From an uncultured Bacilli bacterium (lineage in GTDB: Bacteria; Bacillota_I; Bacilli_A; RFN20; CAG-826), in the NCBI GenBank assembly GCA_944349595.1, contig CALVNF010000002.1, forward strand, positions 4,386 to 68,385: 64,000 bases of DNA, in the 5' to 3' direction. The translations under genes were made by a program, and so were the position numbers. Positions 1 through 64,000 of this stretch are shown here, one piece after another. Each line of letters starts with the position of its first letter. Positions within the stretch are counted from its first letter, which is position 1. The notes beneath the pieces are model-generated. The model did no database searches. It saw only the letters and a list, made by a program, of their open reading frames with translations, and was not told the origin of the DNA.

Positions 1-2847
1 CTAATCGATACTTTTAGCAAAATTAGAAGCAGAGGGCTCACCAAAGAAATATATGTGCCTAGAAAAGAACAACAAGACTGTATTAATGCATTAAAGAGAT
101 ATTTTGATAAACATCCTACTGGCGGTAGGTTCCTTTTAAACTGCAAGATGAGGTTTGGTAAGTCTTATACCACATATAAATATTGTGAAGAAGCTAATCT
201 TAGGAAAATTCTTATTCTTACTTTTATTCCTGCTGTTGAGTCTTCTTGGAAAGATGATTTAACACACATTAAAACTGAATATTTGTATTTAACGGACGAA
301 AATTTAAGACAGCCTCTTTTTCAATTATATTCTATAGATAAGCCTTATGTACTCTTTTTGTCGTTGCAGAACATGTTGGGCAAAGATAGAAATAACAATG
401 ATGTAAAAGATAAAATTAAGAAGTTAAAAGACGAACATTTTGATTTAGTAATATTAGATGAATATCACTTCGGTGCTTGGAATCAAAGAACTCAAGAAAA
501 ATTAGAGGATTTTGATCCTGAATATCAAAAAGAGTTAAGTAAGACAAAAGATGTAATTGATAAATTCGGTATTAAGACTGATAAAATTATTTGTTTATCT
601 GGTACTCCGTTTAAAGCTATTGCTAGGGGCGAATTTATTGAGGAGAATACTTTTACTTATTCGTATTTTGATGAGCAGAAGAACAAATATCCAAACGACG
701 ATATTACTCATCCTAACCCTCAATATGCTCAATTTCCAGATATGAAGATATTTGGTTATAACATGTCGGCTTTATTTGGCAATTTAACAGCCCAGGTATT
801 TTCTGATGATAAGATATTAGGAAAAAAATACTTTTCTTTGAATCGCTTCTTTGAGGTCAGAAAAGATAGCAGCGACACCGAACCTTATACATTTGTTTAT
901 GAAAAAGAAATCAAAAAATGGCTTGATATCATAAAAGGTCGTTCTGATTTTGGTCGTAATTTTCCATATTCTAAACAAGAAATGCTAGATAACAACAAGC
1001 ATACTTTATGGCTTATGCCTACAGTAAATTGTTGCATTGCAATGAGTTTGTTACTTGAAAAAGACGAATATTTTAACAAATATCAAATTATTAATCTCTC
1101 TTCTCCTGAAGTAGGTTCAGGTGTTGATGCTTATGATTTTTTGCTAGAAAACATTAATAAGGCTAATAACATAAATAAACTAGGCAGCATTGCATTAACA
1201 GTTAATAAATTAACAACAGGTGTAACCGTTAAAGATTGGTTTAGCGTCTTTGTACTAAAAGATTTAGCGTCACCTGAACAATATTTCCAATCTATATTTA
1301 GAATTCAAACTCCACTTGTAATAGATAGAGAAATAAAAAAGAAGGTTGGATATGTTTATGATTTTAACATTGATAGAGCCTCAGCCTTACTTCTAAGGTA
1401 TGCAGAAGAAACAGCTGATCAATCAGTTACTAAACTCCAAATTGCTAAGCTCATAGTTAAATATTTACCTATCTTTATGAATGGTGATATGGATAAGCCT
1501 ATCGAATATGAAGTGTTTTATCAATTAGCTCAATTTGGTGACCAAAGCAATGTACCTTTATCTAGAAAGATTACAAATCTTGAGGCTACTACGCATGCTT
1601 TAAATGAAGAAACTATGGCAGCAATGCTTAACGATCCTGAAGTCAGCGACATAATAAAAAGAGTTTTTGCTCACTCTAAATTAACTAAGAGTAAAGATAG
1701 AACAAAGCCTGCAAAGCCTGAACAAGATGGTTTTGAAACTGAAGTGGCGAAAAAAGGTCGAGATCTTGGTTATAGACTAGGGATGGAAGACTCAAAGAAT
1801 TATCTTGATTTAGATGATTCAGATGTTCAAAAAGCTTTCGAAGATAACATTGAAAAATATATCGCTGAAAACATGCCAAAAAAATACAGAGATAAAGAAA
1901 AAGTCTGGTATTCAAACGGATTTAAAAAAGGCTATGAAAGCGGAGTTAATGTTCCTATTAAGAAACTAAATTGTGGCTATGATGATGGCAAGAAATTTGT
2001 TGACGAGGTTAAGAAAAAATTCGGTGAAAATATTCATTATACAAGAGAGACTAGACCTCAAATAATGAACTTTACTAATCCATATTTAAATAACATCAAT
2101 CATATACCACTACAATATAGAGGAATGCTATATAAAAGATGGTACATTGAATCATTTGTGAGAGCAGTGAAAGATTGTTTGAGACCAGTTATAAAAGACG
2201 AAGATGGTGGAACAACAATAGATGATGCTGATAATGTGCTAAGACATATTTTAGCGAGGTTAGTTGAATTCTTATATATCAGTGTTTATAGAGAGACAAC
2301 ATTTAATGAAATATTTCAAAACGCTGACCCTAATGTATTCCTTGAGGCTGTTGGCATCCAAAAGAAGGAGTTTGAAACTTTAAACAAATATCGTGTCTTT
2401 GAAGAAAATACTCTTAATAACTATATTCATGAATTCTTTGTTAATGAATCTATTGGTAAAGACTTAACATCAAATGGGAAAGAGTCAGATCAATACCGAA
2501 ATAGTTTTGGCTGGTTTGGCTTTAATAAAATTGAGCAAGAAGTCAAAGATTATGTTAACGAAACAAATGCTAAAGCTGTTCAAGATGAAATTGCTTCTTA
2601 TAGTAATATGGTTAGCGCTGATGCCGATGCTGATTTAGATATTGAAGAAACACCACAAAGCGAAACTGCTAACGATGAGGATAGTTTAGAAGAGAGGATA
2701 ATATCTTTACTGAAAATTAACACTAAAGGTATGAGTTCTAAAAAGATAGCTAAAGCTTTGAGCGTTTCTAAAAAAGAAGTTAACAAAGTTCTTTATGAAA
2801 GCAAGAATAAATTCACTCAAGACTTTTTGTCATGGAAATTAAAGTGA
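1..2847 (+). CDS. Superfamily-2 DEAD/DEAH-type helicase family protein, 5' end outside the window, C-terminal winged-helix-like tail
   Basis: Frame 1 is open from position 1, and the listed GTG at 55 is only an internal alternative start. Motifs: Walker-A-like RFGKSYT, motif II VILDEYHFG (DExH), motif III LSGTP, motif VI-like QSIFRIQT. The C-terminus (KKIAKALSVSKKEVNKVL) looks like a wHTH. The ORF ends in TGA. Confidence 0.6.
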   Translation, partial: LIDTFSKIRSRGLTKEIYVPRKEQQDCINALKRYFDKHPTGGRFLLNCKMRFGKSYTTYKYCEEANLRKILILTFIPAVESSWKDDLTHIKTEYLYLTDENLRQPLFQLYSIDKPYVLFLSLQNMLGKDRNNNDVKDKIKKLKDEHFDLVILDEYHFGAWNQRTQEKLEDFDPEYQKELSKTKDVIDKFGIKTDKIICLSGTPFKAIARGEFIEENTFTYSYFDEQKNKYPNDDITHPNPQYAQFPDMKIFGYNMSALFGNLTAQVFSDDKILGKKYFSLNRFFEVRKDSSDTEPYTFVYEKEIKKWLDIIKGRSDFGRNFPYSKQEMLDNNKHTLWLMPTVNCCIAMSLLLEKDEYFNKYQIINLSSPEVGSGVDAYDFLLENINKANNINKLGSIALTVNKLTTGVTVKDWFSVFVLKDLASPEQYFQSIFRIQTPLVIDREIKKKVGYVYDFNIDRASALLLRYAEETADQSVTKLQIAKLIVKYLPIFMNGDMDKPIEYEVFYQLAQFGDQSNVPLSRKITNLEATTHALNEETMAAMLNDPEVSDIIKRVFAHSKLTKSKDRTKPAKPEQDGFETEVAKKGRDLGYRLGMEDSKNYLDLDDSDVQKAFEDNIEKYIAENMPKKYRDKEKVWYSNGFKKGYESGVNVPIKKLNCGYDDGKKFVDEVKKKFGENIHYTRETRPQIMNFTNPYLNNINHIPLQYRGMLYKRWYIESFVRAVKDCLRPVIKDEDGGTTIDDADNVLRHILARLVEFLYISVYRETTFNEIFQNADPNVFLEAVGIQKKEFETLNKYRVFEENTLNNYIHEFFVNESIGKDLTSNGKESDQYRNSFGWFGFNKIEQEVKDYVNETNAKAVQDEIASYSNMVSADADADLDIEETPQSETANDEDSLEERIISLLKINTKGMSSKKIAKALSVSKKEVNKVLYESKNKFTQDFLSWKLK

Positions 2848-2860
2848 GGGCAACTAACCT

Positions 2861-3154
2861 ATGGAAACTAAATCACAAGGAGTAATCTATATACTTACCA
2901 ACCCATCATTCCCTGATTACGTTAAGATTGGATAAGCTGACGATGTTCAAAAGCGTCTGAAGGAACTAAACAGGAGCGAGTGTATTCCTTTTGCTTTTAG
3001 GCTTTATGCTTATTATGAAGTTCCTAGAAGACTCACTGATATGAAGCTCCATCAAATGATAGATAAGTTAAATCCTAATCTTAGATCTATTGAGGAATTT
3101 GATGGTAAGACTAGAAAAAGTGAATATTCTAACGCTTCGGAGCTACCAGTTTAA
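2861..3154 (+). pseudogene. T5orf172 (GIY-YIG-like / MUG113-type) domain gene interrupted by an in-frame TAA
   Basis: ATG at 2861 gives METKSQGVIYILTNPSFPDYVKIG, then TAA at 2933-2935. The same frame continues as ADDVQKRLKELNRSECIPFAFRLYAYYEVPRRL...ELPV to a stop at 3152-3154. Together this is the canonical T5orf172 core (VIYILTN...KIGxxxxxxxRLxxLN). Confidence 0.6.
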
Positions 3155-3585
3155 AGCTAGAGAGCCATACCCTATTTAACTAATAATTTTGACCTTGAGA
3201 GCCATCTTTAAATTATATCCCCTAAAATATTTTTACTTGAGTTTTCATTGAGTAATTTCAACCATAATTCAGAAAAATATTATCTATAATATTTTTTAAG
3301 ACACACAATTATTCAATTTTTAAAACTTTAAATTCATATAAAAAAACATTATTTTTAGTATTATTTAATTAAGATTGATGAGTTTGGAACAAAAACGAAA
3401 ATTAATGATACATTTTTACCAACAATAGATTCTTTTAAAATTCAAAATGTAAGTAAAGACTTAAAACTAACAGAAAGAAAAAATAAATTAATAAGTGATA
3501 TCATCAGTTAAGCTAAAATTGTAATTTACAGATATTTAAAACATAATATATTATGTTTTTAATTAATATTTTTATAATAACGTGT

Positions 3586-3613
3586 TAATATTATTAAAAT
3601 TTTAATAATATTA
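3586..3613. promoter_or_regulatory. 28-bp perfect A/T palindrome (TAATATTATTAAAATTTTAATAATATTA) just upstream of the RBS of the 3631 gene; candidate operator
   Basis: Positions 3586-3613 are exactly self-complementary, centred between 3599 and 3600. An RBS (GGAG) lies at 3618-3621 and the ATG at 3631. Confidence 0.4.
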
Positions 3614-3630
3614 TATTGGAGTTTGTTATT

Positions 3631-5886
3631 ATGAAAAAAAGTAATGTATATTATGTATATAATCAATGTAAAGTTTGTAAAAATAGAAAAGAAAGAATTC
3701 AAATAATAAATGATTATCTTAAAGCTGGAAAAATTACAAAAAAAGAAGCGGAAGATATAAAAAGAAAATTAATTAAAAAACCAACTTCATATCTTGTTTA
3801 TAGCATTTTAAAAAAGTATTCATCTGTAAATAATAGATTAACAAGAGAAGATATTATTAAAAAAATTGAAGAGGATTATGGTGTTAAAATTGAATCAAAA
3901 GATACAATAAGTGCAGCCATAGAAGAAATTGGTTATATAAATTATGTTGATTTAAAAGAAAATACTTTTGATAAGTTTAATGAATCTACAATTGTAAAAG
4001 CGGGTAAAACTGGATTCTTTTTATTAGATAGTGAAAAATTATCTCTTGGAGAGATCGCTTTTATTGTAAATGCAATTTTATCATCGGTATCGCTAACTAA
4101 AAAAGAAAGTGAAGAATTCATCAAAAAAATATTAAAATTAGGAGAAAGCGATATTACTTTTCATGATTTATTAAATGTAAAAGAAAATTATAGTTATAAT
4201 TCATCACTAATTAAAATAGAAACTAATTCAACACTAGATAAATTATCATTATTAACTAGAGCTAAAGAAAATAAAAAAGATATAACTTTTGAAACAGGTG
4301 TAGGATTAATTAATAATGAAGTAGATTTAAAAAATGCATTTAATAACAAGAAAACAACAATTACTATGACTCCTTATTATATATTTTCTAAAAATGGTAA
4401 GGAAATTGTTATTGGCTCTGTTGCGAATACTAATTTTAATTATTTAAAACCAGAGAGTAATTTGAATCATAAATATCTAATATATTTATGTTATGTTCAA
4501 AACATGGAAAACATTCAAATATTAGATACTTCAACACCATTTAAAATTTATAACAAAATAAATTTTGATATGTTTATTTCTAAATTTATAAATGGAGAAA
4601 CATTTATAAAAGAAGGAACATTTCATCCAGCACAACTTAATATTATAAGGTATATATGTCTTGTAAAATCTATTTATGGACTTAAAATTTTAATTGATTT
4701 TTTTAACTTACCATTTAAAACTCAAAAACAAAAAAAGAAAATTAATATTAGTGAAGACATAAAAAATAGTTCTGTGATATCTTTAAGTAAAAGTGAACAA
4801 AATAAGCTTATAAAAGAAAGTAGTAAATATCGATATACGATCCGATTTAATACTGATTACTTTAAGATGGAATCATTTATTTCTTATATTAAAATGTATC
4901 AACTTGATTATTTAATTTTTAAAAAAGATATTTCAGGACCATTGAGAATTATTTATTCAAAAGAAGAATATCGCAAAGAACTAATTAATAAATATAATAT
5001 AGAAAATGAAAGAAATTATAAATTAACTTATATAGATAATTTAACTAAACTTCTTGCAATTAAATATAAAATTGGAGAAAAAAGTGATGAATTAAAACAT
5101 TATTTAATTAGAAATAAACTAATTGAAGAACCTCTTATTAACGGCAAATTAAAAATAGCAGAAAATTATTATTATGATAATTTTAAAAATAAATCAAATA
5201 AAGATATTTTTGAAAACTTAGATAATGATCAAATAATATATTTATATAGACATTTAAATTTTAAAGAATTAACTTATCTTGAATTAAATTTAGAATTTTT
5301 AAATGGTTTAAATATTCTTCAAAATTTAGATTTGAATTTAGATATAGATATTAACAATACATTTATAATTGGAGAAGAAAATAATAAATTAATTACATGT
5401 AATTTAGATAATATATGGTATCAAGGAATTTCTGGAGTTGGTAAAAGTACTTTTATTTCATCTCTAATAACAGATTTAATTAATTTAGATAATAATTATA
5501 AGTTTGTTATATATAATGATAAAGGTCTTTATGAATATGATGTAGATAAAGAATATTTATTAAAACCATTATTAAAAAATGCTGAAGAATTAATTAATTT
5601 TTTAAGTTCTTATCAAATAAATGATAATGAAAAGTTAGTTTTAATATTAGATGGAGCTGATTTTGATTTAACTTATCAATTAGGAATTAATAAATTAATA
5701 AATAAAATATTAACTGAAAAGAAGATTATATTAATATTAACAAGTCAAGGACAAGAATTTTTAACTAAAGAAAATTCTAATTTATTTAATATCAAAATCA
5801 ATAAAACAGAAAACAAAGAAAACGGCATAATTATAAATAAAGATAGTTATACTTATTCTATTATAAGATTTGAAGTATTTAGATAA
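3631..5886 (+). CDS. Large hypothetical protein: wHTH-like N-terminus, LRR-like repeats, C-terminal NB-ARC/STAND-like P-loop NTPase
   Basis: RBS TTGGAG precedes the ATG at 3631. The N-terminal segment LTREDIIKKIEEDYGVKIESKDTISAAIEEIGYI fits an HTH_11/DeoR-type wHTH. Residues around 520-580 (LNFKELTYLELNLEFLNGLNILQNLDLNLDIDINN) are LxxLxLxxN-like. Walker A is GISGVGKST and Walker B is LVLILDGADFD. Composition is extreme (K/N/I/Y rich, GC well below the housekeeping genes). Confidence 0.55.
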   Translation: MKKSNVYYVYNQCKVCKNRKERIQIINDYLKAGKITKKEAEDIKRKLIKKPTSYLVYSILKKYSSVNNRLTREDIIKKIEEDYGVKIESKDTISAAIEEIGYINYVDLKENTFDKFNESTIVKAGKTGFFLLDSEKLSLGEIAFIVNAILSSVSLTKKESEEFIKKILKLGESDITFHDLLNVKENYSYNSSLIKIETNSTLDKLSLLTRAKENKKDITFETGVGLINNEVDLKNAFNNKKTTITMTPYYIFSKNGKEIVIGSVANTNFNYLKPESNLNHKYLIYLCYVQNMENIQILDTSTPFKIYNKINFDMFISKFINGETFIKEGTFHPAQLNIIRYICLVKSIYGLKILIDFFNLPFKTQKQKKKINISEDIKNSSVISLSKSEQNKLIKESSKYRYTIRFNTDYFKMESFISYIKMYQLDYLIFKKDISGPLRIIYSKEEYRKELINKYNIENERNYKLTYIDNLTKLLAIKYKIGEKSDELKHYLIRNKLIEEPLINGKLKIAENYYYDNFKNKSNKDIFENLDNDQIIYLYRHLNFKELTYLELNLEFLNGLNILQNLDLNLDIDINNTFIIGEENNKLITCNLDNIWYQGISGVGKSTFISSLITDLINLDNNYKFVIYNDKGLYEYDVDKEYLLKPLLKNAEELINFLSSYQINDNEKLVLILDGADFDLTYQLGINKLINKILTEKKIILILTSQGQEFLTKENSNLFNIKINKTENKENGIIINKDSYTYSIIRFEVFR

Positions 5887-5891
5887 TACTT

Positions 5892-6557
5892 TTATAAATT
5901 ATTCATCATATTATTTTCTTTTCGATATTTATTGTATTCTTTAAATTTATCAGGGAATTTGTACACTATACAAATTACCATTATAAATTTCATATACATA
6001 CCAAAATTTTCAATTTTTTTATCATCAATTTCTCCACAAGTTAAAGCATTTAAGTTATTATACATATCAATAACTTTTACTAGACTTGCCGTTGGATTTA
6101 TAATTAGTTTAGATATATATTCATCATATGATTCACTTTTATTATGAGTTAATAGTAAAAGTGATGCTTTAATATTAACTTGAAAATAACTTAATAAATC
6201 AACTTCATTAAATAAATTTTCTAAATCATTTATTGTCAATTTTGTGTCTTCAATTATATCATGAAGACAACATAATTCTTGCACACCTCTATATGGTATT
6301 TCTAATTCGTCTAATTTATCTAAATCTATCGAATTAGGATTATTATTAATTCCAATTAAATCTTGATATAATTCCATACATCTAAGTGGATGAAAATAAT
6401 AATATTCTTCGTTTAATCTAACTTGATCTTGATGAGCATAATAAGCAATCATTATTGACAAAAATACACTATATTGAGATAACTCTTTTGCTTGGTCAAT
6501 TGTAATGTTTTTATGCTTACTATAATAATTAATTACTTCTCCATATAATTTATTCAT
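5892..6557 (-). CDS. Stand-alone HD-domain (p)ppGpp-hydrolase-like protein (small alarmone hydrolase, Rel/SpoT/Mesh1 family)
   Basis: Rel/SpoT hydrolase motifs: R-x-N-x3-YYYFHP (HD1), LCCLHDIIEDT (the HDxxED signature), and VKVIDMYNNLNAL (cf. LADRLHNMRTL). The start is placed at MNKLYGEV behind a GGAGGT RBS. Confidence 0.7.
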   Translation of the reverse strand: MNKLYGEVINYYSKHKNITIDQAKELSQYSVFLSIMIAYYAHQDQVRLNEEYYYFHPLRCMELYQDLIGINNNPNSIDLDKLDELEIPYRGVQELCCLHDIIEDTKLTINDLENLFNEVDLLSYFQVNIKASLLLLTHNKSESYDEYISKLIINPTASLVKVIDMYNNLNALTCGEIDDKKIENFGMYMKFIMVICIVYKFPDKFKEYNKYRKENNMMNNL

Positions 6558-6648
6558 TTTTTTACCTCCAGTAATTACAAAATAAATATAAAACATAAAT
6601 TATTAGTTTTGGTAAAATCTCATTTGACTAATATGGTATTATATAAAT

Positions 6649-7035
6649 ATGAGTTTAGAAGAATATATTAAATTTCATAAAACTAACAAAGAAAAATCAT
6701 TAGATTTTGTAAGTTATTTATATTATTTAATGGATAAATATAAATTTGATTCGGTAACTTTATATAATAAAGCAAATATTAGTAAGCAATTATTTTCTAG
6801 TGTAATATCTAATAAATCAAAACCAAGTATTAATTTTATTATCAAAATTGTCTTTGCAATGCATGTCAATAATCATGAATGTAAATATTTATTAAAAAAA
6901 GCTAATTTTACATTAGCTTCTAATTCTAATTATTCATTAATTATTCGTTATTTTATTGAAAGTAGTAATTTTGATTTAAATAAACTAAATGATGCTTTAA
7001 TAAAATACGGATATCAGGATAAAATAATTTATTAA
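6649..7035 (+). CDS. XRE-family helix-turn-helix protein, divergent from the HD hydrolase gene
   Basis: The central segment TLYNKANISKQLFSSVISNKSKPSINFIIKIVFAMHV matches the Cro/C1 HTH pattern (ISxxxxSxxxxxxxxPSxxxxxKIxxAL). Confidence 0.5.
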   Translation: MSLEEYIKFHKTNKEKSLDFVSYLYYLMDKYKFDSVTLYNKANISKQLFSSVISNKSKPSINFIIKIVFAMHVNNHECKYLLKKANFTLASNSNYSLIIRYFIESSNFDLNKLNDALIKYGYQDKIIY

Positions 7036-7118
7036 AAACATTAAATATTACGCTTTAATACAAACCTTAATAATAATTTTATTAATATGAAATAATATTT
7101 GTATTAGGAGATTTTAAA

Positions 7119-7271
7119 ATGAGTGAGATTAACAAAAACAATAATAATTTCAATATTGGTAATAAAGATACCGATGAAATTAATGAAGAGTTTGGAAATG
7201 AATTAAGAGATTTTTTTCAATCATTAATTGATGAAGAATTTGACGATGATGACGAAGATGATGAATATTAA
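7119..7271 (+). CDS. Small highly acidic protein (50 aa; C-terminus EEFDDDDEDDEY), not in the supplied ORF track
   Basis: AGGAG RBS at 7106-7110, ATG at 7119, and the ORF MSEINKNNNNFNIGNKDTDEINEEFGNELRDFFQSLIDEEFDDDDEDDEY runs to TAA at 7269-7271. It sits tightly upstream of the next gene. Confidence 0.45.
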   Translation: MSEINKNNNNFNIGNKDTDEINEEFGNELRDFFQSLIDEEFDDDDEDDEY

Positions 7272-7283
7272 TTGGAGGATTTT

Positions 7284-7574
7284 ATGAAAAAATATAGTTA
7301 TTTAATGTTTGTTGAAAGTGGTGAAGGACAAAGGGTTTATACAAGAAGAGATGGTATCAGATTAAGACTTGTTGGTGAAAAAGAAGATTATAATATTATT
7401 AATAATTTAAAATTTGATGAATGGAATTGCACAACCTTTAAAGATTTAGGAGAAGCAGGATATGATTTAATTCATGTTGTTAATTCAGGAATTTTCTTAA
7501 ATAAAGGTTCTTCTAGAGAAGGTGGAGTTCTTGAAATTGCTTATTTATTTAAAGCGGAATTTGAAGAAAATTAA
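7284..7574 (+). CDS. Hypothetical small protein (96 aa)
   Basis: RBS TTGGAGGA at 7272-7279 and ATG at 7284 (MKKYSYLMFVESGEGQRVYTRRDGIRLRL...). Likely co-transcribed with the acidic ORF. Confidence 0.5.
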   Translation: MKKYSYLMFVESGEGQRVYTRRDGIRLRLVGEKEDYNIINNLKFDEWNCTTFKDLGEAGYDLIHVVNSGIFLNKGSSREGGVLEIAYLFKAEFEEN

Positions 7575-7682
7575 ATAAATTATAAAAAAACATTAATTTA
7601 AATTATTTTAATTAATAAAAATAACTTTATATATATTTGCTCATAAAGAGTAAAATAATTATATATAAAGGTGGTCTTTAAT

Positions 7683-9992
7683 ATGCCAAAAAAATTTAAA
7701 AGTTTAAGTTTTATAATAATAGCTCTATTTTTAAGTTTATCTAGTATTTCTTCTTGCAATAATACTTATCAAAATACGACATCAGTTGTTCAATATGTTT
7801 TAGATATTGAAAATGGAGAAGAAGTTCAATTAAAAGTTAATGACACTCTTCAATTAAATATATCAAGTCAAAATTTAACCGAAACAATAATTTATACTTC
7901 ATCAGATCCAAGTGTTGTAAGTGTCAGTAATACTGGTTTAATAACTGCCTTAAGTGAAGGAGAAAGTTTTATTACTGCAAGTGCTAATAATACATCAGAT
8001 ACAATTAAAGTTCTTGTTAGTAAAAATACAACAATTTTAAATCCTAGTATTGAAATTCTTGATGGAGATGAGCTTAGTTTAGAAATTGAACAAACTTATA
8101 AATTAAATGTTAAAACCGAAAACATAACTGAAGATTTAGTATTTTCTTCTCAAAATGAATTTATTGCAAAAGTTGATAATTCTGGTTTAATTACTGCCAT
8201 AAGTAAGGGTGAAACATTAATTGAAGTAAAAGCTAACAATGTTAAAGATCTAATAAAAATTATTGTAAAAGAAAAAACAATAACTCCTACACCTGTTTTG
8301 GAAATATTAACCCCAGATAATAGTGAATTAGAAGTTGAAAGTAGTTTACAACTTAATTTGAAAACTGAAAATTTAACTGAAGATGTTACTTATTCATCTT
8401 CTAATAATGAAATTGCGACAATTTCAAATACTGGTTTAATAAGTGGCATTTCAAAAGGCAGCGTCACAATTAGTGCTTCAGCCAATGGAATTAGTGATTC
8501 AATAAATATAATTGTTAAAGAAAAAGAAGTTCCTCCAAGTTTAGTTATTTTAAATGGAGAAGAAATAACATTAAATTTAGGTGATACTTTACAATTAAAT
8601 GTTAGTTTAGAAAATATTGAAGGTTCAATATTATATGAAAGTAATAATTCTAATGTTGCAAGTGTTAATCAAAGTGGATTAATTAGTGCAATTAAAGAAG
8701 GTGAAGCAATAATAACAGCTTCTATTGATGAAGTTAAAGATAGTATTAAAGTTACAGTAGTTCCAAATGAAGATGGTAGTGTTCAATATTATGAACATAT
8801 CTTTAATAAAGATGATTTTAATGGAGGATCTACAAGTGCAGGAAGCTTTTCTTCAAATGGTTTAACTTGGAATTATGATGCTTTTAATTATTTAGGTCAA
8901 GATTATGAAGGAATTCAAATTGGATCTAATAGTAAACCTCATAAAACTCCATGGAATATAGTTACTCAATTTAATGGTGAAGTGACAGTTTTATCTTATG
9001 AATTAATCATTAAAACAAACTCACCTGCTAGATATGATGTAACAATGGATAACTATAGCCATGGAGAGAATTTACCAAAAGAAAATATTGCAAAACTTTG
9101 GGGAGAAAATGATATATCAATTGATACAACCTCATTTAAATTATCGTTATCTAATCAAACAAAAGCCATTTATTTATATAGTGTTAGTTTAAAAGTATTT
9201 GTTCCAAGTGATGTAGATTTAAATTTAAAGAAACCTGAAATTGATTTAGTTGCAGCAAAACCTGGAGAAGGAGTTGTTCCAAATGCAAACTATACATTAA
9301 CTAGTAAAGAAGATTATTATAAAGATATTGATTTTGAAGCAGATTCAACAATATTAAAAAATGAATTACATTCTTTAATTTCAAATATGACAAAAATTAA
9401 TTATGGAACAGTTTCTAATACAATTATTTATACCGATGAAAGTATTAAAAAACCAGGTGTTTTATATGGTATGTTTGATGGAGATGAATTAAGTGCAAGC
9501 TATAATGGAACATGGAATAAAGAACATGTCTGGCCATGTTCTTTAATGAAAGAAAACGGAAAAGATCCTCGACCATCAGATTCAACTAAAAATCATGCAA
9601 CTGATTTATTTAATTTAAGAGCATGTTGTCAAACAACAAATGGTTTACATGGAAATAAATTTTATGATAATACAGATTCAAGTAATACATTTTTTCCAAA
9701 TGTAGCAAATAATGGTAGTGTATTACATAAATTTGAAGGTGATCATAGAGGTGATGTTGCAAGAATTTTATTTTATATGGCTTTAAGATATGACTTTTTA
9801 AGTATTGTTGAAGATATTAATAATGCAACAGATACTCAAATTGGAAAACTTTCTGTTTTATTAAAGTGGAATGAATTAGATCCAGTAGATGATTTTGAAA
9901 TTCAAAGAAATAATAGAATTTATGAATTTCAAGGAAACAGAAATCCATTTATTGATTATCCTGAATTAGTTGACAAATTATATTCAATTTAA
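7683..9992 (+). CDS. Surface lipoprotein nuclease: signal peptide + lipobox, 4x Big_2 Ig-like repeats, C-terminal Endonuclease-I (EndA/Dns) domain
   Basis: RBS AAAGGTGG then ATG at 7683. Lipobox SISSC. Four roughly 95-aa repeats of the form VxSVSNTGLITAxSEGExxITASANNxSDxIKVxV (Big_2). The C-terminus carries WNKEHVWP, NLRAC...N, GDVARILFYMALRY and GNRNPFIDYPEL, which are Endonuclease_1 family hallmarks. Confidence 0.85.
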   Translation: MPKKFKSLSFIIIALFLSLSSISSCNNTYQNTTSVVQYVLDIENGEEVQLKVNDTLQLNISSQNLTETIIYTSSDPSVVSVSNTGLITALSEGESFITASANNTSDTIKVLVSKNTTILNPSIEILDGDELSLEIEQTYKLNVKTENITEDLVFSSQNEFIAKVDNSGLITAISKGETLIEVKANNVKDLIKIIVKEKTITPTPVLEILTPDNSELEVESSLQLNLKTENLTEDVTYSSSNNEIATISNTGLISGISKGSVTISASANGISDSINIIVKEKEVPPSLVILNGEEITLNLGDTLQLNVSLENIEGSILYESNNSNVASVNQSGLISAIKEGEAIITASIDEVKDSIKVTVVPNEDGSVQYYEHIFNKDDFNGGSTSAGSFSSNGLTWNYDAFNYLGQDYEGIQIGSNSKPHKTPWNIVTQFNGEVTVLSYELIIKTNSPARYDVTMDNYSHGENLPKENIAKLWGENDISIDTTSFKLSLSNQTKAIYLYSVSLKVFVPSDVDLNLKKPEIDLVAAKPGEGVVPNANYTLTSKEDYYKDIDFEADSTILKNELHSLISNMTKINYGTVSNTIIYTDESIKKPGVLYGMFDGDELSASYNGTWNKEHVWPCSLMKENGKDPRPSDSTKNHATDLFNLRACCQTTNGLHGNKFYDNTDSSNTFFPNVANNGSVLHKFEGDHRGDVARILFYMALRYDFLSIVEDINNATDTQIGKLSVLLKWNELDPVDDFEIQRNNRIYEFQGNRNPFIDYPELVDKLYSI

Positions 9993-10038
9993 ATAAAAAA
10001 AATTTGAATTTCATTTTTTTGTTATAATTAATGTGTAA

Positions 10039-10821
10039 ATGAAAAAGAAAAACCTATTACTATTACTTCCAACAATTTTAACGATTACTTCTTGTAAGTT
10101 TGATTTTCTTTTTGATAAATATAAGTTAACAGTTGTTGATAATTGGGATCTTTTATATGAAATGCCAAAATTAACTTATAATGAAGGTGATGTTATTGAA
10201 GTAAAACTTCAATTTAGATCTGGTCCTAGAGTTGGTTTATTATTTGAAGGAGAAAATTATTATTTAGGTAATTATACTTTTGATGAACATAACAATCCAC
10301 TTTATTTTACAGTGAATTTAACAATGCCAGATTATGATACTACTTTATATACAACTTTTAATGGATTAGTGGAATCTCCATATGATTCTTATACAAGTTT
10401 TGAAATAAATTATGACTATAATTTTATTTCAAATCAAAATAAAGCAACTTTATTATATGGATATACATTACCTTTTTTAGATAAGTCTAAATATGAAGAA
10501 TTAAATACATTAATTGGTGGCGATTTACTTTATTTATATTATAATGGTAATTTTTTAATTAAAGAAACTTATCCTGGAGCGGTAGAATTAGCTAATGATT
10601 TTGAAGTAATTGACTTACTTGTTATTAAGGCAGATTTAAAAGAAATAAGCTATGATGAATACTTAACAATTAAAGATGAATTACCAGAAAACATTATTTT
10701 AAATAATGATTTAGAATACGAATCAGTAGAAGATTATTTTAAAAATAATGATAAAGCATATGTTTCTTCTAAAGATAATAAATATTATGCTTTATATTCA
10801 TATTTACCTAGAAATAATTAA
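10039..10821 (+). CDS. Hypothetical lipoprotein
   Basis: N-terminus MKKKNLLLLLPTILTITSCKF (lipobox ITSC). Confidence 0.6.
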   Translation: MKKKNLLLLLPTILTITSCKFDFLFDKYKLTVVDNWDLLYEMPKLTYNEGDVIEVKLQFRSGPRVGLLFEGENYYLGNYTFDEHNNPLYFTVNLTMPDYDTTLYTTFNGLVESPYDSYTSFEINYDYNFISNQNKATLLYGYTLPFLDKSKYEELNTLIGGDLLYLYYNGNFLIKETYPGAVELANDFEVIDLLVIKADLKEISYDEYLTIKDELPENIILNNDLEYESVEDYFKNNDKAYVSSKDNKYYALYSYLPRNN

Positions 10822-10908
10822 TAAAAACTCATTTATTAAATATTAAATTAATATACAAATATAAATAAAAAAACAATAATAAATAAAGTATCAAAATAAT
10901 TAAAATTA

Positions 10909-11754
10909 ATGCCTTATTTTTTTATTTTAATTGACAATATAATTGTTTATCATTGCGTTTTATGTTTTAATAATTTTGTGAATACATTAAGCGTTAGAAA
11001 TTTAACTAAAAAATTTAAAATAAATCAAAAACAACAAAAAAATAATAAAAGCAACGCGCAATATTTAACAGCATTAAAAGATTTTTCAATGGATTTTAAA
11101 GAAGGAAATATTTATGGTATTTTAGGACCAAATGGTGCTGGAAAAACGACATTACTTAGAATTTTGTCTTCTTTAATTCAACCTAATAGTGGAGAAATTT
11201 TTTATAATGATAAAAAAATAACTGGTGATGCTTTAGAATATAAAAGTAAAGTTGGTTTTTTAACAAGTGAACTAAAATTAGATGACTTTTTTACTCCAGA
11301 TTACACTTTTACATATTTTTCTAAATTATATGGAATATCTGATGAAGATACAATTAAAAATAAAGAAAAATTATTTAAAGAATTTGAAATTGATAAATAT
11401 AAAGATACTAAAATTTGTAATTTATCTACTGGAATGAAGCAAAAAGTATATTTAGCAATTTCTTTATGTAATAATCCAGATATTATCATTTTTGATGAAC
11501 CTACGAACGGTCTTGATTTAATTGGTTGTAAATATGTTGAAGATTATTTACTAAATTTGAAAAAACAAAATAAAATTATTATTGTCTCAACTCATATTTT
11601 TTCATTAATTGAAGATTTATGCGATGAAATTGCAATAATATTAAATGGTTCAAAAGTTCTAGAAGGAAATTTAAATGAATTAACAAAAAATAAATCCTTA
11701 AGTGATCTATTTTTTGAATTATATGAAAAAGAAGAAAAAGGAGTAAAGAATTGA
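10909..11754 (+). CDS. ABC transporter ATP-binding protein
   Basis: Walker A GPNGAGKTT, signature LSTGMKQKV, Walker B IIIFDEPTNGLD. The start is uncertain (a GTG at 10978 is possible). The ORF ends in TGA overlapping the next gene. Confidence 0.85.
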   Translation: MPYFFILIDNIIVYHCVLCFNNFVNTLSVRNLTKKFKINQKQQKNNKSNAQYLTALKDFSMDFKEGNIYGILGPNGAGKTTLLRILSSLIQPNSGEIFYNDKKITGDALEYKSKVGFLTSELKLDDFFTPDYTFTYFSKLYGISDEDTIKNKEKLFKEFEIDKYKDTKICNLSTGMKQKVYLAISLCNNPDIIIFDEPTNGLDLIGCKYVEDYLLNLKKQNKIIIVSTHIFSLIEDLCDEIAIILNGSKVLEGNLNELTKNKSLSDLFFELYEKEEKGVKN

Positions 11755-12968
11755 AAAATATAAAGGTAATATTTTTAAAAGAAATTAAGCGATATTTTAC
11801 TGAACCAAGAATGTTGCTTGCTTTGTTTTTACCAGGAATTTTAATTTATATTTTGTATTCTTTTTTAGGACCTTTTGTTAATTCGAATTTTACTGCAACT
11901 TCAAATCAACCTCAAAATTATGAATATAAAATTGTCGCAACCAATAATTATAATAATCAAGAAGATGCAGCACCTTTGGTTTTTGACGTATTTGATTCTT
12001 ATTTGAAAGTTAGTGAAAAAACTAATAGCATTAAATATTTTTATATAGATCCAAGTAAAATCGATCAATATAAAAATGAATTAATAAATGATAAATATGA
12101 TTTATTAGTAATTTTTGATGACGATTTTGAAAATAAATTATTTGAAAATAAACTAACAAGTAAAACGAATGTATCAATTTATTATAATGGAAGTAGTTCA
12201 GAGTCATCTTATTTATATAATATTTTTTCTGCAATTGTTAAAGAAACTTATACTAATTTCACAACTAATTTTGAAAATAATATAATTACTAATCCAAATT
12301 TATCTAATGAAGACTACAATATGAAAAATATTATGAGTTTTATTATTCCATTAATTACAATATCATTATTATTTTCAACAATATCTTCAATTTGTCCTGA
12401 AACAATTGCGGGAGAAAAAGAAAGAGGAACTTTAGCTAGTATTTTAATGACACCAATTAAAAGAAATGAATTAGTTATAGGAAAAATTTTAGCTATCACT
12501 TTAACAAGTGTAGCAAGCGGTCTTACATCTTTTGTTGGTTTAATTTTATCTCTTCCAAAATTATATGGAGAAGGAAGTAGTTTAAGTAGTATATTTTCAG
12601 TCGGTTCATTTATTTTGTTACTATTTTTAATTGTAACTTCAATGTTATTATTTGTTTCAATTGGTTTATTAATATCAGCTTTAACAAAGTCAAGAAGAGA
12701 AGCATCAAGTTATTTAATTCCATTTTCTTCTATATTAATAGTCTTATCAATTATTCCATTTGTTTTAGATTTGACAAATATAGGTTACTCATTTATTCCA
12801 ATTTTAAATATTGTTTCATCAATGAATTTTATAATTAAAACTTCTAATATAGATTCTTTAATTCCATATTTAAGTATTACAATTGTTATTAATATTTTAT
12901 TATCAATTATTATTGTATTTATTGTTTCAAAATTGTTTAAAAAAGAAAACATAATGTTTCAACGATAG
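11751..12968 (+). CDS. ABC-2 family transporter permease
   Basis: Starts at a TTG overlapping the upstream stop. It is multi-TM, with a large extracytoplasmic loop after TM1 typical of the ABC-2/NatB-like group. Confidence 0.7.
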   Translation: MKNIKVIFLKEIKRYFTEPRMLLALFLPGILIYILYSFLGPFVNSNFTATSNQPQNYEYKIVATNNYNNQEDAAPLVFDVFDSYLKVSEKTNSIKYFYIDPSKIDQYKNELINDKYDLLVIFDDDFENKLFENKLTSKTNVSIYYNGSSSESSYLYNIFSAIVKETYTNFTTNFENNIITNPNLSNEDYNMKNIMSFIIPLITISLLFSTISSICPETIAGEKERGTLASILMTPIKRNELVIGKILAITLTSVASGLTSFVGLILSLPKLYGEGSSLSSIFSVGSFILLLFLIVTSMLLFVSIGLLISALTKSRREASSYLIPFSSILIVLSIIPFVLDLTNIGYSFIPILNIVSSMNFIIKTSNIDSLIPYLSITIVINILLSIIIVFIVSKLFKKENIMFQR

Positions 12969-13078
12969 TCGTCGATTTTTAAAAATATTAAAGATATGCT
13001 ATAATAATTAAGCAAGACTTATAGATAATAAAACATTACTTTATTATCTTTTTCTTTAATGTTTTTAGGAGGTATTTA

Positions 13079-13588
13079 ATGATGAAAAAAGAATTAAAAA
13101 GCATTGAATTAGATGATTTAAAAGAATTACAAACGATGTTAAAAGATTTTTGGACAACACAACTCGTAGAAGCAAGTAAAGCAGATATTTTAGAAGATAT
13201 TAGAAGATTATTAAGCCCGAAATGTTATTCTTATTTAATAATGTGTGATGATAATATTGCGGGTTTTATATATATTAATGAAAAATATGGATATGTTAAT
13301 AACATTGAATATTTATATATAAAAGAAAAATTTAGAGGTAATGGATTAGGATCTTTTGCTTTAAGTAAAATTAAAGAAATATTGAAAGAAGACGGATTAG
13401 ATAGAGTTCAAATAGAAGTAAATCCATCAAATTTAAAGACTTTAAAACTTTATCATTCACTTGGTTTTAATAATATTGATACATTAACTTTATCAACTGG
13501 AATTGTTGGAGATACTGAAGTTAAAAATATTTTTGGTTTAGATTTTAAAATAAATAAATTAAGTTTATTTGCACATAAAAAACAATAA
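13079..13588 (+). CDS. GNAT family N-acetyltransferase
   Basis: AGGAGG RBS. Motif A is RGNGLGSFAL within an IEYLYIKEKFRGNGLG context. Confidence 0.75.
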   Translation: MMKKELKSIELDDLKELQTMLKDFWTTQLVEASKADILEDIRRLLSPKCYSYLIMCDDNIAGFIYINEKYGYVNNIEYLYIKEKFRGNGLGSFALSKIKEILKEDGLDRVQIEVNPSNLKTLKLYHSLGFNNIDTLTLSTGIVGDTEVKNIFGLDFKINKLSLFAHKKQ

Positions 13589-13616
13589 AAACTCTGCAAA
13601 ACCTCAATATTTTTTA
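13587..13616 (-). repeat. Copy A of the dispersed ~30-bp repeat (minus orientation), just after the GNAT stop
   Basis: Plus strand reads aaaactctgcaaaacctcaatattttttaag, the reverse complement of AAAAAATATTGAGGTTTTGCAGAGTTTT. Confidence 0.8.
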
Positions 13617-13690
13617 AGAAAAGTAGTTTTTAAGTAGTTTTTTAGGATTGTATTAGTATATTTTTGACAATTTTTTAGTATAATAAAAAC

Positions 13691-14248
13691 ATGAAAAAAA
13701 GTGTTTTACTAAATTTGCTAGTGTCATTATTTTTAATTACGGGATGTCAAACATCTTATAAATTAAATTATGATGTTAGCTTGATTTATGGAATTGGAAA
13801 ATATCCAAGGTGGGCAGATTTGTTAGAAGAGCCAAATCATGATGAAAACTATTTTAGATATATTGATATGAAATTATTTTCTTCGTTAGATGATTTGCTA
13901 AATTATTTAAACAATCCATATTATTTTAAATATGAAACAAATAATGAATATATTAAAGTTAGAATAGAAAATGAAATTGATTTTAGCAAATTAAATTTAC
14001 TTGTTACTTGTAAATATGAGGGTACAGGTTCATATGTTCATTTTGCAAATGTGAAAGATAATAAAGTGAACATTTATTCATATTGTGGAGAGGTTGTTAC
14101 TGAAGATATTGCCTTTAAAAGTTTAATTATTCCAGTTAAGAAAGAATATAATTTGGATGAGATAGAGGTAAAATATCATTATGAAATTTTAAAAGCAGAA
14201 GATATTGCAAATATCTGTAAAACTTATGGTAATAAATACTATTATTAA
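13691..14248 (+). CDS. Hypothetical lipoprotein
   Basis: MKKSVLLNLLVSLFLITGCQ (lipobox ITGC). Confidence 0.6.
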   Translation: MKKSVLLNLLVSLFLITGCQTSYKLNYDVSLIYGIGKYPRWADLLEEPNHDENYFRYIDMKLFSSLDDLLNYLNNPYYFKYETNNEYIKVRIENEIDFSKLNLLVTCKYEGTGSYVHFANVKDNKVNIYSYCGEVVTEDIAFKSLIIPVKKEYNLDEIEVKYHYEILKAEDIANICKTYGNKYYY

Positions 14249-14274
14249 AAGCAAAAATTAATTATAATTTTTAT

Positions 14275-14949
14275 ATGAAAAAAATTGACGATAAATATTT
14301 TATTAAAGATAAAAAAGTAAACTATAATCCTTCAATTGAACAAGTGCTTACAAATGATGAAGTTATTCTTTGGAAAGGAAAACCAAGGAAATTATCTTTT
14401 ATTTTATCTATCATTTTCAAATTTTTACCATTTGTTATTATATGGCTAGCAATTGATATATCTTTAATTGTAATGATGTCTAGTTTTTTCTCTGAGATAC
14501 CATTGCCTGGAATTATTTTTTTGATAATCTTTTTTATCTTACATTTATTACCAGTTTGGATATGGATTTCTTCTATAATTACTGCCTCAAGAAGACAAAA
14601 ATTAGAAGAATATGCCTTTACTGGAAGTAGAATTATTATTAAAACTGGTTTTATTGGTGCAAATATATCTAGTATTAATTATTCATCAATTTCTAGTGTA
14701 AATTTAAAGATTGGAATTATTGAAAGATTATGTAAAGTTGGAGATATTTATATTGTTGCGGATAATAAAAAATATATTTTAGAAGATATTAAAGATCCAT
14801 ATTTTATTTATGAAAAATTACAAAAAATAGCTAATGATATAAAATCAGATATAATTTATCCAAATAATTATCGACCTAGTGAAAATAATGGCTATAAAAC
14901 AAGTTATAATCCAAAAGAAGTTGATAAAATTATTAAAAAAGATAAATAA
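14275..14949 (+). CDS. Membrane protein with a bacterial PH-like (YdbS/YdbT, DUF304-type) domain
   Basis: DEVILWKGKP motif followed by two TM helices, the DUF304-like arrangement. Confidence 0.45.
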   Translation: MKKIDDKYFIKDKKVNYNPSIEQVLTNDEVILWKGKPRKLSFILSIIFKFLPFVIIWLAIDISLIVMMSSFFSEIPLPGIIFLIIFFILHLLPVWIWISSIITASRRQKLEEYAFTGSRIIIKTGFIGANISSINYSSISSVNLKIGIIERLCKVGDIYIVADNKKYILEDIKDPYFIYEKLQKIANDIKSDIIYPNNYRPSENNGYKTSYNPKEVDKIIKKDK

Positions 14950-14954
14950 ATTAT

Positions 14955-17831
14955 ATGAGTGAAACTTATAATGATATTAAAAATGCTCTTAATAAAGCAT
15001 TTATAGATTATAACTTAGATTCTGTCGACTCATTATGTCCATCTTTTTTATATAATAATAAAGAAGAAAATAAAAAAATAATTTCAACTTTAAAAGAAGA
15101 ATTTAAAAAATGTGAAGAATTTTATATTTCCGTTGCATTTATTACATATTCTGGACTTCAAATTTTAAAAGAAACATTAAAAGAAATTAATGATAAAGGT
15201 ATTAAAGGAAAAATTTTAACAAGCGATTATTTATGTTTTACTGAACCAAAAGCTTTGAAATTTTTGCAAGATAATTTTAATAATATTGAAGTTAAAATGT
15301 ATAAATCATCTGATCTTGATGGTTTTCACACAAAAGGTTATTTTTTTAAACAAAAAGATGATATCTATAAAATTATTATCGGATCTAGTAACATTACTGC
15401 AAAAGCTTTAACAGTTAATCAAGAATGGAATACTGAATTAATTTCCACAAAAGATGGAAAATTAATAAAAGAATTATTTGATCAATTTAATTTATTATGG
15501 AATAAATCGACCGATTTAAAAGATTATATAAATACATATACTAAAATTTATGAAGAAGCCAATAAAGAAAAAGTTATATTAAATGTTGATAATATAATTA
15601 ATCAAAAAATAGAACCAAATTCAATGCAAATAGAGTTTAGTCAAAAATTTAAACAACTTATTGAAAATGATGGTAAAAGAGGTTTATTAATTTCTTCTAC
15701 TGGAACTGGAAAAACATACGCAAGTGCATTTGCTTTAAAAAATGTTAACGCTAAAAAAGTTCTTTTCTTAGCTCATAGAACAACATTATTGATTCAAGCT
15801 ATATCTGCTTATCAGCGAATTTTTCCTAATTCATCTTTTTCAATTCTAACTGGAGATAAAACTTATATTAAAAATTTAAATGATGTTTCATATTTTGATA
15901 ATAATGAATATGATTTTGTATTTTCAACTTGTGAGATGATGTCTAAAAAAATTGACGAATTTATTAACGCTAAAAAATTTGATTATATTATTATTGATGA
16001 AGTTCATAGAGCGGGTTCAAATACATATCAAAAAATATTGAATTATTTTAAACCTAAATTTATTCTTGGAATGACTGCAACACCTGAAAGAACCAATGAT
16101 GAAAGTTTGATTTTTAATTTATTTGATCATAATGTTATTTTTGAAATTAGATTAGAAGATGCCCTTGATTATGGTTTGTTATGTCCTTTTCATTACTATG
16201 GAATAACTGATTTAAAAGGAATTAATGATGAAACATATGACAAACAAGACTTTAATAAATTATTTAGTAATGAAAGAGTTGAATATATTATTAAACAAAG
16301 CAATTTTTATGGATATAGCGGTGATAGATTAAGAGGTTTAATTTTTGTCTCAAGAAAAGATGAGGGAAGAAGACTTGAAACTTTATTGAATCAAAAAAAT
16401 TATAAAACTAAATTTTTAGATGGCTCTTTTTCATCAAGCGAGAGAGAAAAATACTTTAGATTACTTGAAGAAACTAATAAAAATAATGAATATTTAGATT
16501 TTATTATTTCTGTTGATATTCTTAATGAAGGCGTTGATATTCCAGAAGTTAATCAAATAATAATGTTAAGACCAACTCAATCAAGCATTATTTTTATTCA
16601 ACAACTTGGTAGAGGTCTAAGAAAATGGAAGAATAAAGATTTTGTAACAATTATTGACTTTATTGGAAATTATGATTCAAATTATATGATAGCTAAAGCA
16701 TTTTCAGAATCTGGTAATAAAGAACAAGCTAGATTAGTTGTTACATCTTCGTTTATTCCTGGAATTTCTACAATTGAATTTGACGAAATTGCGCAAAAGA
16801 AAATATTTGAATCAATTAAGAAAACTAATTTTGATACTATGTCGAACTTTAAAATCGAATATATGCATTTAAAAAATAGAATAAATAGAATTCCAAATTT
16901 GACTGATTTTTATGAATTTACTTATTTTGATCCATATAGAATTATTGAAAAATTTAAATCTTATCAAGATTTTCTTTTAAAAATTGAAAAAGATTTAAAT
17001 TATTCACAAAAAGAACTTGAATATTATCGATTTATTTCAAAAATTATATCTTCTGGATTAAGATTAGATGAAGTTAATGCTCTTGAATATCTAATTAAAA
17101 ATAAGAATTTAACTAAATATTTAGATGAAAAATTAATTTCTTTAAATAAAAAATTAACAATTATTAATGAATTTAATTGTAGTTTTTATGGAAAAAACAA
17201 TGATTCTTTAAGTTTAATTAATAGTTCATTAAACATTAGTGAAGATTTTGATGAAATGTTAAAAAATTTTTCATTTTTAGATAATATTAATAACTTAATA
17301 TTAATGTCTAAATTAAGGAATAATAAATTTTATGGAAAAAAATATAAAAATTCTGATTTATGTTTAAATTCTTTATATTCAAGAGAAGATATTTCAATTA
17401 TTTTTAATTGTAAAGTGAATAGAGCTAGTACAATTTATGGTTATCAATATTTAAAAGAAGAAAATGTATTTCCTATTTTTATTAATTATATAAAAACTCC
17501 AGAAATTTCTGATGCCACTAGATATGAAGATATGTTTATAAATAGACAAAAGTTTCAATGGAATTCAAGACACGGTGAATATATTGAATCAAAAAACATG
17601 CAAACTTTAATTAATGCTAAAAATAATAATACAAAAATTTATTTATTTGTTAGAAAATCAATTGATGAAAATAGCGGAAGTAACAAACATTATTTTTTAG
17701 GTGAAATGAGTGTGATAGATTTTAAAGAAATTATGAGAAATAATTATAAATATGTTTTGTTTAATTTTGCTTTAAGCGATGAGGTAAGAAGTGATTTATA
17801 TGAATATTTTAAAAAGGATATAAATAATTAA
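14955..17831 (+). CDS. PLD-family (HKD) nuclease / SF2 DEAD-DEAH helicase fusion protein with a large uncharacterised C-terminal domain
   Basis: HKD motif GFHTKGYFFKQKDDIYKIIIGSSNIT (HxKx4Dx6GSxN). Helicase motif I STGTGKTY, motif II IIIDEVHRAG, motif III GMTATPER, motif VI QQLGRGLR. About 320 aa follow with no recognisable motif. Confidence 0.75.
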   Translation: MSETYNDIKNALNKAFIDYNLDSVDSLCPSFLYNNKEENKKIISTLKEEFKKCEEFYISVAFITYSGLQILKETLKEINDKGIKGKILTSDYLCFTEPKALKFLQDNFNNIEVKMYKSSDLDGFHTKGYFFKQKDDIYKIIIGSSNITAKALTVNQEWNTELISTKDGKLIKELFDQFNLLWNKSTDLKDYINTYTKIYEEANKEKVILNVDNIINQKIEPNSMQIEFSQKFKQLIENDGKRGLLISSTGTGKTYASAFALKNVNAKKVLFLAHRTTLLIQAISAYQRIFPNSSFSILTGDKTYIKNLNDVSYFDNNEYDFVFSTCEMMSKKIDEFINAKKFDYIIIDEVHRAGSNTYQKILNYFKPKFILGMTATPERTNDESLIFNLFDHNVIFEIRLEDALDYGLLCPFHYYGITDLKGINDETYDKQDFNKLFSNERVEYIIKQSNFYGYSGDRLRGLIFVSRKDEGRRLETLLNQKNYKTKFLDGSFSSSEREKYFRLLEETNKNNEYLDFIISVDILNEGVDIPEVNQIIMLRPTQSSIIFIQQLGRGLRKWKNKDFVTIIDFIGNYDSNYMIAKAFSESGNKEQARLVVTSSFIPGISTIEFDEIAQKKIFESIKKTNFDTMSNFKIEYMHLKNRINRIPNLTDFYEFTYFDPYRIIEKFKSYQDFLLKIEKDLNYSQKELEYYRFISKIISSGLRLDEVNALEYLIKNKNLTKYLDEKLISLNKKLTIINEFNCSFYGKNNDSLSLINSSLNISEDFDEMLKNFSFLDNINNLILMSKLRNNKFYGKKYKNSDLCLNSLYSREDISIIFNCKVNRASTIYGYQYLKEENVFPIFINYIKTPEISDATRYEDMFINRQKFQWNSRHGEYIESKNMQTLINAKNNNTKIYLFVRKSIDENSGSNKHYFLGEMSVIDFKEIMRNNYKYVLFNFALSDEVRSDLYEYFKKDINN

Positions 17832-17832
17832 T

Positions 17833-18222
17833 ATGAAAATAGTAAATGTAGTTGCGGCAATAATAGTTAAAAATGATTTAATTTTTATAACTCAAAGAGG
17901 TTATGGGGAATTTAAAGACGGTTGGGAATTTCCAGGTGGAAAAATAGAAGAAAACGAAACTCCTGAAAATGCCTTAAAAAGAGAGATTAAAGAAGAATTA
18001 AATGCTGATATTGAAGTTGACAATTTCTTGATGGACATTGATTATGATTATCCAAACTTTCATCTACATATGAAAGTTTATTTTTGTCATTTATTAAAAC
18101 CTCATATTGAATTATTAGAACATGAAAATGCATTATGGGTTAAAAAAGAAGATTTAAAAAATATTAATTTTTTACCAGCTGATAAATTAATTATTAAAAA
18201 TATATTGAATTTAAAAATTTAA
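17833..18222 (+). CDS. NUDIX hydrolase (MutT-like)
   Basis: Nudix box GGKIEENETPENALKREIKEELN. The start lies 1 nt after the stop of the PLD-helicase gene. Confidence 0.8.
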   Translation: MKIVNVVAAIIVKNDLIFITQRGYGEFKDGWEFPGGKIEENETPENALKREIKEELNADIEVDNFLMDIDYDYPNFHLHMKVYFCHLLKPHIELLEHENALWVKKEDLKNINFLPADKLIIKNILNLKI

Positions 18223-18286
18223 TATTTTGATCAATTAATTTAAATGGGAATTACGTAAAAATAAGATAAGAAAGGTATTATTAAAC

Positions 18287-18916
18287 ATGAATAATGAAAA
18301 AGATATTAAAAATATATATTTTCTAGGTGATTCTATTACATATGGTCATGATGATTTAGTTCATGGAGGTTATGTAAATCAAGTTAGAAATGAATTAGAT
18401 CAAAATAAATTTAATATTATAAATTGTGGTGTAAGTGGTGATAGAGTAATAGATTTAATAAATAGACTTGATTATATATTTAATAAAGAAAGAAATAATA
18501 ATAGTGAATTAGTTTTTATTTTTATCGGGATTAATGATACAAATCTTGGTCTTAGCGAAGTTATTAGTCAAAATGAATTAAATTTTAGACTTAAACATTT
18601 TTATATTGATTATAAAGAATTAATTAATTTATTAATTAATGTATATCAAGTTAAAAAAGAAAATATTGTTTTATTAACATTAATTAATATAAATAAAGAT
18701 GAAATATATAATAATTATGGTCAATATTTTGATAATAAAGTAATTGAAAAATTTAATGAAGAAATATTAAAAATTAAAGATGAATATAATTTAGATAGTA
18801 TTAATTTATTTAATGAATTAAAAAAAGAAGATTTTTATGATGGACTACATCCAAATTATAATGGACATAAAATAATTAAAGATTTAATATTAAAATATAT
18901 TAAAAAGGAATATTAA
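18287..18916 (+). CDS. SGNH/GDSL hydrolase family protein
   Basis: Block I FLGDSITYG and block V DGLHPN. Confidence 0.75.
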   Translation: MNNEKDIKNIYFLGDSITYGHDDLVHGGYVNQVRNELDQNKFNIINCGVSGDRVIDLINRLDYIFNKERNNNSELVFIFIGINDTNLGLSEVISQNELNFRLKHFYIDYKELINLLINVYQVKKENIVLLTLININKDEIYNNYGQYFDNKVIEKFNEEILKIKDEYNLDSINLFNELKKEDFYDGLHPNYNGHKIIKDLILKYIKKEY

Positions 18917-18918
18917 TT

Positions 18919-19875
18919 ATGTGTACAGCAATAAAATTAAAATATAAAGATAATTATATTTTTGGTAGAAATTTAGATTTAGATTATCATTTTAATGAAA
19001 AATTAATACTATTAAATAAAAATTACAAATTCACTTTTAAATTTTTAAGTGAACAAAAATCTAATTATAATATGATGGGAATTGGAGCTTTAGTAAATAA
19101 TTATCCATTATTTTCTGAAGCAATGAATGAAAAAGGATTATGTATTGCAGGATTAAATTATCCACAAAACGCTTATTATTTTAATGAAATAAATAAAGAT
19201 AAAATTAATTTAGCACCTTATGAATTAATAATTTATTTATTAAATAATTGTTCAAATATTAACGAAGTAAAAGAAGTATGTAAAAATATTCAATTAATAA
19301 ATAAACCATTTTTAGATAATATGCCATTAAGTTATTTACATTTTTTAATTAGTGATAAAGATGGCTCGATTGTTTTAGAACCTGATAAAGATGGATTAAA
19401 AATATATGATAATATATTTGAAGTATTAACAAATAATCCTCCATTTACATATCATTTAGAAAATATTAAGTTATATTTAAATTTAACAAATAAATATTAT
19501 TCAAATAATTTAAATACAAATTATGATTTAAAACCATTTTGCATTGGAAGCAATGCTACTGGTTTACCAGGAGATTCTTCAAGTCCTTCAAGATTTATTA
19601 GAAGTGTTTATTTAAAAGAAAATTTATTAAAGAATATTTATGATAAAGACAATTTAATTAATGGGTTGTTCCATATATTTTCGAAAGTTAGCGTTATTAA
19701 AGGTGAAGCTTTAACAAGCGATAATAAAAGTGAAATTACAATTTATACATCAATTTTAGATCCAAAAAATATGACTTATTATATAAAAACATATGATAAA
19801 TTAGATTGTTTTGTTTGTAAATTTGATGATTATTTATCAAAATTTAGTGATATTTTAGCTTTAAATTTTAATTAA
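18919..19875 (+). CDS. Choloylglycine hydrolase / penicillin V acylase family (Ntn) amidase
   Basis: N-terminal MCTAIKL with the Cys2 nucleophile, and FGRNLD at the CBAH family positions. Confidence 0.7.
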   Translation: MCTAIKLKYKDNYIFGRNLDLDYHFNEKLILLNKNYKFTFKFLSEQKSNYNMMGIGALVNNYPLFSEAMNEKGLCIAGLNYPQNAYYFNEINKDKINLAPYELIIYLLNNCSNINEVKEVCKNIQLINKPFLDNMPLSYLHFLISDKDGSIVLEPDKDGLKIYDNIFEVLTNNPPFTYHLENIKLYLNLTNKYYSNNLNTNYDLKPFCIGSNATGLPGDSSSPSRFIRSVYLKENLLKNIYDKDNLINGLFHIFSKVSVIKGEALTSDNKSEITIYTSILDPKNMTYYIKTYDKLDCFVCKFDDYLSKFSDILALNFN

Positions 19876-19943
19876 ATTAAAAAATAACAAGATAAATTTG
19901 ACAATATTGTTAATTTTTTTCAAATAAATTTAAACCTTTTTTT

Positions 19944-19978
19944 AAAAAAAATATTGAGGTTTTGCAGAGTTTTTTGAT
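19944..19978 (+). repeat. Copy B of the dispersed ~30-bp repeat, intergenic upstream of the LysR gene
   Basis: aaaaaaatattgaggttttgcagagttttttgatat. Confidence 0.8.
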
Positions 19979-20042
19979 ATATAGTTTTTAAAACTAAGTA
20001 AAATTGTTGCGAATATTGTTATTTTTATTTATACTTTTTTAT

Positions 20043-20960
20043 ATGTTAAGTAAAGAATTTAAAAACTTTATGGTAGTTGCAGAAGTTTTGAGCTTCTCAA
20101 AGGCTGGCGAACAATTATTCATATCACCAGTTGCAATCATGAAGCAAATTAACTCATTAGAAGAAGAATTAAAATTGCAATTATTTATAAGAGCAAACAA
20201 AGGACTAGAATTAACAAAAGCTGGACAAGCTTTATATAATTCCGGGAAGTATATTAGCAATTTTTGTAAAACTGCTTTATTAAGTGCAACATCGGCTCAA
20301 TACGGAGATACAACTGATTTAGTAAGAATTGGAATTTCTTTAATGACTCCTGCTAATTATATTTTTGATGTGTGGAGTAAAAGTCCGGTTTTAAAAGATA
20401 AATTTAAAATTGAAATAATACCTTATAATAATGCCTTAGATTATGGAAATGCTATTTTAACTGAATTAGGAAAAAATATTGATGTTATTTTTGGTATTTT
20501 TGATGAAAAAATAATTGAGAGAGATAAGTTGTGTAATTATTTAAAACTAAAAGAACTTGAAATGAAATTTGCAGTTCCAATTAAAAATCCATTATCAAAT
20601 AAAATTTTATTAACACTTAATGATATTAAAGGCGAAACAATATTAATGGTTAAAAAAGGTATAAATAGTTATGTTGATTTATTAAGAAAATACCTAACTA
20701 ACAATGATGTTGAAATCTCTGATGTTGATTTCTTTAATTTTAAATCTTATGAAGCTGCAAATAGAACTGGTTTTCCAATTGTTAGTTTTGAAAATTGGAG
20801 AGATATACATACAAATTTAAACTTAATTAGTTTTGAAAAATCTTTTAAAGTTCCATATGGCGTAATGTATGCCTTAAATCCAAATCAAAATGTTAAAGAA
20901 TTTATAAAAACAGTATCTGAAATGAAAGATACAATATCTAAAATTTTAAAATTTAATTAA
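20043..20960 (+). CDS. LysR-family transcriptional regulator
   Basis: N-terminal HTH FMVVAEVLSFSKAGEQLFISPVAIMKQINSLEEELKLQLFIR is the LysR signature. The start is placed at the ATG at 20043 (MLSKEF...). Confidence 0.75.
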   Translation: MLSKEFKNFMVVAEVLSFSKAGEQLFISPVAIMKQINSLEEELKLQLFIRANKGLELTKAGQALYNSGKYISNFCKTALLSATSAQYGDTTDLVRIGISLMTPANYIFDVWSKSPVLKDKFKIEIIPYNNALDYGNAILTELGKNIDVIFGIFDEKIIERDKLCNYLKLKELEMKFAVPIKNPLSNKILLTLNDIKGETILMVKKGINSYVDLLRKYLTNNDVEISDVDFFNFKSYEAANRTGFPIVSFENWRDIHTNLNLISFEKSFKVPYGVMYALNPNQNVKEFIKTVSEMKDTISKILKFN

Positions 20961-20961
20961 A

Positions 20962-21609
20962 ATGGATTTATATTTTTATATAAAAAATAAATTAACTAAT
21001 AAAAATAAAATAAAAACAAAAGATTTAGATGAAATTTCTAAATATATTATAAAAAATAATTTAGATGTTAGTGTTTTAAGACCTTTTGTAATTAAAGAAG
21101 ATTATTTATTTAATCGAATTTATTTTCAAGTTTCATTATATTATTTAAAAGATGATTTTAATAAACAACTTGATTTTATTAAAAATAATTTAAACAATTT
21201 AAATGATTGGTGGCACGTTGATCAAATTAATCAATTTTTAAATAATGTAAATATAAATTCTTTATATGAATTTGCAAAATATTTAATTAATAATTATAAA
21301 GAAGAATTTATTGTAAGACTTGGTTATGTTTTACTTTTAAAAGATGTATACAAAAATATTGATTATCTTGATAAAATTTTTAAATTATTTAAAGATGATG
21401 ACCAATATTATGTAATAATGGCTGAGGCTTGGTTAATTTCTTTTTTATATATGAAATTTCCAAGCAAAACCTACATATTTTTGAAAAATTCACCATTAAA
21501 TTTAAATATAAAATTAAAAGCAATCTCAAAAATAATTGACTCATTCCAAGTTAATGATGATGAAAAAACTAAGATAAAAAAATTAAGACTTGAACTAAAA
21601 AATAAATAA
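20962..21609 (+). CDS. Hypothetical protein, possible DNA alkylation repair (AlkD-like HEAT-repeat) family
   Basis: NDWWHVDQI resembles the DNWDLVD motif of AlkD-type glycosylases. Predicted all-helical and about 215 aa. Confidence 0.35.
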   Translation: MDLYFYIKNKLTNKNKIKTKDLDEISKYIIKNNLDVSVLRPFVIKEDYLFNRIYFQVSLYYLKDDFNKQLDFIKNNLNNLNDWWHVDQINQFLNNVNINSLYEFAKYLINNYKEEFIVRLGYVLLLKDVYKNIDYLDKIFKLFKDDDQYYVIMAEAWLISFLYMKFPSKTYIFLKNSPLNLNIKLKAISKIIDSFQVNDDEKTKIKKLRLELKNK

Positions 21610-21664
21610 TATTTATTTATATTATATAAATAAATGATAAAATATTTTAGACGAGGTGATTAAA

Positions 21665-22417
21665 ATGAAAAAATTTACATTTGTAATGATTAGACACGGT
21701 GAAAGTGAATGGAATAAATTAAATTTATTCACTGGATGGACTGATGTTGATTTAAGTGAAAATGGAGTTAACGAAGCTAAAAACGGCGGTAAATTATTAA
21801 AAGAAGCTGGTTTTGAATTTGATATTTGTTATACATCATTTTTAAAAAGAGCAATTCATACAGCAAATCATGTTTTAGAAGAAATGGATGAAGAATACAT
21901 CCCAGTTATTAAAGATTATCGTTTAAATGAAAGACACTATGGTGCTCTTCAAGGTTTAAATAAAGCAGAAACAGCTGAAAAATATGGTGAATCTCAAGTT
22001 AAAATTTGGAGAAGAAGTTATGATGTTCAACCTCCAGCATTAAAAGAAGATGATCCAAGAAATCCTGCTTTACAAAGACATTATCGTACAATTGATAAAA
22101 AAGATTTACCATTAACAGAATCTTTAAAAGATACTGTTGCAAGAGCAGTTCCATATTTTAATGAAGTAATTTTAAAAGATATTTTAGCTGGAAAATCAGT
22201 TTTAATTGCAGCTCACGGTAATTCACTTAGAGCTTTAGTTAAATATTTAGATAAATTAAGTGATGAAGAAATTGTTGCAGTTAATATTCCAACCGGTGTC
22301 CCATTAGTTTATACAATTGATGAAAATTTAAATGTTTTAGATAAGCATTATTTAGGAGATCAAGAAGCAATTAAAGCAAAAATGTCTGCAGTAGCAAATC
22401 AAGGAAAAGCTAAATAA
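21665..22417 (+). CDS. gpmA: 2,3-bisphosphoglycerate-dependent phosphoglycerate mutase
   Basis: [10 protein letters not shown] catalytic His motif and the full dPGM signature ([16 protein letters not shown]). Confidence 0.9.
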
Positions 22418-22419
22418 AA

Positions 22420-23688
22420 ATGAATATTGTTAATAAGGTTCGTGGAAAAAATTTAAAATCTCCTAATAAATTATTTTATTGCATACTTGGTTATGTAATG
22501 AAACCAATTTTGAATCACCAATATAATGTTCATTATAATTACATTACTGATCCAAGAAAAGATGATGGACCTTTTATTATTGTTGCAAATCATGCATCAA
22601 GGGTTGATTATTTGTATACAGCATTTCCAATGTTACCAAAAACTTGTAATTTTGTCGCAGGTTATAATGAGTTTTTTAGAAGTCATTTACATTTTATTTT
22701 TTCTGCTGCACAAGTAATTTCAAAAAAGAATTTTGTTACAGATGTTTATGCCGTTAAACAAATTATGAATATTATTAAAAAAGGTGGAAGAGTAATTTTA
22801 TTCCCAGAAGGTATGTCATCAATTTCTGGACATAATCAACCTGTTGCAATTGGAAGTGGAAAATTATTAAAGGCTCTTGGTGTACCGGTTTATTCTTGCA
22901 TTATTAAAGGTGGATATTTATCAAATACTAAATATTGTCTTGATGTAAGAAGAGGTAGAGTTGATGTTGACATTGATTTGATGTTTTCTAAAGAAGATTT
23001 AGAAAATCATAATGCAGATGAAATTCAAGATTTATTAAATGAAAAATTATATCATGATGATTTTGAATGGAATAAAAAAGAAAGAATTGCTTTTGATACT
23101 CATGGTGAAGTATGTAAAAACCTTCATCAATTATTATATTATTGTCCAAAATGTCATCATGAATTTGAAATGCATGGTGAAAAAGATAAGTTATATTGTA
23201 AACACTGTGGAAATACCGTTACAATAAATGATTATTATGATATTATCAAAACAAGTGATGATACTGTTGCTCCTGAAACAATCTCAAAATGGTTTGATTT
23301 AGAAAGAGAAGTAACTAAAAAATATTTAAAAGAACATCCAGATTATTATTTTAAAGAAAAAGCAAAACTCGGTGTTCTTCCAAAAAATAAATATTTAACC
23401 AAACAATTAACTAGTAAAATTGATGGTGAAGGTTATATTTCAATTTCTAAAGATGGTTTTGATTTCGTTGGAAAAAAACACGGTGTAGATTTTTCTTTCC
23501 ATTTAGATCCATTAGAATTTCCAACAATCGGAATGGTAACTGATACTTCTAAATTTGCTGTTTATTATGATGGTGAATTTTATGAAATTTTACCTGAAAA
23601 TAAATCTACAATTAAATGGTTATTTTTAGTTGAAGAAACTCACAGATTAAACGGCGGTAAATGGCAAGATTTTAAATTTAAAAAATAA
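22420..23688 (+). CDS. PlsC/LPLAT-family acyltransferase with C-terminal extension
   Basis: VANHASRVD (HX4D) and FPEGMSS motifs. A C-terminal CxxC...CxxC region follows. Confidence 0.6.
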   Translation: MNIVNKVRGKNLKSPNKLFYCILGYVMKPILNHQYNVHYNYITDPRKDDGPFIIVANHASRVDYLYTAFPMLPKTCNFVAGYNEFFRSHLHFIFSAAQVISKKNFVTDVYAVKQIMNIIKKGGRVILFPEGMSSISGHNQPVAIGSGKLLKALGVPVYSCIIKGGYLSNTKYCLDVRRGRVDVDIDLMFSKEDLENHNADEIQDLLNEKLYHDDFEWNKKERIAFDTHGEVCKNLHQLLYYCPKCHHEFEMHGEKDKLYCKHCGNTVTINDYYDIIKTSDDTVAPETISKWFDLEREVTKKYLKEHPDYYFKEKAKLGVLPKNKYLTKQLTSKIDGEGYISISKDGFDFVGKKHGVDFSFHLDPLEFPTIGMVTDTSKFAVYYDGEFYEILPENKSTIKWLFLVEETHRLNGGKWQDFKFKK

Positions 23689-23709
23689 ATTATAGAAGAA
23701 GAGTGATAT

Positions 23710-24543
23710 ATGAAATATAAAATTATTGTTGATTCTTCTAGTAATCTTTTATCAAATTACATAAAAGACGATGAAATTGGCTTTGAAGTCGTTCCACTAA
23801 CAATACGAGTGGGAGATAATGTTTTTGTTGATAATGACTTATTAAATATTGATAAGATGCTAGAAGTTATGGAAAAATCATCTAGTAAATCGACGTCTGC
23901 TTGTCCTAGCCCTTTTGAATTCGAAAATTCTATAAAAGAAGCTTCAAATAGTATTATTATTACAATTTCAAGTAAATTATCAGGTTGCTATAATAGTGCT
24001 GTTTTAGCTAGTAAAAGTTTTGAAAACACTGATAAAAATGTGTTAGTATTAGATTCAAAAGCTACAGCTGGTACAATGATTTTATTAGTTGATAAAGCTT
24101 ATGAATTAATGAAAAAAGATATTCCATGGGATGAATTTGTACAAGCTATGAACGAATATCGAGATTCATTAGAATTATTATTTGTCTTAAATAAATATGA
24201 TAACTTAGTTAAAAACGGTCGTATGTCAAAAGCAGTTGCATTTATTGCAAAAGCTTTAATTATCAAACCTTTATGTGTTGCAAATAATGGTGAAATAAAA
24301 ATTCAAGAAAAAGTTAGAACTTTTAAAGGCGTTTTAAAAAGATTAGTCTTTAATATCGGTGTTTTAGTTAAAAATACTGAAGAAAGAATTTGTGTAATTT
24401 GTCACACAAGAAACAAAGATGATGCTAATTATTTAAAAGAAATGATTAATTCTCATTATAAATTCAAAGATGTTAGAATCGTTGAAAATCGAGGATTGTG
24501 TGCATTTTATGCTGAAGATAAAGGTTTAATTGTATCATTTTGA
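23710..24543 (+). CDS. DegV family fatty-acid-binding protein (FakB-like)
   Basis: N-terminal KIIVDSSSNL, and KSTSACPSP in place of the KTSQPSPG motif. Confidence 0.75.
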   Translation: MKYKIIVDSSSNLLSNYIKDDEIGFEVVPLTIRVGDNVFVDNDLLNIDKMLEVMEKSSSKSTSACPSPFEFENSIKEASNSIIITISSKLSGCYNSAVLASKSFENTDKNVLVLDSKATAGTMILLVDKAYELMKKDIPWDEFVQAMNEYRDSLELLFVLNKYDNLVKNGRMSKAVAFIAKALIIKPLCVANNGEIKIQEKVRTFKGVLKRLVFNIGVLVKNTEERICVICHTRNKDDANYLKEMINSHYKFKDVRIVENRGLCAFYAEDKGLIVSF

Positions 24544-24565
24544 TAACAATAAATAAAAAAGATTT

Positions 24566-25285
24566 ATGATAAGTGATGAAAGACTTAATGTAATATTAAA
24601 ATCGGCAATATCTGGTATATTTGCTGGTTTTTTCATTGCTTTAGGTGGCATTTCTTATATTTTTTGTTTAGCTTATATCAGTGACCAAGGACTTACAAAA
24701 GTTTTAGGATCATTAATTTTTACAGTTGGTTTATTTTTTGTTTGTGTTCTTGGTGTCTTTTTATATACCGGGAGAATCGGTTATGTTTTTGAAAAAGATG
24801 ATTATAAATTTACTAAATTAATAACGATGCTTTTATTTAATTTACTTTCAGCATATTTATTTGGTTTAGTTTGTTATTTTATTTTTCAAAATGATACAAA
24901 TTTAATAAATAGTGTTAATAATTTAACTTTAAATAAGATTAATTTTTTAACTGATTATTATTTGCCATTAAAATTAATGGCAAAAGGATTTTTGTGTGGA
25001 GCATTAGTATTTATTGCAACTTATATTTATAAGTTTTCAAAAACTGCTGTTTTTAAATATCTTGGAATTGTAATTCCAATTTTTATATTTGTTCTTTGCG
25101 GTTTTGAACACTGTATTGCAAATGCTTTTTATTTCGGATTTAGTTTTGTATTTGATTGGTTTGCATTATTAAATTTAGTACTAGTAATCATATTTAATTC
25201 ATTAGGATCTATTGTATTTTATTTAGGCTTTAAATTTATTAATGTAAAAATATTAGATAAGAAAGATGAAAAAAACAAAGAATAA
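24566..25285 (+). CDS. Formate/nitrite transporter (FNT) family-like membrane protein
   Basis: Six TM helices, with LFTGR at the FNT LFTGN-like position. Assignment is tentative. Confidence 0.4.
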   Translation: MISDERLNVILKSAISGIFAGFFIALGGISYIFCLAYISDQGLTKVLGSLIFTVGLFFVCVLGVFLYTGRIGYVFEKDDYKFTKLITMLLFNLLSAYLFGLVCYFIFQNDTNLINSVNNLTLNKINFLTDYYLPLKLMAKGFLCGALVFIATYIYKFSKTAVFKYLGIVIPIFIFVLCGFEHCIANAFYFGFSFVFDWFALLNLVLVIIFNSLGSIVFYLGFKFINVKILDKKDEKNKE

Positions 25286-26348
25286 GTTTTTATTTACAAA
25301 TTTATTATTATTTTCAATAAGTTTGATTAGTTCGTGTGGAAATAATGATAATCATGAAATAAGTGAATACATGTTGAAATTAGAATTAAATAATCCTAAT
25401 TTTAAAATTATGCAATTAAGTGATATTCATTTAGGATTAGAAAGTAATTTAGATGAACAATTTGAATATTTAGAAAATAATATTAAAAATTGTGATCCAA
25501 ACTTAATTGTAATTACTGGTGATACATTTTTATTTTCAAATGAAAATATAATTAATTCTTTTTTTGAATTCTTAGATAATACTTGTAAAGAATTGTCAAC
25601 AAATTCTAAAAAGATGTATTATACTTTCACATATGGAAATCATGATAATCAAGGAGATTATTATTCATATTTTATTAATGATACGCTAAATTCTTATGCT
25701 TCTAAGGATGACACAAATTGTTTATTTGTTGATTTTATGAATGATGATTTACCAGGTTATACAAATTTTACAATCGATTTAAATTACAATAATGATTTAA
25801 AATATCGTTTATATATAATTGATTCAAATTCATATTATTATAATAATTTAGTTTATGATTATGATGTCATTAAAGATGAACAATTAACTCATTTTGAAAA
25901 CATTTATAAAAATACAAGTGATAAAGATTTTATTGGCTTAGCTTTCTTTCATATTCCTTTATATGAATATGTTGACGCAAATAACATTGTAACTAATAAC
26001 AAAGAAAATAGTGATAGTTATCCAAAAGTATTAAGTCATACTGGTTTTTATCTTGAAGAGTCAGCTCCAGGATATACCGATGAATTTCATCCTTTTGATA
26101 GATTATATAATATGAATGTAAGAATGTTTTTTGCCGGGCATGACCACTTAAATAATGCAAATTCATTATTTAAAAAATCTGAAGATAAACAGGAAGTTAT
26201 TTTATCTTATGCTGTTAAGTCTACAAATCAAATATATCATAACGAAAATGCTCTTGGATATAAGGAAATAAATTTGAATTTAAATGATGACAAAAATGTT
26301 GTTAGTTTAAGTCAAATTAGAAATGTGTATGTAGATTATGAAAACTAG
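25266..26348 (+). CDS. Lipoprotein metallophosphoesterase (calcineurin-like)
   Basis: Lipobox LISSC. Phosphoesterase motifs IMQLSDIHLG, ITGDTF, GNHDN and AGHDHLNN. Confidence 0.7.
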   Translation: MKKTKNKFLFTNLLLFSISLISSCGNNDNHEISEYMLKLELNNPNFKIMQLSDIHLGLESNLDEQFEYLENNIKNCDPNLIVITGDTFLFSNENIINSFFEFLDNTCKELSTNSKKMYYTFTYGNHDNQGDYYSYFINDTLNSYASKDDTNCLFVDFMNDDLPGYTNFTIDLNYNNDLKYRLYIIDSNSYYYNNLVYDYDVIKDEQLTHFENIYKNTSDKDFIGLAFFHIPLYEYVDANNIVTNNKENSDSYPKVLSHTGFYLEESAPGYTDEFHPFDRLYNMNVRMFFAGHDHLNNANSLFKKSEDKQEVILSYAVKSTNQIYHNENALGYKEINLNLNDDKNVVSLSQIRNVYVDYEN

Positions 26349-27294
26349 TAAAAAAGATTTAACATTTATTTTTGGAATTGAAATTATTTTATTAATTCTT
26401 TTAACAATTTCAATCTATAATTTATTAAAAATGGCTACAGTTTATATTACTAGTCATTATCAAAATACAATTCCAGTTATTGGAAGTGTAATAATGTATT
26501 TAATGCCAATTGTTTTTTATATATTCCATATAAAAAGATCAAAACATAAAGAATTTAGTAAAATTGGTGCAATAATTTATGTAAGTATTACAAGTATATT
26601 AATTTTAACTGGATTAATAATGATTTTGATGAGCTTTAATTATTTTTGGAATAATAACAACAATGGTAATTATGTCAACTTTGGATTTTTACCTCTCCCA
26701 ATTGATATGATAATTTATAGTGTAATTATGCTTTTATTAAATGTTTCATTAATTTATAAAACATTTAAAAATAATGAAAAATTAAATTATTATTATGAAT
26801 TATTTAATGCCTATGATGTAATTTCTTATAAAACATTTAATATTATTTTTTCAATTATTTTATTATTAATTTCTGGCTGTTATTTTGGAATGTTTTTTGC
26901 AAGCTTTAATTCGTTAAAAAATGTTTTAATAAATGCAAATTATATTTTCTTAATATTTGCCGTTTTAATTCCTTTTTATAATATAATTTATTTTACTTAT
27001 AACTATTTTAAAAATAAGACATATAAAAGTAATTTAATTTATACAATAATTACTATTAGTTTAAATTTCTTATTCTTAATTATATTTTTAATTTTAGAAT
27101 TAACAAGTCCAAATTTTGTTGTTCAAGTTGGAAAGCCTTTATTTTTAATTGATTTTGCTTTAAGTATTCCGGTTGGAAGTTATATTTTAGTTTTTGATTT
27201 ATTATTTACTTTAATAATTTCTGTAATTTCTTTAGTTAAACTAATTAGATCAAAAAAATCATCAAATAAAATAGAAGAATCAACAAATAATTAA
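26338..27294 (+). CDS. Hypothetical polytopic membrane protein
   Basis: About eight hydrophobic segments and no recognised motif. Confidence 0.5.
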   Translation: MKTSKKDLTFIFGIEIILLILLTISIYNLLKMATVYITSHYQNTIPVIGSVIMYLMPIVFYIFHIKRSKHKEFSKIGAIIYVSITSILILTGLIMILMSFNYFWNNNNNGNYVNFGFLPLPIDMIIYSVIMLLLNVSLIYKTFKNNEKLNYYYELFNAYDVISYKTFNIIFSIILLLISGCYFGMFFASFNSLKNVLINANYIFLIFAVLIPFYNIIYFTYNYFKNKTYKSNLIYTIITISLNFLFLIIFLILELTSPNFVVQVGKPLFLIDFALSIPVGSYILVFDLLFTLIISVISLVKLIRSKKSSNKIEESTNN

Positions 27295-27327
27295 GTTTAA
27301 TTACTAAATTAAAAATAAATATCTAAT

Positions 27328-27358
27328 AAAAAAGAAGATTTGGAATCTTCTTTTTATT
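27328..27358. terminator. Bidirectional rho-independent terminator
   Basis: Stem aagaagatt / aatcttctt with loop tgg, flanked by an A-run and a T-run. It lies between the convergent genes ending at 27294 (+) and 27381 (-). Confidence 0.7.
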
Positions 27359-27380
27359 TATGTTTATAAAATTTAGTCAA

Positions 27381-28673
27381 TTATTTAATTTTTCTTAAAA
27401 TTAATGGTTCGCTAACTTTATAACCTTCTTTAATGGTAATAGTTTTGTTGGTAATTAAATTTTTATATTTACCAAAATATTTTTCTTCTTTAAATTCAAG
27501 GCTAGAATTAGTTTTTGATAAATTAAAAATACCTAATAAATGACTTTGATCTTCAAAAACATTATCTACGATAAATAATTCTTCATCGGATTTTTCATTT
27601 TGAATGACAGAACTTGTTAATAATTTTTTATTTTTTCTATTGTGTTTTAACTCAATCATTAATTTAACAAATTCAACATAGTCTTTGTTTTCATCATTAA
27701 TATCTAATGAAATAACATCTTTATCAAACAATGATGGTTTATTTGTATTTAGTGTTTCTTGTCCAGCATAAATAAAGCCGGTTCCTTTTAAGAAAAATGA
27801 ATATGCTAATAAATTTCTCAATTGTTGTTTATCTAAAAATTTAGCTAATCTTTCTTGATCATGATTTTCAAAAGATCTAATTCTTAAAGCATTTGATGGA
27901 AGTAGAGCTTCTTCAAAATACATATAATCTTTATATTCTTTAATATCTTTATTTAATTGAATGTAGTCTTTTAAAAATGGGAAACTATCATAATTATATA
28001 ATAAATCAAAATATTGATATAATTCTGCATCACAATCAGCAACATAATTTTGACTTCTCATAAAATTCGTAAAATTATATTCAATTGCTTCACCTAAGAA
28101 AATAATATTTCTATTAACCTTATTTAATTTTTTTCTGGCTAATTTATAAAAAGACATTGGAATTAATGAACAGACATCAAATCTAAAGCCATCAACACCC
28201 ATTTTTGCCCAATATACTAAGTTATCTGATAAATATTCATCTAATTCTTTATTATGAACCATATCATAAACATCTGTCCAATCACCAGCTTTTGATGTAT
28301 ATTTTCCATCTCTTTTAAAAAACCATTCTGGATGTGTTTTAAATAATAATGAATCTCTTGAAGTATGGTTAAAAACAATATCCATCATTATTTTCATTCC
28401 ATGGTTATGTGTTTCATTAATTAATTCTTTAAAATCATCTAATGTTCCTAATTCTTTTGCGATAGAATAATAATCTTTAATTGAATAAGGACATCCAAGA
28501 CTTCCTTTATGGCCTTCAATTCCAATTTCATGAATTGGTAATAAGTATAAAATATCCGTTCCAAGTGATTTAATGTAGTCTAACTTTTCAATTACTTGTT
28601 TAAATGTTCCTTCTTTTGAAAAGTTTCTGACATAAACTTGATAAATTGTTTGTGTTTTTAATTCGTTTTTCAT
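27381..28673 (-). CDS. GH13 alpha-amylase family glycoside hydrolase
   Basis: GH13 regions DIVFNHTS, GVDGFRFDV, FLGEAI and FENHDQ. Confidence 0.85.
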   Translation of the reverse strand: MKNELKTQTIYQVYVRNFSKEGTFKQVIEKLDYIKSLGTDILYLLPIHEIGIEGHKGSLGCPYSIKDYYSIAKELGTLDDFKELINETHNHGMKIMMDIVFNHTSRDSLLFKTHPEWFFKRDGKYTSKAGDWTDVYDMVHNKELDEYLSDNLVYWAKMGVDGFRFDVCSLIPMSFYKLARKKLNKVNRNIIFLGEAIEYNFTNFMRSQNYVADCDAELYQYFDLLYNYDSFPFLKDYIQLNKDIKEYKDYMYFEEALLPSNALRIRSFENHDQERLAKFLDKQQLRNLLAYSFFLKGTGFIYAGQETLNTNKPSLFDKDVISLDINDENKDYVEFVKLMIELKHNRKNKKLLTSSVIQNEKSDEELFIVDNVFEDQSHLLGIFNLSKTNSSLEFKEEKYFGKYKNLITNKTITIKEGYKVSEPLILRKIK

Positions 28674-28744
28674 AAATAAAATTAAATTTTCCTCCTTTAA
28701 TATTTTACTATTTTATTCAAAATTTGTATTAAAATATTACTTGT

Positions 28745-29548
28745 ATGATTTACATGTTTATTTTTTCATTTATTGGAACAGTTATATTTTCTTTAGGGGG
28801 ATATCTTCTTGCCATATTTGAAAAGAAATTTAATAAAACATTAATATCTATTTTACAAGGCGTTGCTCTTGGATCTGTTATAGCTTTGTTATTTTTAGAT
28901 ATTATAATTGAAGCAGTCGAAGGCTTTTCTAGTATAAATTATGGTTATTTAATATCGTGCGGAATTATTTTGGCAGTATTTTTGTTATTTTATTTAATTC
29001 ATTTTATCAGTGATAAAATACTTGATAAATATGATAAACATAATCATCTAGAAATTGAGCACAGTTGTGAAGAACATGATTTAAATTTGAGTAATTCTAA
29101 TTCTTTAAAAGTGTCAAGTTTAATATTTTTATTTTCTATATTTATACATAATATTCCAGAAGGAATGTCTCTTGGAATTACCTTCTTAAATAATCAATAT
29201 TTTGGAATAATTATGGCTATTTTAATGATTGGAATTCATAATTTTACTGTTGGATTTATGATAAGTGATTCATTTTTAAATTCTGGTACTAAAAAAATTA
29301 ATATACTAATGAGTATACTAATAATAAGCCTAGTATCGTATGGATTTTCTATTTTAGGTTATTTTATCAGTTCGATAAATGAAATATTTGCAGCTGTTAT
29401 GTTTTCATTTTCTGCTGGTGCTTTATTATTTGTATTGTTTAAAGAATTGCTACCTGTTTATTTCAAAAAATATAATTCTAATTTATCAATAATATTTTTA
29501 ATAATTTCATTTATTATAATTTCTTGTTTAATTACTTTTTTACAATAA
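28745..29548 (+). CDS. ZIP-family (ZupT-like) metal cation transporter
   Basis: HNIPEGMSLG and IGIHNFTVG signature motifs, polytopic. Confidence 0.7.
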   Translation: MIYMFIFSFIGTVIFSLGGYLLAIFEKKFNKTLISILQGVALGSVIALLFLDIIIEAVEGFSSINYGYLISCGIILAVFLLFYLIHFISDKILDKYDKHNHLEIEHSCEEHDLNLSNSNSLKVSSLIFLFSIFIHNIPEGMSLGITFLNNQYFGIIMAILMIGIHNFTVGFMISDSFLNSGTKKINILMSILIISLVSYGFSILGYFISSINEIFAAVMFSFSAGALLFVLFKELLPVYFKKYNSNLSIIFLIISFIIISCLITFLQ

Positions 29549-29585
29549 GATTGTTAATAATAAATTTTTATGATATTATGAAAAT

Positions 29586-30215
29586 ATGAAAAGAAATTTT
29601 AAGAAATTAAATTTATTTATATTAATATTTTCTTTATTTTTAACATCTTGCGATAATAATTTTGATACATCTGATATTTTAACTCATTCAACAACAACTA
29701 GTCGATTTGTACCTGGTAAAAATTACTTTGATGAATATTTTGACACTAAAGAAGAATTATTTTCTTTTGCAAAAGAATTAATAAATAGAGGAAAAAATGG
29801 TGATTTTAACATTATTTATTCTGATTTCGAAACTCAAAAGAATTTATTTAACAATATTTATTTTAAATTTTATGGTGAAACTCGTGGAGCTTCATATGCT
29901 GACAAAGCGTTAGACTTAAAATATATCGATTTTAATTTTACACAAACTTATTGGATCGATGAAAAAGATATTGCACTTTATTTTGTAACACCTCCTTTAG
30001 ATAAGTCATTCGTTTTAAATAAAGATAATTTATATTATGAAGAAATAAGAAATGATGATGAAGTACAAGGTGGTTATATCTATAACAATGGTTTTAAAAT
30101 AGCCACAACATATGTTAAATCATACAAGAGAGAAATTAAATTATCAGAAGTTAATGTAAATTTTAATAAAATAGCAGACGAATTTATTGAAAATATGGAG
30201 TTGTATGTATTATGA
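29586..30215 (+). CDS. Hypothetical lipoprotein
   Basis: MKRNFKKLNLFILIFSLFLTSCDN (lipobox LTSC). Overlaps the next gene by 4 nt. Confidence 0.6.
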   Translation: MKRNFKKLNLFILIFSLFLTSCDNNFDTSDILTHSTTTSRFVPGKNYFDEYFDTKEELFSFAKELINRGKNGDFNIIYSDFETQKNLFNNIYFKFYGETRGASYADKALDLKYIDFNFTQTYWIDEKDIALYFVTPPLDKSFVLNKDNLYYEEIRNDDEVQGGYIYNNGFKIATTYVKSYKREIKLSEVNVNFNKIADEFIENMELYVL

Positions 30216-32086
30216 AAATAAAATTCTTTAAAAAAATTTTGTTGAATTTTAATGTCTTAATGTTAATTTTTGGTTTTATTGGTTTTTATAACTTAATTTT
30301 ACCAACGACAAATTTAGGACCTAAAGAAGAAATTATTAAAAATGAAGAAAACCTAAATAAACAAGAAAACACAACTTTAACTTTAAATACTAATAATTTT
30401 GCATCCTATTATTTCTCAAATTTAACGACAAATTTTGGCGATAATATAAAAGGATCGTGCACGCTTGTAGCTGCTGAAATGCTGCTGTCTTTTTATGATA
30501 CTTATTGGGATGACAATATTATAGATGAAAAATATGAACAAAATTCATACTTAGATGAGAACAGTAACATATTTGAATGTAAAGTTTCACCTGGTACAAA
30601 AAATGATTACTTTTATGATACAAATTTTAATAAGAAAAATTTTACAACAAAAGAATATTGGGATTATGTTGTTAGCACTAAAGATAAATTGTTCCATAGT
30701 TATTTAATATATGAAGCTGAAATAAAATATGATTTATATCACGAAAATGAAGATGAACCTATGGGAATTTGGTTGCATGAATTATTAAAATTGCTAAATG
30801 GTTATTTTTTTCCAAATAATATTGGTTTGTTAAAAAAAATTTCTATATATTATTCAGATTTTAGTCCGCTTCTTATGAGAAATTCAATTATTGAGAATGT
30901 TAAAAATGGTGTTCCGGTAATTGTAAATGCTTTTAGTGAGGATGGTGAGGAAGGACACTCATTTATTGCTTATGATTATGATGAAAAGTTAGATGAAATC
31001 ATTTGTCATTCTGGTTGGTTAAATAGGAATGATATAGGCGGTATTTATTCAGATAACCCACAAACGATAACAACAATGGAACAAATGAAGTATACAGATA
31101 TAAGGGAAATTTTATATTTAAAACATAATGGGGAGCACGTTCATTCGAATAATTACATAGGCATTAATGAATATGGTGAAGAAGAAAAATATTGTTCCTG
31201 TATTACTCGTTATCCGATTAATTTAACTGTTGAAGATTTTTATTTGGATGAACTACCAACATTTAGATGGAATTCTTTAATAAATGAAAAATGGTATAGT
31301 GATATTGGCTTAAAATTTCAATTTTCAATTTTAAATGCAAATAGAGTCAAAATAGTTGAAAAAAATAATTTAACTAAAAATTATTACAAATTAAAGACTA
31401 GCGATTTTATTCAAGCAGTAGACTCTTTCAGCGATAATTTTTATATAAAAATAGGTGTCGTTCCAACAAAAGAGGATGTTAATGGATATGATGATATTTT
31501 CCTTTTAAAAGAATTTAAAGAACCGTCAAGATATTTATATAAAACTCAAATTAAACCACACGAATGGGGAATTCATCCTCGATATTATTTCCAAAATGAA
31601 ATAGATTCAAATGAATATTATAAATATACAACAATCGTTAAAGGTGGAATAAGTATCTCAACTCAAAGATTACGATGTGGTTATATTGAAAACAGATTTA
31701 TCAATTTATCTCCAAGAAGAGAAGATGCAGGTTATGCATATTTTCAAATGGAATTTGATGTTCCAATTTACTCGTTTATGTTTGGTGTTTGTTTATGGAG
31801 CAACTATGAATACTTAGATGATGCAACTTTAAGGATAAAAAACTCCAATAATGAATGGGTTGATTTTATAAATATTACCGATGACCTTGAATTAAAAACA
31901 AAAGAAGAAGGTGTTAATAGATATCACTATTTATTTGATGAAGGAATTTATGGACTAAAATTCGAATGTTATGCTGAGGCTGTTGGCGATAGAAATAAAG
32001 GAAGATTATGCATTGATGATATAGTTTTATGTAAAGAAAAAGATCCATTTTATAATCGATATTATGGAACAAATTATGAATCATAA
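30212..32086 (+). CDS. Membrane-anchored protein with a putative papain-fold (C39-like) cysteine peptidase domain
   Basis: N-terminal TM helix. GSCTLVAAEMLLSFYD is a candidate catalytic Cys and EGHSFIAYDYDE a candidate catalytic His. Assignment is tentative. Confidence 0.4.
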   Translation: MKIKFFKKILLNFNVLMLIFGFIGFYNLILPTTNLGPKEEIIKNEENLNKQENTTLTLNTNNFASYYFSNLTTNFGDNIKGSCTLVAAEMLLSFYDTYWDDNIIDEKYEQNSYLDENSNIFECKVSPGTKNDYFYDTNFNKKNFTTKEYWDYVVSTKDKLFHSYLIYEAEIKYDLYHENEDEPMGIWLHELLKLLNGYFFPNNIGLLKKISIYYSDFSPLLMRNSIIENVKNGVPVIVNAFSEDGEEGHSFIAYDYDEKLDEIICHSGWLNRNDIGGIYSDNPQTITTMEQMKYTDIREILYLKHNGEHVHSNNYIGINEYGEEEKYCSCITRYPINLTVEDFYLDELPTFRWNSLINEKWYSDIGLKFQFSILNANRVKIVEKNNLTKNYYKLKTSDFIQAVDSFSDNFYIKIGVVPTKEDVNGYDDIFLLKEFKEPSRYLYKTQIKPHEWGIHPRYYFQNEIDSNEYYKYTTIVKGGISISTQRLRCGYIENRFINLSPRREDAGYAYFQMEFDVPIYSFMFGVCLWSNYEYLDDATLRIKNSNNEWVDFINITDDLELKTKEEGVNRYHYLFDEGIYGLKFECYAEAVGDRNKGRLCIDDIVLCKEKDPFYNRYYGTNYES

Positions 32087-32169
32087 TTTTGTTATTTAAT
32101 TATAAATTTAATCTTTAATTATTATTATTTTTTATAAGTGGTTTATAATATTAAGCGGGGCTTAATATT

Positions 32170-33039
32170 ATGGAAAAATTAAAAAGAATATTAGCAATTC
32201 ATGATGTATCTTGTGTTGGCAAATGTTCAATTACTGAAGCATTACCTGTTATTTCAGCATGTGGGATTGAGTGTAGTATTTTACCAACTTCATTATTGTC
32301 AACTCATACAGGTGGTTTTACAAATTATACATTTTTAGATTTAAGTGATGAAATGAATAAAATAGTAAATCATTTTAAATCATTAAATTTAGATATTGAT
32401 GGCTTTTATACGGGATATTTAGGAAATATTAAACAAATTGAAGATGTAATAAATTATATAGACTTATTAAAAAATAAAAATTCAATTATTTTTGTAGATC
32501 CAGTTATGGCAGATGATGGGAAATTATATAAAGCCTTTGATTTAAATTATGCTCATAAAATGGTTGATTTAGTTAAAAAAGCTAATGTAATTATTCCAAA
32601 CTTAACAGAAGCTTGCTTATTACTTGATATTCCATATTTAGATAAAAAAGATTGGAATTTAGATAACTTTAAAAATATTGTTTTTAAGTTATCTAATTTA
32701 TCAAATAATATAAATAATGTTATTTTAAGCGGTGTTGAAATAAAAAAAGGAAAAATTGGTGTATTAGGATATAACAAATTAAATAATGAATTTTCTTATG
32801 TAGAAACAGACAAAATTGATGGCTATTTTCATGGAACTGGGGACTTATTATCTTCTAGTATAATATCTTGTTTAATGAACGGTTTATCTTTAGATAAATC
32901 TTGTCAATATTCAATTGATTTTGTTTTTAATTCTATATTAAAAACTGTTGAAGAAAATAGAGATTATAAATATGGTGTTAGTTTTGAAAAAGAAATATTT
33001 AATTTTTTAAAAAATATTAGAGGTGTTATAAATGAATAA
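32170..33039 (+). CDS. pdxK: Pyridoxal/pyridoxine/pyridoxamine kinase (ribokinase superfamily)
   Basis: ILAIHDVSCVGKCSITEALPVISACGIE N-terminus typical of the Firmicutes PdxK group, and a GTGDLLSS anion-hole motif. Confidence 0.6.
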   Translation: MEKLKRILAIHDVSCVGKCSITEALPVISACGIECSILPTSLLSTHTGGFTNYTFLDLSDEMNKIVNHFKSLNLDIDGFYTGYLGNIKQIEDVINYIDLLKNKNSIIFVDPVMADDGKLYKAFDLNYAHKMVDLVKKANVIIPNLTEACLLLDIPYLDKKDWNLDNFKNIVFKLSNLSNNINNVILSGVEIKKGKIGVLGYNKLNNEFSYVETDKIDGYFHGTGDLLSSSIISCLMNGLSLDKSCQYSIDFVFNSILKTVEENRDYKYGVSFEKEIFNFLKNIRGVINE

Positions 33040-34036
33040 AGAATATTTATTAAATTATTTAATGAATTATTATAAATTTAGCGATAATTTAATTTTACTA
33101 GATGGACCTTGGGGTAGTGGAAAAACTTATTTATTAAACGAATTTATGAAATCATTTAATAAATGTAAAGTTATTTATTTATCTTTACTTGGAAAAAGAA
33201 GTGTAGATGAAATAAATACATCTTTATTTATGGAAATTAATCATAAACATATCGTTGATTCATTAGTTCCAAGCGCAATTAATCCTTTATTATATTTAGA
33301 AAATAATAAAAATAACTTAGATTTTTCATTAAAAATTAATAATAACAATCCATCTGCAATTGTTATTTTAGATGATTTAGAAAGATATGCTTCTAGTGAT
33401 TTTGATACTTTAATTTCATATTGTCAAAATTTAATTAGAAGCAATGCCAAAGTAATAATTGTTTCAAATATTTCTGAATTAGGTGGGGGTACAAGACATA
33501 ATTTTGAATTAAGTCTTGAAAAAGCTTTTGATAGAATTTTATATGCAGAATTATTTACAGATAATTTAATTAAAAGTAAATATCCAAATTTATTTAAATA
33601 TTTAGATGAATATTTAATTAGTTTAATTAATAATAATTATCGTGTTTTTGAAAAATGTAACTATTTATTTACATATTTAATTAATAAATATAATAATGAA
33701 TTTTTAAAAATATCCAAGAATTGCAAAGATTTTTATAAAATATTGTTATTTTATGTAATCAATATTATTAAATATGGTTATCGTGATCCATTTATTAGAT
33801 ATGAATTAATTAGAGATCATATTGACTATAGAATTGAAGGAGAAGTTAACAATATTATTAATAATCCAAAAGCTGCAAATGAAATTAAAGTTATACTAGA
33901 TTATTGCTTAAACTATAACAAAAATGATAATATGATTTACCAATTGAAAGATGAATATCAATTGATAACTGCAATTTATATGGAATATTTCTATTTAAAT
34001 GATACATTTATGAAAGATTTATTAAAAAAATATTAA
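33032..34036 (+). CDS. KAP-family P-loop NTPase, unusually short
   Basis: LLDGPWGSGKTYLL (the GxWGxGKT KAP Walker A) and AIVILDDLERY Walker B. Overlaps the pdxK 3' end by 8 nt. Confidence 0.55.
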   Translation: MNKEYLLNYLMNYYKFSDNLILLDGPWGSGKTYLLNEFMKSFNKCKVIYLSLLGKRSVDEINTSLFMEINHKHIVDSLVPSAINPLLYLENNKNNLDFSLKINNNNPSAIVILDDLERYASSDFDTLISYCQNLIRSNAKVIIVSNISELGGGTRHNFELSLEKAFDRILYAELFTDNLIKSKYPNLFKYLDEYLISLINNNYRVFEKCNYLFTYLINKYNNEFLKISKNCKDFYKILLFYVINIIKYGYRDPFIRYELIRDHIDYRIEGEVNNIINNPKAANEIKVILDYCLNYNKNDNMIYQLKDEYQLITAIYMEYFYLNDTFMKDLLKKY

Positions 34037-34059
34037 AAAAATAAATTAGGAGGGCGTTT

Positions 34060-36288
34060 ATGAAAAAGAAAAAGATTCTTACTTGTTTATTTCTTATTAG
34101 CTTATTTTCACTTGTTTCTTGTAATAATGACTCAACAAGTCAAACAACAACTACAACTCAAACTACTACAACTACAACAAGTGAAGATAATTTACCAAAC
34201 CAATTTATTATTAGTGTAAATGGTGAAAATGAAAACGGAATTAATGATAATAATTTATCTACTAGCGATGGATTAGAAGTAAAGATATTAAATTCTAATA
34301 AATTAAATGTTTCAAATAATGAAATCTCATTAAATAAAAATGGTGAATTAGTTTTTTCTTTAACTAAGCAATACAAAATTAGTAGTGTAATTTTAAGTGG
34401 ATATACACAAGAAATTGGTAAAACTTCAAATATTGAAGTAAGCTATGATGGAATTTCATATGAAAAACAAATTGATTCAAATGGTGGTTCAACTACTTTT
34501 GATTTTGATTTTTTAGCCTACACTGATAATTTATCAATTAAAAATTTATCTAATAATGATTTTAAATTAGACACAATATTCTTAAATTTATCAAAAGATA
34601 ATTTAGTTAACGCTACAAGTTTTACTAAAACAATTAATGATGATGTTATTGAATTTTCGAATGCTAAACCTTTTGATTTAACTAGTTTATATGAAATTTC
34701 TCCATTAAATACATCATCAAGAAAAATTAGCGTTAGTGTAGATAAAGATAGCTATGAAATTGTCAATAATAAGATTATTTTTGATGAAGTCGGAACTTAT
34801 GAAATTACAATAAATTTAGTTAATACCAACTTTAGTCTAACTTACAAATTTGATTGTAGTTGTTTGTATAAATTAAGCGAAGATGATATTAAATTTTCTT
34901 CATATGATGTAAATAAATATTCTCATACTAATTCTTTAAAATCAGTTGGCAATCAAAAAGTTTTAGTTGTACCGGTTCAATTTGATGCTCAATATTATTA
35001 TGGTTTTGAAACAAGTCCGTATTCTGATTATTATTTGGATTTAATGCAACAAGCTTTTACAGGCGATGCTGATACAGGCGATTTAAATTGGGAATCTTTA
35101 AGAAGTTATTATGAAAAATCATCTTTTGGAAAATTAAATTTAGATTTTGTTTTCTCAGATATTTATGAACCAGAAATGAGTTTTTCTGAATTTATGAGTT
35201 ATGAAATGGGTGTTGGTTCTAGTTTACTTTTAAGTGAAATTCATGAAAATTTAACAATTAATAATACATCAGTTGATTTTAAAGATTTTGATTTAGATGA
35301 AGATGGTTATGTTGATGCAGTTTGGCTAATTTATAATGTCTTTGATCAAATTTATACAAATGAAGTACCTCTTTGGGCTTTTAAGAGTGTTAATTTTGTT
35401 GAAGCAAATAAAGATGATCCAGTCTTTAATGATTATGCAAATTGTGCATTTTCGTTCATGACTGAAAATGGATATTTAGATGCTCATACTTTAATTCATG
35501 AAACTGGCCATATTTTAGGATTAAATGATTATTATAATAATGATTATGTAAGTCCACTTGGAGCTTGTGATATGATGAGTTATACATTGGGTGACCATAA
35601 TGTTTATTCAAAATATTTACTAAATTGGATCGAACCTTATGTATTTACAGGTGAAGGAAGTGTTACTTTAAAACCATCTAATGAAACTGGCGATGCTTTA
35701 ATTATTCCAGCTAGTGATGAATTTTCAAATTCACCATATGATGAATATTTAATGATTGAATTTTATACTCCAGAAAATCTTGAATATAATGATGCTATTC
35801 AAGGAGTCCCAGGTTATGGTAGAAAATTTAATAACTATGGTCTAAGAGTTTATCATATTGATGCAAGATTATTTATTGTAAATATTGATATTACCAATGG
35901 ATCTTTTGGTTTTGATTACAATAATCCACAATATTTTGATATAAATAATAGTGATGAATTACTTTATAACAAAGTTGAAAATGAAGAAAATGTTTACGAA
36001 GTTGCATTTCATTTGAACTCAAATTCAAATATTTATAATGAATATTTTGGAAGAAAAGTAACAAATTATGAAATCGAAACAATTACTAGAAATAATAAAT
36101 CTTTATTATCTGGTTATGTTGAAGGAAATGAAATTCTTTGGAAAGAAGGCGATAATATTAATAAAAATACCGCTAGTAATTTCTTTAAAAACGGTTTATT
36201 CCATAATGGTTATGAATTTAATTATAATATTGAAATAAGTTCAATGAGCGAAGATGAAGTTGAATTAAATATTTCTTTACTAGATTAA
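34060..36288 (+). CDS. Lipoprotein zinc metallopeptidase (HExxH; M6/InhA-like)
   Basis: Lipobox LVSC. A Thr-rich linker (TTTTTQTTTTTT). HETGHILGLNDYY zinc-binding motif. Confidence 0.5.
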   Translation: MKKKKILTCLFLISLFSLVSCNNDSTSQTTTTTQTTTTTTSEDNLPNQFIISVNGENENGINDNNLSTSDGLEVKILNSNKLNVSNNEISLNKNGELVFSLTKQYKISSVILSGYTQEIGKTSNIEVSYDGISYEKQIDSNGGSTTFDFDFLAYTDNLSIKNLSNNDFKLDTIFLNLSKDNLVNATSFTKTINDDVIEFSNAKPFDLTSLYEISPLNTSSRKISVSVDKDSYEIVNNKIIFDEVGTYEITINLVNTNFSLTYKFDCSCLYKLSEDDIKFSSYDVNKYSHTNSLKSVGNQKVLVVPVQFDAQYYYGFETSPYSDYYLDLMQQAFTGDADTGDLNWESLRSYYEKSSFGKLNLDFVFSDIYEPEMSFSEFMSYEMGVGSSLLLSEIHENLTINNTSVDFKDFDLDEDGYVDAVWLIYNVFDQIYTNEVPLWAFKSVNFVEANKDDPVFNDYANCAFSFMTENGYLDAHTLIHETGHILGLNDYYNNDYVSPLGACDMMSYTLGDHNVYSKYLLNWIEPYVFTGEGSVTLKPSNETGDALIIPASDEFSNSPYDEYLMIEFYTPENLEYNDAIQGVPGYGRKFNNYGLRVYHIDARLFIVNIDITNGSFGFDYNNPQYFDINNSDELLYNKVENEENVYEVAFHLNSNSNIYNEYFGRKVTNYEIETITRNNKSLLSGYVEGNEILWKEGDNINKNTASNFFKNGLFHNGYEFNYNIEISSMSEDEVELNISLLD

Positions 36289-36312
36289 AATAAAATTAAT
36301 TTAAACAAAAAT

Positions 36313-36350
36313 AAAAAAAAGTTAATTCAAATCGAGAATTAACTTTTTTT
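36313..36350. terminator. Bidirectional rho-independent terminator
   Basis: aaaaaaagttaattc-aaatcga-gaattaacttttttt lies between the convergent metallopeptidase and rubredoxin genes. Confidence 0.7.
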
Positions 36351-36371
36351 ATTTATTGCTATTTTGTTATT

Positions 36372-36533
36372 TTATTCTTGCTTTTCAAAATTTTCTTTGC
36401 CAGCTCCACAAATTGGGCAAACAAATGTATCTGGTAAATCTTCAAATTTTGTTCCAGGAGCAATTCCGTTTTCTGGATCTCCTAATTCTTCATCATAAAC
36501 ATAACCGCATAATAAGCAAACATATTTCATCAT
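36372..36533 (-). CDS. Rubredoxin
   Basis: Minus-strand 53-aa [56 protein letters not shown] with both CxxCG and CPxCG knuckles, and a perfect GGAGG RBS. The listed plus ORF 36356..36553 is its antisense artefact. Confidence 0.85.
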
Positions 36534-36661
36534 TTAATTTCCTCCATACATAAATATTATCTAACATTTTAATCGTTATTTAAACAAAAATACATTAAAT
36601 TAATCATATTACTTTATTTTTTTTATGTTTTTATTAAAATATACTCTTGGAGGTTTATTTT

Positions 36662-38008
36662 ATGAGTGAATTTAAAATGGAAAATGAATATTTAAGTTTA
36701 AAAAACTTAAATAATATAAAAGAAAAATATAATTTAGATGAAAAAAATGTAATTATTCGTCATGCATTAAATAAAACAGCATTAAGTAATATTATTTATG
36801 TTCAAGAATCAGAAAAAGATATTGATAACAAATTTTCAATTGATTTAAAAACAATGAAAGTTTGTAATCAAAAAGAATCTGGAAGATGTTGGATTTTTGC
36901 TGGTTTAAATATTTTAAGAGAAATAATTGCTAAAGAATTAAATGTTGAATTCTTTGAATTGTCTCAAAACTATGTTGCTTTTTTTGATAAATTAGAAAAA
37001 ATCAATTATACTTTATCTGTTATCATGGAATTAGCAGACAAACCACACGATGATCGTGTTTTAATGCATATTTTAAAAAGTGGCATCGGTGATGGTGGTC
37101 AATGGGATATGTTTGCAAATCTTGTTAAAAAATATGGTATTGTTCCAAAATCAGCTATGGTTGAAACTTTTCAATCAAGTTCAACAAGAGAAAGTGATAT
37201 GCTAATTAATACAACTATTCGTCAATTTGCTGCAAAAGTTTCAAAATTATATGAAGAAAACAAACTAGATGAAATTAAAAAAGAAAAAGAAAGAATTTTA
37301 CAATTATCTTATAATTTATTATCAAATTGTTTTGGTGTACCACCAGAAAAATTTGATTTAGAATACGTTGATAAAGATGACAATTATCACCTTGAAAGAA
37401 ATTTAACACCTATTGAATTCTTTAGTAAATTTATTGGAAGTAAAATTGATGAATATCAATCTGTTACAAATGCTCCAACAAAAGATAAAATGTTTAACAA
37501 AACATTTACGGTTAAATATTTAGGTAATGTCATTGAAGGTAAAAAAGTAATTCACTTAAATCTTGAAATGAAACGATTAAAAGAGTTAATTATTTCTCAA
37601 TTAAAAAATGGAGAACCAGTTTGGTTTGGAAGTGATGTTGCATTTTATAGAGATAGACAAAGAGGTATTTGGGATGATAATGCTTTTGATTATCTTTCAA
37701 CATTTAATTTAGATCTAAAAACAAATAAATCCGATATGCTTGATTATTTTATTTCAGCAATGGGACATGCTATGGTGATAACTGGTGTTAATTTAGTTGA
37801 TGGAAAACCAACAAAATGGAAAATTGAAAACTCATGGGGCGCTGATAATGGCTTTGATGGCTATTATATTATGTCTGATAGTTTCTTTGATTCATTTGTT
37901 TATCAAGCAGTTATTCTTAAAAAATATTTAAATGAAAAAGAACTTGAAGTATTAAAAGAAAAACCAATTGAACTTGATCCATGGGATCCAATGGGAACTT
38001 TAGCTTAA
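36662..38008 (+). CDS. pepC: Aminopeptidase C (bleomycin hydrolase, peptidase C1B)
   Basis: GGAGG RBS then ATG at 36662. Active-site QKESGRCWIFAGLN and C-terminal ...GTLA. Confidence 0.85.
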   Translation: MSEFKMENEYLSLKNLNNIKEKYNLDEKNVIIRHALNKTALSNIIYVQESEKDIDNKFSIDLKTMKVCNQKESGRCWIFAGLNILREIIAKELNVEFFELSQNYVAFFDKLEKINYTLSVIMELADKPHDDRVLMHILKSGIGDGGQWDMFANLVKKYGIVPKSAMVETFQSSSTRESDMLINTTIRQFAAKVSKLYEENKLDEIKKEKERILQLSYNLLSNCFGVPPEKFDLEYVDKDDNYHLERNLTPIEFFSKFIGSKIDEYQSVTNAPTKDKMFNKTFTVKYLGNVIEGKKVIHLNLEMKRLKELIISQLKNGEPVWFGSDVAFYRDRQRGIWDDNAFDYLSTFNLDLKTNKSDMLDYFISAMGHAMVITGVNLVDGKPTKWKIENSWGADNGFDGYYIMSDSFFDSFVYQAVILKKYLNEKELEVLKEKPIELDPWDPMGTLA

Positions 38009-38018
38009 TTATTTTTTA

Positions 38019-38498
38019 TTAAGAATTTAAATTAATATATTGCAAAATGCTATTAGCACCTAAATAAACACTGCTAATAGCATTTTTATTTAATATATAT
38101 AAAGTTGGATAACCATAATAAGTAAAATCATTTAAGTTATTAACTCCAACAGTTACTTTATTATAGTTTTCTTTACTTGGATTTTGATCTTGATAAACTT
38201 CAAAGTAATAACTCATTTGATTTAAGTTTGCAATTGTCGCTTCAAGAAAATAAATATTTTCAAGTGAAGTAGAAGAATTTTTAATGTTATTTGCAAAATT
38301 TAAAATATTATCCCTAATTTTTTCACATTCATTACAAGTTTCATTATAAAAATAAACACCATAATTTTCTTCACTTTGGGTGAAGAATTCTACTGGTGTT
38401 ATTTTATTAAAATCTTCGTAATTTAAATTAAGTTCTGTATTATTACAACTTGTTAATATAAATAATGTTAGTAAAAAATATAATTTATTTAACTTCAT
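38019..38498 (-). CDS. Lipoprotein with a thioredoxin-like CxxC motif
   Basis: Lipobox LTSC. CNEC in YFYNETCNECEKI. Confidence 0.4.
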   Translation of the reverse strand: MKLNKLYFLLTLFILTSCNNTELNLNYEDFNKITPVEFFTQSEENYGVYFYNETCNECEKIRDNILNFANNIKNSSTSLENIYFLEATIANLNQMSYYFEVYQDQNPSKENYNKVTVGVNNLNDFTYYGYPTLYILNKNAISSVYLGANSILQYINLNS

Positions 38499-38513
38499 TA
38501 AAATATTTTAAGT

Positions 38514-39392
38514 TTATTCAATAATTTCAGAAATAGCAATTGCAATTGCGCCTGGACCAATGTGAGTTGCAACAGACAAGCTTAATGGATCAATTAAAGT
38601 TATTTTAATTTTATTATCAAAAGCTTTTATAACATCATTTGCAAATTCAAGTGCTGCATCTCTGTTATAAGTATAAGCAATGCCATATTCAACTTTTTTA
38701 ATTCCATTTTTTTCTTGGAAACGTTTTTCTAAGTCTTCTTTGATAAATTTAATCATTGCAATTTTTGCTTTTTTAACGCCGATTTCTTTTGATTTAGCAT
38801 CAAGTTTTCCACCTTCAATTTGAAGGACTGGTTTAATATGAAATGTTGCACCAAGTGCAGCGCCAGCAGCTGTTACTCTTCCACCTTTTTTAAGATATTT
38901 AAGAGTATCAACCATAATATAAATAGAGCTATTTAGTTTTCTTTTTTCTAAAATCTCTTTAATTTCTTTTGCATCTTTTCCTTTTTTTATTAAATTTAGT
39001 GCATCGAAAACAGCTCTTTTTAAAGTAATACTAATTCTATGATTATCAACTACAAAAACTTTATCTTTATATTTTTCATCATTTGCTAAAACTTTTGCAG
39101 TATTACAAGATTCACTTAAACCACTGGACATTGGCATGTGAATGACTTGGTCATTATTAACTAAAAGATTATCCCATAATTTTAAAATGTTGCCTGGGCT
39201 TGGTTGGCTTGTTTTAATATCTTTATTTTGAGCTAAAAAATTATAAAATTCTTCAGTTGTGAGATTTTCATGCTCATAATAAGTTTCACCATCAATTAAA
39301 ACAGGCATTCTTACTAAATAAATGCCTAATTCTTTGCATTCTTCTGGTGTGAATCCAGAATTATCATCTGTTACAATCGCTATCTTTTTCAT
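38514..39392 (-). CDS. DegV family fatty-acid-binding protein (second paralogue)
   Basis: KKIAIVTDDNSGF and KTSQPSPGN motifs. The start is taken at the internal ATG (MKKIAIV). Confidence 0.75.
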   Translation of the reverse strand: MKKIAIVTDDNSGFTPEECKELGIYLVRMPVLIDGETYYEHENLTTEEFYNFLAQNKDIKTSQPSPGNILKLWDNLLVNNDQVIHMPMSSGLSESCNTAKVLANDEKYKDKVFVVDNHRISITLKRAVFDALNLIKKGKDAKEIKEILEKRKLNSSIYIMVDTLKYLKKGGRVTAAGAALGATFHIKPVLQIEGGKLDAKSKEIGVKKAKIAMIKFIKEDLEKRFQEKNGIKKVEYGIAYTYNRDAALEFANDVIKAFDNKIKITLIDPLSLSVATHIGPGAIAIAISEIIE

Positions 39393-39437
39393 ACGAAAAT
39401 ATTTTATCAAATTTTTAATGTCAATAACATTAAAAAA

Positions 39438-39887
39438 TTAATAAAATGAATAATTTTTAAATACTACATTTACATTATTTTTTTCAATAATTAATAAAGC
39501 ATAAGTTCCAATATTGGAGTCTCTTGGTTGTGTTAAACTTCCAGGATTTATAATAATTTTATTATCAGTTTTTTTGTAAATTTTTCTATGGAGGTGGCCA
39601 AAAATAAAAATGTCACAATCAATATTTTTTACATAATTTTCAAGACTTGGATATAATTTATGACCGTGTTCTAAATGTATTTTAAAATTTTCAATAACTA
39701 AATCATATGATTCTTTATAATCTTCAAAGTCACAATTTCCTTTAACAGTTAAAAAATCACTTGTTAAATATTTTGGAAGCATTGAATCCCCTAAAAGAAA
39801 ATAATAATCGCAATTTAAGTTTTGATTATATACATCTTTTAATGCATTATAGTCACCATGAATATCGGATATTAATAAAATTTTCAT
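39438..39887 (-). CDS. YfcE/MJ0936-family metallophosphoesterase
   Basis: MKILLISDIHGD, GDSM and GHLH motifs. Confidence 0.7.
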   Translation of the reverse strand: MKILLISDIHGDYNALKDVYNQNLNCDYYFLLGDSMLPKYLTSDFLTVKGNCDFEDYKESYDLVIENFKIHLEHGHKLYPSLENYVKNIDCDIFIFGHLHRKIYKKTDNKIIINPGSLTQPRDSNIGTYALLIIEKNNVNVVFKNYSFY

Positions 39888-39943
39888 AGTTATATAAATT
39901 ATAATATTGTTTTTTTAAAAAATGATATTATTATTATTTTGTT

Positions 39944-41428
39944 ATGAAAAAAAGTGAACAAGAAAAAACACCATATGTTGACGCTTTAAAAAAATATTTA
40001 AAAGGAAAATATACTGGATTTGATGTTCCTGGTCATCATCAAAAACCTCTCCATACAGAACTTTCAAAATTATACACTTCAAGGATTTATAAATATGATG
40101 TTAATGCTCCAAGGGGACTTGATAATTACATGAATCCAACAAGCGTAATAAAAGAAGCACAAGACTTGTGGGCTGATTTTACTGGAGCAAAAAGAGCTAG
40201 ATTTTTAGTAAATGGTTCAACAAGTGGTATTTTAATCATGCTTTTAAGTTGTTTAAAAGCAGATGATAAAATAATTTTACCAAGGAATGTCCATAAATCA
40301 GTTATAAACGGGCTTGTTTTAAGTGGCGCTTCTCCAGTTTTTATAATGCCTGAGATTGATTTGTGTACTGAAATTGTAAATCAAATAAGTTTTGAAAATT
40401 GGAAAAAAGCAATTGATGAAAATCTTGATGCTAAGGCAATTTTTATAATTAATCCAACATATTTTGGTGCAACTTGTGATCTTGAAAAAATTGTTAAATA
40501 TGCTCATTCAAAAAATATGTTGGTTTTAGTTGATGAAGCTCATGGAACTCACTTTTATTTTAATGATAAAATGCCAATTAACGCTATAAAAGCTGGAGCT
40601 GATATGTCAACATTATCAGTTCATAAAAGTGGTGGTAGTTTAACTCAATCTTCAGTTTTATTAATTAATAATGATAATATAACTGATTATATGGTATCAA
40701 AATCTGTCAATTTGATTACTACAACTTCACCAAATAATACTCTAATTGCATCACTTGATGCAGCTAGAAAATTTATGGTTTTTAATGGCCAAAAAATATT
40801 AGATAGAATATTAGAGATTGCAAAATTTGCTCAAAGTGAAATATCTAAAATTAAAGGTTTTAAAGTTCGAGCCAGGGAACATTTTTTAAAAAATGGTGCA
40901 TATGATTTTGATGAAACAAAATTAGTTATTGAAATTGATAAATTAAAATTAAATGGTTTTGATATTTATAATTTATTGAAAGATAAATATAAAATTCAAA
41001 TAGAATTAGCTGAAACATATCTATTTTTATGTATTTTATCAATTGGAACGACCAAAAAAGATATTATTAAATTAATTAAAGCTTTAAAATCTATATCAAG
41101 TAAATATTATGATGAAAATATAAAATATGAAGATCATCATTATTTTAAGTCATTTCCAACGATATTTTGTAGACCAAGAACTGCATTTCATGCTCCTTTA
41201 AAAGTTGTAAATTATAAAGATGCATTAAATGAAGTTTCAAAAGAAATGATTATGATTTATCCTCCAGGTATTCCAATTATTATTCCTGGTGAAAGATTTT
41301 CAAAAGAAGTTATTGATCAATTAGAATATTATGAAAAGATTAATACAAAAGTTTTAAGCGATCATAAAGATGGAAAAGTGTCAGTAATTGATTTTGAAAA
41401 CTGGAATAATAGTGAAGATAAAAAATAA
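39944..41428 (+). CDS. Orn/Lys/Arg decarboxylase family PLP enzyme (SpeA/YaaO-like)
   Basis: PLP-lysine region SVHKSGGSLTQSS. About 490 aa with fold-type-I features. Confidence 0.75.
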   Translation: MKKSEQEKTPYVDALKKYLKGKYTGFDVPGHHQKPLHTELSKLYTSRIYKYDVNAPRGLDNYMNPTSVIKEAQDLWADFTGAKRARFLVNGSTSGILIMLLSCLKADDKIILPRNVHKSVINGLVLSGASPVFIMPEIDLCTEIVNQISFENWKKAIDENLDAKAIFIINPTYFGATCDLEKIVKYAHSKNMLVLVDEAHGTHFYFNDKMPINAIKAGADMSTLSVHKSGGSLTQSSVLLINNDNITDYMVSKSVNLITTTSPNNTLIASLDAARKFMVFNGQKILDRILEIAKFAQSEISKIKGFKVRAREHFLKNGAYDFDETKLVIEIDKLKLNGFDIYNLLKDKYKIQIELAETYLFLCILSIGTTKKDIIKLIKALKSISSKYYDENIKYEDHHYFKSFPTIFCRPRTAFHAPLKVVNYKDALNEVSKEMIMIYPPGIPIIIPGERFSKEVIDQLEYYEKINTKVLSDHKDGKVSVIDFENWNNSEDKK

Positions 41429-41434
41429 TAACTT

Positions 41435-42691
41435 ATGACAAATAAGAGTAAAATATTGAGGTTTTGCAGTACTTTTTTGATATTAACTTTGTATTCTTTT
41501 TTAGTAAGTCTTTTCTTATTCGCTTTTAGTAAATTAAGTGTATTAATATTTAATTTTATAAATATTGAATTAAATTACGCGTTTTTAATACCATATTTTT
41601 TATTAATCGTTTTAGTTTTGCTCCTGGAATATTTTTTATTAAAATTAGCAGAAAAATTTGTCAATAAAGGATTTATTAAAAGACATAAAATTATTGGAAC
41701 AATTCTTTTAATAATTTTAACAATTGCAAGTTGTTGCTTAAGTTTTTTAATTGGATTACCATTTGGAACAGAAGCACCAAGTGTTTTAATTGCCTTTATA
41801 TTAGGTTTTTTATTTTTTAATTATTTAAGTGACGACTTTAAAAAATATTTTCCTGGAATTGGTTTTTCTATTGCTTTTTTAAATCCATTAGCTGGTTTAT
41901 TTTATAGTTTTGAGAATTTTAAAATAAAAATTCTAAATAAAAATAACTTATATTTTGTTTATGTTTTGTTAGTTAGTTATTTATTTTATATCTTATTAAA
42001 TGGTAACTATATTTATTCAAATTTTATTTATATTACTTCATATTTAGAGCCATTATATTTATGTTTTGTACCAATTATTGCAATAATTTCTTTTATTTTA
42101 GGTTTTTTATATAAAAATCTTTTCTATTTATTTAGATATTTAAGAAATAAATTTAGTTTTGTTATTTTTCTTATTTTGACTTTTATTTTAATTTTTGTTT
42201 TGAAATTTATTTCTAATGATTATGTTAATAATGGAGCAATCTTTTTTGAAAATATTTTAAATATTAAATCAATTTATTATTTATTATCATTAGTGTTTGT
42301 TCGTTTATTTTTAATGTTATTTTCATATAATACTAAATTAGCTGGTGGTAGAGTTGTTCCAACTTTAACTTTAGGTTATTTATTTGGATATTTATTTTGC
42401 AATATTTTATCTTATTTTGTAAGTCTAAATTCATCTAATGCAATTATTCTTTCAATAATATTTATGGTTTGTTTTTATGCAATTGTTAGTAATAATCATT
42501 TGACTTCATTAGCGATATCATTTTCATTTTTACCTTTTAATATTATTTTCTTACCAGCATTAATTGGATTAATTATTAACAAAGTTTTATGTCAAGTTAT
42601 TAAGAATAAATCAATGGTTAATTTGATTTATAATAATGATTTACAATTTAAAGTTTTTGATCAACTAAAATTAAAAGATTACATGGATTAA
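41435..42691 (+). CDS. ClC-type chloride channel / H+-Cl- antiporter-like membrane protein
   Basis: GLPFGTEAPSVLIA (cf. the GREGP motif) and GGRVVPTLTLGYLFG (cf. GxFxP). Polytopic. The true start may lie downstream of the repeat. Confidence 0.45.
   Translation: MTNKSKILRFCSTFLILTLYSFLVSLFLFAFSKLSVLIFNFINIELNYAFLIPYFLLIVLVLLLEYFLLKLAEKFVNKGFIKRHKIIGTILLIILTIASCCLSFLIGLPFGTEAPSVLIAFILGFLFFNYLSDDFKKYFPGIGFSIAFLNPLAGLFYSFENFKIKILNKNNLYFVYVLLVSYLFYILLNGNYIYSNFIYITSYLEPLYLCFVPIIAIISFILGFLYKNLFYLFRYLRNKFSFVIFLILTFILIFVLKFISNDYVNNGAIFFENILNIKSIYYLLSLVFVRLFLMLFSYNTKLAGGRVVPTLTLGYLFGYLFCNILSYFVSLNSSNAIILSIIFMVCFYAIVSNNHLTSLAISFSFLPFNIIFLPALIGLIINKVLCQVIKNKSMVNLIYNNDLQFKVFDQLKLKDYMD
41450..41483 (+). 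repeat. Copy C of the dispersed ~30-bp repeat, at the extreme 5' end of the ClC-like ORF
   Basis: aaaatattgaggttttgcagtacttttttgatat. Confidence 0.8.
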
Positions 42692-42719
42692 AAATATCTT
42701 TAAAAACTATAAGTAAATT

Positions 42720-42727
42720 TGTATAAT
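42720..42727 (+). promoter_or_regulatory. Extended -10 element (TGTATAAT) of the rimP-nusA-infB operon promoter
   Basis: TG at 42720-42721 and TATAAT at 42722-42727, about 80 nt upstream of rimP. Confidence 0.45.
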
Positions 42728-42758
42728 ATTAATGCTCTTTGTTTATAAGATAAATTTA

Positions 42759-42790
42759 AGAGTGGTTGCGAAACCACTCTTTATTTTTTA
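42759..42790 (+). promoter_or_regulatory. Leader hairpin plus U-tract in the rimP-nusA 5' UTR (candidate NusA autoregulatory attenuator)
   Basis: agagtggtt-gcga-aaccactct followed by ttatttttt, located between the promoter and the rimP RBS (GGGAGG). Confidence 0.5.
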
Positions 42791-42803
42791 AAGGGAGGTT
42801 TTA

Positions 42804-43268
42804 ATGAAATATACACCAGAATTAAAAGAGTTTCTAAATCAATTAATTACTTCAAAAGGTTACAATTTAGATGATGTTAGTGTAAGTAAAGAAAATAACG
42901 AAACATTTTTAAATGTAACTGTTAGTTGGTCAAAGCCACTTGATGTTAATATTTTATCGGAATTATCAACTTTCTTAAGTGATGAATTAGATAAATTTGT
43001 TAAAGATGATGATTCGTATATATTAAATGTTCAATCAAATTTATATGATGATTCAATAAATTTTGAAGATTTAAAAAATCATATTGAAGAAAAATTAATA
43101 ATTGAATTTAAAAATGAATTTAATGGAATTAATGAAACTAAGTGTATAATTCATGAAATTAAAGATGATAAAGTTTATCTTCAATATTTCTTAAAAGGAG
43201 CTAAACGAAAATTAGAATTAAATGTGGATGATATTAAAAAAGGAGATATAAAATTTAAAACAATTTAA
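42804..43268 (+). CDS. rimP: Ribosome maturation factor RimP
   Basis: Position immediately upstream of nusA, a 154-aa size, and a YlxS-like N-terminus. Confidence 0.65.
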   Translation: MKYTPELKEFLNQLITSKGYNLDDVSVSKENNETFLNVTVSWSKPLDVNILSELSTFLSDELDKFVKDDDSYILNVQSNLYDDSINFEDLKNHIEEKLIIEFKNEFNGINETKCIIHEIKDDKVYLQYFLKGAKRKLELNVDDIKKGDIKFKTI

Positions 43269-43283
43269 TTTAGGAGAAAAATT

Positions 43284-45026
43284 ATGGGAAGAACAAAATC
43301 AAACAAAATTAGCATCACAGATGCAGTTGAATCTCTTGTACAAGCAAAAAATTTAAGTGAAGAATTTATTTTGGATACACTTAAATCAACACTCAAAAAG
43401 ACATTTACAAAAATATTTTTAGGTAGTAATGACGATGATGCAATTGTCAGAGTTGAACTTGAAAAGAAAGGTAAAAGTGAATCATTTGTTATTTATTATG
43501 GAAGAAAAGTTCAAGAAGAAGACAAAATAACTGATGATTTCTTTGAAATTTCTGAAGATGATCCAAATGTTAAAGAAGCTGGATTAAAAGTTGGAGATTT
43601 ATATGAAGTAAGATACACTCTTGAAGATATTATTAATGATCGAACAAGAGGGAATAAATTTATTAATTCATTTTCAACTAGTTTCAGATCAAAAGTATTA
43701 GAAGCTGAAAAAGCTACTTTAATTGAATTATATAAAGGAAAATTAGGCGAATTAATTACTGGAATTGTCACTCAGTATAATCGAGAAACTCACGAAGCAG
43801 TCGTTGAAATTGGAAAAAATACTGAAGTAACCCTTGAAAGAAAAGATCAAATTGGTGATGAAACTTTTAAAGTTGGTGAAAGTATTAAAGTCTGTGTTGC
43901 AAGTGTTGATGCAAATCAAGCTGGTGCAAAAATTCATATTTCAAGAAGTAACCCATTATTTTTAAAAAGATTATTTGAACAAGAAATTCATGAAGTTTAC
44001 GATGGAACAGTTGTAATTAAAGATATCGCAAGAAGAGCTGGAGAAAGAAGTAAAGTTGCTGTTTATTCAAATGATCCAAATGTTGATCCGTGCGGTACAT
44101 GTATTGGTAAAAATGGCGATAGAATTGGCGCTATTACTAAAAACTTTGGAAATTCTAAAGATAAAGAAAAGATCGATGTTGTTTTATATGATGAAAATCT
44201 TGCAATTTATATCGCTGAAGCTTTAGTTCCAGCCCATGTTGTTGGTTTAACTTTTATTGAAAGAGAAAGCGAAAAGAGCAATGAGCTTGAAAAAGTTGCT
44301 CTTGCTGTCGTAAAAGATGGTGAATTGTCAACTGCAATTGGTAAAAAAGGTTGTAATGTTTCTTTAGCTGCAAAATTAACTGGTATTAAAATTGAAATCA
44401 AAGAACATCAAGATGCTCTTAAAGAAGGAATTCAATTTAAGACTATGGAAACAATTAGAGATGAAGCTAAACTTTCTAAATTAGAAAAAACTGTATTAAA
44501 TTCAAAAGATGAATTTAAAGAAAATTATATTGAAGATAAAGATTTACAAGATGATGAAAAAGTTATCGAAAATTCTGTTGAAAATATTGATTCTACAGTT
44601 GATAAAATTGATAAAGATTTCGATATAAAAGTTGAAGATAATATTCCAGAAGAAACAAAGACGGAAGTTAGTATTGAAGAAAAACCTCAAGAGGTAAAAA
44701 AAGAGAAAAAACCTGAAGAAAAAACTCATGTCAATGTTGACACAATTAAGATGGAAGATTTATTAAATCAACTTGAAAAAGAAAAAGAACAAGAAGAAAG
44801 TAAAAAAGCTAAATCAAATAAAAAATCTTACAAGAAGAAAGAAGATAAATCTGAATCAGAAAGAAAAGAAGACAATAAAAAACCAATTAAAGGCATGGCA
44901 ATCTATACTGATGAAGAATTAGAAGAATTAAAAAGAGAAGAAGAGGAAGAAGACGAATCATATGGTGTCGATGAAGATGATGATTATGATGAATATGATT
45001 CAGATGAATACTACGAAGACAAATAA
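43284..45026 (+). CDS. nusA: Transcription termination/antitermination factor NusA with a long acidic K/E/D-rich C-terminal extension
   Basis: NusA N-domain, S1 and KH regions (GKNGDRIGAITKNFGN, GKKGCNVSLAAKLTG), then about 200 aa of low-complexity acidic tail. Confidence 0.9.
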   Translation: MGRTKSNKISITDAVESLVQAKNLSEEFILDTLKSTLKKTFTKIFLGSNDDDAIVRVELEKKGKSESFVIYYGRKVQEEDKITDDFFEISEDDPNVKEAGLKVGDLYEVRYTLEDIINDRTRGNKFINSFSTSFRSKVLEAEKATLIELYKGKLGELITGIVTQYNRETHEAVVEIGKNTEVTLERKDQIGDETFKVGESIKVCVASVDANQAGAKIHISRSNPLFLKRLFEQEIHEVYDGTVVIKDIARRAGERSKVAVYSNDPNVDPCGTCIGKNGDRIGAITKNFGNSKDKEKIDVVLYDENLAIYIAEALVPAHVVGLTFIERESEKSNELEKVALAVVKDGELSTAIGKKGCNVSLAAKLTGIKIEIKEHQDALKEGIQFKTMETIRDEAKLSKLEKTVLNSKDEFKENYIEDKDLQDDEKVIENSVENIDSTVDKIDKDFDIKVEDNIPEETKTEVSIEEKPQEVKKEKKPEEKTHVNVDTIKMEDLLNQLEKEKEQEESKKAKSNKKSYKKKEDKSESERKEDNKKPIKGMAIYTDEELEELKREEEEEDESYGVDEDDDYDEYDSDEYYEDK

Positions 45027-45031
45027 TTTAT

Positions 45032-45283
45032 ATGAAAAAAGAAATTAAAAGAAAATGTATTGCTACAAATGAAGTAAAAAACAGAAATGAATTATTTAGG
45101 ATTGTAAAAACTCCAAATAATGAAGTTAAAGTTGATTTCACATATAAATTAAATGGTCGAGGAGCTTATTTAAGTAAAAATAAAGATGTAATTTTACTTG
45201 CAAAAAAGAAAAAATTACTAAATAGAGCTCTTGAAACAGATGTAAGCGATGATGTATATGATTTTTTAATTACAAGATTATGA
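45032..45283 (+). CDS. ylxR: YlxR/RnpM (DUF448) RNA-binding protein
   Basis: KRKCIATNEVKNRNELFRIV motif. Ends in TGA overlapping the next ATG (ATGA). Confidence 0.8.
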   Translation: MKKEIKRKCIATNEVKNRNELFRIVKTPNNEVKVDFTYKLNGRGAYLSKNKDVILLAKKKKLLNRALETDVSDDVYDFLITRL

Positions 45284-45588
45284 CAAAAGATAAAATTATT
45301 TCCTTAATTCAATTTGCAAAAAGAACAAATGATATTGTTTATAAACAAACACTACCTATTTTTATTAAAAAAGGACAAATAAAATTAATATTTGTTGCAA
45401 GTGATATAGGTAGTGCAAGTTTAAAATCAGTAATAAATTTTAATGATAAATCTTATAAAATTTGTAATTTATTTAATAAACAAGAATTAGGAAATATTTT
45501 ATCAAAAGATGAAGTTGCAATTTTTGCAATTAAAAACATTCATATCGTAAAACAAATTATTAAAATATTAGATGAAAAGGAGGTTTAA
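45280..45588 (+). CDS. ylxQ: L7Ae-family RNA-binding protein YlxQ
   Basis: Conserved position between ylxR and infB, and about 100 aa. Confidence 0.7.
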   Translation: MTKDKIISLIQFAKRTNDIVYKQTLPIFIKKGQIKLIFVASDIGSASLKSVINFNDKSYKICNLFNKQELGNILSKDEVAIFAIKNIHIVKQIIKILDEKEV

Positions 45589-45591
45589 TTT

Positions 45592-47442
45592 ATGGCTAAA
45601 AACAAAAATAAAAATGATCGTCAAACAAATTTATCTAATACTAAATTAGAAACTAATAAGAAATGTTTCTTAAAAGATGGTGTTTTAGAATATTATGGTA
45701 GTTTAACTGTTGGTGAGTTAGCTAATGCTTTAAAAATTCAAGCCAGTGATATTATTAAAAAATATTTCTTAAAAGGTATTATTTATACAATTAATTCAAA
45801 TTTGGATGATGAAATAATTGGTGAAATTTGTATTGATAATAACATCGACTTTAAAAAGATGGTCGAAAATGAAGCAAATGCTTTAAGTTCAATCTTAAAT
45901 TTAAAAGATGATCCAAAAGAATTAAAAGAAAGACCTCCTGTTGTAACTGTAATGGGACACGTTGACCATGGAAAAACAACATTAATTGATACAATTAGAA
46001 ATTCAAGATTAACAGAAGCTGAATTTGGTGGAATTTCTCAAGAAATTGGTGCTTATCAAAAACAATGTCATGGGAAATTAATTACATTTATTGACACTCC
46101 TGGGCATGAAGCATTTACTGAAATGAGAAGTAGAGGAGCTAGTGTAACTGATATTGTTGTTTTAGTTGTAGCAGCCGATGATGGTGTTATGCCACAAACA
46201 ATTGAAGCAATTGATCACGCAAAAGCTGCCTCTGTTCCAATTATTGTTGCAATTAATAAAATTGACGTTCCTGGAGCGAATCCAGAAAAAGTTATAAGTG
46301 AATTGATGAAATATGATATTATTCCAGAAAAATATGGTGGTAGTAATATTTTTTGTGAAATTTCTGCAAAGAAAAACATTGGAATTGATAACTTATTAGA
46401 AAATATTTTACTTGAAGCTGAAATGTTAGAATTAAAAGCCAATCCAAATAGATACGCTTATGGAACAGTTTTAGAAGCAAAACTTGATAAAGGTGAAGGT
46501 CCAAAAGCAACGTTTTTAATTAGCAATGGTACTTTAAAAGTTGGAGATTATGTTGTAGTTGGTTCAACTTATGGAAAAATTAGAAGAATGACTAATGATT
46601 TAAATCAAATTGTAACAGAGGCAATTCCAAGTATGCCTGTATCTGTAATTGGAATTAACGAAGTTCCTCAAGCTGGCGATCATTTCTTTGCTCTTGATAA
46701 TGAAAAATTAGCAAAAGAAATTGCAAATGATAGAAAATTAAGACTTGAAGAAGAAAGTAGAAAATCAAATAATGTTTCAACTCTTGACGAATTATATGAT
46801 AAAGTCAAAGAAGGTGAATTAAAAAATATTAATATTGTTTTAAAAGCAAATTCTACTGGATCTGTAGAAGCTGTTAAAAATGCGATTTTAAAATTAAATG
46901 TTGAAGGAACTAAAATTAATATTATTAGAGCAAGTGCTGGGGCAATTACTGAATCTGATGTTTTACTTGCTAATGCATCACATGCTTTAATTTATGGTTT
47001 TAATGTCAGACCAGATTCAAATGTTAGAAATAAAGCAATTGAAGAAAAAGTAGAAATTAGATTACATCGAATTATTTATGCTTTAATTGAAGAACTTGAA
47101 AGCATGTTAAAAGGTATGAGAGCTAAAAAAGAAATTGAGCAATATCTTGGACAAGCTGAAGTAAGACAAGTATTTAAAGCAAGTAAAATTGGAACTATTG
47201 CAGGATGTTATGTTGTTGATGGCGAAATTACAAGTACATCATTACTTAGAGTTTTAAGAGACGGTGAAGAAGTTTATAATGGAAAAATTAACGGCTTAAA
47301 ACGATTTAAGGACGATGTAAAAGAAGTTAAATCTGGTTTTGAATGTGGTATTTCAATTTTAAACTTTAATGATATTCATGAGGGCGATATTATTGAAGCT
47401 TATAAAATGGTAGAGGAAGAAGATAATGGCAGACAAAATTAA
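45592..47442 (+). CDS. infB: Translation initiation factor IF-2
   Basis: G-domain [18 protein letters not shown] and NKID motifs, with a short N-terminal region. Confidence 0.95.
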
Positions 47443-47779
47443 AAGAATTGAAATGCTAATTAAGAAAAATATAGCTGATATTTTAGTCTTTGAAGTTAGA
47501 AATAAAAGTATCGGATTTGTAACAGTTACTGACTGTAAACTTTCAAGTGATTATCAATATGCAAGAATTTATGTTTCCTTTTTAGGAACTCAAGATCCTA
47601 TAGTTAATTTAGAAGAATTAAATAAAATGAAAGGATATATTAAGAGTTCGTTAGCTAAAAAAATGGATATTTATAAAATTCCAAACATTGAATTTTTATT
47701 AGATGATTCATTTGAAAATGGTAAAAAAATCGAAGAACTTATTAAAAAAGACGAAGAAGAAATTAAATCACTTAAATAA
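47426..47779 (+). CDS. rbfA: Ribosome-binding factor A
   Basis: RIEMLIKKNIADIL...VTVTDCKLSSDYQYARIYVS. Confidence 0.9.
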   Translation: MADKIKRIEMLIKKNIADILVFEVRNKSIGFVTVTDCKLSSDYQYARIYVSFLGTQDPIVNLEELNKMKGYIKSSLAKKMDIYKIPNIEFLLDDSFENGKKIEELIKKDEEEIKSLK

Positions 47780-47784
47780 AATTA

Positions 47785-48912
47785 TTATTTTAAAATATTA
47801 CTTAATTTACCATTTAAAGGAAGATAAAAAGTGTTATCTTCCTTTTTATATTTTCCATTAAAATAATTATTTTTTAATTTTGTATAAAGAATACAAGGAT
47901 TATATTTTTCAAATAACATAACTTCAATTTCTTTTATAATTTTTAAAAAATATTGAGGTTTTGCAGAGTTTTTTAAAATTTTAATCGAATTTAGATATAT
48001 ATTTTTGTTTTTTTGGTAATAAGAAAAATAACCGATTATATTGTTTTTTTCATATATTAAGTAATAAATATAATTGTTATGAAATTTGTTAATTTCAAAC
48101 AAATTAAATAAGTTAAAGTAATCATTTTTATTTAAACAAATTTTTAAACTTAAATCAGTATTTTGTATTTTTCTAAATTCATATTCATCCCACAAACCAA
48201 TATGATCGTAATTACTAATCATTGTTAAAAAATTTTCATGAGATTCTGGAAATTGTTTATATATTGAATTTAATAGTTCTTTAACATCTTGTCTTTGAGT
48301 TAATTTATCGGCAGGACAGTTTGAAGAAATTGTAACAATATCATTTTCTTTAACACATCTTATTATATCTTTTTCAAAAACCAATATTAGAGGTCTAATG
48401 AAAGTAATTTTTTCTCTTGTCAAAAACATTTTTGGAGAAAAAGTGTCAATTCTTCCACCAGATATTTCATTCATAAATAATGTTTCTATTGCATCATCGG
48501 CGTGATGAGCAAAAGCAACTTTATTACATTTATATTTTTTAGCTGCTTTATTAATAATTGCTTTTTTCATTTTAGAACAAATTGAACATGGTAAATGATG
48601 GTTTTCTTTAGTATTTAATTTTAAAATTTGATATACATTTTTAGCATCATAAATTTTTAAATTATAACCAAAAGAAGAAAGATATTTTATTATAGGTTCA
48701 GGATTAAAATTATCAAATCCTAAATCTATCATAATTGGAACTATTTTAAAATTATTAAAAGAAAATTTAGAATAAAAATGTAAAGCGTAAAAAAGAAGCA
48801 TTGAATCTTTTCCACCCGAAATTCCAATTGCAATTTTATCTTCATTTTCAATTAAATTAAATTTTTTATCAGCTGTTCTAATGCAAGCTAAAATCTTTTT
48901 TATAGAATTCAT
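47785..48912 (-). CDS. PP-loop ATPase, TtcA-like tRNA 2-thiocytidine synthetase family, with a C-terminal extension containing a repeat copy
   Basis: PP-loop ISGGKDS. CSICSKMKK and C-x-K-V-A-F-A-H-H-A-DD (the CxxC/GHHxDD pattern of TtcA). The ORF is about 60 aa longer than typical TtcA. Assignment to TtcA rather than TilS is moderate. Confidence 0.55.
   Translation of the reverse strand: MNSIKKILACIRTADKKFNLIENEDKIAIGISGGKDSMLLFYALHFYSKFSFNNFKIVPIMIDLGFDNFNPEPIIKYLSSFGYNLKIYDAKNVYQILKLNTKENHHLPCSICSKMKKAIINKAAKKYKCNKVAFAHHADDAIETLFMNEISGGRIDTFSPKMFLTREKITFIRPLILVFEKDIIRCVKENDIVTISSNCPADKLTQRQDVKELLNSIYKQFPESHENFLTMISNYDHIGLWDEYEFRKIQNTDLSLKICLNKNDYFNLFNLFEINKFHNNYIYYLIYEKNNIIGYFSYYQKNKNIYLNSIKILKNSAKPQYFLKIIKEIEVMLFEKYNPCILYTKLKNNYFNGKYKKEDNTFYLPLNGKLSNILK
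47945..47974 (+). repeat. Copy D of the dispersed ~30-bp repeat, in-frame inside the 3' part of the TtcA-like ORF (antisense to it)
   Basis: aaaaaatattgaggttttgcagagtttttt, translated on the minus strand as ...ILKNSAKPQYFL... Confidence 0.8.
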
Positions 48913-48934
48913 AAAAATATGTTAACATAAAAGC

Positions 48935-49804
48935 ATGGATTTGAATGGTATTTTCTTAATAAATAAAGAAAAAGGTCTTTCTTCAAGAAAAATAGATGAT
49001 TTATTAAATAAAAAATTTAATATTAAAAAAAGCGGTCATTTAGGAACTCTTGATCCTTTTGCAAGTGGATTATTAATAATTGCCGTTAACAAGGCGACAA
49101 AATTATTACAATTTATTAATGATGATATTAAAGAATATGTTGCAGTATTAAAATTAGGTGAAAAAACAGAAACTTTTGACACGGAAGGTGAAATTATTGA
49201 AAAAAAACCTGTAACAAATTTTAGTAAAAATGATATTTTAAATGTTTTTAAAGAATTAAAAAATATTACAAAATTGGTTCCTCCAATTTATAGTGCAATT
49301 AAATTTAAAGGTAAAAAATTATATGAATATGCATTAAAGAAAAAAGAAATTAATTTAAAAGATTTTGAACGAGATGTAAAAATTTATGATTTAGAATTAA
49401 TTACTTTTACAAATGATGAAATAAAATTTAGATGTATTGTTTCAAAAGGTACTTATATTAGAAGTTTAGGCGTTTTAATTGCTGAAAAATTAAATAATAT
49501 TGGTTATTTAACATCATTAGAAAGAACTAAAATAGGAAATTTTAGTTTAAGTGAAGCAAAAACAATAAATGAAGTTAAAGAAAGTGACTTAATTCCATAT
49601 AACAAAGTATTAACAAATTATTTTAAAGTTAAAGTTGATGACGATCTTATTAATATTATAAAAAGTGGTAAAAAATTTTATTTAAATGGTGATTTTTATG
49701 ATTATCCAGATAAAATTTTAATTGTTGATAATAATGATAATTATTTAGCAATATATAAATATTCAGAAAGCAATATTTATCTTCCATTTAGAGGACTGTT
49801 TTAG
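48935..49804 (+). CDS. truB: tRNA pseudouridine(55) synthase
   Basis: SGHLGTLDPFASGLL catalytic Asp motif. Confidence 0.9.
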   Translation: MDLNGIFLINKEKGLSSRKIDDLLNKKFNIKKSGHLGTLDPFASGLLIIAVNKATKLLQFINDDIKEYVAVLKLGEKTETFDTEGEIIEKKPVTNFSKNDILNVFKELKNITKLVPPIYSAIKFKGKKLYEYALKKKEINLKDFERDVKIYDLELITFTNDEIKFRCIVSKGTYIRSLGVLIAEKLNNIGYLTSLERTKIGNFSLSEAKTINEVKESDLIPYNKVLTNYFKVKVDDDLINIIKSGKKFYLNGDFYDYPDKILIVDNNDNYLAIYKYSESNIYLPFRGLF

Positions 49805-49893
49805 TATAATATTTGGGCAACTTAGTCTTGGGATTAAAAGTCTCCGATTTTATTCTAGGATTAAGCGTTGAAATCAAGAAAGGAGAAAAGAAA

Positions 49894-50160
49894 ATGTTAT
49901 CAAAACAAGAAAAAGCCAAAATCGTAAAAGAATTTGGAAAAAACGAACATGATACAGGTTCTGATGCAGTTCAAATTGCTATTTTAACAGAAAGAATTAA
50001 ACAATTAACTGCACACTTAAAAGTTTCAAAAAAAGATGCGTCTGCTAGAAGAGGTCTTATGATACTTGTTGGTCAAAGAAGAAGTTTATTAAGACACTTA
50101 GCTGAAAAAGATAGAGATGCTTATGTTGAACTTTTAGTTAAACTTGGTATTAGAAAATAA
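49894..50160 (+). CDS. rpsO: 30S ribosomal protein S15
   Basis: MLSKQEKAKIVKEFG...GLMILVGQRRSLLRHL. The start is chosen at the ATG at 49894. An 80-nt structured leader lies upstream. Confidence 0.95.
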   Translation: MLSKQEKAKIVKEFGKNEHDTGSDAVQIAILTERIKQLTAHLKVSKKDASARRGLMILVGQRRSLLRHLAEKDRDAYVELLVKLGIRK

Positions 50161-50164
50161 GATT

Positions 50165-50194
50165 AAAAACCTAGATTAATATCTAGGTTTTTTT
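50165..50194 (+). terminator. Rho-independent terminator after rpsO
   Basis: aaaacctagat-taat-atctaggttttttt. Confidence 0.75.
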
Positions 50195-50254
50195 ATTAAA
50201 TATTAATTTAAAGTGTTATAATTATAGAGTTATTTTTAAGGAGAATTAGTTTAG

Positions 50255-52438
50255 ATGAAAAAAGTATTCGAATTTGAATTCGAAGGAAGAAAATTGGTTG
50301 TTGAAACTGGTGAAATTGCTAAACAAGCAGATGGTGCTGTTTTTGTAAGATATGGTGATACTGTTGTTTTGTCTACAGCTTGTGTTAGTGATTTACCAAA
50401 AGAAGGAGATTTCTTTCCTTTAACTGTTACTTATGAAGAAAAACAATATGCTGTTGGAAAAATTCCTGGTTCATTTTTAAGAAGAGAAGGCAGACCAGGA
50501 GAACATGCTACTTTAACTGCAAGATTAATTGATAGACCAATTAGACCAATGTTTGCAGATGGATTTAGAAATGAAGTACAAATAATTAATACTGTTATGT
50601 CAGTTGATCAAGATTGCACTCCAGAAATGACTGCAATGTTTGGTTCGAGTTTAGCTTTATGTATTTCAGATATTCCATTTGATGGTCCAATTGCAGGTGT
50701 TTATGTTGGAAGAGTTGATGGTAAATTTATTATTAATCCAACTGTTGAACAAATGGAAAAATCTGATATTAACTTAGCGGTTGCTGGTACAAAAGATGCA
50801 ATCAATATGGTTGAAGCTGGAGCTGCTGAAGTTAGTGAAGATGATATGCTTGATGCATTAATGTTTGGTCATGAAGCTATTAAAAAATTATGTGAATTTG
50901 AAATTCAAGTTGCAAAAGCAATTGGAAAGGCAAAAAGAGAAGTTGATTTATATAAAATTGATGACTCAATTAAACTAGATATTGATTCAAGAATAAAAGA
51001 TCAAATGATCAAGGCTATTTCAATTCATGATAAATTAGAAAGACAAGATGCTATTGATCATCTTAAAAAAGTAATCATTGATGATTACGATTCAAGACAA
51101 TATCAAAATGAAAAAGAACATATGCAAGCAATGTTAATGGTCAATGACTATTTAGAACAAATGGTTGCAGATGAAGTTAGAAGATTAATTACTGAAGAAA
51201 AAATTAGACCTGATGGCCGTAGAATTGATGAAATTAGACCATTAGATGCTCAAATTGATTTACTTCCAAGAACACATGGAAGTGCAATGTTTACAAGAGG
51301 ACAAACTCAAGTTATTTCAATTACAACGCTTGGACCAAAAGATGATGAACAAATTATTGATAATTTAACTCCAGAAGAAAGTAAAAGATTTATTCATCAT
51401 TATAATTTTCCACCATTTAGTGTTGGAGAAATTGGAAGAACTGGGACTCCAGGAAGAAGAGAAATTGGTCATGGCGCTTTAGGTGAAAGAGCATTATCTT
51501 ATGTAATTCCAAGCGAAGATGAATTTCCATATACAATAAGAGTTGTTTCTGAAGTTGTTGAATCAAATGGTTCTTCTAGCCAAGCTTCAATTTGTGCTGG
51601 ATGTATGTCATTAATGGCAGCTGGCGTTCCAATTAAAGATGTAGTTAGCGGAATTGCCATGGGATTAGTTACAAGTGGACCACTTGATGGAAAACATCCT
51701 TATACAATTTTAACTGATATTCAAGGTTTAGAGGATCATTTTGGTGACATGGACTTTAAAGTTGCAGGTACTAAAAATGGTATTACAGCTTTACAAATGG
51801 ATATCAAGATTAAAGGTATAACTAAAGAAATTTTAAAAGAAGCACTAGCTCAAGCACATGGAGCAAGAGCTCAAATTAGAGAAGTTATGGAAAAAGCAAT
51901 TGCTGAACCAAGAAAAGAAGTCTCTAAATATGCTCCAAAATTTGCTGTTATGTATATTAACCCAGATAAGATAAAAGAAGTTATTGGTTCTGGTGGTAAA
52001 GTAATAAATGATATTATTGAAAAATGTGATGGAGTAAAAATTGACATTTCTGATGATGGTAGAGTCTTACTTTATCATATGAATAAAGAATCAATTGAAA
52101 AAGCTAAACAAATGATTGATGATATCGCAAGAGAAGTTCAAATCGGAGAAGTCTTTGACGGTGTTATTACAAGAGTTGAAGATTATGGAGCTTTTGTTAA
52201 TTTATTTGGATCTACTGATGGTTTATGCCATGTATCTCAATTATCAAATGACTATGTAAGTAAAGCTAGTGATGTAGTTAGAGTTGGCGAAAAATTGCAA
52301 GTAAAGGTAATTGGAATTGATGATAATGGAAAAATTAAATTATCTCATAAAGATTTCTTAGAAAAAAATAAATCTGATGATAATAAACCAACAGAAAAAA
52401 CTAAGAAAAAAGGTTTCTTTAAAAGAAAAGATAAATAA
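50255..52438 (+). CDS. pnp: Polyribonucleotide nucleotidyltransferase (PNPase)
   Basis: Two RNase PH domains plus KH and S1 domains ([30 protein letters not shown]). Confidence 0.95.
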
Positions 52439-52444
52439 TTAGAT

Positions 52445-52474
52445 TGAAAAACTCTTGAAAAGAGTTTTTCTTTT
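52445..52474 (+). terminator. Rho-independent terminator after pnp
   Basis: gaaaaactctt-gaaa-agagtttttctttt. Confidence 0.75.
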
Positions 52475-52618
52475 ATATAAGTAATTTTTTGGTAATTTAA
52501 TAGTTAATTTTTAGTAATTAAATAATGAAAATTTAGTAATATTTTTTCATATATCTTTATTTTTCTATTAAAATACAAAAAGATAAGATATAATAATCAA
52601 GAAAGAAAACATATAAAT

Positions 52619-53206
52619 ATGAAATTATTAATTTGCTCTGATTTACACGGCTCAAGAAACGCAGCTAAAATTGTAACTTATTTGATGGAAAAATATGATT
52701 TTGATAAATTAATTTTGCTTGGAGATTTGTTATATAATGGTCCAAGAAACTATGTTGAAAAAGATTATGATCCTTCTTTTGTTTACAAAGAATTAAATAA
52801 ATTTTCTGACAAAATTATTGCTTGTAAAGGTAATTGTGAATCAGATGTCGATTTAATGGTATTAAATTTTAAAATGCCAATTTTTAATAGTTTTAAAAAT
52901 GATAATTATTTATTTTATTTAAATCATGGACATATAAATGAAATAAAACTTGAATCAAATATTGATAAAAATGAAATATTAATGTCAGGTCATACTCACA
53001 TTCCATTATTTAAACATTCTAAAAATGGTGGAATTATATTAAATCCTGGTTCTATGACCTTTCCAAAGGGTTCTATTGATAAAAGTTTTATGATTATGGA
53101 TGATGATGATTTATATTTGATTGAATTTGATTATGATGAAAATGACAATTATATTGTAAAAAATAAATATAAATTTTCAGATGGTGATAGAATTTTTGAA
53201 AGGTAA
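52619..53206 (+). CDS. Metallophosphoesterase (YfcE/MJ0936-like)
   Basis: MKLLICSDLHGS, GDLL, GNCE and GHTH motifs. Confidence 0.7.
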   Translation: MKLLICSDLHGSRNAAKIVTYLMEKYDFDKLILLGDLLYNGPRNYVEKDYDPSFVYKELNKFSDKIIACKGNCESDVDLMVLNFKMPIFNSFKNDNYLFYLNHGHINEIKLESNIDKNEILMSGHTHIPLFKHSKNGGIILNPGSMTFPKGSIDKSFMIMDDDDLYLIEFDYDENDNYIVKNKYKFSDGDRIFER

Positions 53207-53211
53207 TTGAT

Positions 53212-54900
53212 ATGGGAGATAAGATTCGATTTGTTGCTTTAGGCGGTTTAGATTCTAATGGTAATAATTGTTATTGTTTAGAAATAAATGGTGACATTTT
53301 TGTTATTTCTGCAGGTATTGGATATCCTGATAAGTTTGCTTCAGGAATTGATTTTATAATTCCAGATTTTTCTTATTTAGTAGAAAATAAAGATCGTGTC
53401 GTTGCATACTTAATAAGTCACGGACATGATGATACTTTAGGAGCAATAACTTACTTATATGAAAAAGTTAAAGCACCAATTTATGCTTCTAAATTTACAA
53501 AATATTTATTGCAACAATTATGTAAACAAAGAAATGTTAATTTTGATAATTATGATGTGAGAGAACAAGAACCATCAAGTGAATTTTATGTAAAAGATCA
53601 CAAAATTAGATTTTTCCAAATAACTCATAGTCTACCAGAAACTTCTGGAATTGCTATCTCTACTAGTGAAGGAAACGTTGTTTTTTCAGGTGATTTTATA
53701 ATTGAAAGTAGTGGTAATAAATATTTTAATTTTGATTTTAAAGCATTAGCAAAATTATCTGAAGAAAATAACTTTTTATTATTAATGGATTCTTTAAATT
53801 CATCAAAAACTGGATATACAAGTCCAAGTCATCGAGTTTCAAGTTATGTAAGACATGCATTAAATGACTGTAATGGAAGATTGTATGTTTCAGTTTATTA
53901 TCAAAATATTTATAATTTTATTGAAATTATGGATGAATGTATAAAATCAAATAGGTATATTTGTTTTTATGATGAAGAGACATATGAAATTTATCATTCA
54001 ATATCAAGTCTCGGAATATATAATGTTGATCCACAATTTATTATACATGTTGACGATATTTCAAAATATAAAAATTCATCAATTTGCATTATTATTTCTG
54101 GAATGGGCGATTTACTTTATAGAAAAATTTCAATGCTTGCTTTAAAAGACATTTCCGAACAAAGATTTTATATTTCAGAGGATGACACATTTTTACTATT
54201 AACTCCAGCAGCTAGTAATTTTGAAGTTTTAGCAGTTTCTTGTTTAGATGAACTTTATAAAACCGATTGTAATGTTATTAATATTTCACGTAAACAAATT
54301 AAAAAGATGCATCCAAGCGAAGATGATATCAAACTTTTTATATCTTTAATTAATCCAAAATATTACATTCCAGTTAAAGGAGTCTATCAAGATTTAATTG
54401 CAAATGCTGAAGTTGCCGCTTCAATGAAAACAGGATTATCTCATAAAAATATTTATTTATTAGATAATGGAACAGCTATTGATTTTGTCAATGGAGAGAT
54501 TAAATTAAATTACATTGAAAATGATAAAGTAAAAGTTGGTTACTTAATGGTTGACGGAATTGGTGTTGGTGATGTCGAAAGTGGAATTATTTTGGAACGA
54601 AACAAATTATCAGAAGAAGGTATTGTTGTTATGTCATTATTGGTTTCATTATCTGCGAAAAAAATAATTGGTGGTCCAGATATTCAAATGAGAGGATATT
54701 TATATTTAAAAGAAAGCGAAACAATATTAAAAGGAATTGAAAATTTATTTATTGAGACCGTTAATAAATATTTAGAACAAGAAAAACCATTTAATAAAAA
54801 TGAATGTATTAGTGAAATTAAAGAATTAGTTTCAAAATATACAAGAAGAACAACACTAAGATGTCCAGTTATTGAACCTGAAATAATTTTGGTCGATTAA
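53212..54900 (+). CDS. rnj: Ribonuclease J family (metallo-beta-lactamase/beta-CASP), degenerate zinc motif
   Basis: GGLDSNGNNCYCLE and the beta-CASP architecture. The canonical HGHEDH motif reads HGHDDT here (last His replaced by Thr). Confidence 0.7.
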   Translation: MGDKIRFVALGGLDSNGNNCYCLEINGDIFVISAGIGYPDKFASGIDFIIPDFSYLVENKDRVVAYLISHGHDDTLGAITYLYEKVKAPIYASKFTKYLLQQLCKQRNVNFDNYDVREQEPSSEFYVKDHKIRFFQITHSLPETSGIAISTSEGNVVFSGDFIIESSGNKYFNFDFKALAKLSEENNFLLLMDSLNSSKTGYTSPSHRVSSYVRHALNDCNGRLYVSVYYQNIYNFIEIMDECIKSNRYICFYDEETYEIYHSISSLGIYNVDPQFIIHVDDISKYKNSSICIIISGMGDLLYRKISMLALKDISEQRFYISEDDTFLLLTPAASNFEVLAVSCLDELYKTDCNVINISRKQIKKMHPSEDDIKLFISLINPKYYIPVKGVYQDLIANAEVAASMKTGLSHKNIYLLDNGTAIDFVNGEIKLNYIENDKVKVGYLMVDGIGVGDVESGIILERNKLSEEGIVVMSLLVSLSAKKIIGGPDIQMRGYLYLKESETILKGIENLFIETVNKYLEQEKPFNKNECISEIKELVSKYTRRTTLRCPVIEPEIILVD

Positions 54901-54928
54901 AAACGCTGCAAAACTTTAAAATTTTTAT
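54901..54928 (-). repeat. Degenerate copy F of the dispersed repeat, immediately after the rnj stop
   Basis: Plus strand aaacgctgcaaaactttaaaattttt, matching the reverse complement of the consensus at roughly 24 of 31 positions. Confidence 0.5.
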
Positions 54929-54973
54929 TTTTATGTCTATAAATTATATCAATACTTTGATATAATTTTATTT

Positions 54974-57850
54974 ATGAATAGATTAAAAAATAAAATAAAA
55001 AATAAACATTTAAAAATACTATTTGGAATAATAATTTGTTTGTTTTCCGTTTTGGGCTTAATTAATTACTCTTACGTTTCAGGTGGTATTACTTACGCTT
55101 TTGTTTTTTTGTTTGGTAATTTATATTTTTTAATTTTTGCAATATTAATTTTTCTTGGAATTTGTTTGATTATACAAAATGAAAAATTTAAAAAAATTAA
55201 ATGGAATTTTGTATTCACTGGGCTAATTTTATTATTCTTTGGAATCTTAGTTGCAATAAATATTCCACTTATTAATGATAAATCTTTGATTTTAAATAAT
55301 TTTTCAAGTTACTTTTTGGATACTATAAAATTTACTAACGGCTCTGTTAATGTCTTTAATTTTGATTTAGGCGGTGGCTATATTGGCATTTCTTTAGCTT
55401 GTTTATTTAATACAATTTTTACATCAAATATTGGAACAATAATAATTTGTGCTTTATTAATGTTTTTAAGTTTATTCTTTTTGCTTTATAAACCAATAAA
55501 ATTATTGATTATATTTTTTGTAAATAACAACAAAAAAGAAAAAACTGAAAAAATTGAATTGAAAGATAATAAGATTGTCGAAAAAACTGATTTTAATAAT
55601 GATGAAACCAATGAAACAAGTTCAAATGATAATATTGAAAATTCATCAGATTTAAATTTAAATCAAGTCGAAGCTAAATCAAATGATATAGAAACTCAAA
55701 CGAGTATTCCAAACTATAATAATGATTATGGCTCTCATAAAATTTATGAAGATGAATCTATTTCCCCTTTATCTTTAGAAAATGAATTTAAAAAACAAAA
55801 TGAAGGAGAAATTACTCTTTCTTCATTTCCATGTGATGCTTTTGAGGATAAAAATTTAACAAAAAATCAACCTATTAATTCTAATTTATCTTTAAACAAG
55901 AACAATGTTTCAAATTCAAATGATGATTTTAAAACAAAATATGATAGTGTTTTTAATTTAAAAGAACACGAAAATGAGTTTAAAAAAGAAGAACTTAATA
56001 ATGCAAATTTAAATAATAACATCGATAATAACGTTACTTTAGATCAAAATAATGAAAGTGTTAGTGTTAATATAGATTCAACAAACAATTTTATTAATGA
56101 AGAATTAAATATTTCAAAAAATATCACAAATGATTCAATTGAAACTAAACAACAAGATGAAAAAGATGATTACAAGAAGAATGATGAAAATAATAATAAC
56201 GAAAATGTTACTGATCAAAACGTTTTAAGAGAAGAAAAGAAAACAAACGAATATATGAATATTTTTAAATCAAATGAAAATAATCAAAATACAACTCCAA
56301 ATAATAATTTTACAAATGATACTAATTTAAAAACCGAAAATAACGAATATGTAGATCCATATAAAAATTTTAAGCCAATAGATCCTAATAAAGTTTTAAA
56401 GGATGTAGTTATTGATAATAATGAACTACAAGAAAATATTGAACTTGCTGAACAAATTAAAGAAAAAATTAATGAAAAATTTTCTCAACTTAATATAAAG
56501 GCAAAAGCTGTATCTTATACAATTGGACCTTCAGTTACTCGTTATGATATTGCACCTGATGCAAATGTTTCAATTGGAAGTTTAGATCGATATTTAGATG
56601 ACATTTCAATGAGTTTGGCTGGACGTAAAGTTAGATTTGAAAAAATTGTTTTTGGAAAAACAACTTCAAGTTTTGAAATTCCAAACTCCAAAAGTACTGT
56701 AGTTCCATTTAAAGAAATATTCGAGGCAATGCCAAAAATTGATAAAAGAAGTTTAATACTTCCTTTTGGAAAAGACATAAATGGTGATTTTGTTTTTGGT
56801 GATTTAGTTAAATTTCCTCATCTTTTAGTTTGTGGTCAAACCGGGAGTGGTAAATCGGTTTTAATTCACTCATTCTTAGTTGCTTTAATGATGAGATATT
56901 CTCCAAAAGAATTAAAATTCATTTTTGTCGATCCAAAAAGAGTTGAACTTGGACAATACAAAGATTCACCACACTTACTTTGTCCAATTTTAAAAGATAT
57001 GCAATATGCAAAACAATTACTTGATAAATTAATTCAAGAAATGGATCATAGATATATTTTATTTGAAGAAGTTGGTGTTAGAGACATTTTTGATTATAAC
57101 GAATATATGGAAACAATAAATGGTGCAACTATACCTTATATTGTTTTAGTTATTGATGAATTTGCGGATTTGATTGAAACAGATCGCACCATTCAAAGTG
57201 ATGTTGTAAGATTGGCTTCAAAGGCAAGAGCTTGTGGTATTTCAATGATTATTGCCACTCAAAGACCAAGTGCAGATGTAATTTCTGGTTTAATTAAATC
57301 TAATATTCCTGCTCGTGTTGCATTAAGTGTCAAAGATTCAATTAATAGTAAAATTATTCTTGATGAAGTCGGAGCTGAATCGCTTTTAGGACATGGTGAT
57401 ATGTTAATTTCTAGTATGGAAATGTCAAGGAATGGCTTATTAAGAGTTCAAGGAAGTTTTATTAGTACAGCAGAAATTAGAAATGTTGTGCAAGAATTAA
57501 AATCAAAATATCCTGTTATTTATGATGAAAACTTCTTGAATTTAGTTGAAAAAGCCGAAAATATGCAAACAAGCGAAAACGTAAGATATGGAGAAGAAAA
57601 TGTTACTCCTAGAAAAGAACAATCTGATCCTTTATATGAAGAAGTTAAAGAATTAGCTTTTTCTCGTGATTTAATGTCAATTAATTACATTATTAGAAGT
57701 TTTGGAGTTGGTTTTAATAGAGCTGGTAAATTATTTTCAATGCTCGTAAAAGAAGGAATTGTTGAAGATAATGGAAGCAATACTAAAGCAAGTAAAGTTT
57801 TAGTTCATTCACAAGAAGAATTAAATGATAAAATGTCTGGAGAAATTTAA
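54974..57850 (+). CDS. ftsK: DNA translocase FtsK/SpoIIIE
   Basis: N-terminal TM helices, an N/D-rich linker, the motor domain (GQTGSGKSV, VLVIDEFADL) and a C-terminal gamma wHTH. Confidence 0.9.
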   Translation: MNRLKNKIKNKHLKILFGIIICLFSVLGLINYSYVSGGITYAFVFLFGNLYFLIFAILIFLGICLIIQNEKFKKIKWNFVFTGLILLFFGILVAINIPLINDKSLILNNFSSYFLDTIKFTNGSVNVFNFDLGGGYIGISLACLFNTIFTSNIGTIIICALLMFLSLFFLLYKPIKLLIIFFVNNNKKEKTEKIELKDNKIVEKTDFNNDETNETSSNDNIENSSDLNLNQVEAKSNDIETQTSIPNYNNDYGSHKIYEDESISPLSLENEFKKQNEGEITLSSFPCDAFEDKNLTKNQPINSNLSLNKNNVSNSNDDFKTKYDSVFNLKEHENEFKKEELNNANLNNNIDNNVTLDQNNESVSVNIDSTNNFINEELNISKNITNDSIETKQQDEKDDYKKNDENNNNENVTDQNVLREEKKTNEYMNIFKSNENNQNTTPNNNFTNDTNLKTENNEYVDPYKNFKPIDPNKVLKDVVIDNNELQENIELAEQIKEKINEKFSQLNIKAKAVSYTIGPSVTRYDIAPDANVSIGSLDRYLDDISMSLAGRKVRFEKIVFGKTTSSFEIPNSKSTVVPFKEIFEAMPKIDKRSLILPFGKDINGDFVFGDLVKFPHLLVCGQTGSGKSVLIHSFLVALMMRYSPKELKFIFVDPKRVELGQYKDSPHLLCPILKDMQYAKQLLDKLIQEMDHRYILFEEVGVRDIFDYNEYMETINGATIPYIVLVIDEFADLIETDRTIQSDVVRLASKARACGISMIIATQRPSADVISGLIKSNIPARVALSVKDSINSKIILDEVGAESLLGHGDMLISSMEMSRNGLLRVQGSFISTAEIRNVVQELKSKYPVIYDENFLNLVEKAENMQTSENVRYGEENVTPRKEQSDPLYEEVKELAFSRDLMSINYIIRSFGVGFNRAGKLFSMLVKEGIVEDNGSNTKASKVLVHSQEELNDKMSGEI

Positions 57851-58170
57851 TGGAAGTTGGAATTGATATTGTTGAATTAGAACACATTAAAGACGAAAAA
57901 TTATTAGCGAGTAAAATATTAAGTGATTCGGAATTTTTATTGTATCAAAAAAAAGAAAATAAATTACAATTTTTGGGTGGTAGATTTGCTGCAAAAGAAG
58001 CCTTAATTAAAGCTTTAGGATTGAGTATTCTTGGAACAAATTTAAAAGATATTGAAATTTTAAATAAAGAAAATGGAAAGCCATATCTTATATATAAAAA
58101 TAAAGAATACAAAGTTTCCATTTCTCATGAAAAACATTGCGCAATTGCAATTGTAATTGATGAAAATTAA
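57850..58170 (+). CDS. acpS: Holo-[acyl-carrier-protein] synthase
   Basis: MEVGIDIVELEHI...GGRFAAKEALIKALG. Confidence 0.85.
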   Translation: MEVGIDIVELEHIKDEKLLASKILSDSEFLLYQKKENKLQFLGGRFAAKEALIKALGLSILGTNLKDIEILNKENGKPYLIYKNKEYKVSISHEKHCAIAIVIDEN

Positions 58171-58187
58171 AAAAGAAGAGGTGAATT

Positions 58188-60344
58188 ATGAAAAATACAA
58201 CATTTCAAGCTATTTTAGTCGATTTTAATACAATTAGAGTTACTGTATTTTCTTTAAATGCAAAACCAGAGAGAGAAGCAATAAGAATTGTTAAAGATGA
58301 ATTTGATATACAAAATTTACAAATTTTAAAGACAAATTCAATTTCTGGTATTTTTATTTATGAATGTAAAACTCCTTATACAATCGAATTAGGTCATAAA
58401 TATGATATTCAAATTGATTCTTTTGGAATTACATCCTTAAATGTCAATGAGATTTCTCTTGATCCTAAATTTGATGAAAAATATTATTATGATGGAGATG
58501 ATTTAGGAGCAAATTATTTTGATAAATATACTGAATTTGTCCTTTGGGCGCCTCTTGCAAGTAATGTTTTATTAAAATTATCAAGAAACAATGGTAAAAG
58601 TTTTGAAGCTCTTCCAATGGTTAGATTTTCAAAAGGCGTTTATAGATGCAAAGTTGATGGTAATTTAGATGGAGCTTATTATTCATATTTTGTTGAAAAT
58701 TCCGGATTAGTTAGAGAAACAAGTGATCCTTATGCAAAAGGTTCGACTCCAAATGGTAGATATAGTGTTGTAATTAATTTTAAAAGAACAAAAATTGATT
58801 TAGAAAATGAAGATTTACCTATTACTAAATCTTACACAGATGCAATAATTTATGAATTAAGTGTTAGAGATTTTACAATTTCTCCTTATACGAATATTAA
58901 AAATAAAGGTAAATTTTTAGGTTTGGCTGAAGAAAAAAGAACGACATTAAAGGGTAATCCTGCAGGTTTAGATTATTTAAAATATCTTGGTGTAACCCAT
59001 GTTCAAATTCTTCCATTTTTTGATTTTAAAACTGTCGATGAACTTCACCCTGATTTACAATATAATTGGGGTTATGATCCAGCACAATACTTTGTTCCAG
59101 AAGGTAGTTATGCAAGTGATGTCGAGGATCCATATTCAAGAATTATTGATTTGAAGAAGATGATTAAAGCATTACACCATAACAAAATTAAAGTTGTCAT
59201 GGATGTTGTTTTTAACCATGTATTTGAAAGTGGTTTTAATGCTTTTGAAAAAGTTGTGCCAAATTATTATTTTAGAAGAAGACAAAATGGATTTTTATCA
59301 AATGGATCTGGTTGTGGAAATGATGTTGCAAGTGAAAGACAAATGGTTTCTAAATTAATTTGTGACGCTTGTACTTTTTGGATTAAAGAATATGGAATTG
59401 ATGGCTTTAGATTTGATTTAATGGGTTTAACTGATAAACATACAATTAATAAAGTTTATCGAGAAGCAATTTCAATTAAAAAAGATTTTATTCTTTATGG
59501 TGAAGGTTGGAACATGCAAACTGAACTTGAAGAATCTCTTAAAACTAATTTAAATAATGCATTAAACTTACCACAAATTGGATTTTTTAATGATTCATAT
59601 CGAGATATTATAAAAGGTCCATCTTCAGAAGGTGGTTTTTATCAAAAAGGTTATTTAACTGGTGATTTTTCATACTTAGAAGGTTTTAAATTTGCTGTTA
59701 TGGGTTCATGCATAAATTATTGTTTTAACCGAAGATTTTTAAATGCTAATCAATCAATTAATTATGCCGAATGCCATGATAATGGGGCTTTATATGATAA
59801 GATTTGTGCATGTGATGGAAATAGTGATTATTCATTTGTAAAAAGAATTTTAAAAATGGTTAATGCAACTATTCTTTTATCGTTTGGTGTTCCATTTTTC
59901 CATTCTGGTCAAGAAATTGGTCAAAGTAAAAATAATAATCACAATACTTATAATATGGGTGATAAATATAATATGTTTAGATACGATTTATTAGATCAAC
60001 GTTTTGATATGGCAAATTATTTAAAGAGTTTAATAAAATTTAGAAAAACCATGAATTTTATAAAAGTTTCATCTGCTGATTTAATTCAAGATATTGTTTA
60101 TTTTGAAAATCTTGAAAAGGGAGGAGTAAGAATTGAATATAATATAGAAAAATATGATTCAAATTCAAAATTTAAGAAAATGCATTTATTTATAAATCCT
60201 TCAAATGAAACAATATATTATAATTCAGAAGTTTATTTAAGATTGTTATTAAGTGATGTTGGATATGCTGAAATGGAATCTTTAAATGTTATTAATTTAG
60301 CAATTCCTGGCTTTTCAATTCAATTATTTGGTGAGGTTAAATAA
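58188..60344 (+). CDS. pulA: Type I pullulanase (GH13_14)
   Basis: YGANY-like FDKYTEFVLWAP (CBM48), YELSVRDFT, DVVFNHV, GIDGFRFDLMG, YGEGWNM and ECHDN. Confidence 0.85.
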   Translation: MKNTTFQAILVDFNTIRVTVFSLNAKPEREAIRIVKDEFDIQNLQILKTNSISGIFIYECKTPYTIELGHKYDIQIDSFGITSLNVNEISLDPKFDEKYYYDGDDLGANYFDKYTEFVLWAPLASNVLLKLSRNNGKSFEALPMVRFSKGVYRCKVDGNLDGAYYSYFVENSGLVRETSDPYAKGSTPNGRYSVVINFKRTKIDLENEDLPITKSYTDAIIYELSVRDFTISPYTNIKNKGKFLGLAEEKRTTLKGNPAGLDYLKYLGVTHVQILPFFDFKTVDELHPDLQYNWGYDPAQYFVPEGSYASDVEDPYSRIIDLKKMIKALHHNKIKVVMDVVFNHVFESGFNAFEKVVPNYYFRRRQNGFLSNGSGCGNDVASERQMVSKLICDACTFWIKEYGIDGFRFDLMGLTDKHTINKVYREAISIKKDFILYGEGWNMQTELEESLKTNLNNALNLPQIGFFNDSYRDIIKGPSSEGGFYQKGYLTGDFSYLEGFKFAVMGSCINYCFNRRFLNANQSINYAECHDNGALYDKICACDGNSDYSFVKRILKMVNATILLSFGVPFFHSGQEIGQSKNNNHNTYNMGDKYNMFRYDLLDQRFDMANYLKSLIKFRKTMNFIKVSSADLIQDIVYFENLEKGGVRIEYNIEKYDSNSKFKKMHLFINPSNETIYYNSEVYLRLLLSDVGYAEMESLNVINLAIPGFSIQLFGEVK

Positions 60345-60346
60345 TA

Positions 60347-60631
60347 ATGATTTCAAGTGTTACTTTAGTATGTAGAGCAGAAGAAGTTTTAGAAAATGGT
60401 TATCGAATGGTTTCTTTTGATAATTTTAATGATGGCGAGGCTAAAACTTTTAGATTTAAAGTAAGATATTGGAACTCTTCTCCAAATTGTAAATTTATGT
60501 CATTTAAAGATGGTACTTTATTAGTTATAATGGGATCTTTAGCAAATGATGATAGTGGATTACCAATCATTGTCGCTGAAAGAGTTCAATATTTAGATAA
60601 TGGAAAAGAAAGGATTGCAAAAGATTTATGA
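60347..60631 (+). CDS. Small hypothetical protein (94 aa)
   Basis: Tightly coupled between pulA and plsC, with housekeeping-like composition and no recognised motif. Confidence 0.4.
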   Translation: MISSVTLVCRAEEVLENGYRMVSFDNFNDGEAKTFRFKVRYWNSSPNCKFMSFKDGTLLVIMGSLANDDSGLPIIVAERVQYLDNGKERIAKDL

Positions 60632-61425
60632 TTAGATTAATTGTTGCAATTTTTGTATTAGTTCCAAAAATTATATATTGGTATTTTTCCTGGATTTTAT
60701 ATTATTCAATTAAAAAAGATAAAATTCCATTAGAACAAAGATTTGCAAAAGTCCAATATGCTTGTATACAAGTTATTAAATATTTAAATATAAAAATTGA
60801 TGTTCATGGATTAGAAAAGTTTAATGTAAATGATGAAAATAAATATTTAATAATGTGTAATCATCAATCAATGATTGATCCATTAATTTTTATTGCATTA
60901 GCTTCAAGACCAATGAGCTTTGTTGCAAAAAAAGAAGTCATGAAATATCCTTTTGTTGGAAGAGTTCTAAAAATTTTAGATGGTAAAACTCTTGATAGAA
61001 ATGATTTAAAGAGTCAAGTCAAAACTATTTTAGAAATTGAAAAGAGTCTTAAAAATAATGAAATCGATTGGTTAATTTTTCCAGAGGGTAAAAGACAAAA
61101 AAGTCCATATGATGGAATTTTAACAATTCATCATGGTACTTTTAAAATACCTTTAAATACTTCAAAAGATCTATATGTCTGCAATTTATTTGGAACTTTT
61201 AGACCATTGCAATTTTTAAGATATCAAAATATTAAATCCTTAATTCAATTAAACATTGATCAAAAATTAACAATAGATGATTATAAGGAATTTAAAAGCA
61301 CTGATTTTGCAAATTATGTAGCAAATATAATGTCTGATGTTTATAATGAGCAAAAAGAAGTTGATATAAAAAAGTACAAAGTTAAAATCAAAAAGGAAAA
61401 GAAAAAATTAAAGAAAGCATCTTAA
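60628..61425 (+). CDS. plsC: 1-acyl-sn-glycerol-3-phosphate acyltransferase
   Basis: MCNHQSMIDP (NHxSxxD) and FPEGKRQ motifs, plus an N-terminal TM helix. Confidence 0.8.
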   Translation: MIRLIVAIFVLVPKIIYWYFSWILYYSIKKDKIPLEQRFAKVQYACIQVIKYLNIKIDVHGLEKFNVNDENKYLIMCNHQSMIDPLIFIALASRPMSFVAKKEVMKYPFVGRVLKILDGKTLDRNDLKSQVKTILEIEKSLKNNEIDWLIFPEGKRQKSPYDGILTIHHGTFKIPLNTSKDLYVCNLFGTFRPLQFLRYQNIKSLIQLNIDQKLTIDDYKEFKSTDFANYVANIMSDVYNEQKEVDIKKYKVKIKKEKKKLKKAS

Positions 61426-62670
61426 TTTTTTTGGATAAAGATTATTTCCTTTATTATTTGAAACTTTTATAAAGCCTAAATTAATGTTGTTATATGAAAC
61501 AATATAATAACCGTTTTCTTTATTTATATTTAATTGTTGTCCCGAAATATATTGCTTAAATTCATCGTACGTTAATTTTATTGCGCTATCATTATCTAAA
61601 TATCTTGAAAGAGCTAAAGATGGTTTTATCTTTTTATTTTCAATATCAAGAATTTTTAATCCATATCTTAAAACGTTAAAATATTTTAAATTTATTACAT
61701 TATTAAATCCATAAATTCCATTATCTGTTTTGTATAAGTTTTTAAAATTTAAGAAGTTTAATTCTTTCATTTTTACGTTTGAAAAATTGATATTATTGAA
61801 AAATATTGAGGTTTTGCAGTGTTTTTTGATTAAACAAATATATTGTCCTTCGCATTCAAATAAATATGGCATTATATAAATACCAATATTTTTATCACCA
61901 TTTACAAATTCATTATCTTTATTTAGATCAATTAATTCTAAATCTTCGTGTTTATTTAAAAATTTTTCAATTTGGTTTTCATTTTCTTGTTTTGATAATG
62001 AACAAGTTGAATAATATAAAGTTCCGCCATCTTGTAACATGTAATATGCATATTCAAGCAAATTTTCCTGCATGAATGAATATTTTTTAACTTTTTCTTG
62101 TGTCCAATCTTCTTTTGCAAATTCATTTTTTCTAAACATAAAAGATCCGCTACATGGGGCATCTAGAATAATTTTAGAAAACTTTTTGTTATAAAATTTA
62201 TATATTTTTTCAAAATCATTACAAGTTACAAAAACATTACTAAATCCATAATTTTCAATATTATTTGATAATATTTTTGCTCTTGAATAATTAATATCAT
62301 TTGAAATTAAGACCCCATTATTTTTTAATTTAATTGCAATATCAATGCTTTTTCCTCCCGGAGCAGCACACATATCTAAAATTATATCGTTTTCATTTAC
62401 ATCTAAAAATTTAGAAATCATCATAGATGCGGCATCTTGAATATAAAATACCCCATTATAAAATCTATAATCATTTCCTAAACTTTGTTTTGAATAATAC
62501 GCATTGTCAATGTATGGGTGTTTTTTATAAATGATATCAGAAACAAAAGTTTCATCATATTTAATTGTATTTAAAATAAAAGAGTAAGTTCTTTCCTTAT
62601 CAAACTCATTTATTAATTTTTCATATACATCTTTTGAATATTCTTTTTGTAGATAATCTAAAAAATTCAT
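61408..62670 (-). CDS. RsmB/RsmF (NOL1/NOP2/Sun) family rRNA cytosine-C5 methyltransferase with RsmF-like C-terminal domain
   Basis: SAM motif DMCAAPGGKS, catalytic DAPCSGSF and TCS. The C-terminus (GLKILDIENKKIKPSLALSRYL) matches the RsmF C-terminal domain. The start is taken at MNFLDYL. Confidence 0.75.
   Translation of the reverse strand: MNFLDYLQKEYSKDVYEKLINEFDKERTYSFILNTIKYDETFVSDIIYKKHPYIDNAYYSKQSLGNDYRFYNGVFYIQDAASMMISKFLDVNENDIILDMCAAPGGKSIDIAIKLKNNGVLISNDINYSRAKILSNNIENYGFSNVFVTCNDFEKIYKFYNKKFSKIILDAPCSGSFMFRKNEFAKEDWTQEKVKKYSFMQENLLEYAYYMLQDGGTLYYSTCSLSKQENENQIEKFLNKHEDLELIDLNKDNEFVNGDKNIGIYIMPYLFECEGQYICLIKKHCKTSIFFNNINFSNVKMKELNFLNFKNLYKTDNGIYGFNNVINLKYFNVLRYGLKILDIENKKIKPSLALSRYLDNDSAIKLTYDEFKQYISGQQLNINKENGYYIVSYNNINLGFIKVSNNKGNNLYPKKLRCFL
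61799..61830 (+). repeat. Copy E of the dispersed ~30-bp repeat, in-frame inside the RsmF-like CDS (antisense to it)
   Basis: aaaaatattgaggttttgcagtgttttttgat, translated on the minus strand as ...IKKHCKTSIFF... Confidence 0.8.
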
Positions 62671-62703
62671 ATAATTATTATATATAAAAAAGAGGTTATT
62701 TGT

Positions 62704-64000
62704 ATGAGAATGGTTGAAATTATCGAACACAAAAGAGATAAAAAAGTTTTAACTGATGAAGAAATAAAGTTTTTTATTTCCAATTACGTCAAAGGCGAAA
62801 TTCCAGATTATCAAGCATCTTCTTTATTGATGGCTATTTTATTAAATGGAATGAATGATCACGAAACATTTATTTTAACAGAATGTATGTTACATAGTGG
62901 CGATGTAATGGATCTTTCAAAAATTAATGGAGTAAAAGTAGATAAGCATTCAACAGGCGGAGTTGGTGATAAAACTAGTTTAGTTTTAGGACCTCTTGTT
63001 GCAAGTTGTGGTGCAAAATTAGCAAAGATGTCTGGAAGAGGTTTAGGTCATACTGGTGGAACTTTGGATAAAATGGAATCGATTCCTGGAATGAAAATTA
63101 ATATAAGAGAAGAAGATTTTATTAATCAAGTTAATAAAATTGGAATGGCTATTGTTGGCCAAACTGGTCATTTAGTTCCAGCTGATAAAAAATTATATGC
63201 TTTAAGGGATGTAACTGGAACCGTTGATTCAATTCCATTAATTGCAAGTTCAATTATGTCAAAAAAATTAGCTTCTGGAAGCGATGCTATTTTACTTGAT
63301 GTTAAAGTTGGTGATGGTGCATTTATGAAAACAATGCAAGACGCTGAAAAACTTGCTAACACAATGGTTTCAATTGGAAAATATTTCAAAAAAGATGTAA
63401 AAGCAATTTTAACGGATATGGATGAACCATTAGGCAATGCAGTTGGAAATACTTTGGAAGTAATTGAAGCTATTAATACACTTAAAGGCAATGGTCCAAA
63501 AGATTTAACTGAATTATGTTTAAAGGCTGGAAGTATTATGCTTATGCAAGCAAAAATTGTAGATTCATTAACTGAAGGTGAAGAACTACTAAAAACAAAA
63601 ATTAAAAGTGGTGAAGCTTTCAATAAATTTGTTGAATTTGTTCAAGCACAACATGGTGATATCTCATATGTTTTAGATACAGAAAAATTCCAAAAAGCAA
63701 AATATGTTTATAATTTTACTTCAAAAGAAGAAGGTTATCTTAAACGTATTAAAGCATTTGAAATTGGTGAATTTGCCATGAATTTAGGTGCTGGAAGAGA
63801 AAAAATAGAAGATAAAATTGATTATTCAGCTGGAATTCTACTCAATAAAAAAATTGGAGATTATGTTAAAAAAGGTGATATACTTTGTACAATTTACACA
63901 AATAAAGACAATTTAAATGAATTTGTAAATAAATTATATTCTGCTTATGAATTTTCAAATGAAAAAATAAGTGATAGAAAAATTATTTATAAAATTATTT
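62704..64000 (+). CDS. pdp: Pyrimidine-nucleoside (thymidine) phosphorylase, 3' end beyond the window
   Basis: AGAGG RBS then ATG at 62704. Motifs VDKHSTGGVGDKTSL, GRGLGHTGGTLDK and SIMSKK. It is absent from the ORF track because no stop occurs in the window. The listed minus ORF 63168..63623 is its antisense artefact. Confidence 0.9.
   Translation, partial: MRMVEIIEHKRDKKVLTDEEIKFFISNYVKGEIPDYQASSLLMAILLNGMNDHETFILTECMLHSGDVMDLSKINGVKVDKHSTGGVGDKTSLVLGPLVASCGAKLAKMSGRGLGHTGGTLDKMESIPGMKINIREEDFINQVNKIGMAIVGQTGHLVPADKKLYALRDVTGTVDSIPLIASSIMSKKLASGSDAILLDVKVGDGAFMKTMQDAEKLANTMVSIGKYFKKDVKAILTDMDEPLGNAVGNTLEVIEAINTLKGNGPKDLTELCLKAGSIMLMQAKIVDSLTEGEELLKTKIKSGEAFNKFVEFVQAQHGDISYVLDTEKFQKAKYVYNFTSKEEGYLKRIKAFEIGEFAMNLGAGREKIEDKIDYSAGILLNKKIGDYVKKGDILCTIYTNKDNLNEFVNKLYSAYEFSNEKISDRKIIYKII

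Follow-up and report, generated by a model that had tools for sequence, protein, structure and literature searches.

Copies of the repeat in the window

The window, a stretch of 64,000 nucleotides from a bacterium of an uncultured low-GC gut Bacilli lineage, carries AAAAAATATTGAGGTTTTGCAG-N-GTTTTT in five near-identical copies and a degenerate sixth; by chance, none would be expected. This motif is the sole high-identity dispersed repeat of the window. The copies are listed below, with exact matches to the 12-mer GAGGTTTTGCAG in brackets.

13584-13618, minus strand: W1, AAAAAATATTGAGGTTTTGCAGAGTTTTTATT (12-mer at 13594-13605, minus)
19945-19977, plus strand: W2, a perfect consensus copy (19956-19967, plus)
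41449-41480, plus strand: W3, variant GCAGTACTTTTTT (41458-41469, plus)
47942-47976, plus strand: W4, inside the minus-strand TtcA-like CDS (47955-47966, plus)
54898-54926, minus strand: W6, degenerate copy, AAAAATTTTAAAGTTTTGCAGCGTTTTTAA
61796-61829, plus strand: W5, inside the minus-strand RsmF CDS (61808-61819, plus)

The 12-mer is found five times compared to 0.2 expected from shuffled sequence, and a 31-mer with at most three mismatches matches four of these five sites (0 expected). All five main copies have the 18-mer AATATTGAGGTTTTGCAG in common. A profile built from the copies recovered W6 with E = 0.003 and no further site above noise in the window; a wider family profile scores W6 at E = 5e-5. 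A six-locus repeat of about 30 bp had been proposed by a sequence-only reading, and these counts bear it out as five copies plus a degenerate sixth, with coordinates right to within a few bases and gene contexts also right. The density amounts to approximately one copy per 12 kb (6 in 72.7 kb), and beyond ~35 bp the flanks of the copies are unrelated.

In the motif, as read from the sequences, an A-tract precedes and a T-tract follows the core TATTGAGGTTTTGCAG-N-G. One possible division of this core is into two direct GNGKTTTT half-sites, which at a distance of 11 bp would lie on one helix face. The motif has no dyad symmetry, i.e., it is not an inverted repeat, and shows no significant RNA fold on either strand, in good agreement with the earlier statement that it is not a terminator hairpin.

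W1 overlaps the stop codon (13586-13588) of a GNAT gene (13079-13588), lies 73 nt ahead of the next gene (13691) and is antisense to both; in sister genomes it is exact (L029) or carries one mismatch (L222). W2 is located between a CBAH gene and a LysR-type gene, sense to both, at distances of 70 nt from the CBAH stop (19875) and 66 nt from the called LysR start (20043). At this place the sister strain L222 (95% nucleotide identity) has a degraded copy with 4-6 clustered differences between identical flanks, and such differences between close strains imply that not every copy is under purifying selection. W3 lies 22 nt past a decarboxylase stop (41428), within the leader or the first codons of a ClC gene, and at the left junction of a presence/absence difference: the ClC gene is absent in the relative L226.

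The CDS around W4 comprises a PP-loop and a degenerate GNAT domain, and W4 is read there as KNSAKPQYF. The rbfA stop precedes W4 by 163 nt, and W4 is in sense to rbfA, which has a hairpin terminator of its own at 47816-47845. W5 falls into the RsmF linker between the methyltransferase and the PUA domain and is translated there as KKHCKTSIFF; with respect to a plsC-like gene (60628-61425) that is convergent and overlapping with RsmF, it lies in sense. W6 overlaps the rnj stop (54900), 48 nt ahead of the ftsK start, and is antisense to both genes.

Conservation, turnover and gene context

The motif is found at orthologous places in the sister species CASDYC01 and elsewhere in that genome, as well as in further metagenome-assembled genomes of uncultured low-GC 'Bacilli' (JAFUEZ, CALVMF, RGIG5418 and JGI contigs). 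Across genera the consensus remains stable, and variants of it form 'dialects' (GAGGTTTTGCAG versus GAGATTTGCAG, for example). The motif is absent from the IMG/VR, phage and plasmid collections searched, and Rfam gave no match even at a permissive threshold.

Copies recur in the same neighbourhoods, namely the RsmF linker, downstream of rbfA, after rnj, at nusG-rplK and after PTS EIIC, in genomes whose proteins are only 40-60% identical. The RsmF linker holds copies in five lineages (relatives L214, L216, L219 and L220 among them). Downstream of rbfA they occur in three lineages, at three different positions within ~160 nt (L226 3935-3963 and L216 21223-21256 besides W4). Two lineages each have a copy after rnj (an orthologous degenerate one in L218 besides W6, which is identical in the sister strain L225), at nusG-rplK, after PTS EIIC and after CBAH; in two contexts that are not syntenic, the CBAH gene is closely followed by the motif or a remnant of it. 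Individual copies gain or lose consensus matches while orthologous positions are retained, and the exact position and the reading frame of persisting copies vary between genomes. Orientation is kept at the RsmF, rbfA, rnj and EIIC loci and flips at nusG-rplK (antisense in L013, sense in L008).

The RsmF genes of the window and L220 share the identical 20-nt GCAAAACCTCAATATTTTTC, although the proteins are only 49% identical. It is read as HCKTSIFF in the former and as HAKPQYF in the latter, in different frames and at different offsets, and both peptide footprints occur almost only in the closest ~16 of 120 homologues, plus P0098 (40% identical). As judged from these comparisons, the motif is conserved at the DNA level and not as protein or RNA structure.

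Carrying the motif leaves lengths unchanged: RsmF has a median of 423 aa with it versus 429 aa, the TtcA-like alignment shows zero gap at the motif, and the rnj-ftsK spacer measures 56-78 nt with or without it. Tandem and inverted pairs exist (L023, L207). The two inverted copies of L207 are 40 nt apart, and the pair would fold as a hairpin (z about -9). In L046 and L208 the motif lies within longer local duplications.

Most loci were fetched for containing the motif, and densities and context counts are therefore biased; with this bias, the relatives' loci have one copy per 3-10 kb, and 25 of 37 pooled copies are intergenic, though 92.6% of that DNA is coding (p = 5e-20). In the window, ~15% of the intergenic gaps carry a copy. 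Co-directional junctions hold seven sense and four antisense copies, convergent junctions five and divergent junctions four. Copies in genes lie outside recognised or intact protein domains: in the degenerate GNAT of the TtcA-like protein and in two inter-domain linkers, that of RsmF and that of YjeF (aa 200-211, between its two domains). Motif orientation is not tied to transcription and only weakly to replication. The G-rich (leading) strand has an excess of copies of 24:11, which becomes 19:11 after removal of non-independent copies.

A putative binding site and its main competitors

With its conservation residing in the DNA itself, the motif is probably the recognition site of a DNA-binding factor. 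Our tentative first choice is a putative binding site that is maintained at transcription-unit boundaries, evolves in place and serves a sequence-specific DNA-binding protein. The sequence-only reading had left three candidates without commitment, and the site of a chromosome-organising or regulatory protein is now the best supported of them, given the frame-independent conservation of the DNA, its independence of transcription direction and its regional persistence across distant relatives.

The repeats would thus be copies of a clade-specific, asymmetric recognition sequence of ~30 bp acting as double-stranded DNA, most likely the high-affinity site of a conserved, putative sequence-specific DNA-binding protein. 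Copies occupy the gaps between transcription units and, where convergent genes abut or overlap with little or no gap (rbfA/TtcA-like, plsC/RsmF, Endonuclease_1/YjeF), the nearby opposing CDS outside recognised or intact domains. Presumably, copies form, diverge and give way to others on the spot through point changes or short-patch conversion rather than transposition. Despite this replacement, a neighbourhood keeps a copy over long evolutionary times. Tandem and inverted pairs fit protein-binding sites, as expected. The near-identity of many 29-31-nt copies in one genome is unusual for transcription-factor regulons and is a hint of copying or homogenisation. For the five copies between convergent genes, where no promoter is expected, a classical regulator role is unlikely. 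Purely by inference, we suggest an architectural or boundary element at operon ends, which might, e.g., insulate neighbouring transcription units from each other or form a protein roadblock between them, or else act as a topological or loop anchor.

A signal for DNA uptake or self-recognition, comparable to the Neisseria DUS or the Pasteurellaceae USS, is unlikely, though the most probable of the alternatives. An uptake machinery preferring the motif would let copies accumulate through mutation plus biased uptake and recombination (molecular drive) at sites of least harm. Like DUS and USS, the motif is a short sequence without a palindrome that is scattered in either orientation and strongly prefers intergenic DNA; inverted pairs are occasional (hairpin-capable in L207), in-gene copies are tolerated in permissive linkers and several reading frames, and dialects at genus level go along with positions conserved between species while copies turn over. 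In its extended length of ~30 bp and its phased A/T tracts the motif is like the extended USS, and comEA and comEC are present in the window's lineage and its relatives. These two genes are, however, widespread, non-transformable species included, and sequence-specific uptake is not known in Bacillota, the Gram-positive lineage of the host. Known uptake sequences occur about once per kb. The motif, at about one copy per 12 kb in the window and one per 3-4 kb in some of the relatives' loci, is roughly ten-fold less dense, yet the earlier verdict 'far too rare for an uptake sequence' is too strong in view of the features just named. The high-information core of the motif is also longer. Moreover, the conserved orientation at most orthologous loci and the persistence of copies in small neighbourhoods despite turnover suggest locus-specific selection, which pure drive does not predict.

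Less probable still is a mobile element or recombination site, i.e., a solo IS or MITE terminal repeat, a REP-like element or a recombinase (half-)site at junctions of gene gain and loss. The inverted copies of L207 have MITE-like geometry, the left ClC junction coincides exactly with W3, the motif accompanies CBAH in both contexts and it is part of the duplications in L046 and L208. In addition, the reverse complement CTCTGCAAAACC-TC resembles a half-site plus centre of gix/hix, the DNA-invertase (Hin/Gin) sites with the half-site consensus TTNTCNNAAACC; it matches 8 of the 10 specified positions, and the TC after CTCTGCAAAACC is also the gix centre. Against this, neither target-site duplications nor a length increase were seen at occupied sites, orthologous loci have degenerate copies and not empty sites, and the same loci are occupied in genomes as distant as 40-60% protein identity. 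The window and the annotated related loci (L210-L226) contain no gene for a transposase, integrase, resolvase or recombinase, and the phage and plasmid collections yielded zero matches. The motif is not palindromic and is thus neither REP-like nor a full recombinase site; an inverted partner half-site is missing, the motif has no gene for an invertase or resolvase nearby and no inversions were seen between relatives. The REP/BIME elements of Enterobacteria and pseudomonads are alike in density (roughly one per 10 kb) and in their position between genes, often at operon ends and convergent junctions, as single, tandem or inverted copies, and in E. coli they are bound by host proteins (gyrase, IHF), as is putatively the motif. 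However, REPs are imperfect palindromes that fold into stem-loops, whereas the motif has neither dyad symmetry nor a fold, was seen without a RAYT-type transposase and also occurs inside coding sequences. Of the candidates named earlier, the MITE-like or IS end remnant is therefore not supported, while the recombination or target site retains weak hints, namely the ClC junction and the half-site likeness.

RNA signals, chromosome maintenance and chance

We consider a transcription or RNA signal doubtful to about the same or a slightly higher degree, be it an unusual (possibly antisense) promoter, a hairpin-less terminator, a 3'-end stability element or the target of an sRNA or RNA-binding protein. 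Copies do lie at transcription-unit boundaries, the forward strand ends in a T-run, orientation is kept at four loci, and all three copies that lie antisense in a CDS with its 3' end abutting or overlapping a convergent gene (RsmF, TtcA-like and YjeF) are sense to that incoming gene. This is opposed by the absence of a fold and of an Rfam match, by the flip at nusG-rplK and by the small share of gaps that carry a copy; ordinary hairpin terminators adjoin W4 and copies in L008, L040 and L046. A promoter is contradicted by 9 of 20 classified intergenic copies, whose direction is wrong or whose neighbours are convergent, and a 3'-end RNA element by 8 of the 20, which are antisense or in divergent regions. 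No -10 element at a fixed distance was read from the sequences and the GG-to-GC spacing is wrong for sigma54, so the earlier exclusion of sigma70 and sigma54 promoters holds.

A polar chromosome-maintenance signal, such as a Ter-like fork barrier, a KOPS/SRS-like FtsK guide, a Chi-like or a parS-like site, is very improbable. The motif is asymmetric, similar in length to the Ter sites of Tus or RTP, low to moderate in copies per genome and mildly in excess on the leading strand. But the excess without non-independent copies would follow from G/T-rich composition alone, copies of opposite orientation lie within 6 kb of each other in a window of constant GC skew, an orthologous locus shows the flip described above, and the sister genome has copies in regions separated by about 560 kb. 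Canonical parS was not found in the window. The sites of ParB (parS), Noc (NBS), MatP (matS) and RefZ (RBMs) resemble the motif in that there are tens per genome, some inside genes, with sequence and chromosomal position conserved across species, and in acting as double-stranded DNA regardless of transcription; they are, however, palindromic and bound by symmetric dimers, while the motif is asymmetric with two direct half-sites at most. Tus-Ter, RTP-Ter, mitochondrial mTERF and Reb1/TTF-I sites are asymmetric, 20-30 bp long, recognised as DNA and located at ends of transcription or replication units; unlike them, the motif has no consistent polarity to replication or transcription, and its copies are far more numerous than Ter sites.

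Although flanking A and T runs carry little information in DNA of 23% GC, a repeat with no dedicated function (chance in AT-rich DNA, segmental duplication or protein-coding constraint) is refuted by five exact copies versus 0 to 0.2 from shuffles, unrelated flanks, mostly intergenic placement and conservation of the DNA across reading frames and genera. The sequence-only reading had named a lack of further copies, or their origin in a larger duplication, as grounds for giving the family up; the outcome clearly favours a real family, with copies in sister species and other genomes.

Copies of the motif in the window and in related genomes

The dispersed, asymmetric repeat of about 30 bp studied here (the motif) is represented in the window by five strong copies and a degenerate sixth:

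13584-13618, minus strand: W1, between the GNAT gene and the next gene
19945-19977, plus strand: W2, between the CBAH and LysR genes
41449-41480, plus strand: W3, between the decarboxylase and ClC genes
47942-47976, plus strand: W4, antisense within the minus-strand TtcA-like gene
61796-61829, plus strand: W5, antisense within the minus-strand RsmF gene
54898-54926, minus strand: W6, degenerate, overlapping the rnj stop just ahead of ftsK

Of the strong copies, three lie between genes or at the beginning of one, and two are antisense within genes; these gene contexts agree with those of the sequence-only reading. The 64-kb window contains five exact copies of the 12-mer GAGGTTTTGCAG (four on the plus strand and one on the minus strand), against an expected count of 0.2 in dinucleotide-preserving shuffles of the window. 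The 31-mer consensus, allowing up to three mismatches, matches four of the five copies where none is expected, and the 18-mer AATATTGAGGTTTTGCAG is common to all five. A profile made from them recovers the degenerate copy as well, as had been proposed, and leaves the rest of the window at noise level. Past approximately 35 bp the flanks of the copies are unrelated. No second high-identity dispersed repeat was found in the window, which has 23% GC and a GC skew that is positive from end to end. About 15% of the window's intergenic gaps hold a copy, and thus the motif is not a general promoter or terminator.

The copies (at 13594, 19956, 41458, 47955, 54910 and 61808) are spaced by 6.3, 21.5, 6.5, 6.9 and 6.9 kb, near multiples of approximately 6.9 kb, and a very faint look-alike, AAAAATATCCAAGAATTGCAAAGATTTTT, is located at 33707-33734 on the plus strand, i.e., at 33.7 kb. 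Regular spacing of this kind is absent from the relatives' loci and is probably a coincidence.

An exact-match scan in which each species was represented by one genome gave 86 matching places, mostly single chance matches in unrelated phyla. In a group of low-GC genomes bearing the label "Bacilli", "Mollicutes" or "uncultured bacterium", the 18-mer comes with the same A-run and GTTTTT extension. The sister species CASDYC01 is a close relative, with most shared proteins about 92-100% identical (range 84-100%). On its 879-kb contig, the window aligns in reverse orientation with the region around 232-296 kb; three of the window's copies have orthologues in this genome, and more copies lie about 560 kb off and on another contig. 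The motif is also carried by JAFUEZ01 (four exact copies), CALVMF01 (two) and RGIG5418. A metagenome scan with a 24-base pattern returned three contigs only (JGI or GenBank metagenome contigs). Matches to a 15-mer in IMG/VR were chance-like and lacked the motif extension, BLAST against phage and plasmid collections gave no credible match (best E = 2), and a literature search on the motif sequence or on repeats of this bacterial group found nothing relevant.

The density in the window's lineage is 6 copies in 72.7 kb, and six exact 18-mers were counted in the approximately 0.94 Mb seen of CASDYC01. Loci of relatives that were picked for carrying the motif are as dense as one copy per 3-4 kb, while loci retrieved via proteins, which are less biased, suggest about one per 10-20 kb. 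For the analysis of placement, a profile that also covers the dialects (the variant forms in other genera) was run on 360 kb of pooled related loci. This gave 37 non-redundant copies at E<0.01. Most of these loci were chosen because they bear the motif, so that densities and context counts are biased, and their ORF calls are mechanical.

Persistence, placement and structure of the copies

The same neighbourhood retains a copy in divergent genomes, and the exact position within it can shift. The neighbourhoods are as follows:

Downstream of rbfA, sense to rbfA: in the window 163 nt past the stop, inside the TtcA-like coding sequence; in the related locus L226, 76 nt nearer the TtcA-like stop; in L216, right at the rbfA stop
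After rnj: degenerate copies in the window and in L218
nusG-rplK gap: antisense in CASDYC01 (L013), sense in JAFUEZ01 (L008)
After a PTS EIIC gene: JAFUEZ01 and CALVMF01, with EIIC proteins 40% identical
After CBAH: L224, a partial motif among different neighbouring genes
Upstream of rpsJ: two tandem copies
Between an ABC binding-protein gene and its permease gene: one copy
Upstream of metK and hpf: copies

NusG of CASDYC01 and JAFUEZ01 is 58% identical, and the identity of rplK was confirmed. The flanking ORFs of L034, L025 and L011 (497, 372 and 172 aa), considered as orthologues of the decarboxylase, the TtcA-like protein and the GNAT protein, were refuted as such by tblastn. Among close strains, W1 differs by one base from its counterpart in the sister strain L222 (95.3% nucleotide identity), while W2 shows four to six clustered differences with identical flanks. 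A faster-than-neutral change of W2 was rejected, since the 31-nt stretch is in the top 5-10% most divergent, which is not significant; the cluster is suggestive of a short-patch change.

The two within-gene copies of the window show at which level the motif is conserved. The reverse complement of the motif in the window's RsmF gene encodes KKHCKTSIFF, and recognisable variants occur in the same linker place in L214, L219 and L216, whose RsmF proteins are 60%, 47% and 40% identical to it. In L220, with an RsmF 49% identical to that of the window, the 20-mer GCAAAACCTCAATATTTTTC is identical, and yet it is read in another frame (HAKPQYF) and lies 14 codons farther from the conserved EGQ motif. 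The footprints C[KR]T..F and AKPQYF were looked for in 120 RsmF homologues and are almost confined to the closest 16 or so, plus P0098 (40% identical); approximately 100 more distant homologues carry neither peptide. Proteins with a footprint are not longer than those without (median 423 vs 429 aa). In the TtcA-like gene the same motif DNA encodes KNSAKPQYF, whereas 62%-identical relatives have KNKNMKKLYF at those columns, with no gap and no motif. This ungapped alignment indicates that copies form in place and not by insertion. As judged from these comparisons, conservation of the motif acts at the DNA level.

In the pooled set, 25 of the 37 copies are intergenic, in DNA that is 92.6% coding (binomial p=5e-20). 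Intergenic copies are spread roughly by spacer length across the gap types: co-directional gaps hold 11 (seven sense, four antisense), convergent gaps five and divergent gaps four. A bias towards 3' ends within intergenic DNA was not significant after normalising for co-directional, convergent and divergent spacer lengths. Since sense, antisense, convergent and divergent copies all occur, there is no placement rule relative to transcription. The strand ratio is 24:11 in favour of the G-rich strand, or 19:11 without orthologous and duplicated copies, a weak excess that is expected for any G/T-rich word; both orientations are present in the one constant-skew window. Copies within genes avoid recognised or intact protein domains. 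They lie in the linkers of two proteins, RsmF (between its methyltransferase and PUA domains) and YjeF (between its two domains; L065, aa 200-211), and in the degenerate GNAT part of the TtcA-like protein.

RNA folding was assessed on both strands for the window's six copies and for nine solo copies of the related loci; no copy beats its shuffles. The exceptions are the inverted pair in L207 and loci where an ordinary hairpin terminator adjoins the copy. L207 holds the only inverted pair and L023 the only tandem pair, with a 41-nt period. Read from the sequence, symmetry in the motif is confined to the flanking A and T runs.

A putative recognition site and the rival explanations

In our favoured but tentative reading, the motif is a putative recognition site with an architectural or boundary role, because copies sit at transcription-unit boundaries and bracket compact gene blocks, in the window, e.g., 13691-19875 and ftsK-plsC. 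A conserved trans-acting factor would read the motif on double-stranded DNA. The consensus would stay constant across genera, while single sites would drift, re-form nearby and settle where harm is least. A possible reading of the core is a direct pair of GNGKTTTT units spaced 11 bp apart, between A and T tracts; going by the sequence, such a pair would suit a protein on one face of bent DNA.

The main rival, which we consider unlikely, takes the motif as an uptake-type or self-recognition signal. The occurrence in several frames and both orientations would follow from it, as would the dialects and the inverted pair. Copies share with uptake sequences the intergenic bias and the any-frame placement within genes. 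The genes comEA and comEC are present, although this is not specific evidence of uptake specificity. However, uptake sequences reach about one per kb genome-wide, which the motif does not (6 in 72.7 kb, about ten times too low), and its regional persistence looks locus-specific. The more specific proposal that the competence machinery of these reduced-genome gut Bacilli prefers DNA with the 30-mer, and that uptake-biased recombination maintains the family, is quite improbable.

Still more doubtful, though with some support, is a site used by a recombinase or a mobile element. L226 lacks the ClC gene at whose junction W3 is located, and the motif has a likeness to a DNA-invertase half-site. It has a single half-site-like arm; serine-recombinase sites consist of two inverted half-sites around a 2-bp crossover. 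No PF00239 (serine recombinase) gene, and no other transposase or recombinase gene, was found in the window or in loci L210-L226. The sequence-only reading had also suggested a MITE or IS end remnant, which now appears unlikely: neither a footprint nor an empty site was seen, and the same loci are occupied across deep divergence. MITEs and IS ends come as inverted pairs with target-site duplications and empty sites, while the motif occurs as solo copies at all loci but L207. Neither RsmF, nor the TtcA-like gene, nor the rnj-ftsK spacer shows a length increase at the motif, and orthologous loci of relatives hold degenerate copies rather than empty sites. REP/BIME elements are imperfect palindromes with a stem-loop, unlike the motif, which folds no better than shuffles, and no RAYT (IS200/IS605-like) transposase was found in the window or in L210-L226.

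Promoter, terminator and structured-RNA readings do not fit the orientations and the sequence. A sigma70 or sigma54 promoter had been doubted from the spacing, and rightly so: no conserved -10 occurs at a fixed distance, and the gap between GG and GC is 6 nt, not 12. A sigma70 promoter with TTGAGG or TTGCAG as -35 also has no -10 at a constant distance; in DNA of 23% GC a TAnnnT hexamer behind a T-run is trivial. Of the 20 intergenic copies that were classified, nine are antisense or between convergent genes. That the motif is neither an inverted repeat nor a terminator hairpin holds as well; there is no hairpin, and copies also occur antisense and in divergent regions. A terminator scan found ordinary hairpins elsewhere and beside several copies (approximately 100 nt ahead of W4, the rbfA hairpin at 47816-47845; the nusG terminator in L008; hairpins in L040 and L046), and thus the motif is not a replacement terminator. 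Rfam 15 gave no match at gathering scores and none at the copies up to E 5. A leader peptide TTG AGG TTT TGC AGA GTT TTT TGA was rejected, as its stop varies among copies.

A polar replication or segregation signal does not fit either: Ter, KOPS/SRS and Chi have a strict polarity relative to replication, whereas the motif has mixed orientations in a constant-skew window. The ParB site parS is a 16-bp palindrome, TGTTNCACGTGAAACA, to which the non-palindromic motif is unrelated; canonical parS is absent from the window, where the best look-alikes have two to three mismatches, at chance level. CRISPRs are regular direct repeats with unique spacers of 25-40 bp, while motif copies are kilobases apart. 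None of the known operator consensus sequences considered (CtsR, CodY, MraZ, ComK, ComE/AgrA, PhoP/WalR, IHF, the RAT antiterminator) appears to fit. Chance, segmental duplication and protein constraint are excluded as causes.

Short dispersed signals that are read directly on DNA include uptake sequences, Chi, KOPS, parS and REP. Few such signals are known, nearly all of them from cultured Proteobacteria or Bacillus. The motif would add a non-palindromic signal of about 30 bp from an uncultured, reduced-genome, very AT-rich clade of gut Bacilli. The evidence for selection or homogenisation acting on the DNA itself is unusually clear, since the same 20-mer occurs in different frames and neighbourhoods are kept down to 40% protein identity. 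If a partner protein exists, site and protein would be a new handle on transcription-unit limits or chromosome organisation in very small genomes. The uptake reading, if true, would alter the view of Gram-positive transformation as sequence-blind, and the motif would be the first such signal outside Proteobacteria. In practical terms, it is a sharp metagenome marker for this clade.

Genes and repeats in the vicinity

Several gene arrangements next to the copies were observed. The convergent stops of rbfA (47779) and of the TtcA-like gene (47785) are 5 nt apart with no spacer, and the rbfA terminator falls within the TtcA-like coding sequence. The TtcA-like protein (47785-48912, minus strand) is a PP-loop ATPase fused to a C-terminal GNAT domain, whose motifs (YRxxGYGK) are still detectable in many homologues and degenerate in this lineage; the DNA motif occupies the position of acetyl-CoA-binding motif A. 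The plsC-like gene and RsmF are convergent with an 18-nt overlap (61408-61425). At the right end (window 62670-64000; sister strain L225, 1-1640), the RsmF start is probably M21 (62670), and a pyrimidine-nucleoside phosphorylase gene, which starts 34 nt from it on the opposite strand, runs off the window end.

As seen from window 41429-42720 and L226 9023-9131, the ClC channel gene is missing from the 62%-identity relative L226, where the decarboxylase gene is directly followed by the conserved segment TATAATATTAGTGCTC...hairpin...rimP that follows ClC in the window. Compared with window 10909-13078, CASDYC01 (L029) lacks the ABC-2 permease gene (11751-12968) and the end of the ABC ATPase gene; this indel adjoins the GNAT gene, though not at the motif itself. 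The mRNA of the gene at 13691 may be leaderless, because a perfect TATAAT ends 6 nt ahead of the ATG (13670-13693) and there is no Shine-Dalgarno sequence. A sub-threshold match to the ribosomal S15 leader (49895-49947, plus strand; 27.9 bits vs a gathering score of 39.5, E=0.019) overlaps the called rpsO start.

In L046 (RGIG5418) the motif is part of a 300-nt direct repeat unit (136-435 and 3056-3355) in which the motif is preceded by a hairpin terminator and followed by an extended -10 promoter. Also in L046, TGGTTCGGGTGAATTACCAATCGAC is a repeat of 25 nt with copies at 414, 2726, 3031 and 3334, with a spacing of about 303 nt. ORFs close by show weak Pfam similarity, below threshold, to a PD-(D/E)XK nuclease domain and the Cas_APE2256 family, which is CRISPR-associated. 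L208, a JGI contig that also holds motif copies, carries a tandem family (48-2572 and 8317-8616) of proteins of about 95 aa, whose weak matches are of Nif11-like and zinc-ribbon type; they may be peptide precursors. In the 98.9%-identical sister strain L225, comEA and comEC are located approximately 8-9 kb past the window's right end.

Follow-up and report, generated by a model that had tools for sequence, protein, structure and literature searches.

What role does a small NUDIX gene play when it begins a single nucleotide after the gene for a large nuclease-helicase fusion protein? We addressed this question for one such pair in the window, by which we mean the whole 64-kb stretch of DNA that was analysed. 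A sequence-only reading had described the pair as a two-gene defence module built around a poorly characterised solitary protein. Overall, we favour with moderate confidence a SauUSI-family restriction enzyme accompanied by a NUDIX protein that would clear 5-substituted dCTP for self-protection.

The large gene and its relation to SauUSI

The large gene (positions 14,955 to 17,831, forward strand) encodes a protein of 958 amino acids that homology assigns, with near certainty, to the SauUSI family of Type IV modification-dependent restriction endonucleases. Residues 1-952 align with residues 1-951 of the SauUSI structure (7clg_A) in one collinear alignment (E = 3.7e-184), and the PADLOC mREase_IV model PDLC03658 is matched over about positions 1-952 of 953 (E = 2.6e-186). 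More than 7,900 homologues are found at E ≤ 1e-10. The run of 958 codons uninterrupted by a stop in DNA of 22% GC, the full-length 7CLG match and the number of homologues together place this open reading frame far from chance. SauUSI itself (SAUSA300_2431, 7CLG) is 953 amino acids long, is collinear with the window protein over 1-952 and has the same PLD nuclease, DExH ATPase, coupler and SRA-like reader as well as a linked NUDIX gene. It is a distant match, and other homologues with similar scores are 41-55% identical to the window protein. The hosts differ as well, SauUSI being from S. aureus and the window from an uncultured bacterium with DNA of 22% GC. Published work already describes the biochemistry of SauUSI, its crystal structure and its SRA-type 5mC reader (PMC3141236, PMC7913695), and one polypeptide is sufficient for activity in E. 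coli as well as in vitro (PMC3874153). The supposed poorly characterised solitary protein is thus a full-length homologue of a known enzyme and adds one ordinary member to a family that is already well studied.

The PLD-family (HKD) nuclease domain spans residues 58-182 (15,126 to 15,500, forward strand; Pfam PLDc_2, E = 5e-10). Its predicted catalytic residues are H125, K127, S144 and N146, located in the motifs HTKGYFFKQKD, which starts at residue 125, and GSSN at 143. H125 and K127 align with H119 and K121 of SauUSI, and H125, K127, G143, S144 and N146 are unvarying across 21 aligned homologues. The SF2 DExH translocase/ATPase core occupies residues 218-556 (15,606 to 16,622, forward strand) and is composed of a ResIII match at 218-379 (E = 1.4e-37) and a Helicase_C match at 460-556 (E = 2.1e-15). 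ATPase motifs I, II, III and VI are all present (Walker A GTGKT at 250, DEVH at 348, TATPER at 374 and QQLGRGLR at 549), and their residues are likewise unvarying in the homologue alignment. All motifs listed in the sequence-only reading for this single 958-residue frame (HKD, GTGKT, DEVH, TATPER and QQLGRGLR) are therefore present, and its description of a restriction-like, antiviral PLD-nuclease/SF2-ATPase fusion agrees with the Pfam domains and the SauUSI match. The same reading had pointed to type III Res, DISARM DrmC and NgoFVII, a likeness that stands at the domain level and fails at full length, the DrmC and REase_III matches being weak. DrmC (PADLOC) matches residues 72-175 only (E = 5.4e-4), REase_III matches residues 344-379 only (E = 7.7e-5) with no adjacent methyltransferase, and RE_NgoFVII matches residues 46-172 at E = 1.4e-4, under the Pfam family cutoff.

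The C-terminal part of the protein, previously left unassigned apart from a correct guess at DUF3427, contains a DUF3427 region at residues 693-952 (17,031 to 17,810, forward strand; Pfam E = 5.8e-51). This region comprises the distal coupler and an SRA-like target-recognition domain, with predicted roles as in SauUSI, whose SRA-like domain reads 5mC and 5hmC (PMC7913695). In the predicted 5mC pocket, which for SauUSI is a model and not a DNA-bound structure (PMC7913695), five of six SauUSI residues are identical in the window protein. Y831, F841, I842, D858 and W868 of SauUSI correspond to Y830, F842, I843, D859 and W869, and the predicted wedge residue M829 is replaced by Y828.

By homology to SauUSI, the SRA-like domain of the window enzyme would flip out and recognise 5mC or 5hmC in incoming DNA. 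Recognition would switch on the central DExH ATPase and cause translocation along the DNA, and the N-terminal PLD (HKD) nuclease would then cleave as a dimer. The window organism is predicted to restrict Dcm-methylated DNA, which is the main practical use of this new homologue. SauUSI itself prefers the sequence context S5mCNGS. In classical restriction-modification systems, self DNA is protected by an added mark. For the window enzyme no methyltransferase would be needed, because host DNA would be kept free of the target modification. Searches with jackhmmer and seed sequences found no C5-methyltransferase or Vsr among the open reading frames of the 64-kb window. The sequence-only reading would have counted against itself a match to a characterised restriction enzyme accompanied by a methyltransferase; the characterised enzyme is found in SauUSI, but as a Type IV system it needs no methyltransferase. 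Elsewhere, a C5-methyltransferase lies near some SauUSI homologues.

The NUDIX gene and its linkage to SauUSI-family genes

The second gene (17,833 to 18,222, forward strand) encodes a MutT/NudG-like NUDIX hydrolase of 129 amino acids (Pfam NUDIX_4, E = 1.7e-17; NUDIX, E = 2.2e-16). The junction reads TAA-T-ATG (17,829 to 17,835, forward strand), with the stop of the large frame at 17,829-17,831, one intervening base and the NUDIX ATG at 17,833, exactly as had been noted before. This arrangement is compatible with translational coupling, and 4-nt overlaps between the SauUSI-family and NUDIX genes occur in at least 12 further species. A promoter and terminator scan has no power to delimit an operon in such AT-rich DNA. 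The Nudix box GKIEENETPENALKREIKEELNA (residues 36-58; 17,938 to 18,006, forward strand; pattern GX5EX7REUXEEXGU) has intact catalytic residues R50, E51, E54 and E55, all unvarying in 64 SauUSI-adjacent NUDIX proteins. Its penultimate Gly is Asn in the window protein and Asp in most relatives and in the solved structure 3GWY. The protein remains under the equivalog cutoffs for both MutT (TIGR00586, 90.4 bits against 97.9) and NudG (NF007834, 77.8 bits against 156). Sequence comparison places it in the MutT-like NTP-pyrophosphohydrolase branch, and its homologues are named '8-oxo-dGTP diphosphatase' in sources. It also matches the PADLOC model PDC-S07, a defence candidate only, over its full length (E = 1.7e-48). 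The match says little on defence, because reported occurrence of PDC-S07 reaches 99% of Enterobacter genomes and the model thus takes in core MutT/NudG-like genes as well.

The NUDIX protein is, with high confidence, a selected partner of SauUSI and not a chance neighbour. We carried out linkage surveys from both sides, each covering the best 80 of about 600 matches, mostly from gut and rumen Bacillota. With one genome per species, a NUDIX gene adjoins 71 of these best 80 SauUSI-family loci and 62 of the 66 with at least 500 nt on both sides (94%). The NUDIX gene is located downstream on the same strand in 58 of the 71 loci, upstream in 10 and convergent in 3. Record titles of linked loci name Lachnospiraceae, Erysipelotrichaceae, Mollicutes, Veillonella, Succinatimonas, Bacteroidaceae, Bacillales and the archaeal Methanobrevibacter, some of them being MAG bins with possibly unreliable taxonomy. 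In the reverse direction, again among the best 80 of about 600 matches, SauUSI lies beside the NUDIX gene in only 24 of 45 loci (53%). About half of the close NUDIX relatives have no SauUSI neighbour, and many of these are found among housekeeping genes. The asymmetry of the linkage (94% against 53%) fits an accessory or safeguard role of the NUDIX protein. The window pair is intact and at the same site in all eight listed metagenome-contig places with a 98%-identical NUDIX. These counts bear out the conserved partnership that the sequence-only reading had anticipated. They also answer its question of fortuitous adjacency in two ways, as NUDIX relatives without the helicase do occur but chance clearly does not account for the adjacency. 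The linkage has been known since 2011, when at least 60 linked cases were reported (Xu 2011, PMC3141236).

In S. aureus the linked gene (SAUSA300_2432, Sae2385 in strain Newman) is, as in the window, a small MutT-like gene beside SauUSI. The gene order differs, with the S. aureus NUDIX upstream of the SauUSI gene and the window NUDIX downstream at a spacing of 1 nt (PMC3312211). The sole functional datum is that S. aureus deleted for the NUDIX gene did not become transformable in the way a sauUSI deletion strain does (Monk 2012, PMC3312211). On this S. aureus evidence the NUDIX protein is no part of the cutting machinery, and the notion of a two-gene defence module was overstated. No phenotype has been reported for the deletion.

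Candidate substrates and roles of the NUDIX protein

In a single-sequence PDB search the window NUDIX matches 3GWY best (E = 1.2e-20), with identities about equal for 3GWY (37.9%), 3HHJ (37.4%) and 5X1X (36.0%). A profile built from 64 NUDIX proteins chosen by SauUSI adjacency alone places 3GWY first in the PDB at 128.9 bits, a score inside the range of Bacillales SauUSI-adjacent NUDIX proteins. E. coli NudG (Orf135; 2RRK) and MutT (1MUT), which have the same MutT-like Nudix fold and size as the window NUDIX, score about 50 bits lower with this profile (80.9 and 78.8 bits, respectively), and the MutT homologue 7syc (85.5 bits) and 3hhj rank below every SauUSI-adjacent NUDIX. The SauUSI-adjacent family also possesses an unvarying Asp where the FPPAN motif of MutT has Asn. 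3GWY is the Bacteroides fragilis protein Q5LBB1 (Q5LBB1_BACFN; PMC5158307), which has QRG, EE(L/M)D and (A/P)AD motifs in common with the window NUDIX. Its kcat/Km values are 4.8e6 M-1 s-1 for 5-Me-dCTP, 4.4e6 M-1 s-1 for 5-hydroxymethyl-dCTP and 6.7e6 M-1 s-1 for 5-Me-CTP, and it acts only poorly on canonical NTPs (PMC5158307). NudG prefers 5-methyl-dCTP (kcat/Km 1.3e6, tabulated in PMC5158307). The Q5LBB1 gene is solitary in Bacteroides, with no SauUSI gene nearby, and we treat it as a relative and claim no orthology. The substrates of Q5LBB1 thus correspond, as nucleotides, to the bases sensed by SauUSI. Based on this nearest assayed relative and on the gene contexts, the balance tips slightly towards an action of the window NUDIX on 5-substituted dCTP.

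Among the other NUDIX loci of the best 80 of about 600 matches, Vsr is found near six, a C5-methyltransferase near two and GmrSD near two. At one chromosomal site an identical NUDIX (P0132) lies beside either a SauUSI homologue or a cassette of Vsr, a restriction endonuclease and a C5-methyltransferase. At some loci the NUDIX gene is fixed and cassettes that depend on 5mC or make it swap beside it. AbiA, AbiEii or Schlafen-like genes, and likewise GmrSD, occur beside some solitary NUDIX genes.

Taken together, the Q5LBB1 kinetics, the asymmetric linkage and the Vsr/C5-methyltransferase association lead to a concrete hypothesis for the linked NUDIX. As a pyrophosphohydrolase, it would hydrolyse 5-methyl- and 5-hydroxymethyl-dCTP and clear modified dCTP from the pool, which would keep it from being polymerised into the chromosome, where SauUSI would attack. 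The source of the modified nucleotides would be methylated DNA, foreign or restricted, that the cell salvages. We regard self-protection as a serious but tentative proposal for the physiological role. Held slightly more tentatively is a fuller version, in which the NUDIX is the self-protection part that destroys the marked precursor, the mark never reaches the chromosome, and the same protein is also recruited by C5-methyltransferase plus Vsr and by GmrSD. If true, self-protection would explain why a modification-dependent nuclease does not turn against its own cell through modified nucleotides in the pool. The hypothesis is cheap to examine, and the S. aureus NUDIX deletion strain already exists (PMC3312211).

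The NUDIX protein might instead be a second antiviral arm that destroys phage 5-hydroxymethyl-dCTP or other 5-substituted dCTP and starves replication while SauUSI cuts the DNA, a role we consider unlikely. Nucleotide depletion is an established defence principle, as in dCTP deaminase and dGTPase systems, and offers a precedent. Q5LBB1 is equally efficient on 5-hm-dCTP and 5-Me-dCTP (PMC5158307), the family is the defence candidate PDC-S07, and solitary genes at times neighbour GmrSD, AbiA, AbiEii and Schlafen-like genes. Such a role would leave unexplained why the NUDIX is near-obligate with SauUSI yet SauUSI is often absent from NUDIX loci, as well as the link to Vsr and C5-methyltransferase cassettes. 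Moreover, the near-universal presence of PDC-S07 in Enterobacter suggests a housekeeping gene, many of the solitary copies have housekeeping genes as neighbours, and no phage phenotype has been reported. A general MutT/NudG housekeeping sanitiser of nucleotides such as 8-oxo-dGTP, 2-OH-dATP and CTP, brought next to SauUSI by co-transfer or a shared integration hotspot, appears rather improbable. It would agree with the nearly reached MutT cutoff (90.4 against 97.9), the '8-oxo-dGTP diphosphatase' names, the close relatives found alone, the lack of a restriction phenotype in the S. aureus deletion (PMC3312211) and the P0132 site, which keeps its NUDIX through cassette swaps as a hotspot anchor gene would. 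However, without selection it is hard to account for 94% linkage in three gene orders over lineages as distant as bacteria and archaea, and the swapped-in cassettes are themselves 5mC-related. The unvarying Asp in place of the FPPAN Asn also speaks against it, as do the scores of 7syc and E. coli MutT, far under 3GWY and below all SauUSI-adjacent NUDIX proteins.

The proposal made from the sequence alone, a novel PLD-helicase protein for defence with a NUDIX partner that is needed for immunity or processes a signalling nucleotide, is largely refuted already and retains very little probability. Its domain composition is correct by Pfam, and it has a precedent in other systems, some of which use NUDIX enzymes to break down signalling nucleotides. 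Yet the protein is a full-length homologue of SauUSI, whose mechanism is known and involves no second messenger; the single SauUSI polypeptide suffices (PMC3874153), and NUDIX deletion did not yield a transformable phenotype (PMC3312211). The placement of the NUDIX protein in the MutT-like NTP-pyrophosphohydrolase branch is a further point against a signalling role. MutT-type Nudix enzymes generate pyrophosphate rather than consume it. This bears on the suggestion of Xu et al. for the linked NUDIX (PMC3141236), which implies inorganic pyrophosphatase activity and which we find scarcely credible. A malachite-green ATPase assay on SauUSI detected release of inorganic phosphate (PMC7913695), and MutT-type Nudix enzymes hydrolyse nucleoside triphosphates (PMC5158307), making and not consuming pyrophosphate.

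The proposed self-protection resembles, by analogy only, the Dcm-Vsr pairing, where a small accessory enzyme likewise limits host-genome damage from a 5mC-related gene. Vsr is a repair gene that offsets the side-effects of C5-methyltransferases by repairing T:G mismatches. Vsr acts on these mismatches in DNA, whereas the NUDIX protein would intervene at an earlier stage, in the nucleotide pool. Vsr and NUDIX genes are found together in some loci.

The SauUSI-family enzyme and its NUDIX neighbor

The two genes of the pair follow each other on the forward strand, with ORF1 (958 aa) at 14955..17831 (+) and ORF2 (129 aa) at 17833..18222 (+). Direct reading of the junction gives TAA-T-ATG, so that a single base separates the stop of ORF1 from the start of the NUDIX gene, as a previous sequence-only reading of this DNA had stated. 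All motifs quoted in that reading for the 958-aa ORF were found, and ORF1 carries HTKGYFFKQKD from residue 125, GSSN at 143, GTGKT at 250, DEVH at 348, TATPER at 374 and QQLGRGLR at 549. Pfam assigns PLDc_2 to residues 58-182, ResIII to 218-379, Helicase_C to 460-556 and DUF3427 to 693-952 (E=5.8e-51) of ORF1, and NUDIX_4 and NUDIX to ORF2. The reading's guess of a DUF3427-type C-terminus is thus borne out, whereas its statement that this region cannot be assigned no longer holds. Overall, its observation of the locus is confirmed while its interpretation is partly supported. The GC content at the locus (ca. 22%) equals that of the surroundings and composition is unbroken.

ORF1 aligns over residues 1-952 with residues 1-951 of chain A of 7CLG, the Type IV restriction enzyme SauUSI of Staphylococcus aureus (953 aa compared with 958 aa for ORF1), in one continuous alignment (E=3.7e-184), and the PADLOC model "Type IV methyl-directed restriction enzyme" covers it end to end (E=2.6e-186). 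By contrast, similarity to type III Res, DISARM and NgoFVII proteins, with which the sequence-only reading had grouped the fusion, is weak and partial in Pfam and PADLOC searches, as are matches to the PADLOC type III, DISARM DrmC and type I models, and these assignments are rejected. The account of SauUSI activity in PMC3141236 describes cleavage of DNA containing 5mC or 5hmC, with S5mCNGS preferred and ATP or dATP required. In the SauUSI crystal structure, residues 1-191 form a PLD nuclease, 221-617 a DExH ATPase, 618-805 a coupler and 806-953 a C-terminal target-recognition domain of SRA fold, in which Y831, F841, I842 and W868 form the modelled 5mC pocket, D858 touches the base and M829 acts as a wedge (PMC7913695). 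The corresponding residues of ORF1 are Y830, F842, I843, W869, D859 and Y828, five of the six predicted pocket positions being identical, and H125 and K127 align with H119 and K121 of SauUSI. The nuclease and ATPase motif residues of ORF1 are invariant in an alignment of 21 diverse homologues. The family exceeds 7,900 database proteins at E<=1e-10, and nearly all of the best 120 database matches share the architecture. Every sign of SauUSI-family membership that can be sought in sequence is present, and we assign ORF1 to the SauUSI family of Type IV restriction enzymes, with an activity predicted by homology. Since the linkage of such genes to NUDIX genes was published in 2011, the locus adds a member to a known family, and the pair repeats that linkage in an uncultured low-GC bacterium.

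The intact 958-aa gene and a 98%-identical NUDIX gene occupy the same site between the same flanks in all 8 places shown from other samples, so the pair seems to be stably established in the chromosome. Among the neighboring genes, neither an integrase nor any other gene for mobility was seen. The bPH_2 membrane-protein gene at 14275-14949 stops 5 nt upstream of ORF1; homologues of it occur in 0/80 SauUSI loci, which rules it out as a third component of the system. A scan for promoters and terminators, uninformative in AT-rich DNA of this kind, gave 65 promoter-like sites where 64 are expected and no terminators, and does not define an operon. The window belongs to a metagenome scaffold of 264 kb (ENA ERZ28614322), and no Rfam model matched in it.

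Linkage of SauUSI-family and NUDIX genes

A conserved MutT/NUDIX gene, SAUSA300_2432, was reported as linked to sauUSI, together with at least 60 SauUSI-like genes linked to a MutT/NUDIX gene, the function of which "remains to be examined" (Xu et al., 2011, PMC3141236). We surveyed 80 SauUSI-family loci, taking one genome per species and the best 80 of about 600 matches (38-48% identity), with a NUDIX HMM built from homologues picked regardless of genomic context. The sample consists mostly of gut and rumen MAGs, in which binning may be imperfect. A high-scoring NUDIX ORF adjoins the SauUSI-family gene in 71 of these best 80 loci, and in 62 of the 66 among them with at least 500 nt on both sides (94%); co-occurrence statistics of this kind had been called for by the sequence-only reading. 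The NUDIX gene lies downstream on the same strand in 58 loci, commonly with an overlap of 4 nt, upstream in 10 (Methanobrevibacter, Bacillales and one Bacteroidaceae bin) and convergent in 3. Conservation across distant lineages in differing gene orders argues for selection on the linkage and not inherited synteny. A divergent SauUSI-like subfamily of 946-1168 aa (loci L106, L116, L144, L151, L159 and L178) matches the family HMM over positions ~31-46 to 924-958 with E of about 1e-127 to 1e-144; here too the NUDIX gene comes next, so that the linkage reaches past close SauUSI relatives. Divergently oriented C5-cytosine DNA methyltransferase genes (Pfam DNA_methylase, E=1e-60 to 1e-82) lie just upstream of the SauUSI-family gene in four loci (L123:1659-2780, L157:891-2060, L162:1077-2060 and L068:2751-4148, all on the minus strand), L068 being among the few SauUSI loci that lack NUDIX. 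The presence of a 5mC writer next to a nuclease presumed to depend on 5mC implies that their sequence specificities do not overlap or that the reader is altered.

In the opposite direction, a NUDIX-centered scan returned 80 metagenome loci, 35 of which carry a SauUSI-family gene with an intact reader-domain end within 300 nt. Among the 45 loci with at least 1.5 kb on both sides, a SauUSI-family gene is near the NUDIX gene in 24. The linkage is thus asymmetric, SauUSI occurring nearly always with NUDIX and NUDIX often without SauUSI. NUDIX relatives without the helicase, which the sequence-only reading would have taken to mean fortuitous adjacency, do exist, but the near-constant presence of NUDIX beside SauUSI argues against chance. 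Individual NUDIX genes illustrate the range: one (P0145) is solitary among housekeeping genes, another (P0200) faces a SauUSI homologue in convergent orientation and a third (P0127) overlaps one by 4 nt. Contigs L083-L087 share the outer flanks of the locus and all encode an identical 130-aa NUDIX protein (P0132). Its upstream neighbor is a SauUSI homologue in one contig (L084:2030-4981, NUDIX at L084:5001-5393) and, in the four others, Vsr with a MutH-like or EcoO109I-like restriction endonuclease and a C5-cytosine methyltransferase (in L083 at 1385-1837, 1824-3254 for the MutH-like enzyme, and 3342-4976, respectively). The NUDIX gene seems to stay in place while the position beside it is taken by either of two alternative alleles, a nuclease dependent on 5mC or a system that makes 5mC.

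Among NUDIX loci without SauUSI, Vsr is adjacent or near in 6 and a C5-methyltransferase near in 2, and in 2 a GmrSD-family Type IV gene with GmrSD_N and GmrSD_C domains adjoins NUDIX (L113:3969-6323, +; L125:6415-8460, -). GmrSD is a further nuclease dependent on modified cytosine. The others contain AbiA, AbiEii or Schlafen-like defence-type genes, or plain housekeeping genes. Members of the NUDIX clade are also fused to SIR2_2 (L032:7967-9334, beside a SauUSI homologue), a class-I SAM methyltransferase (L159:5851-6855) and a metallo-beta-lactamase fold (L166:391-1557 and L170:5185-6393). Some of these ORFs may be ORF-calling read-throughs, and with such heterogeneous partners the fusions are uninformative as a guide to function.

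NUDIX relatives and candidate substrates

The Nudix box of ORF2 is intact (R50, E51, E54, E55). ORF2 scores 90.4 bits against the curated MutT model (cutoff 97.9) and 77.8 bits against that of NudG (cutoff 156), under the cutoff in both cases, and judged from its sequence belongs within the MutT/NudG-like branch. Its match to the PADLOC defence-candidate model PDC-S07 was down-weighted, as a published survey of 740-odd Enterobacter genomes reports that model in 99% of them; PDC-S07 probably captures core MutT/NudG-like genes, and its near-universal calls are not evidence of a defence system. The best solved relative of ORF2 is 3GWY (E=1.2e-20). A profile of 64 NUDIX proteins chosen by SauUSI adjacency only, run on the PDB, likewise ranks 3GWY first with 128.9 bits, followed by 5X1X (113.3 bits), 3HHJ (92.9 bits), the MutT homologue 7SYC (85.9 bits), NudG (80.9 bits) and E. 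coli MutT (78.8 bits). The 3GWY score falls inside the range of Bacillales SauUSI-adjacent NUDIX proteins, whereas 7SYC and 3HHJ score under every SauUSI-adjacent NUDIX protein scored. The literature searched contained no paper relevant to 5X1X. At the position of the Asn in the FPPAN motif of MutT, SauUSI-adjacent NUDIX proteins have Asp in 64 of 64 cases. The equivalent Asp of NudG presumably matters for cytosine substrates, which we treat as a lead only.

3GWY is the Bacteroides fragilis enzyme Q5LBB1, assayed by Nguyen et al. (2016, PMC5158307). Its kcat/Km is 6.7e6 M-1 s-1 for 5-Me-CTP, 4.8e6 M-1 s-1 for 5-Me-dCTP, 4.4e6 M-1 s-1 for 5-hydroxymethyl-dCTP and 8.5e4 M-1 s-1 for 5-OH-dCTP, with low activity on canonical NTPs and cleavage of the alpha-beta bond (PMC5158307). 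Two of these substrates, 5-Me-dCTP and 5-hydroxymethyl-dCTP, correspond as nucleotides to precisely the two bases that SauUSI recognizes in DNA. Identity between Q5LBB1 and ORF2 is 38%, no higher than between ORF2 and two other structures. The Q5LBB1 gene is solitary in Bacteroides and not beside a SauUSI gene, so that direct orthology by context failed.

A possible self-protection role

By homology, the SRA-like domain of ORF1 would sense 5mC or 5hmC, after which ATP-driven translocation would precede a cut by the PLD nuclease. Degraded and salvaged methylated foreign DNA, SauUSI's own fragments included, could then give rise to 5-methyl- and 5-hydroxymethyl-dCTP. Hydrolysis of these by the NUDIX enzyme would keep modified nucleotides out of the chromosome and so avoid the creation of SauUSI targets there. 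We tentatively propose that, within a modification-dependent restriction system, the NUDIX hydrolase is the part that protects the host itself, a role we regard as possible rather than probable. Such a role accounts for the asymmetric linkage, for the association with Vsr and C5-methyltransferases, as stray 5-methyl-dCTP would put mutagenic 5mC off cognate sites, and for the lack of an effect on restriction when the NUDIX gene is deleted in S. aureus.

It is also plausible that the NUDIX enzyme is a second antiviral arm depleting phage hm-dCTP. The 5-hm-dCTP activity of Q5LBB1 and the defence-island contexts of some NUDIX genes agree with this, but neither the asymmetry nor the Vsr/methyltransferase association is explained by it. 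The enzyme could instead be a generic housekeeping sanitizer that merely marks an integration hotspot, a reading supported by the NUDIX genes that stand alone and by the P0132 locus; a linkage of 94%, in varied arrangements and across phyla, speaks against this. The sequence-only reading's idea that NUDIX handles a signalling nucleotide is unlikely, since SauUSI is active as a single polypeptide and the NUDIX enzyme is of the NTP-pyrophosphohydrolase type. This enzyme type also weighs against the pyrophosphate idea of Xu et al., which is unlikely given that the SauUSI ATPase assay measured phosphate release.

Only two points are potentially new, both of which we infer: the connection of NUDIX with 5-substituted dCTP and the cassettes alternating beside one NUDIX gene. 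In the literature searched, no paper ties the SauUSI-linked NUDIX to 5-methyl- or 5-hydroxymethyl-dCTP hydrolysis. An S. aureus NUDIX deletion strain was constructed by Monk et al. (2012), who reported, with data not shown, that it did not gain the transformability seen on deletion of sauUSI. If true, self-protection would be moderately interesting, being directly testable with this strain and commercial nucleotides.

Two nearby genes bear on the lifestyle of the host. Placed 5 kb upstream of the pair, 7671-9992 (+) encodes a protein of 773 aa that is probably a DNase, either secreted or displayed at the surface. Its N-terminus resembles a signal or lipoprotein sequence, and it has several Big_2 repeats and, at the C-terminus, an Endonuclease_I domain. 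This is compatible, as circumstantial evidence, with a host that lives by scavenging DNA from its surroundings, and such a DNase would supply salvaged, possibly methylated nucleotides. Two genes downstream of the pair, 18919-19875 (+) encodes a choloylglycine (bile-salt) hydrolase family protein (CBAH, E=1.2e-81), which suggests a gut-associated host, in agreement with the gut or rumen origin of most related loci.
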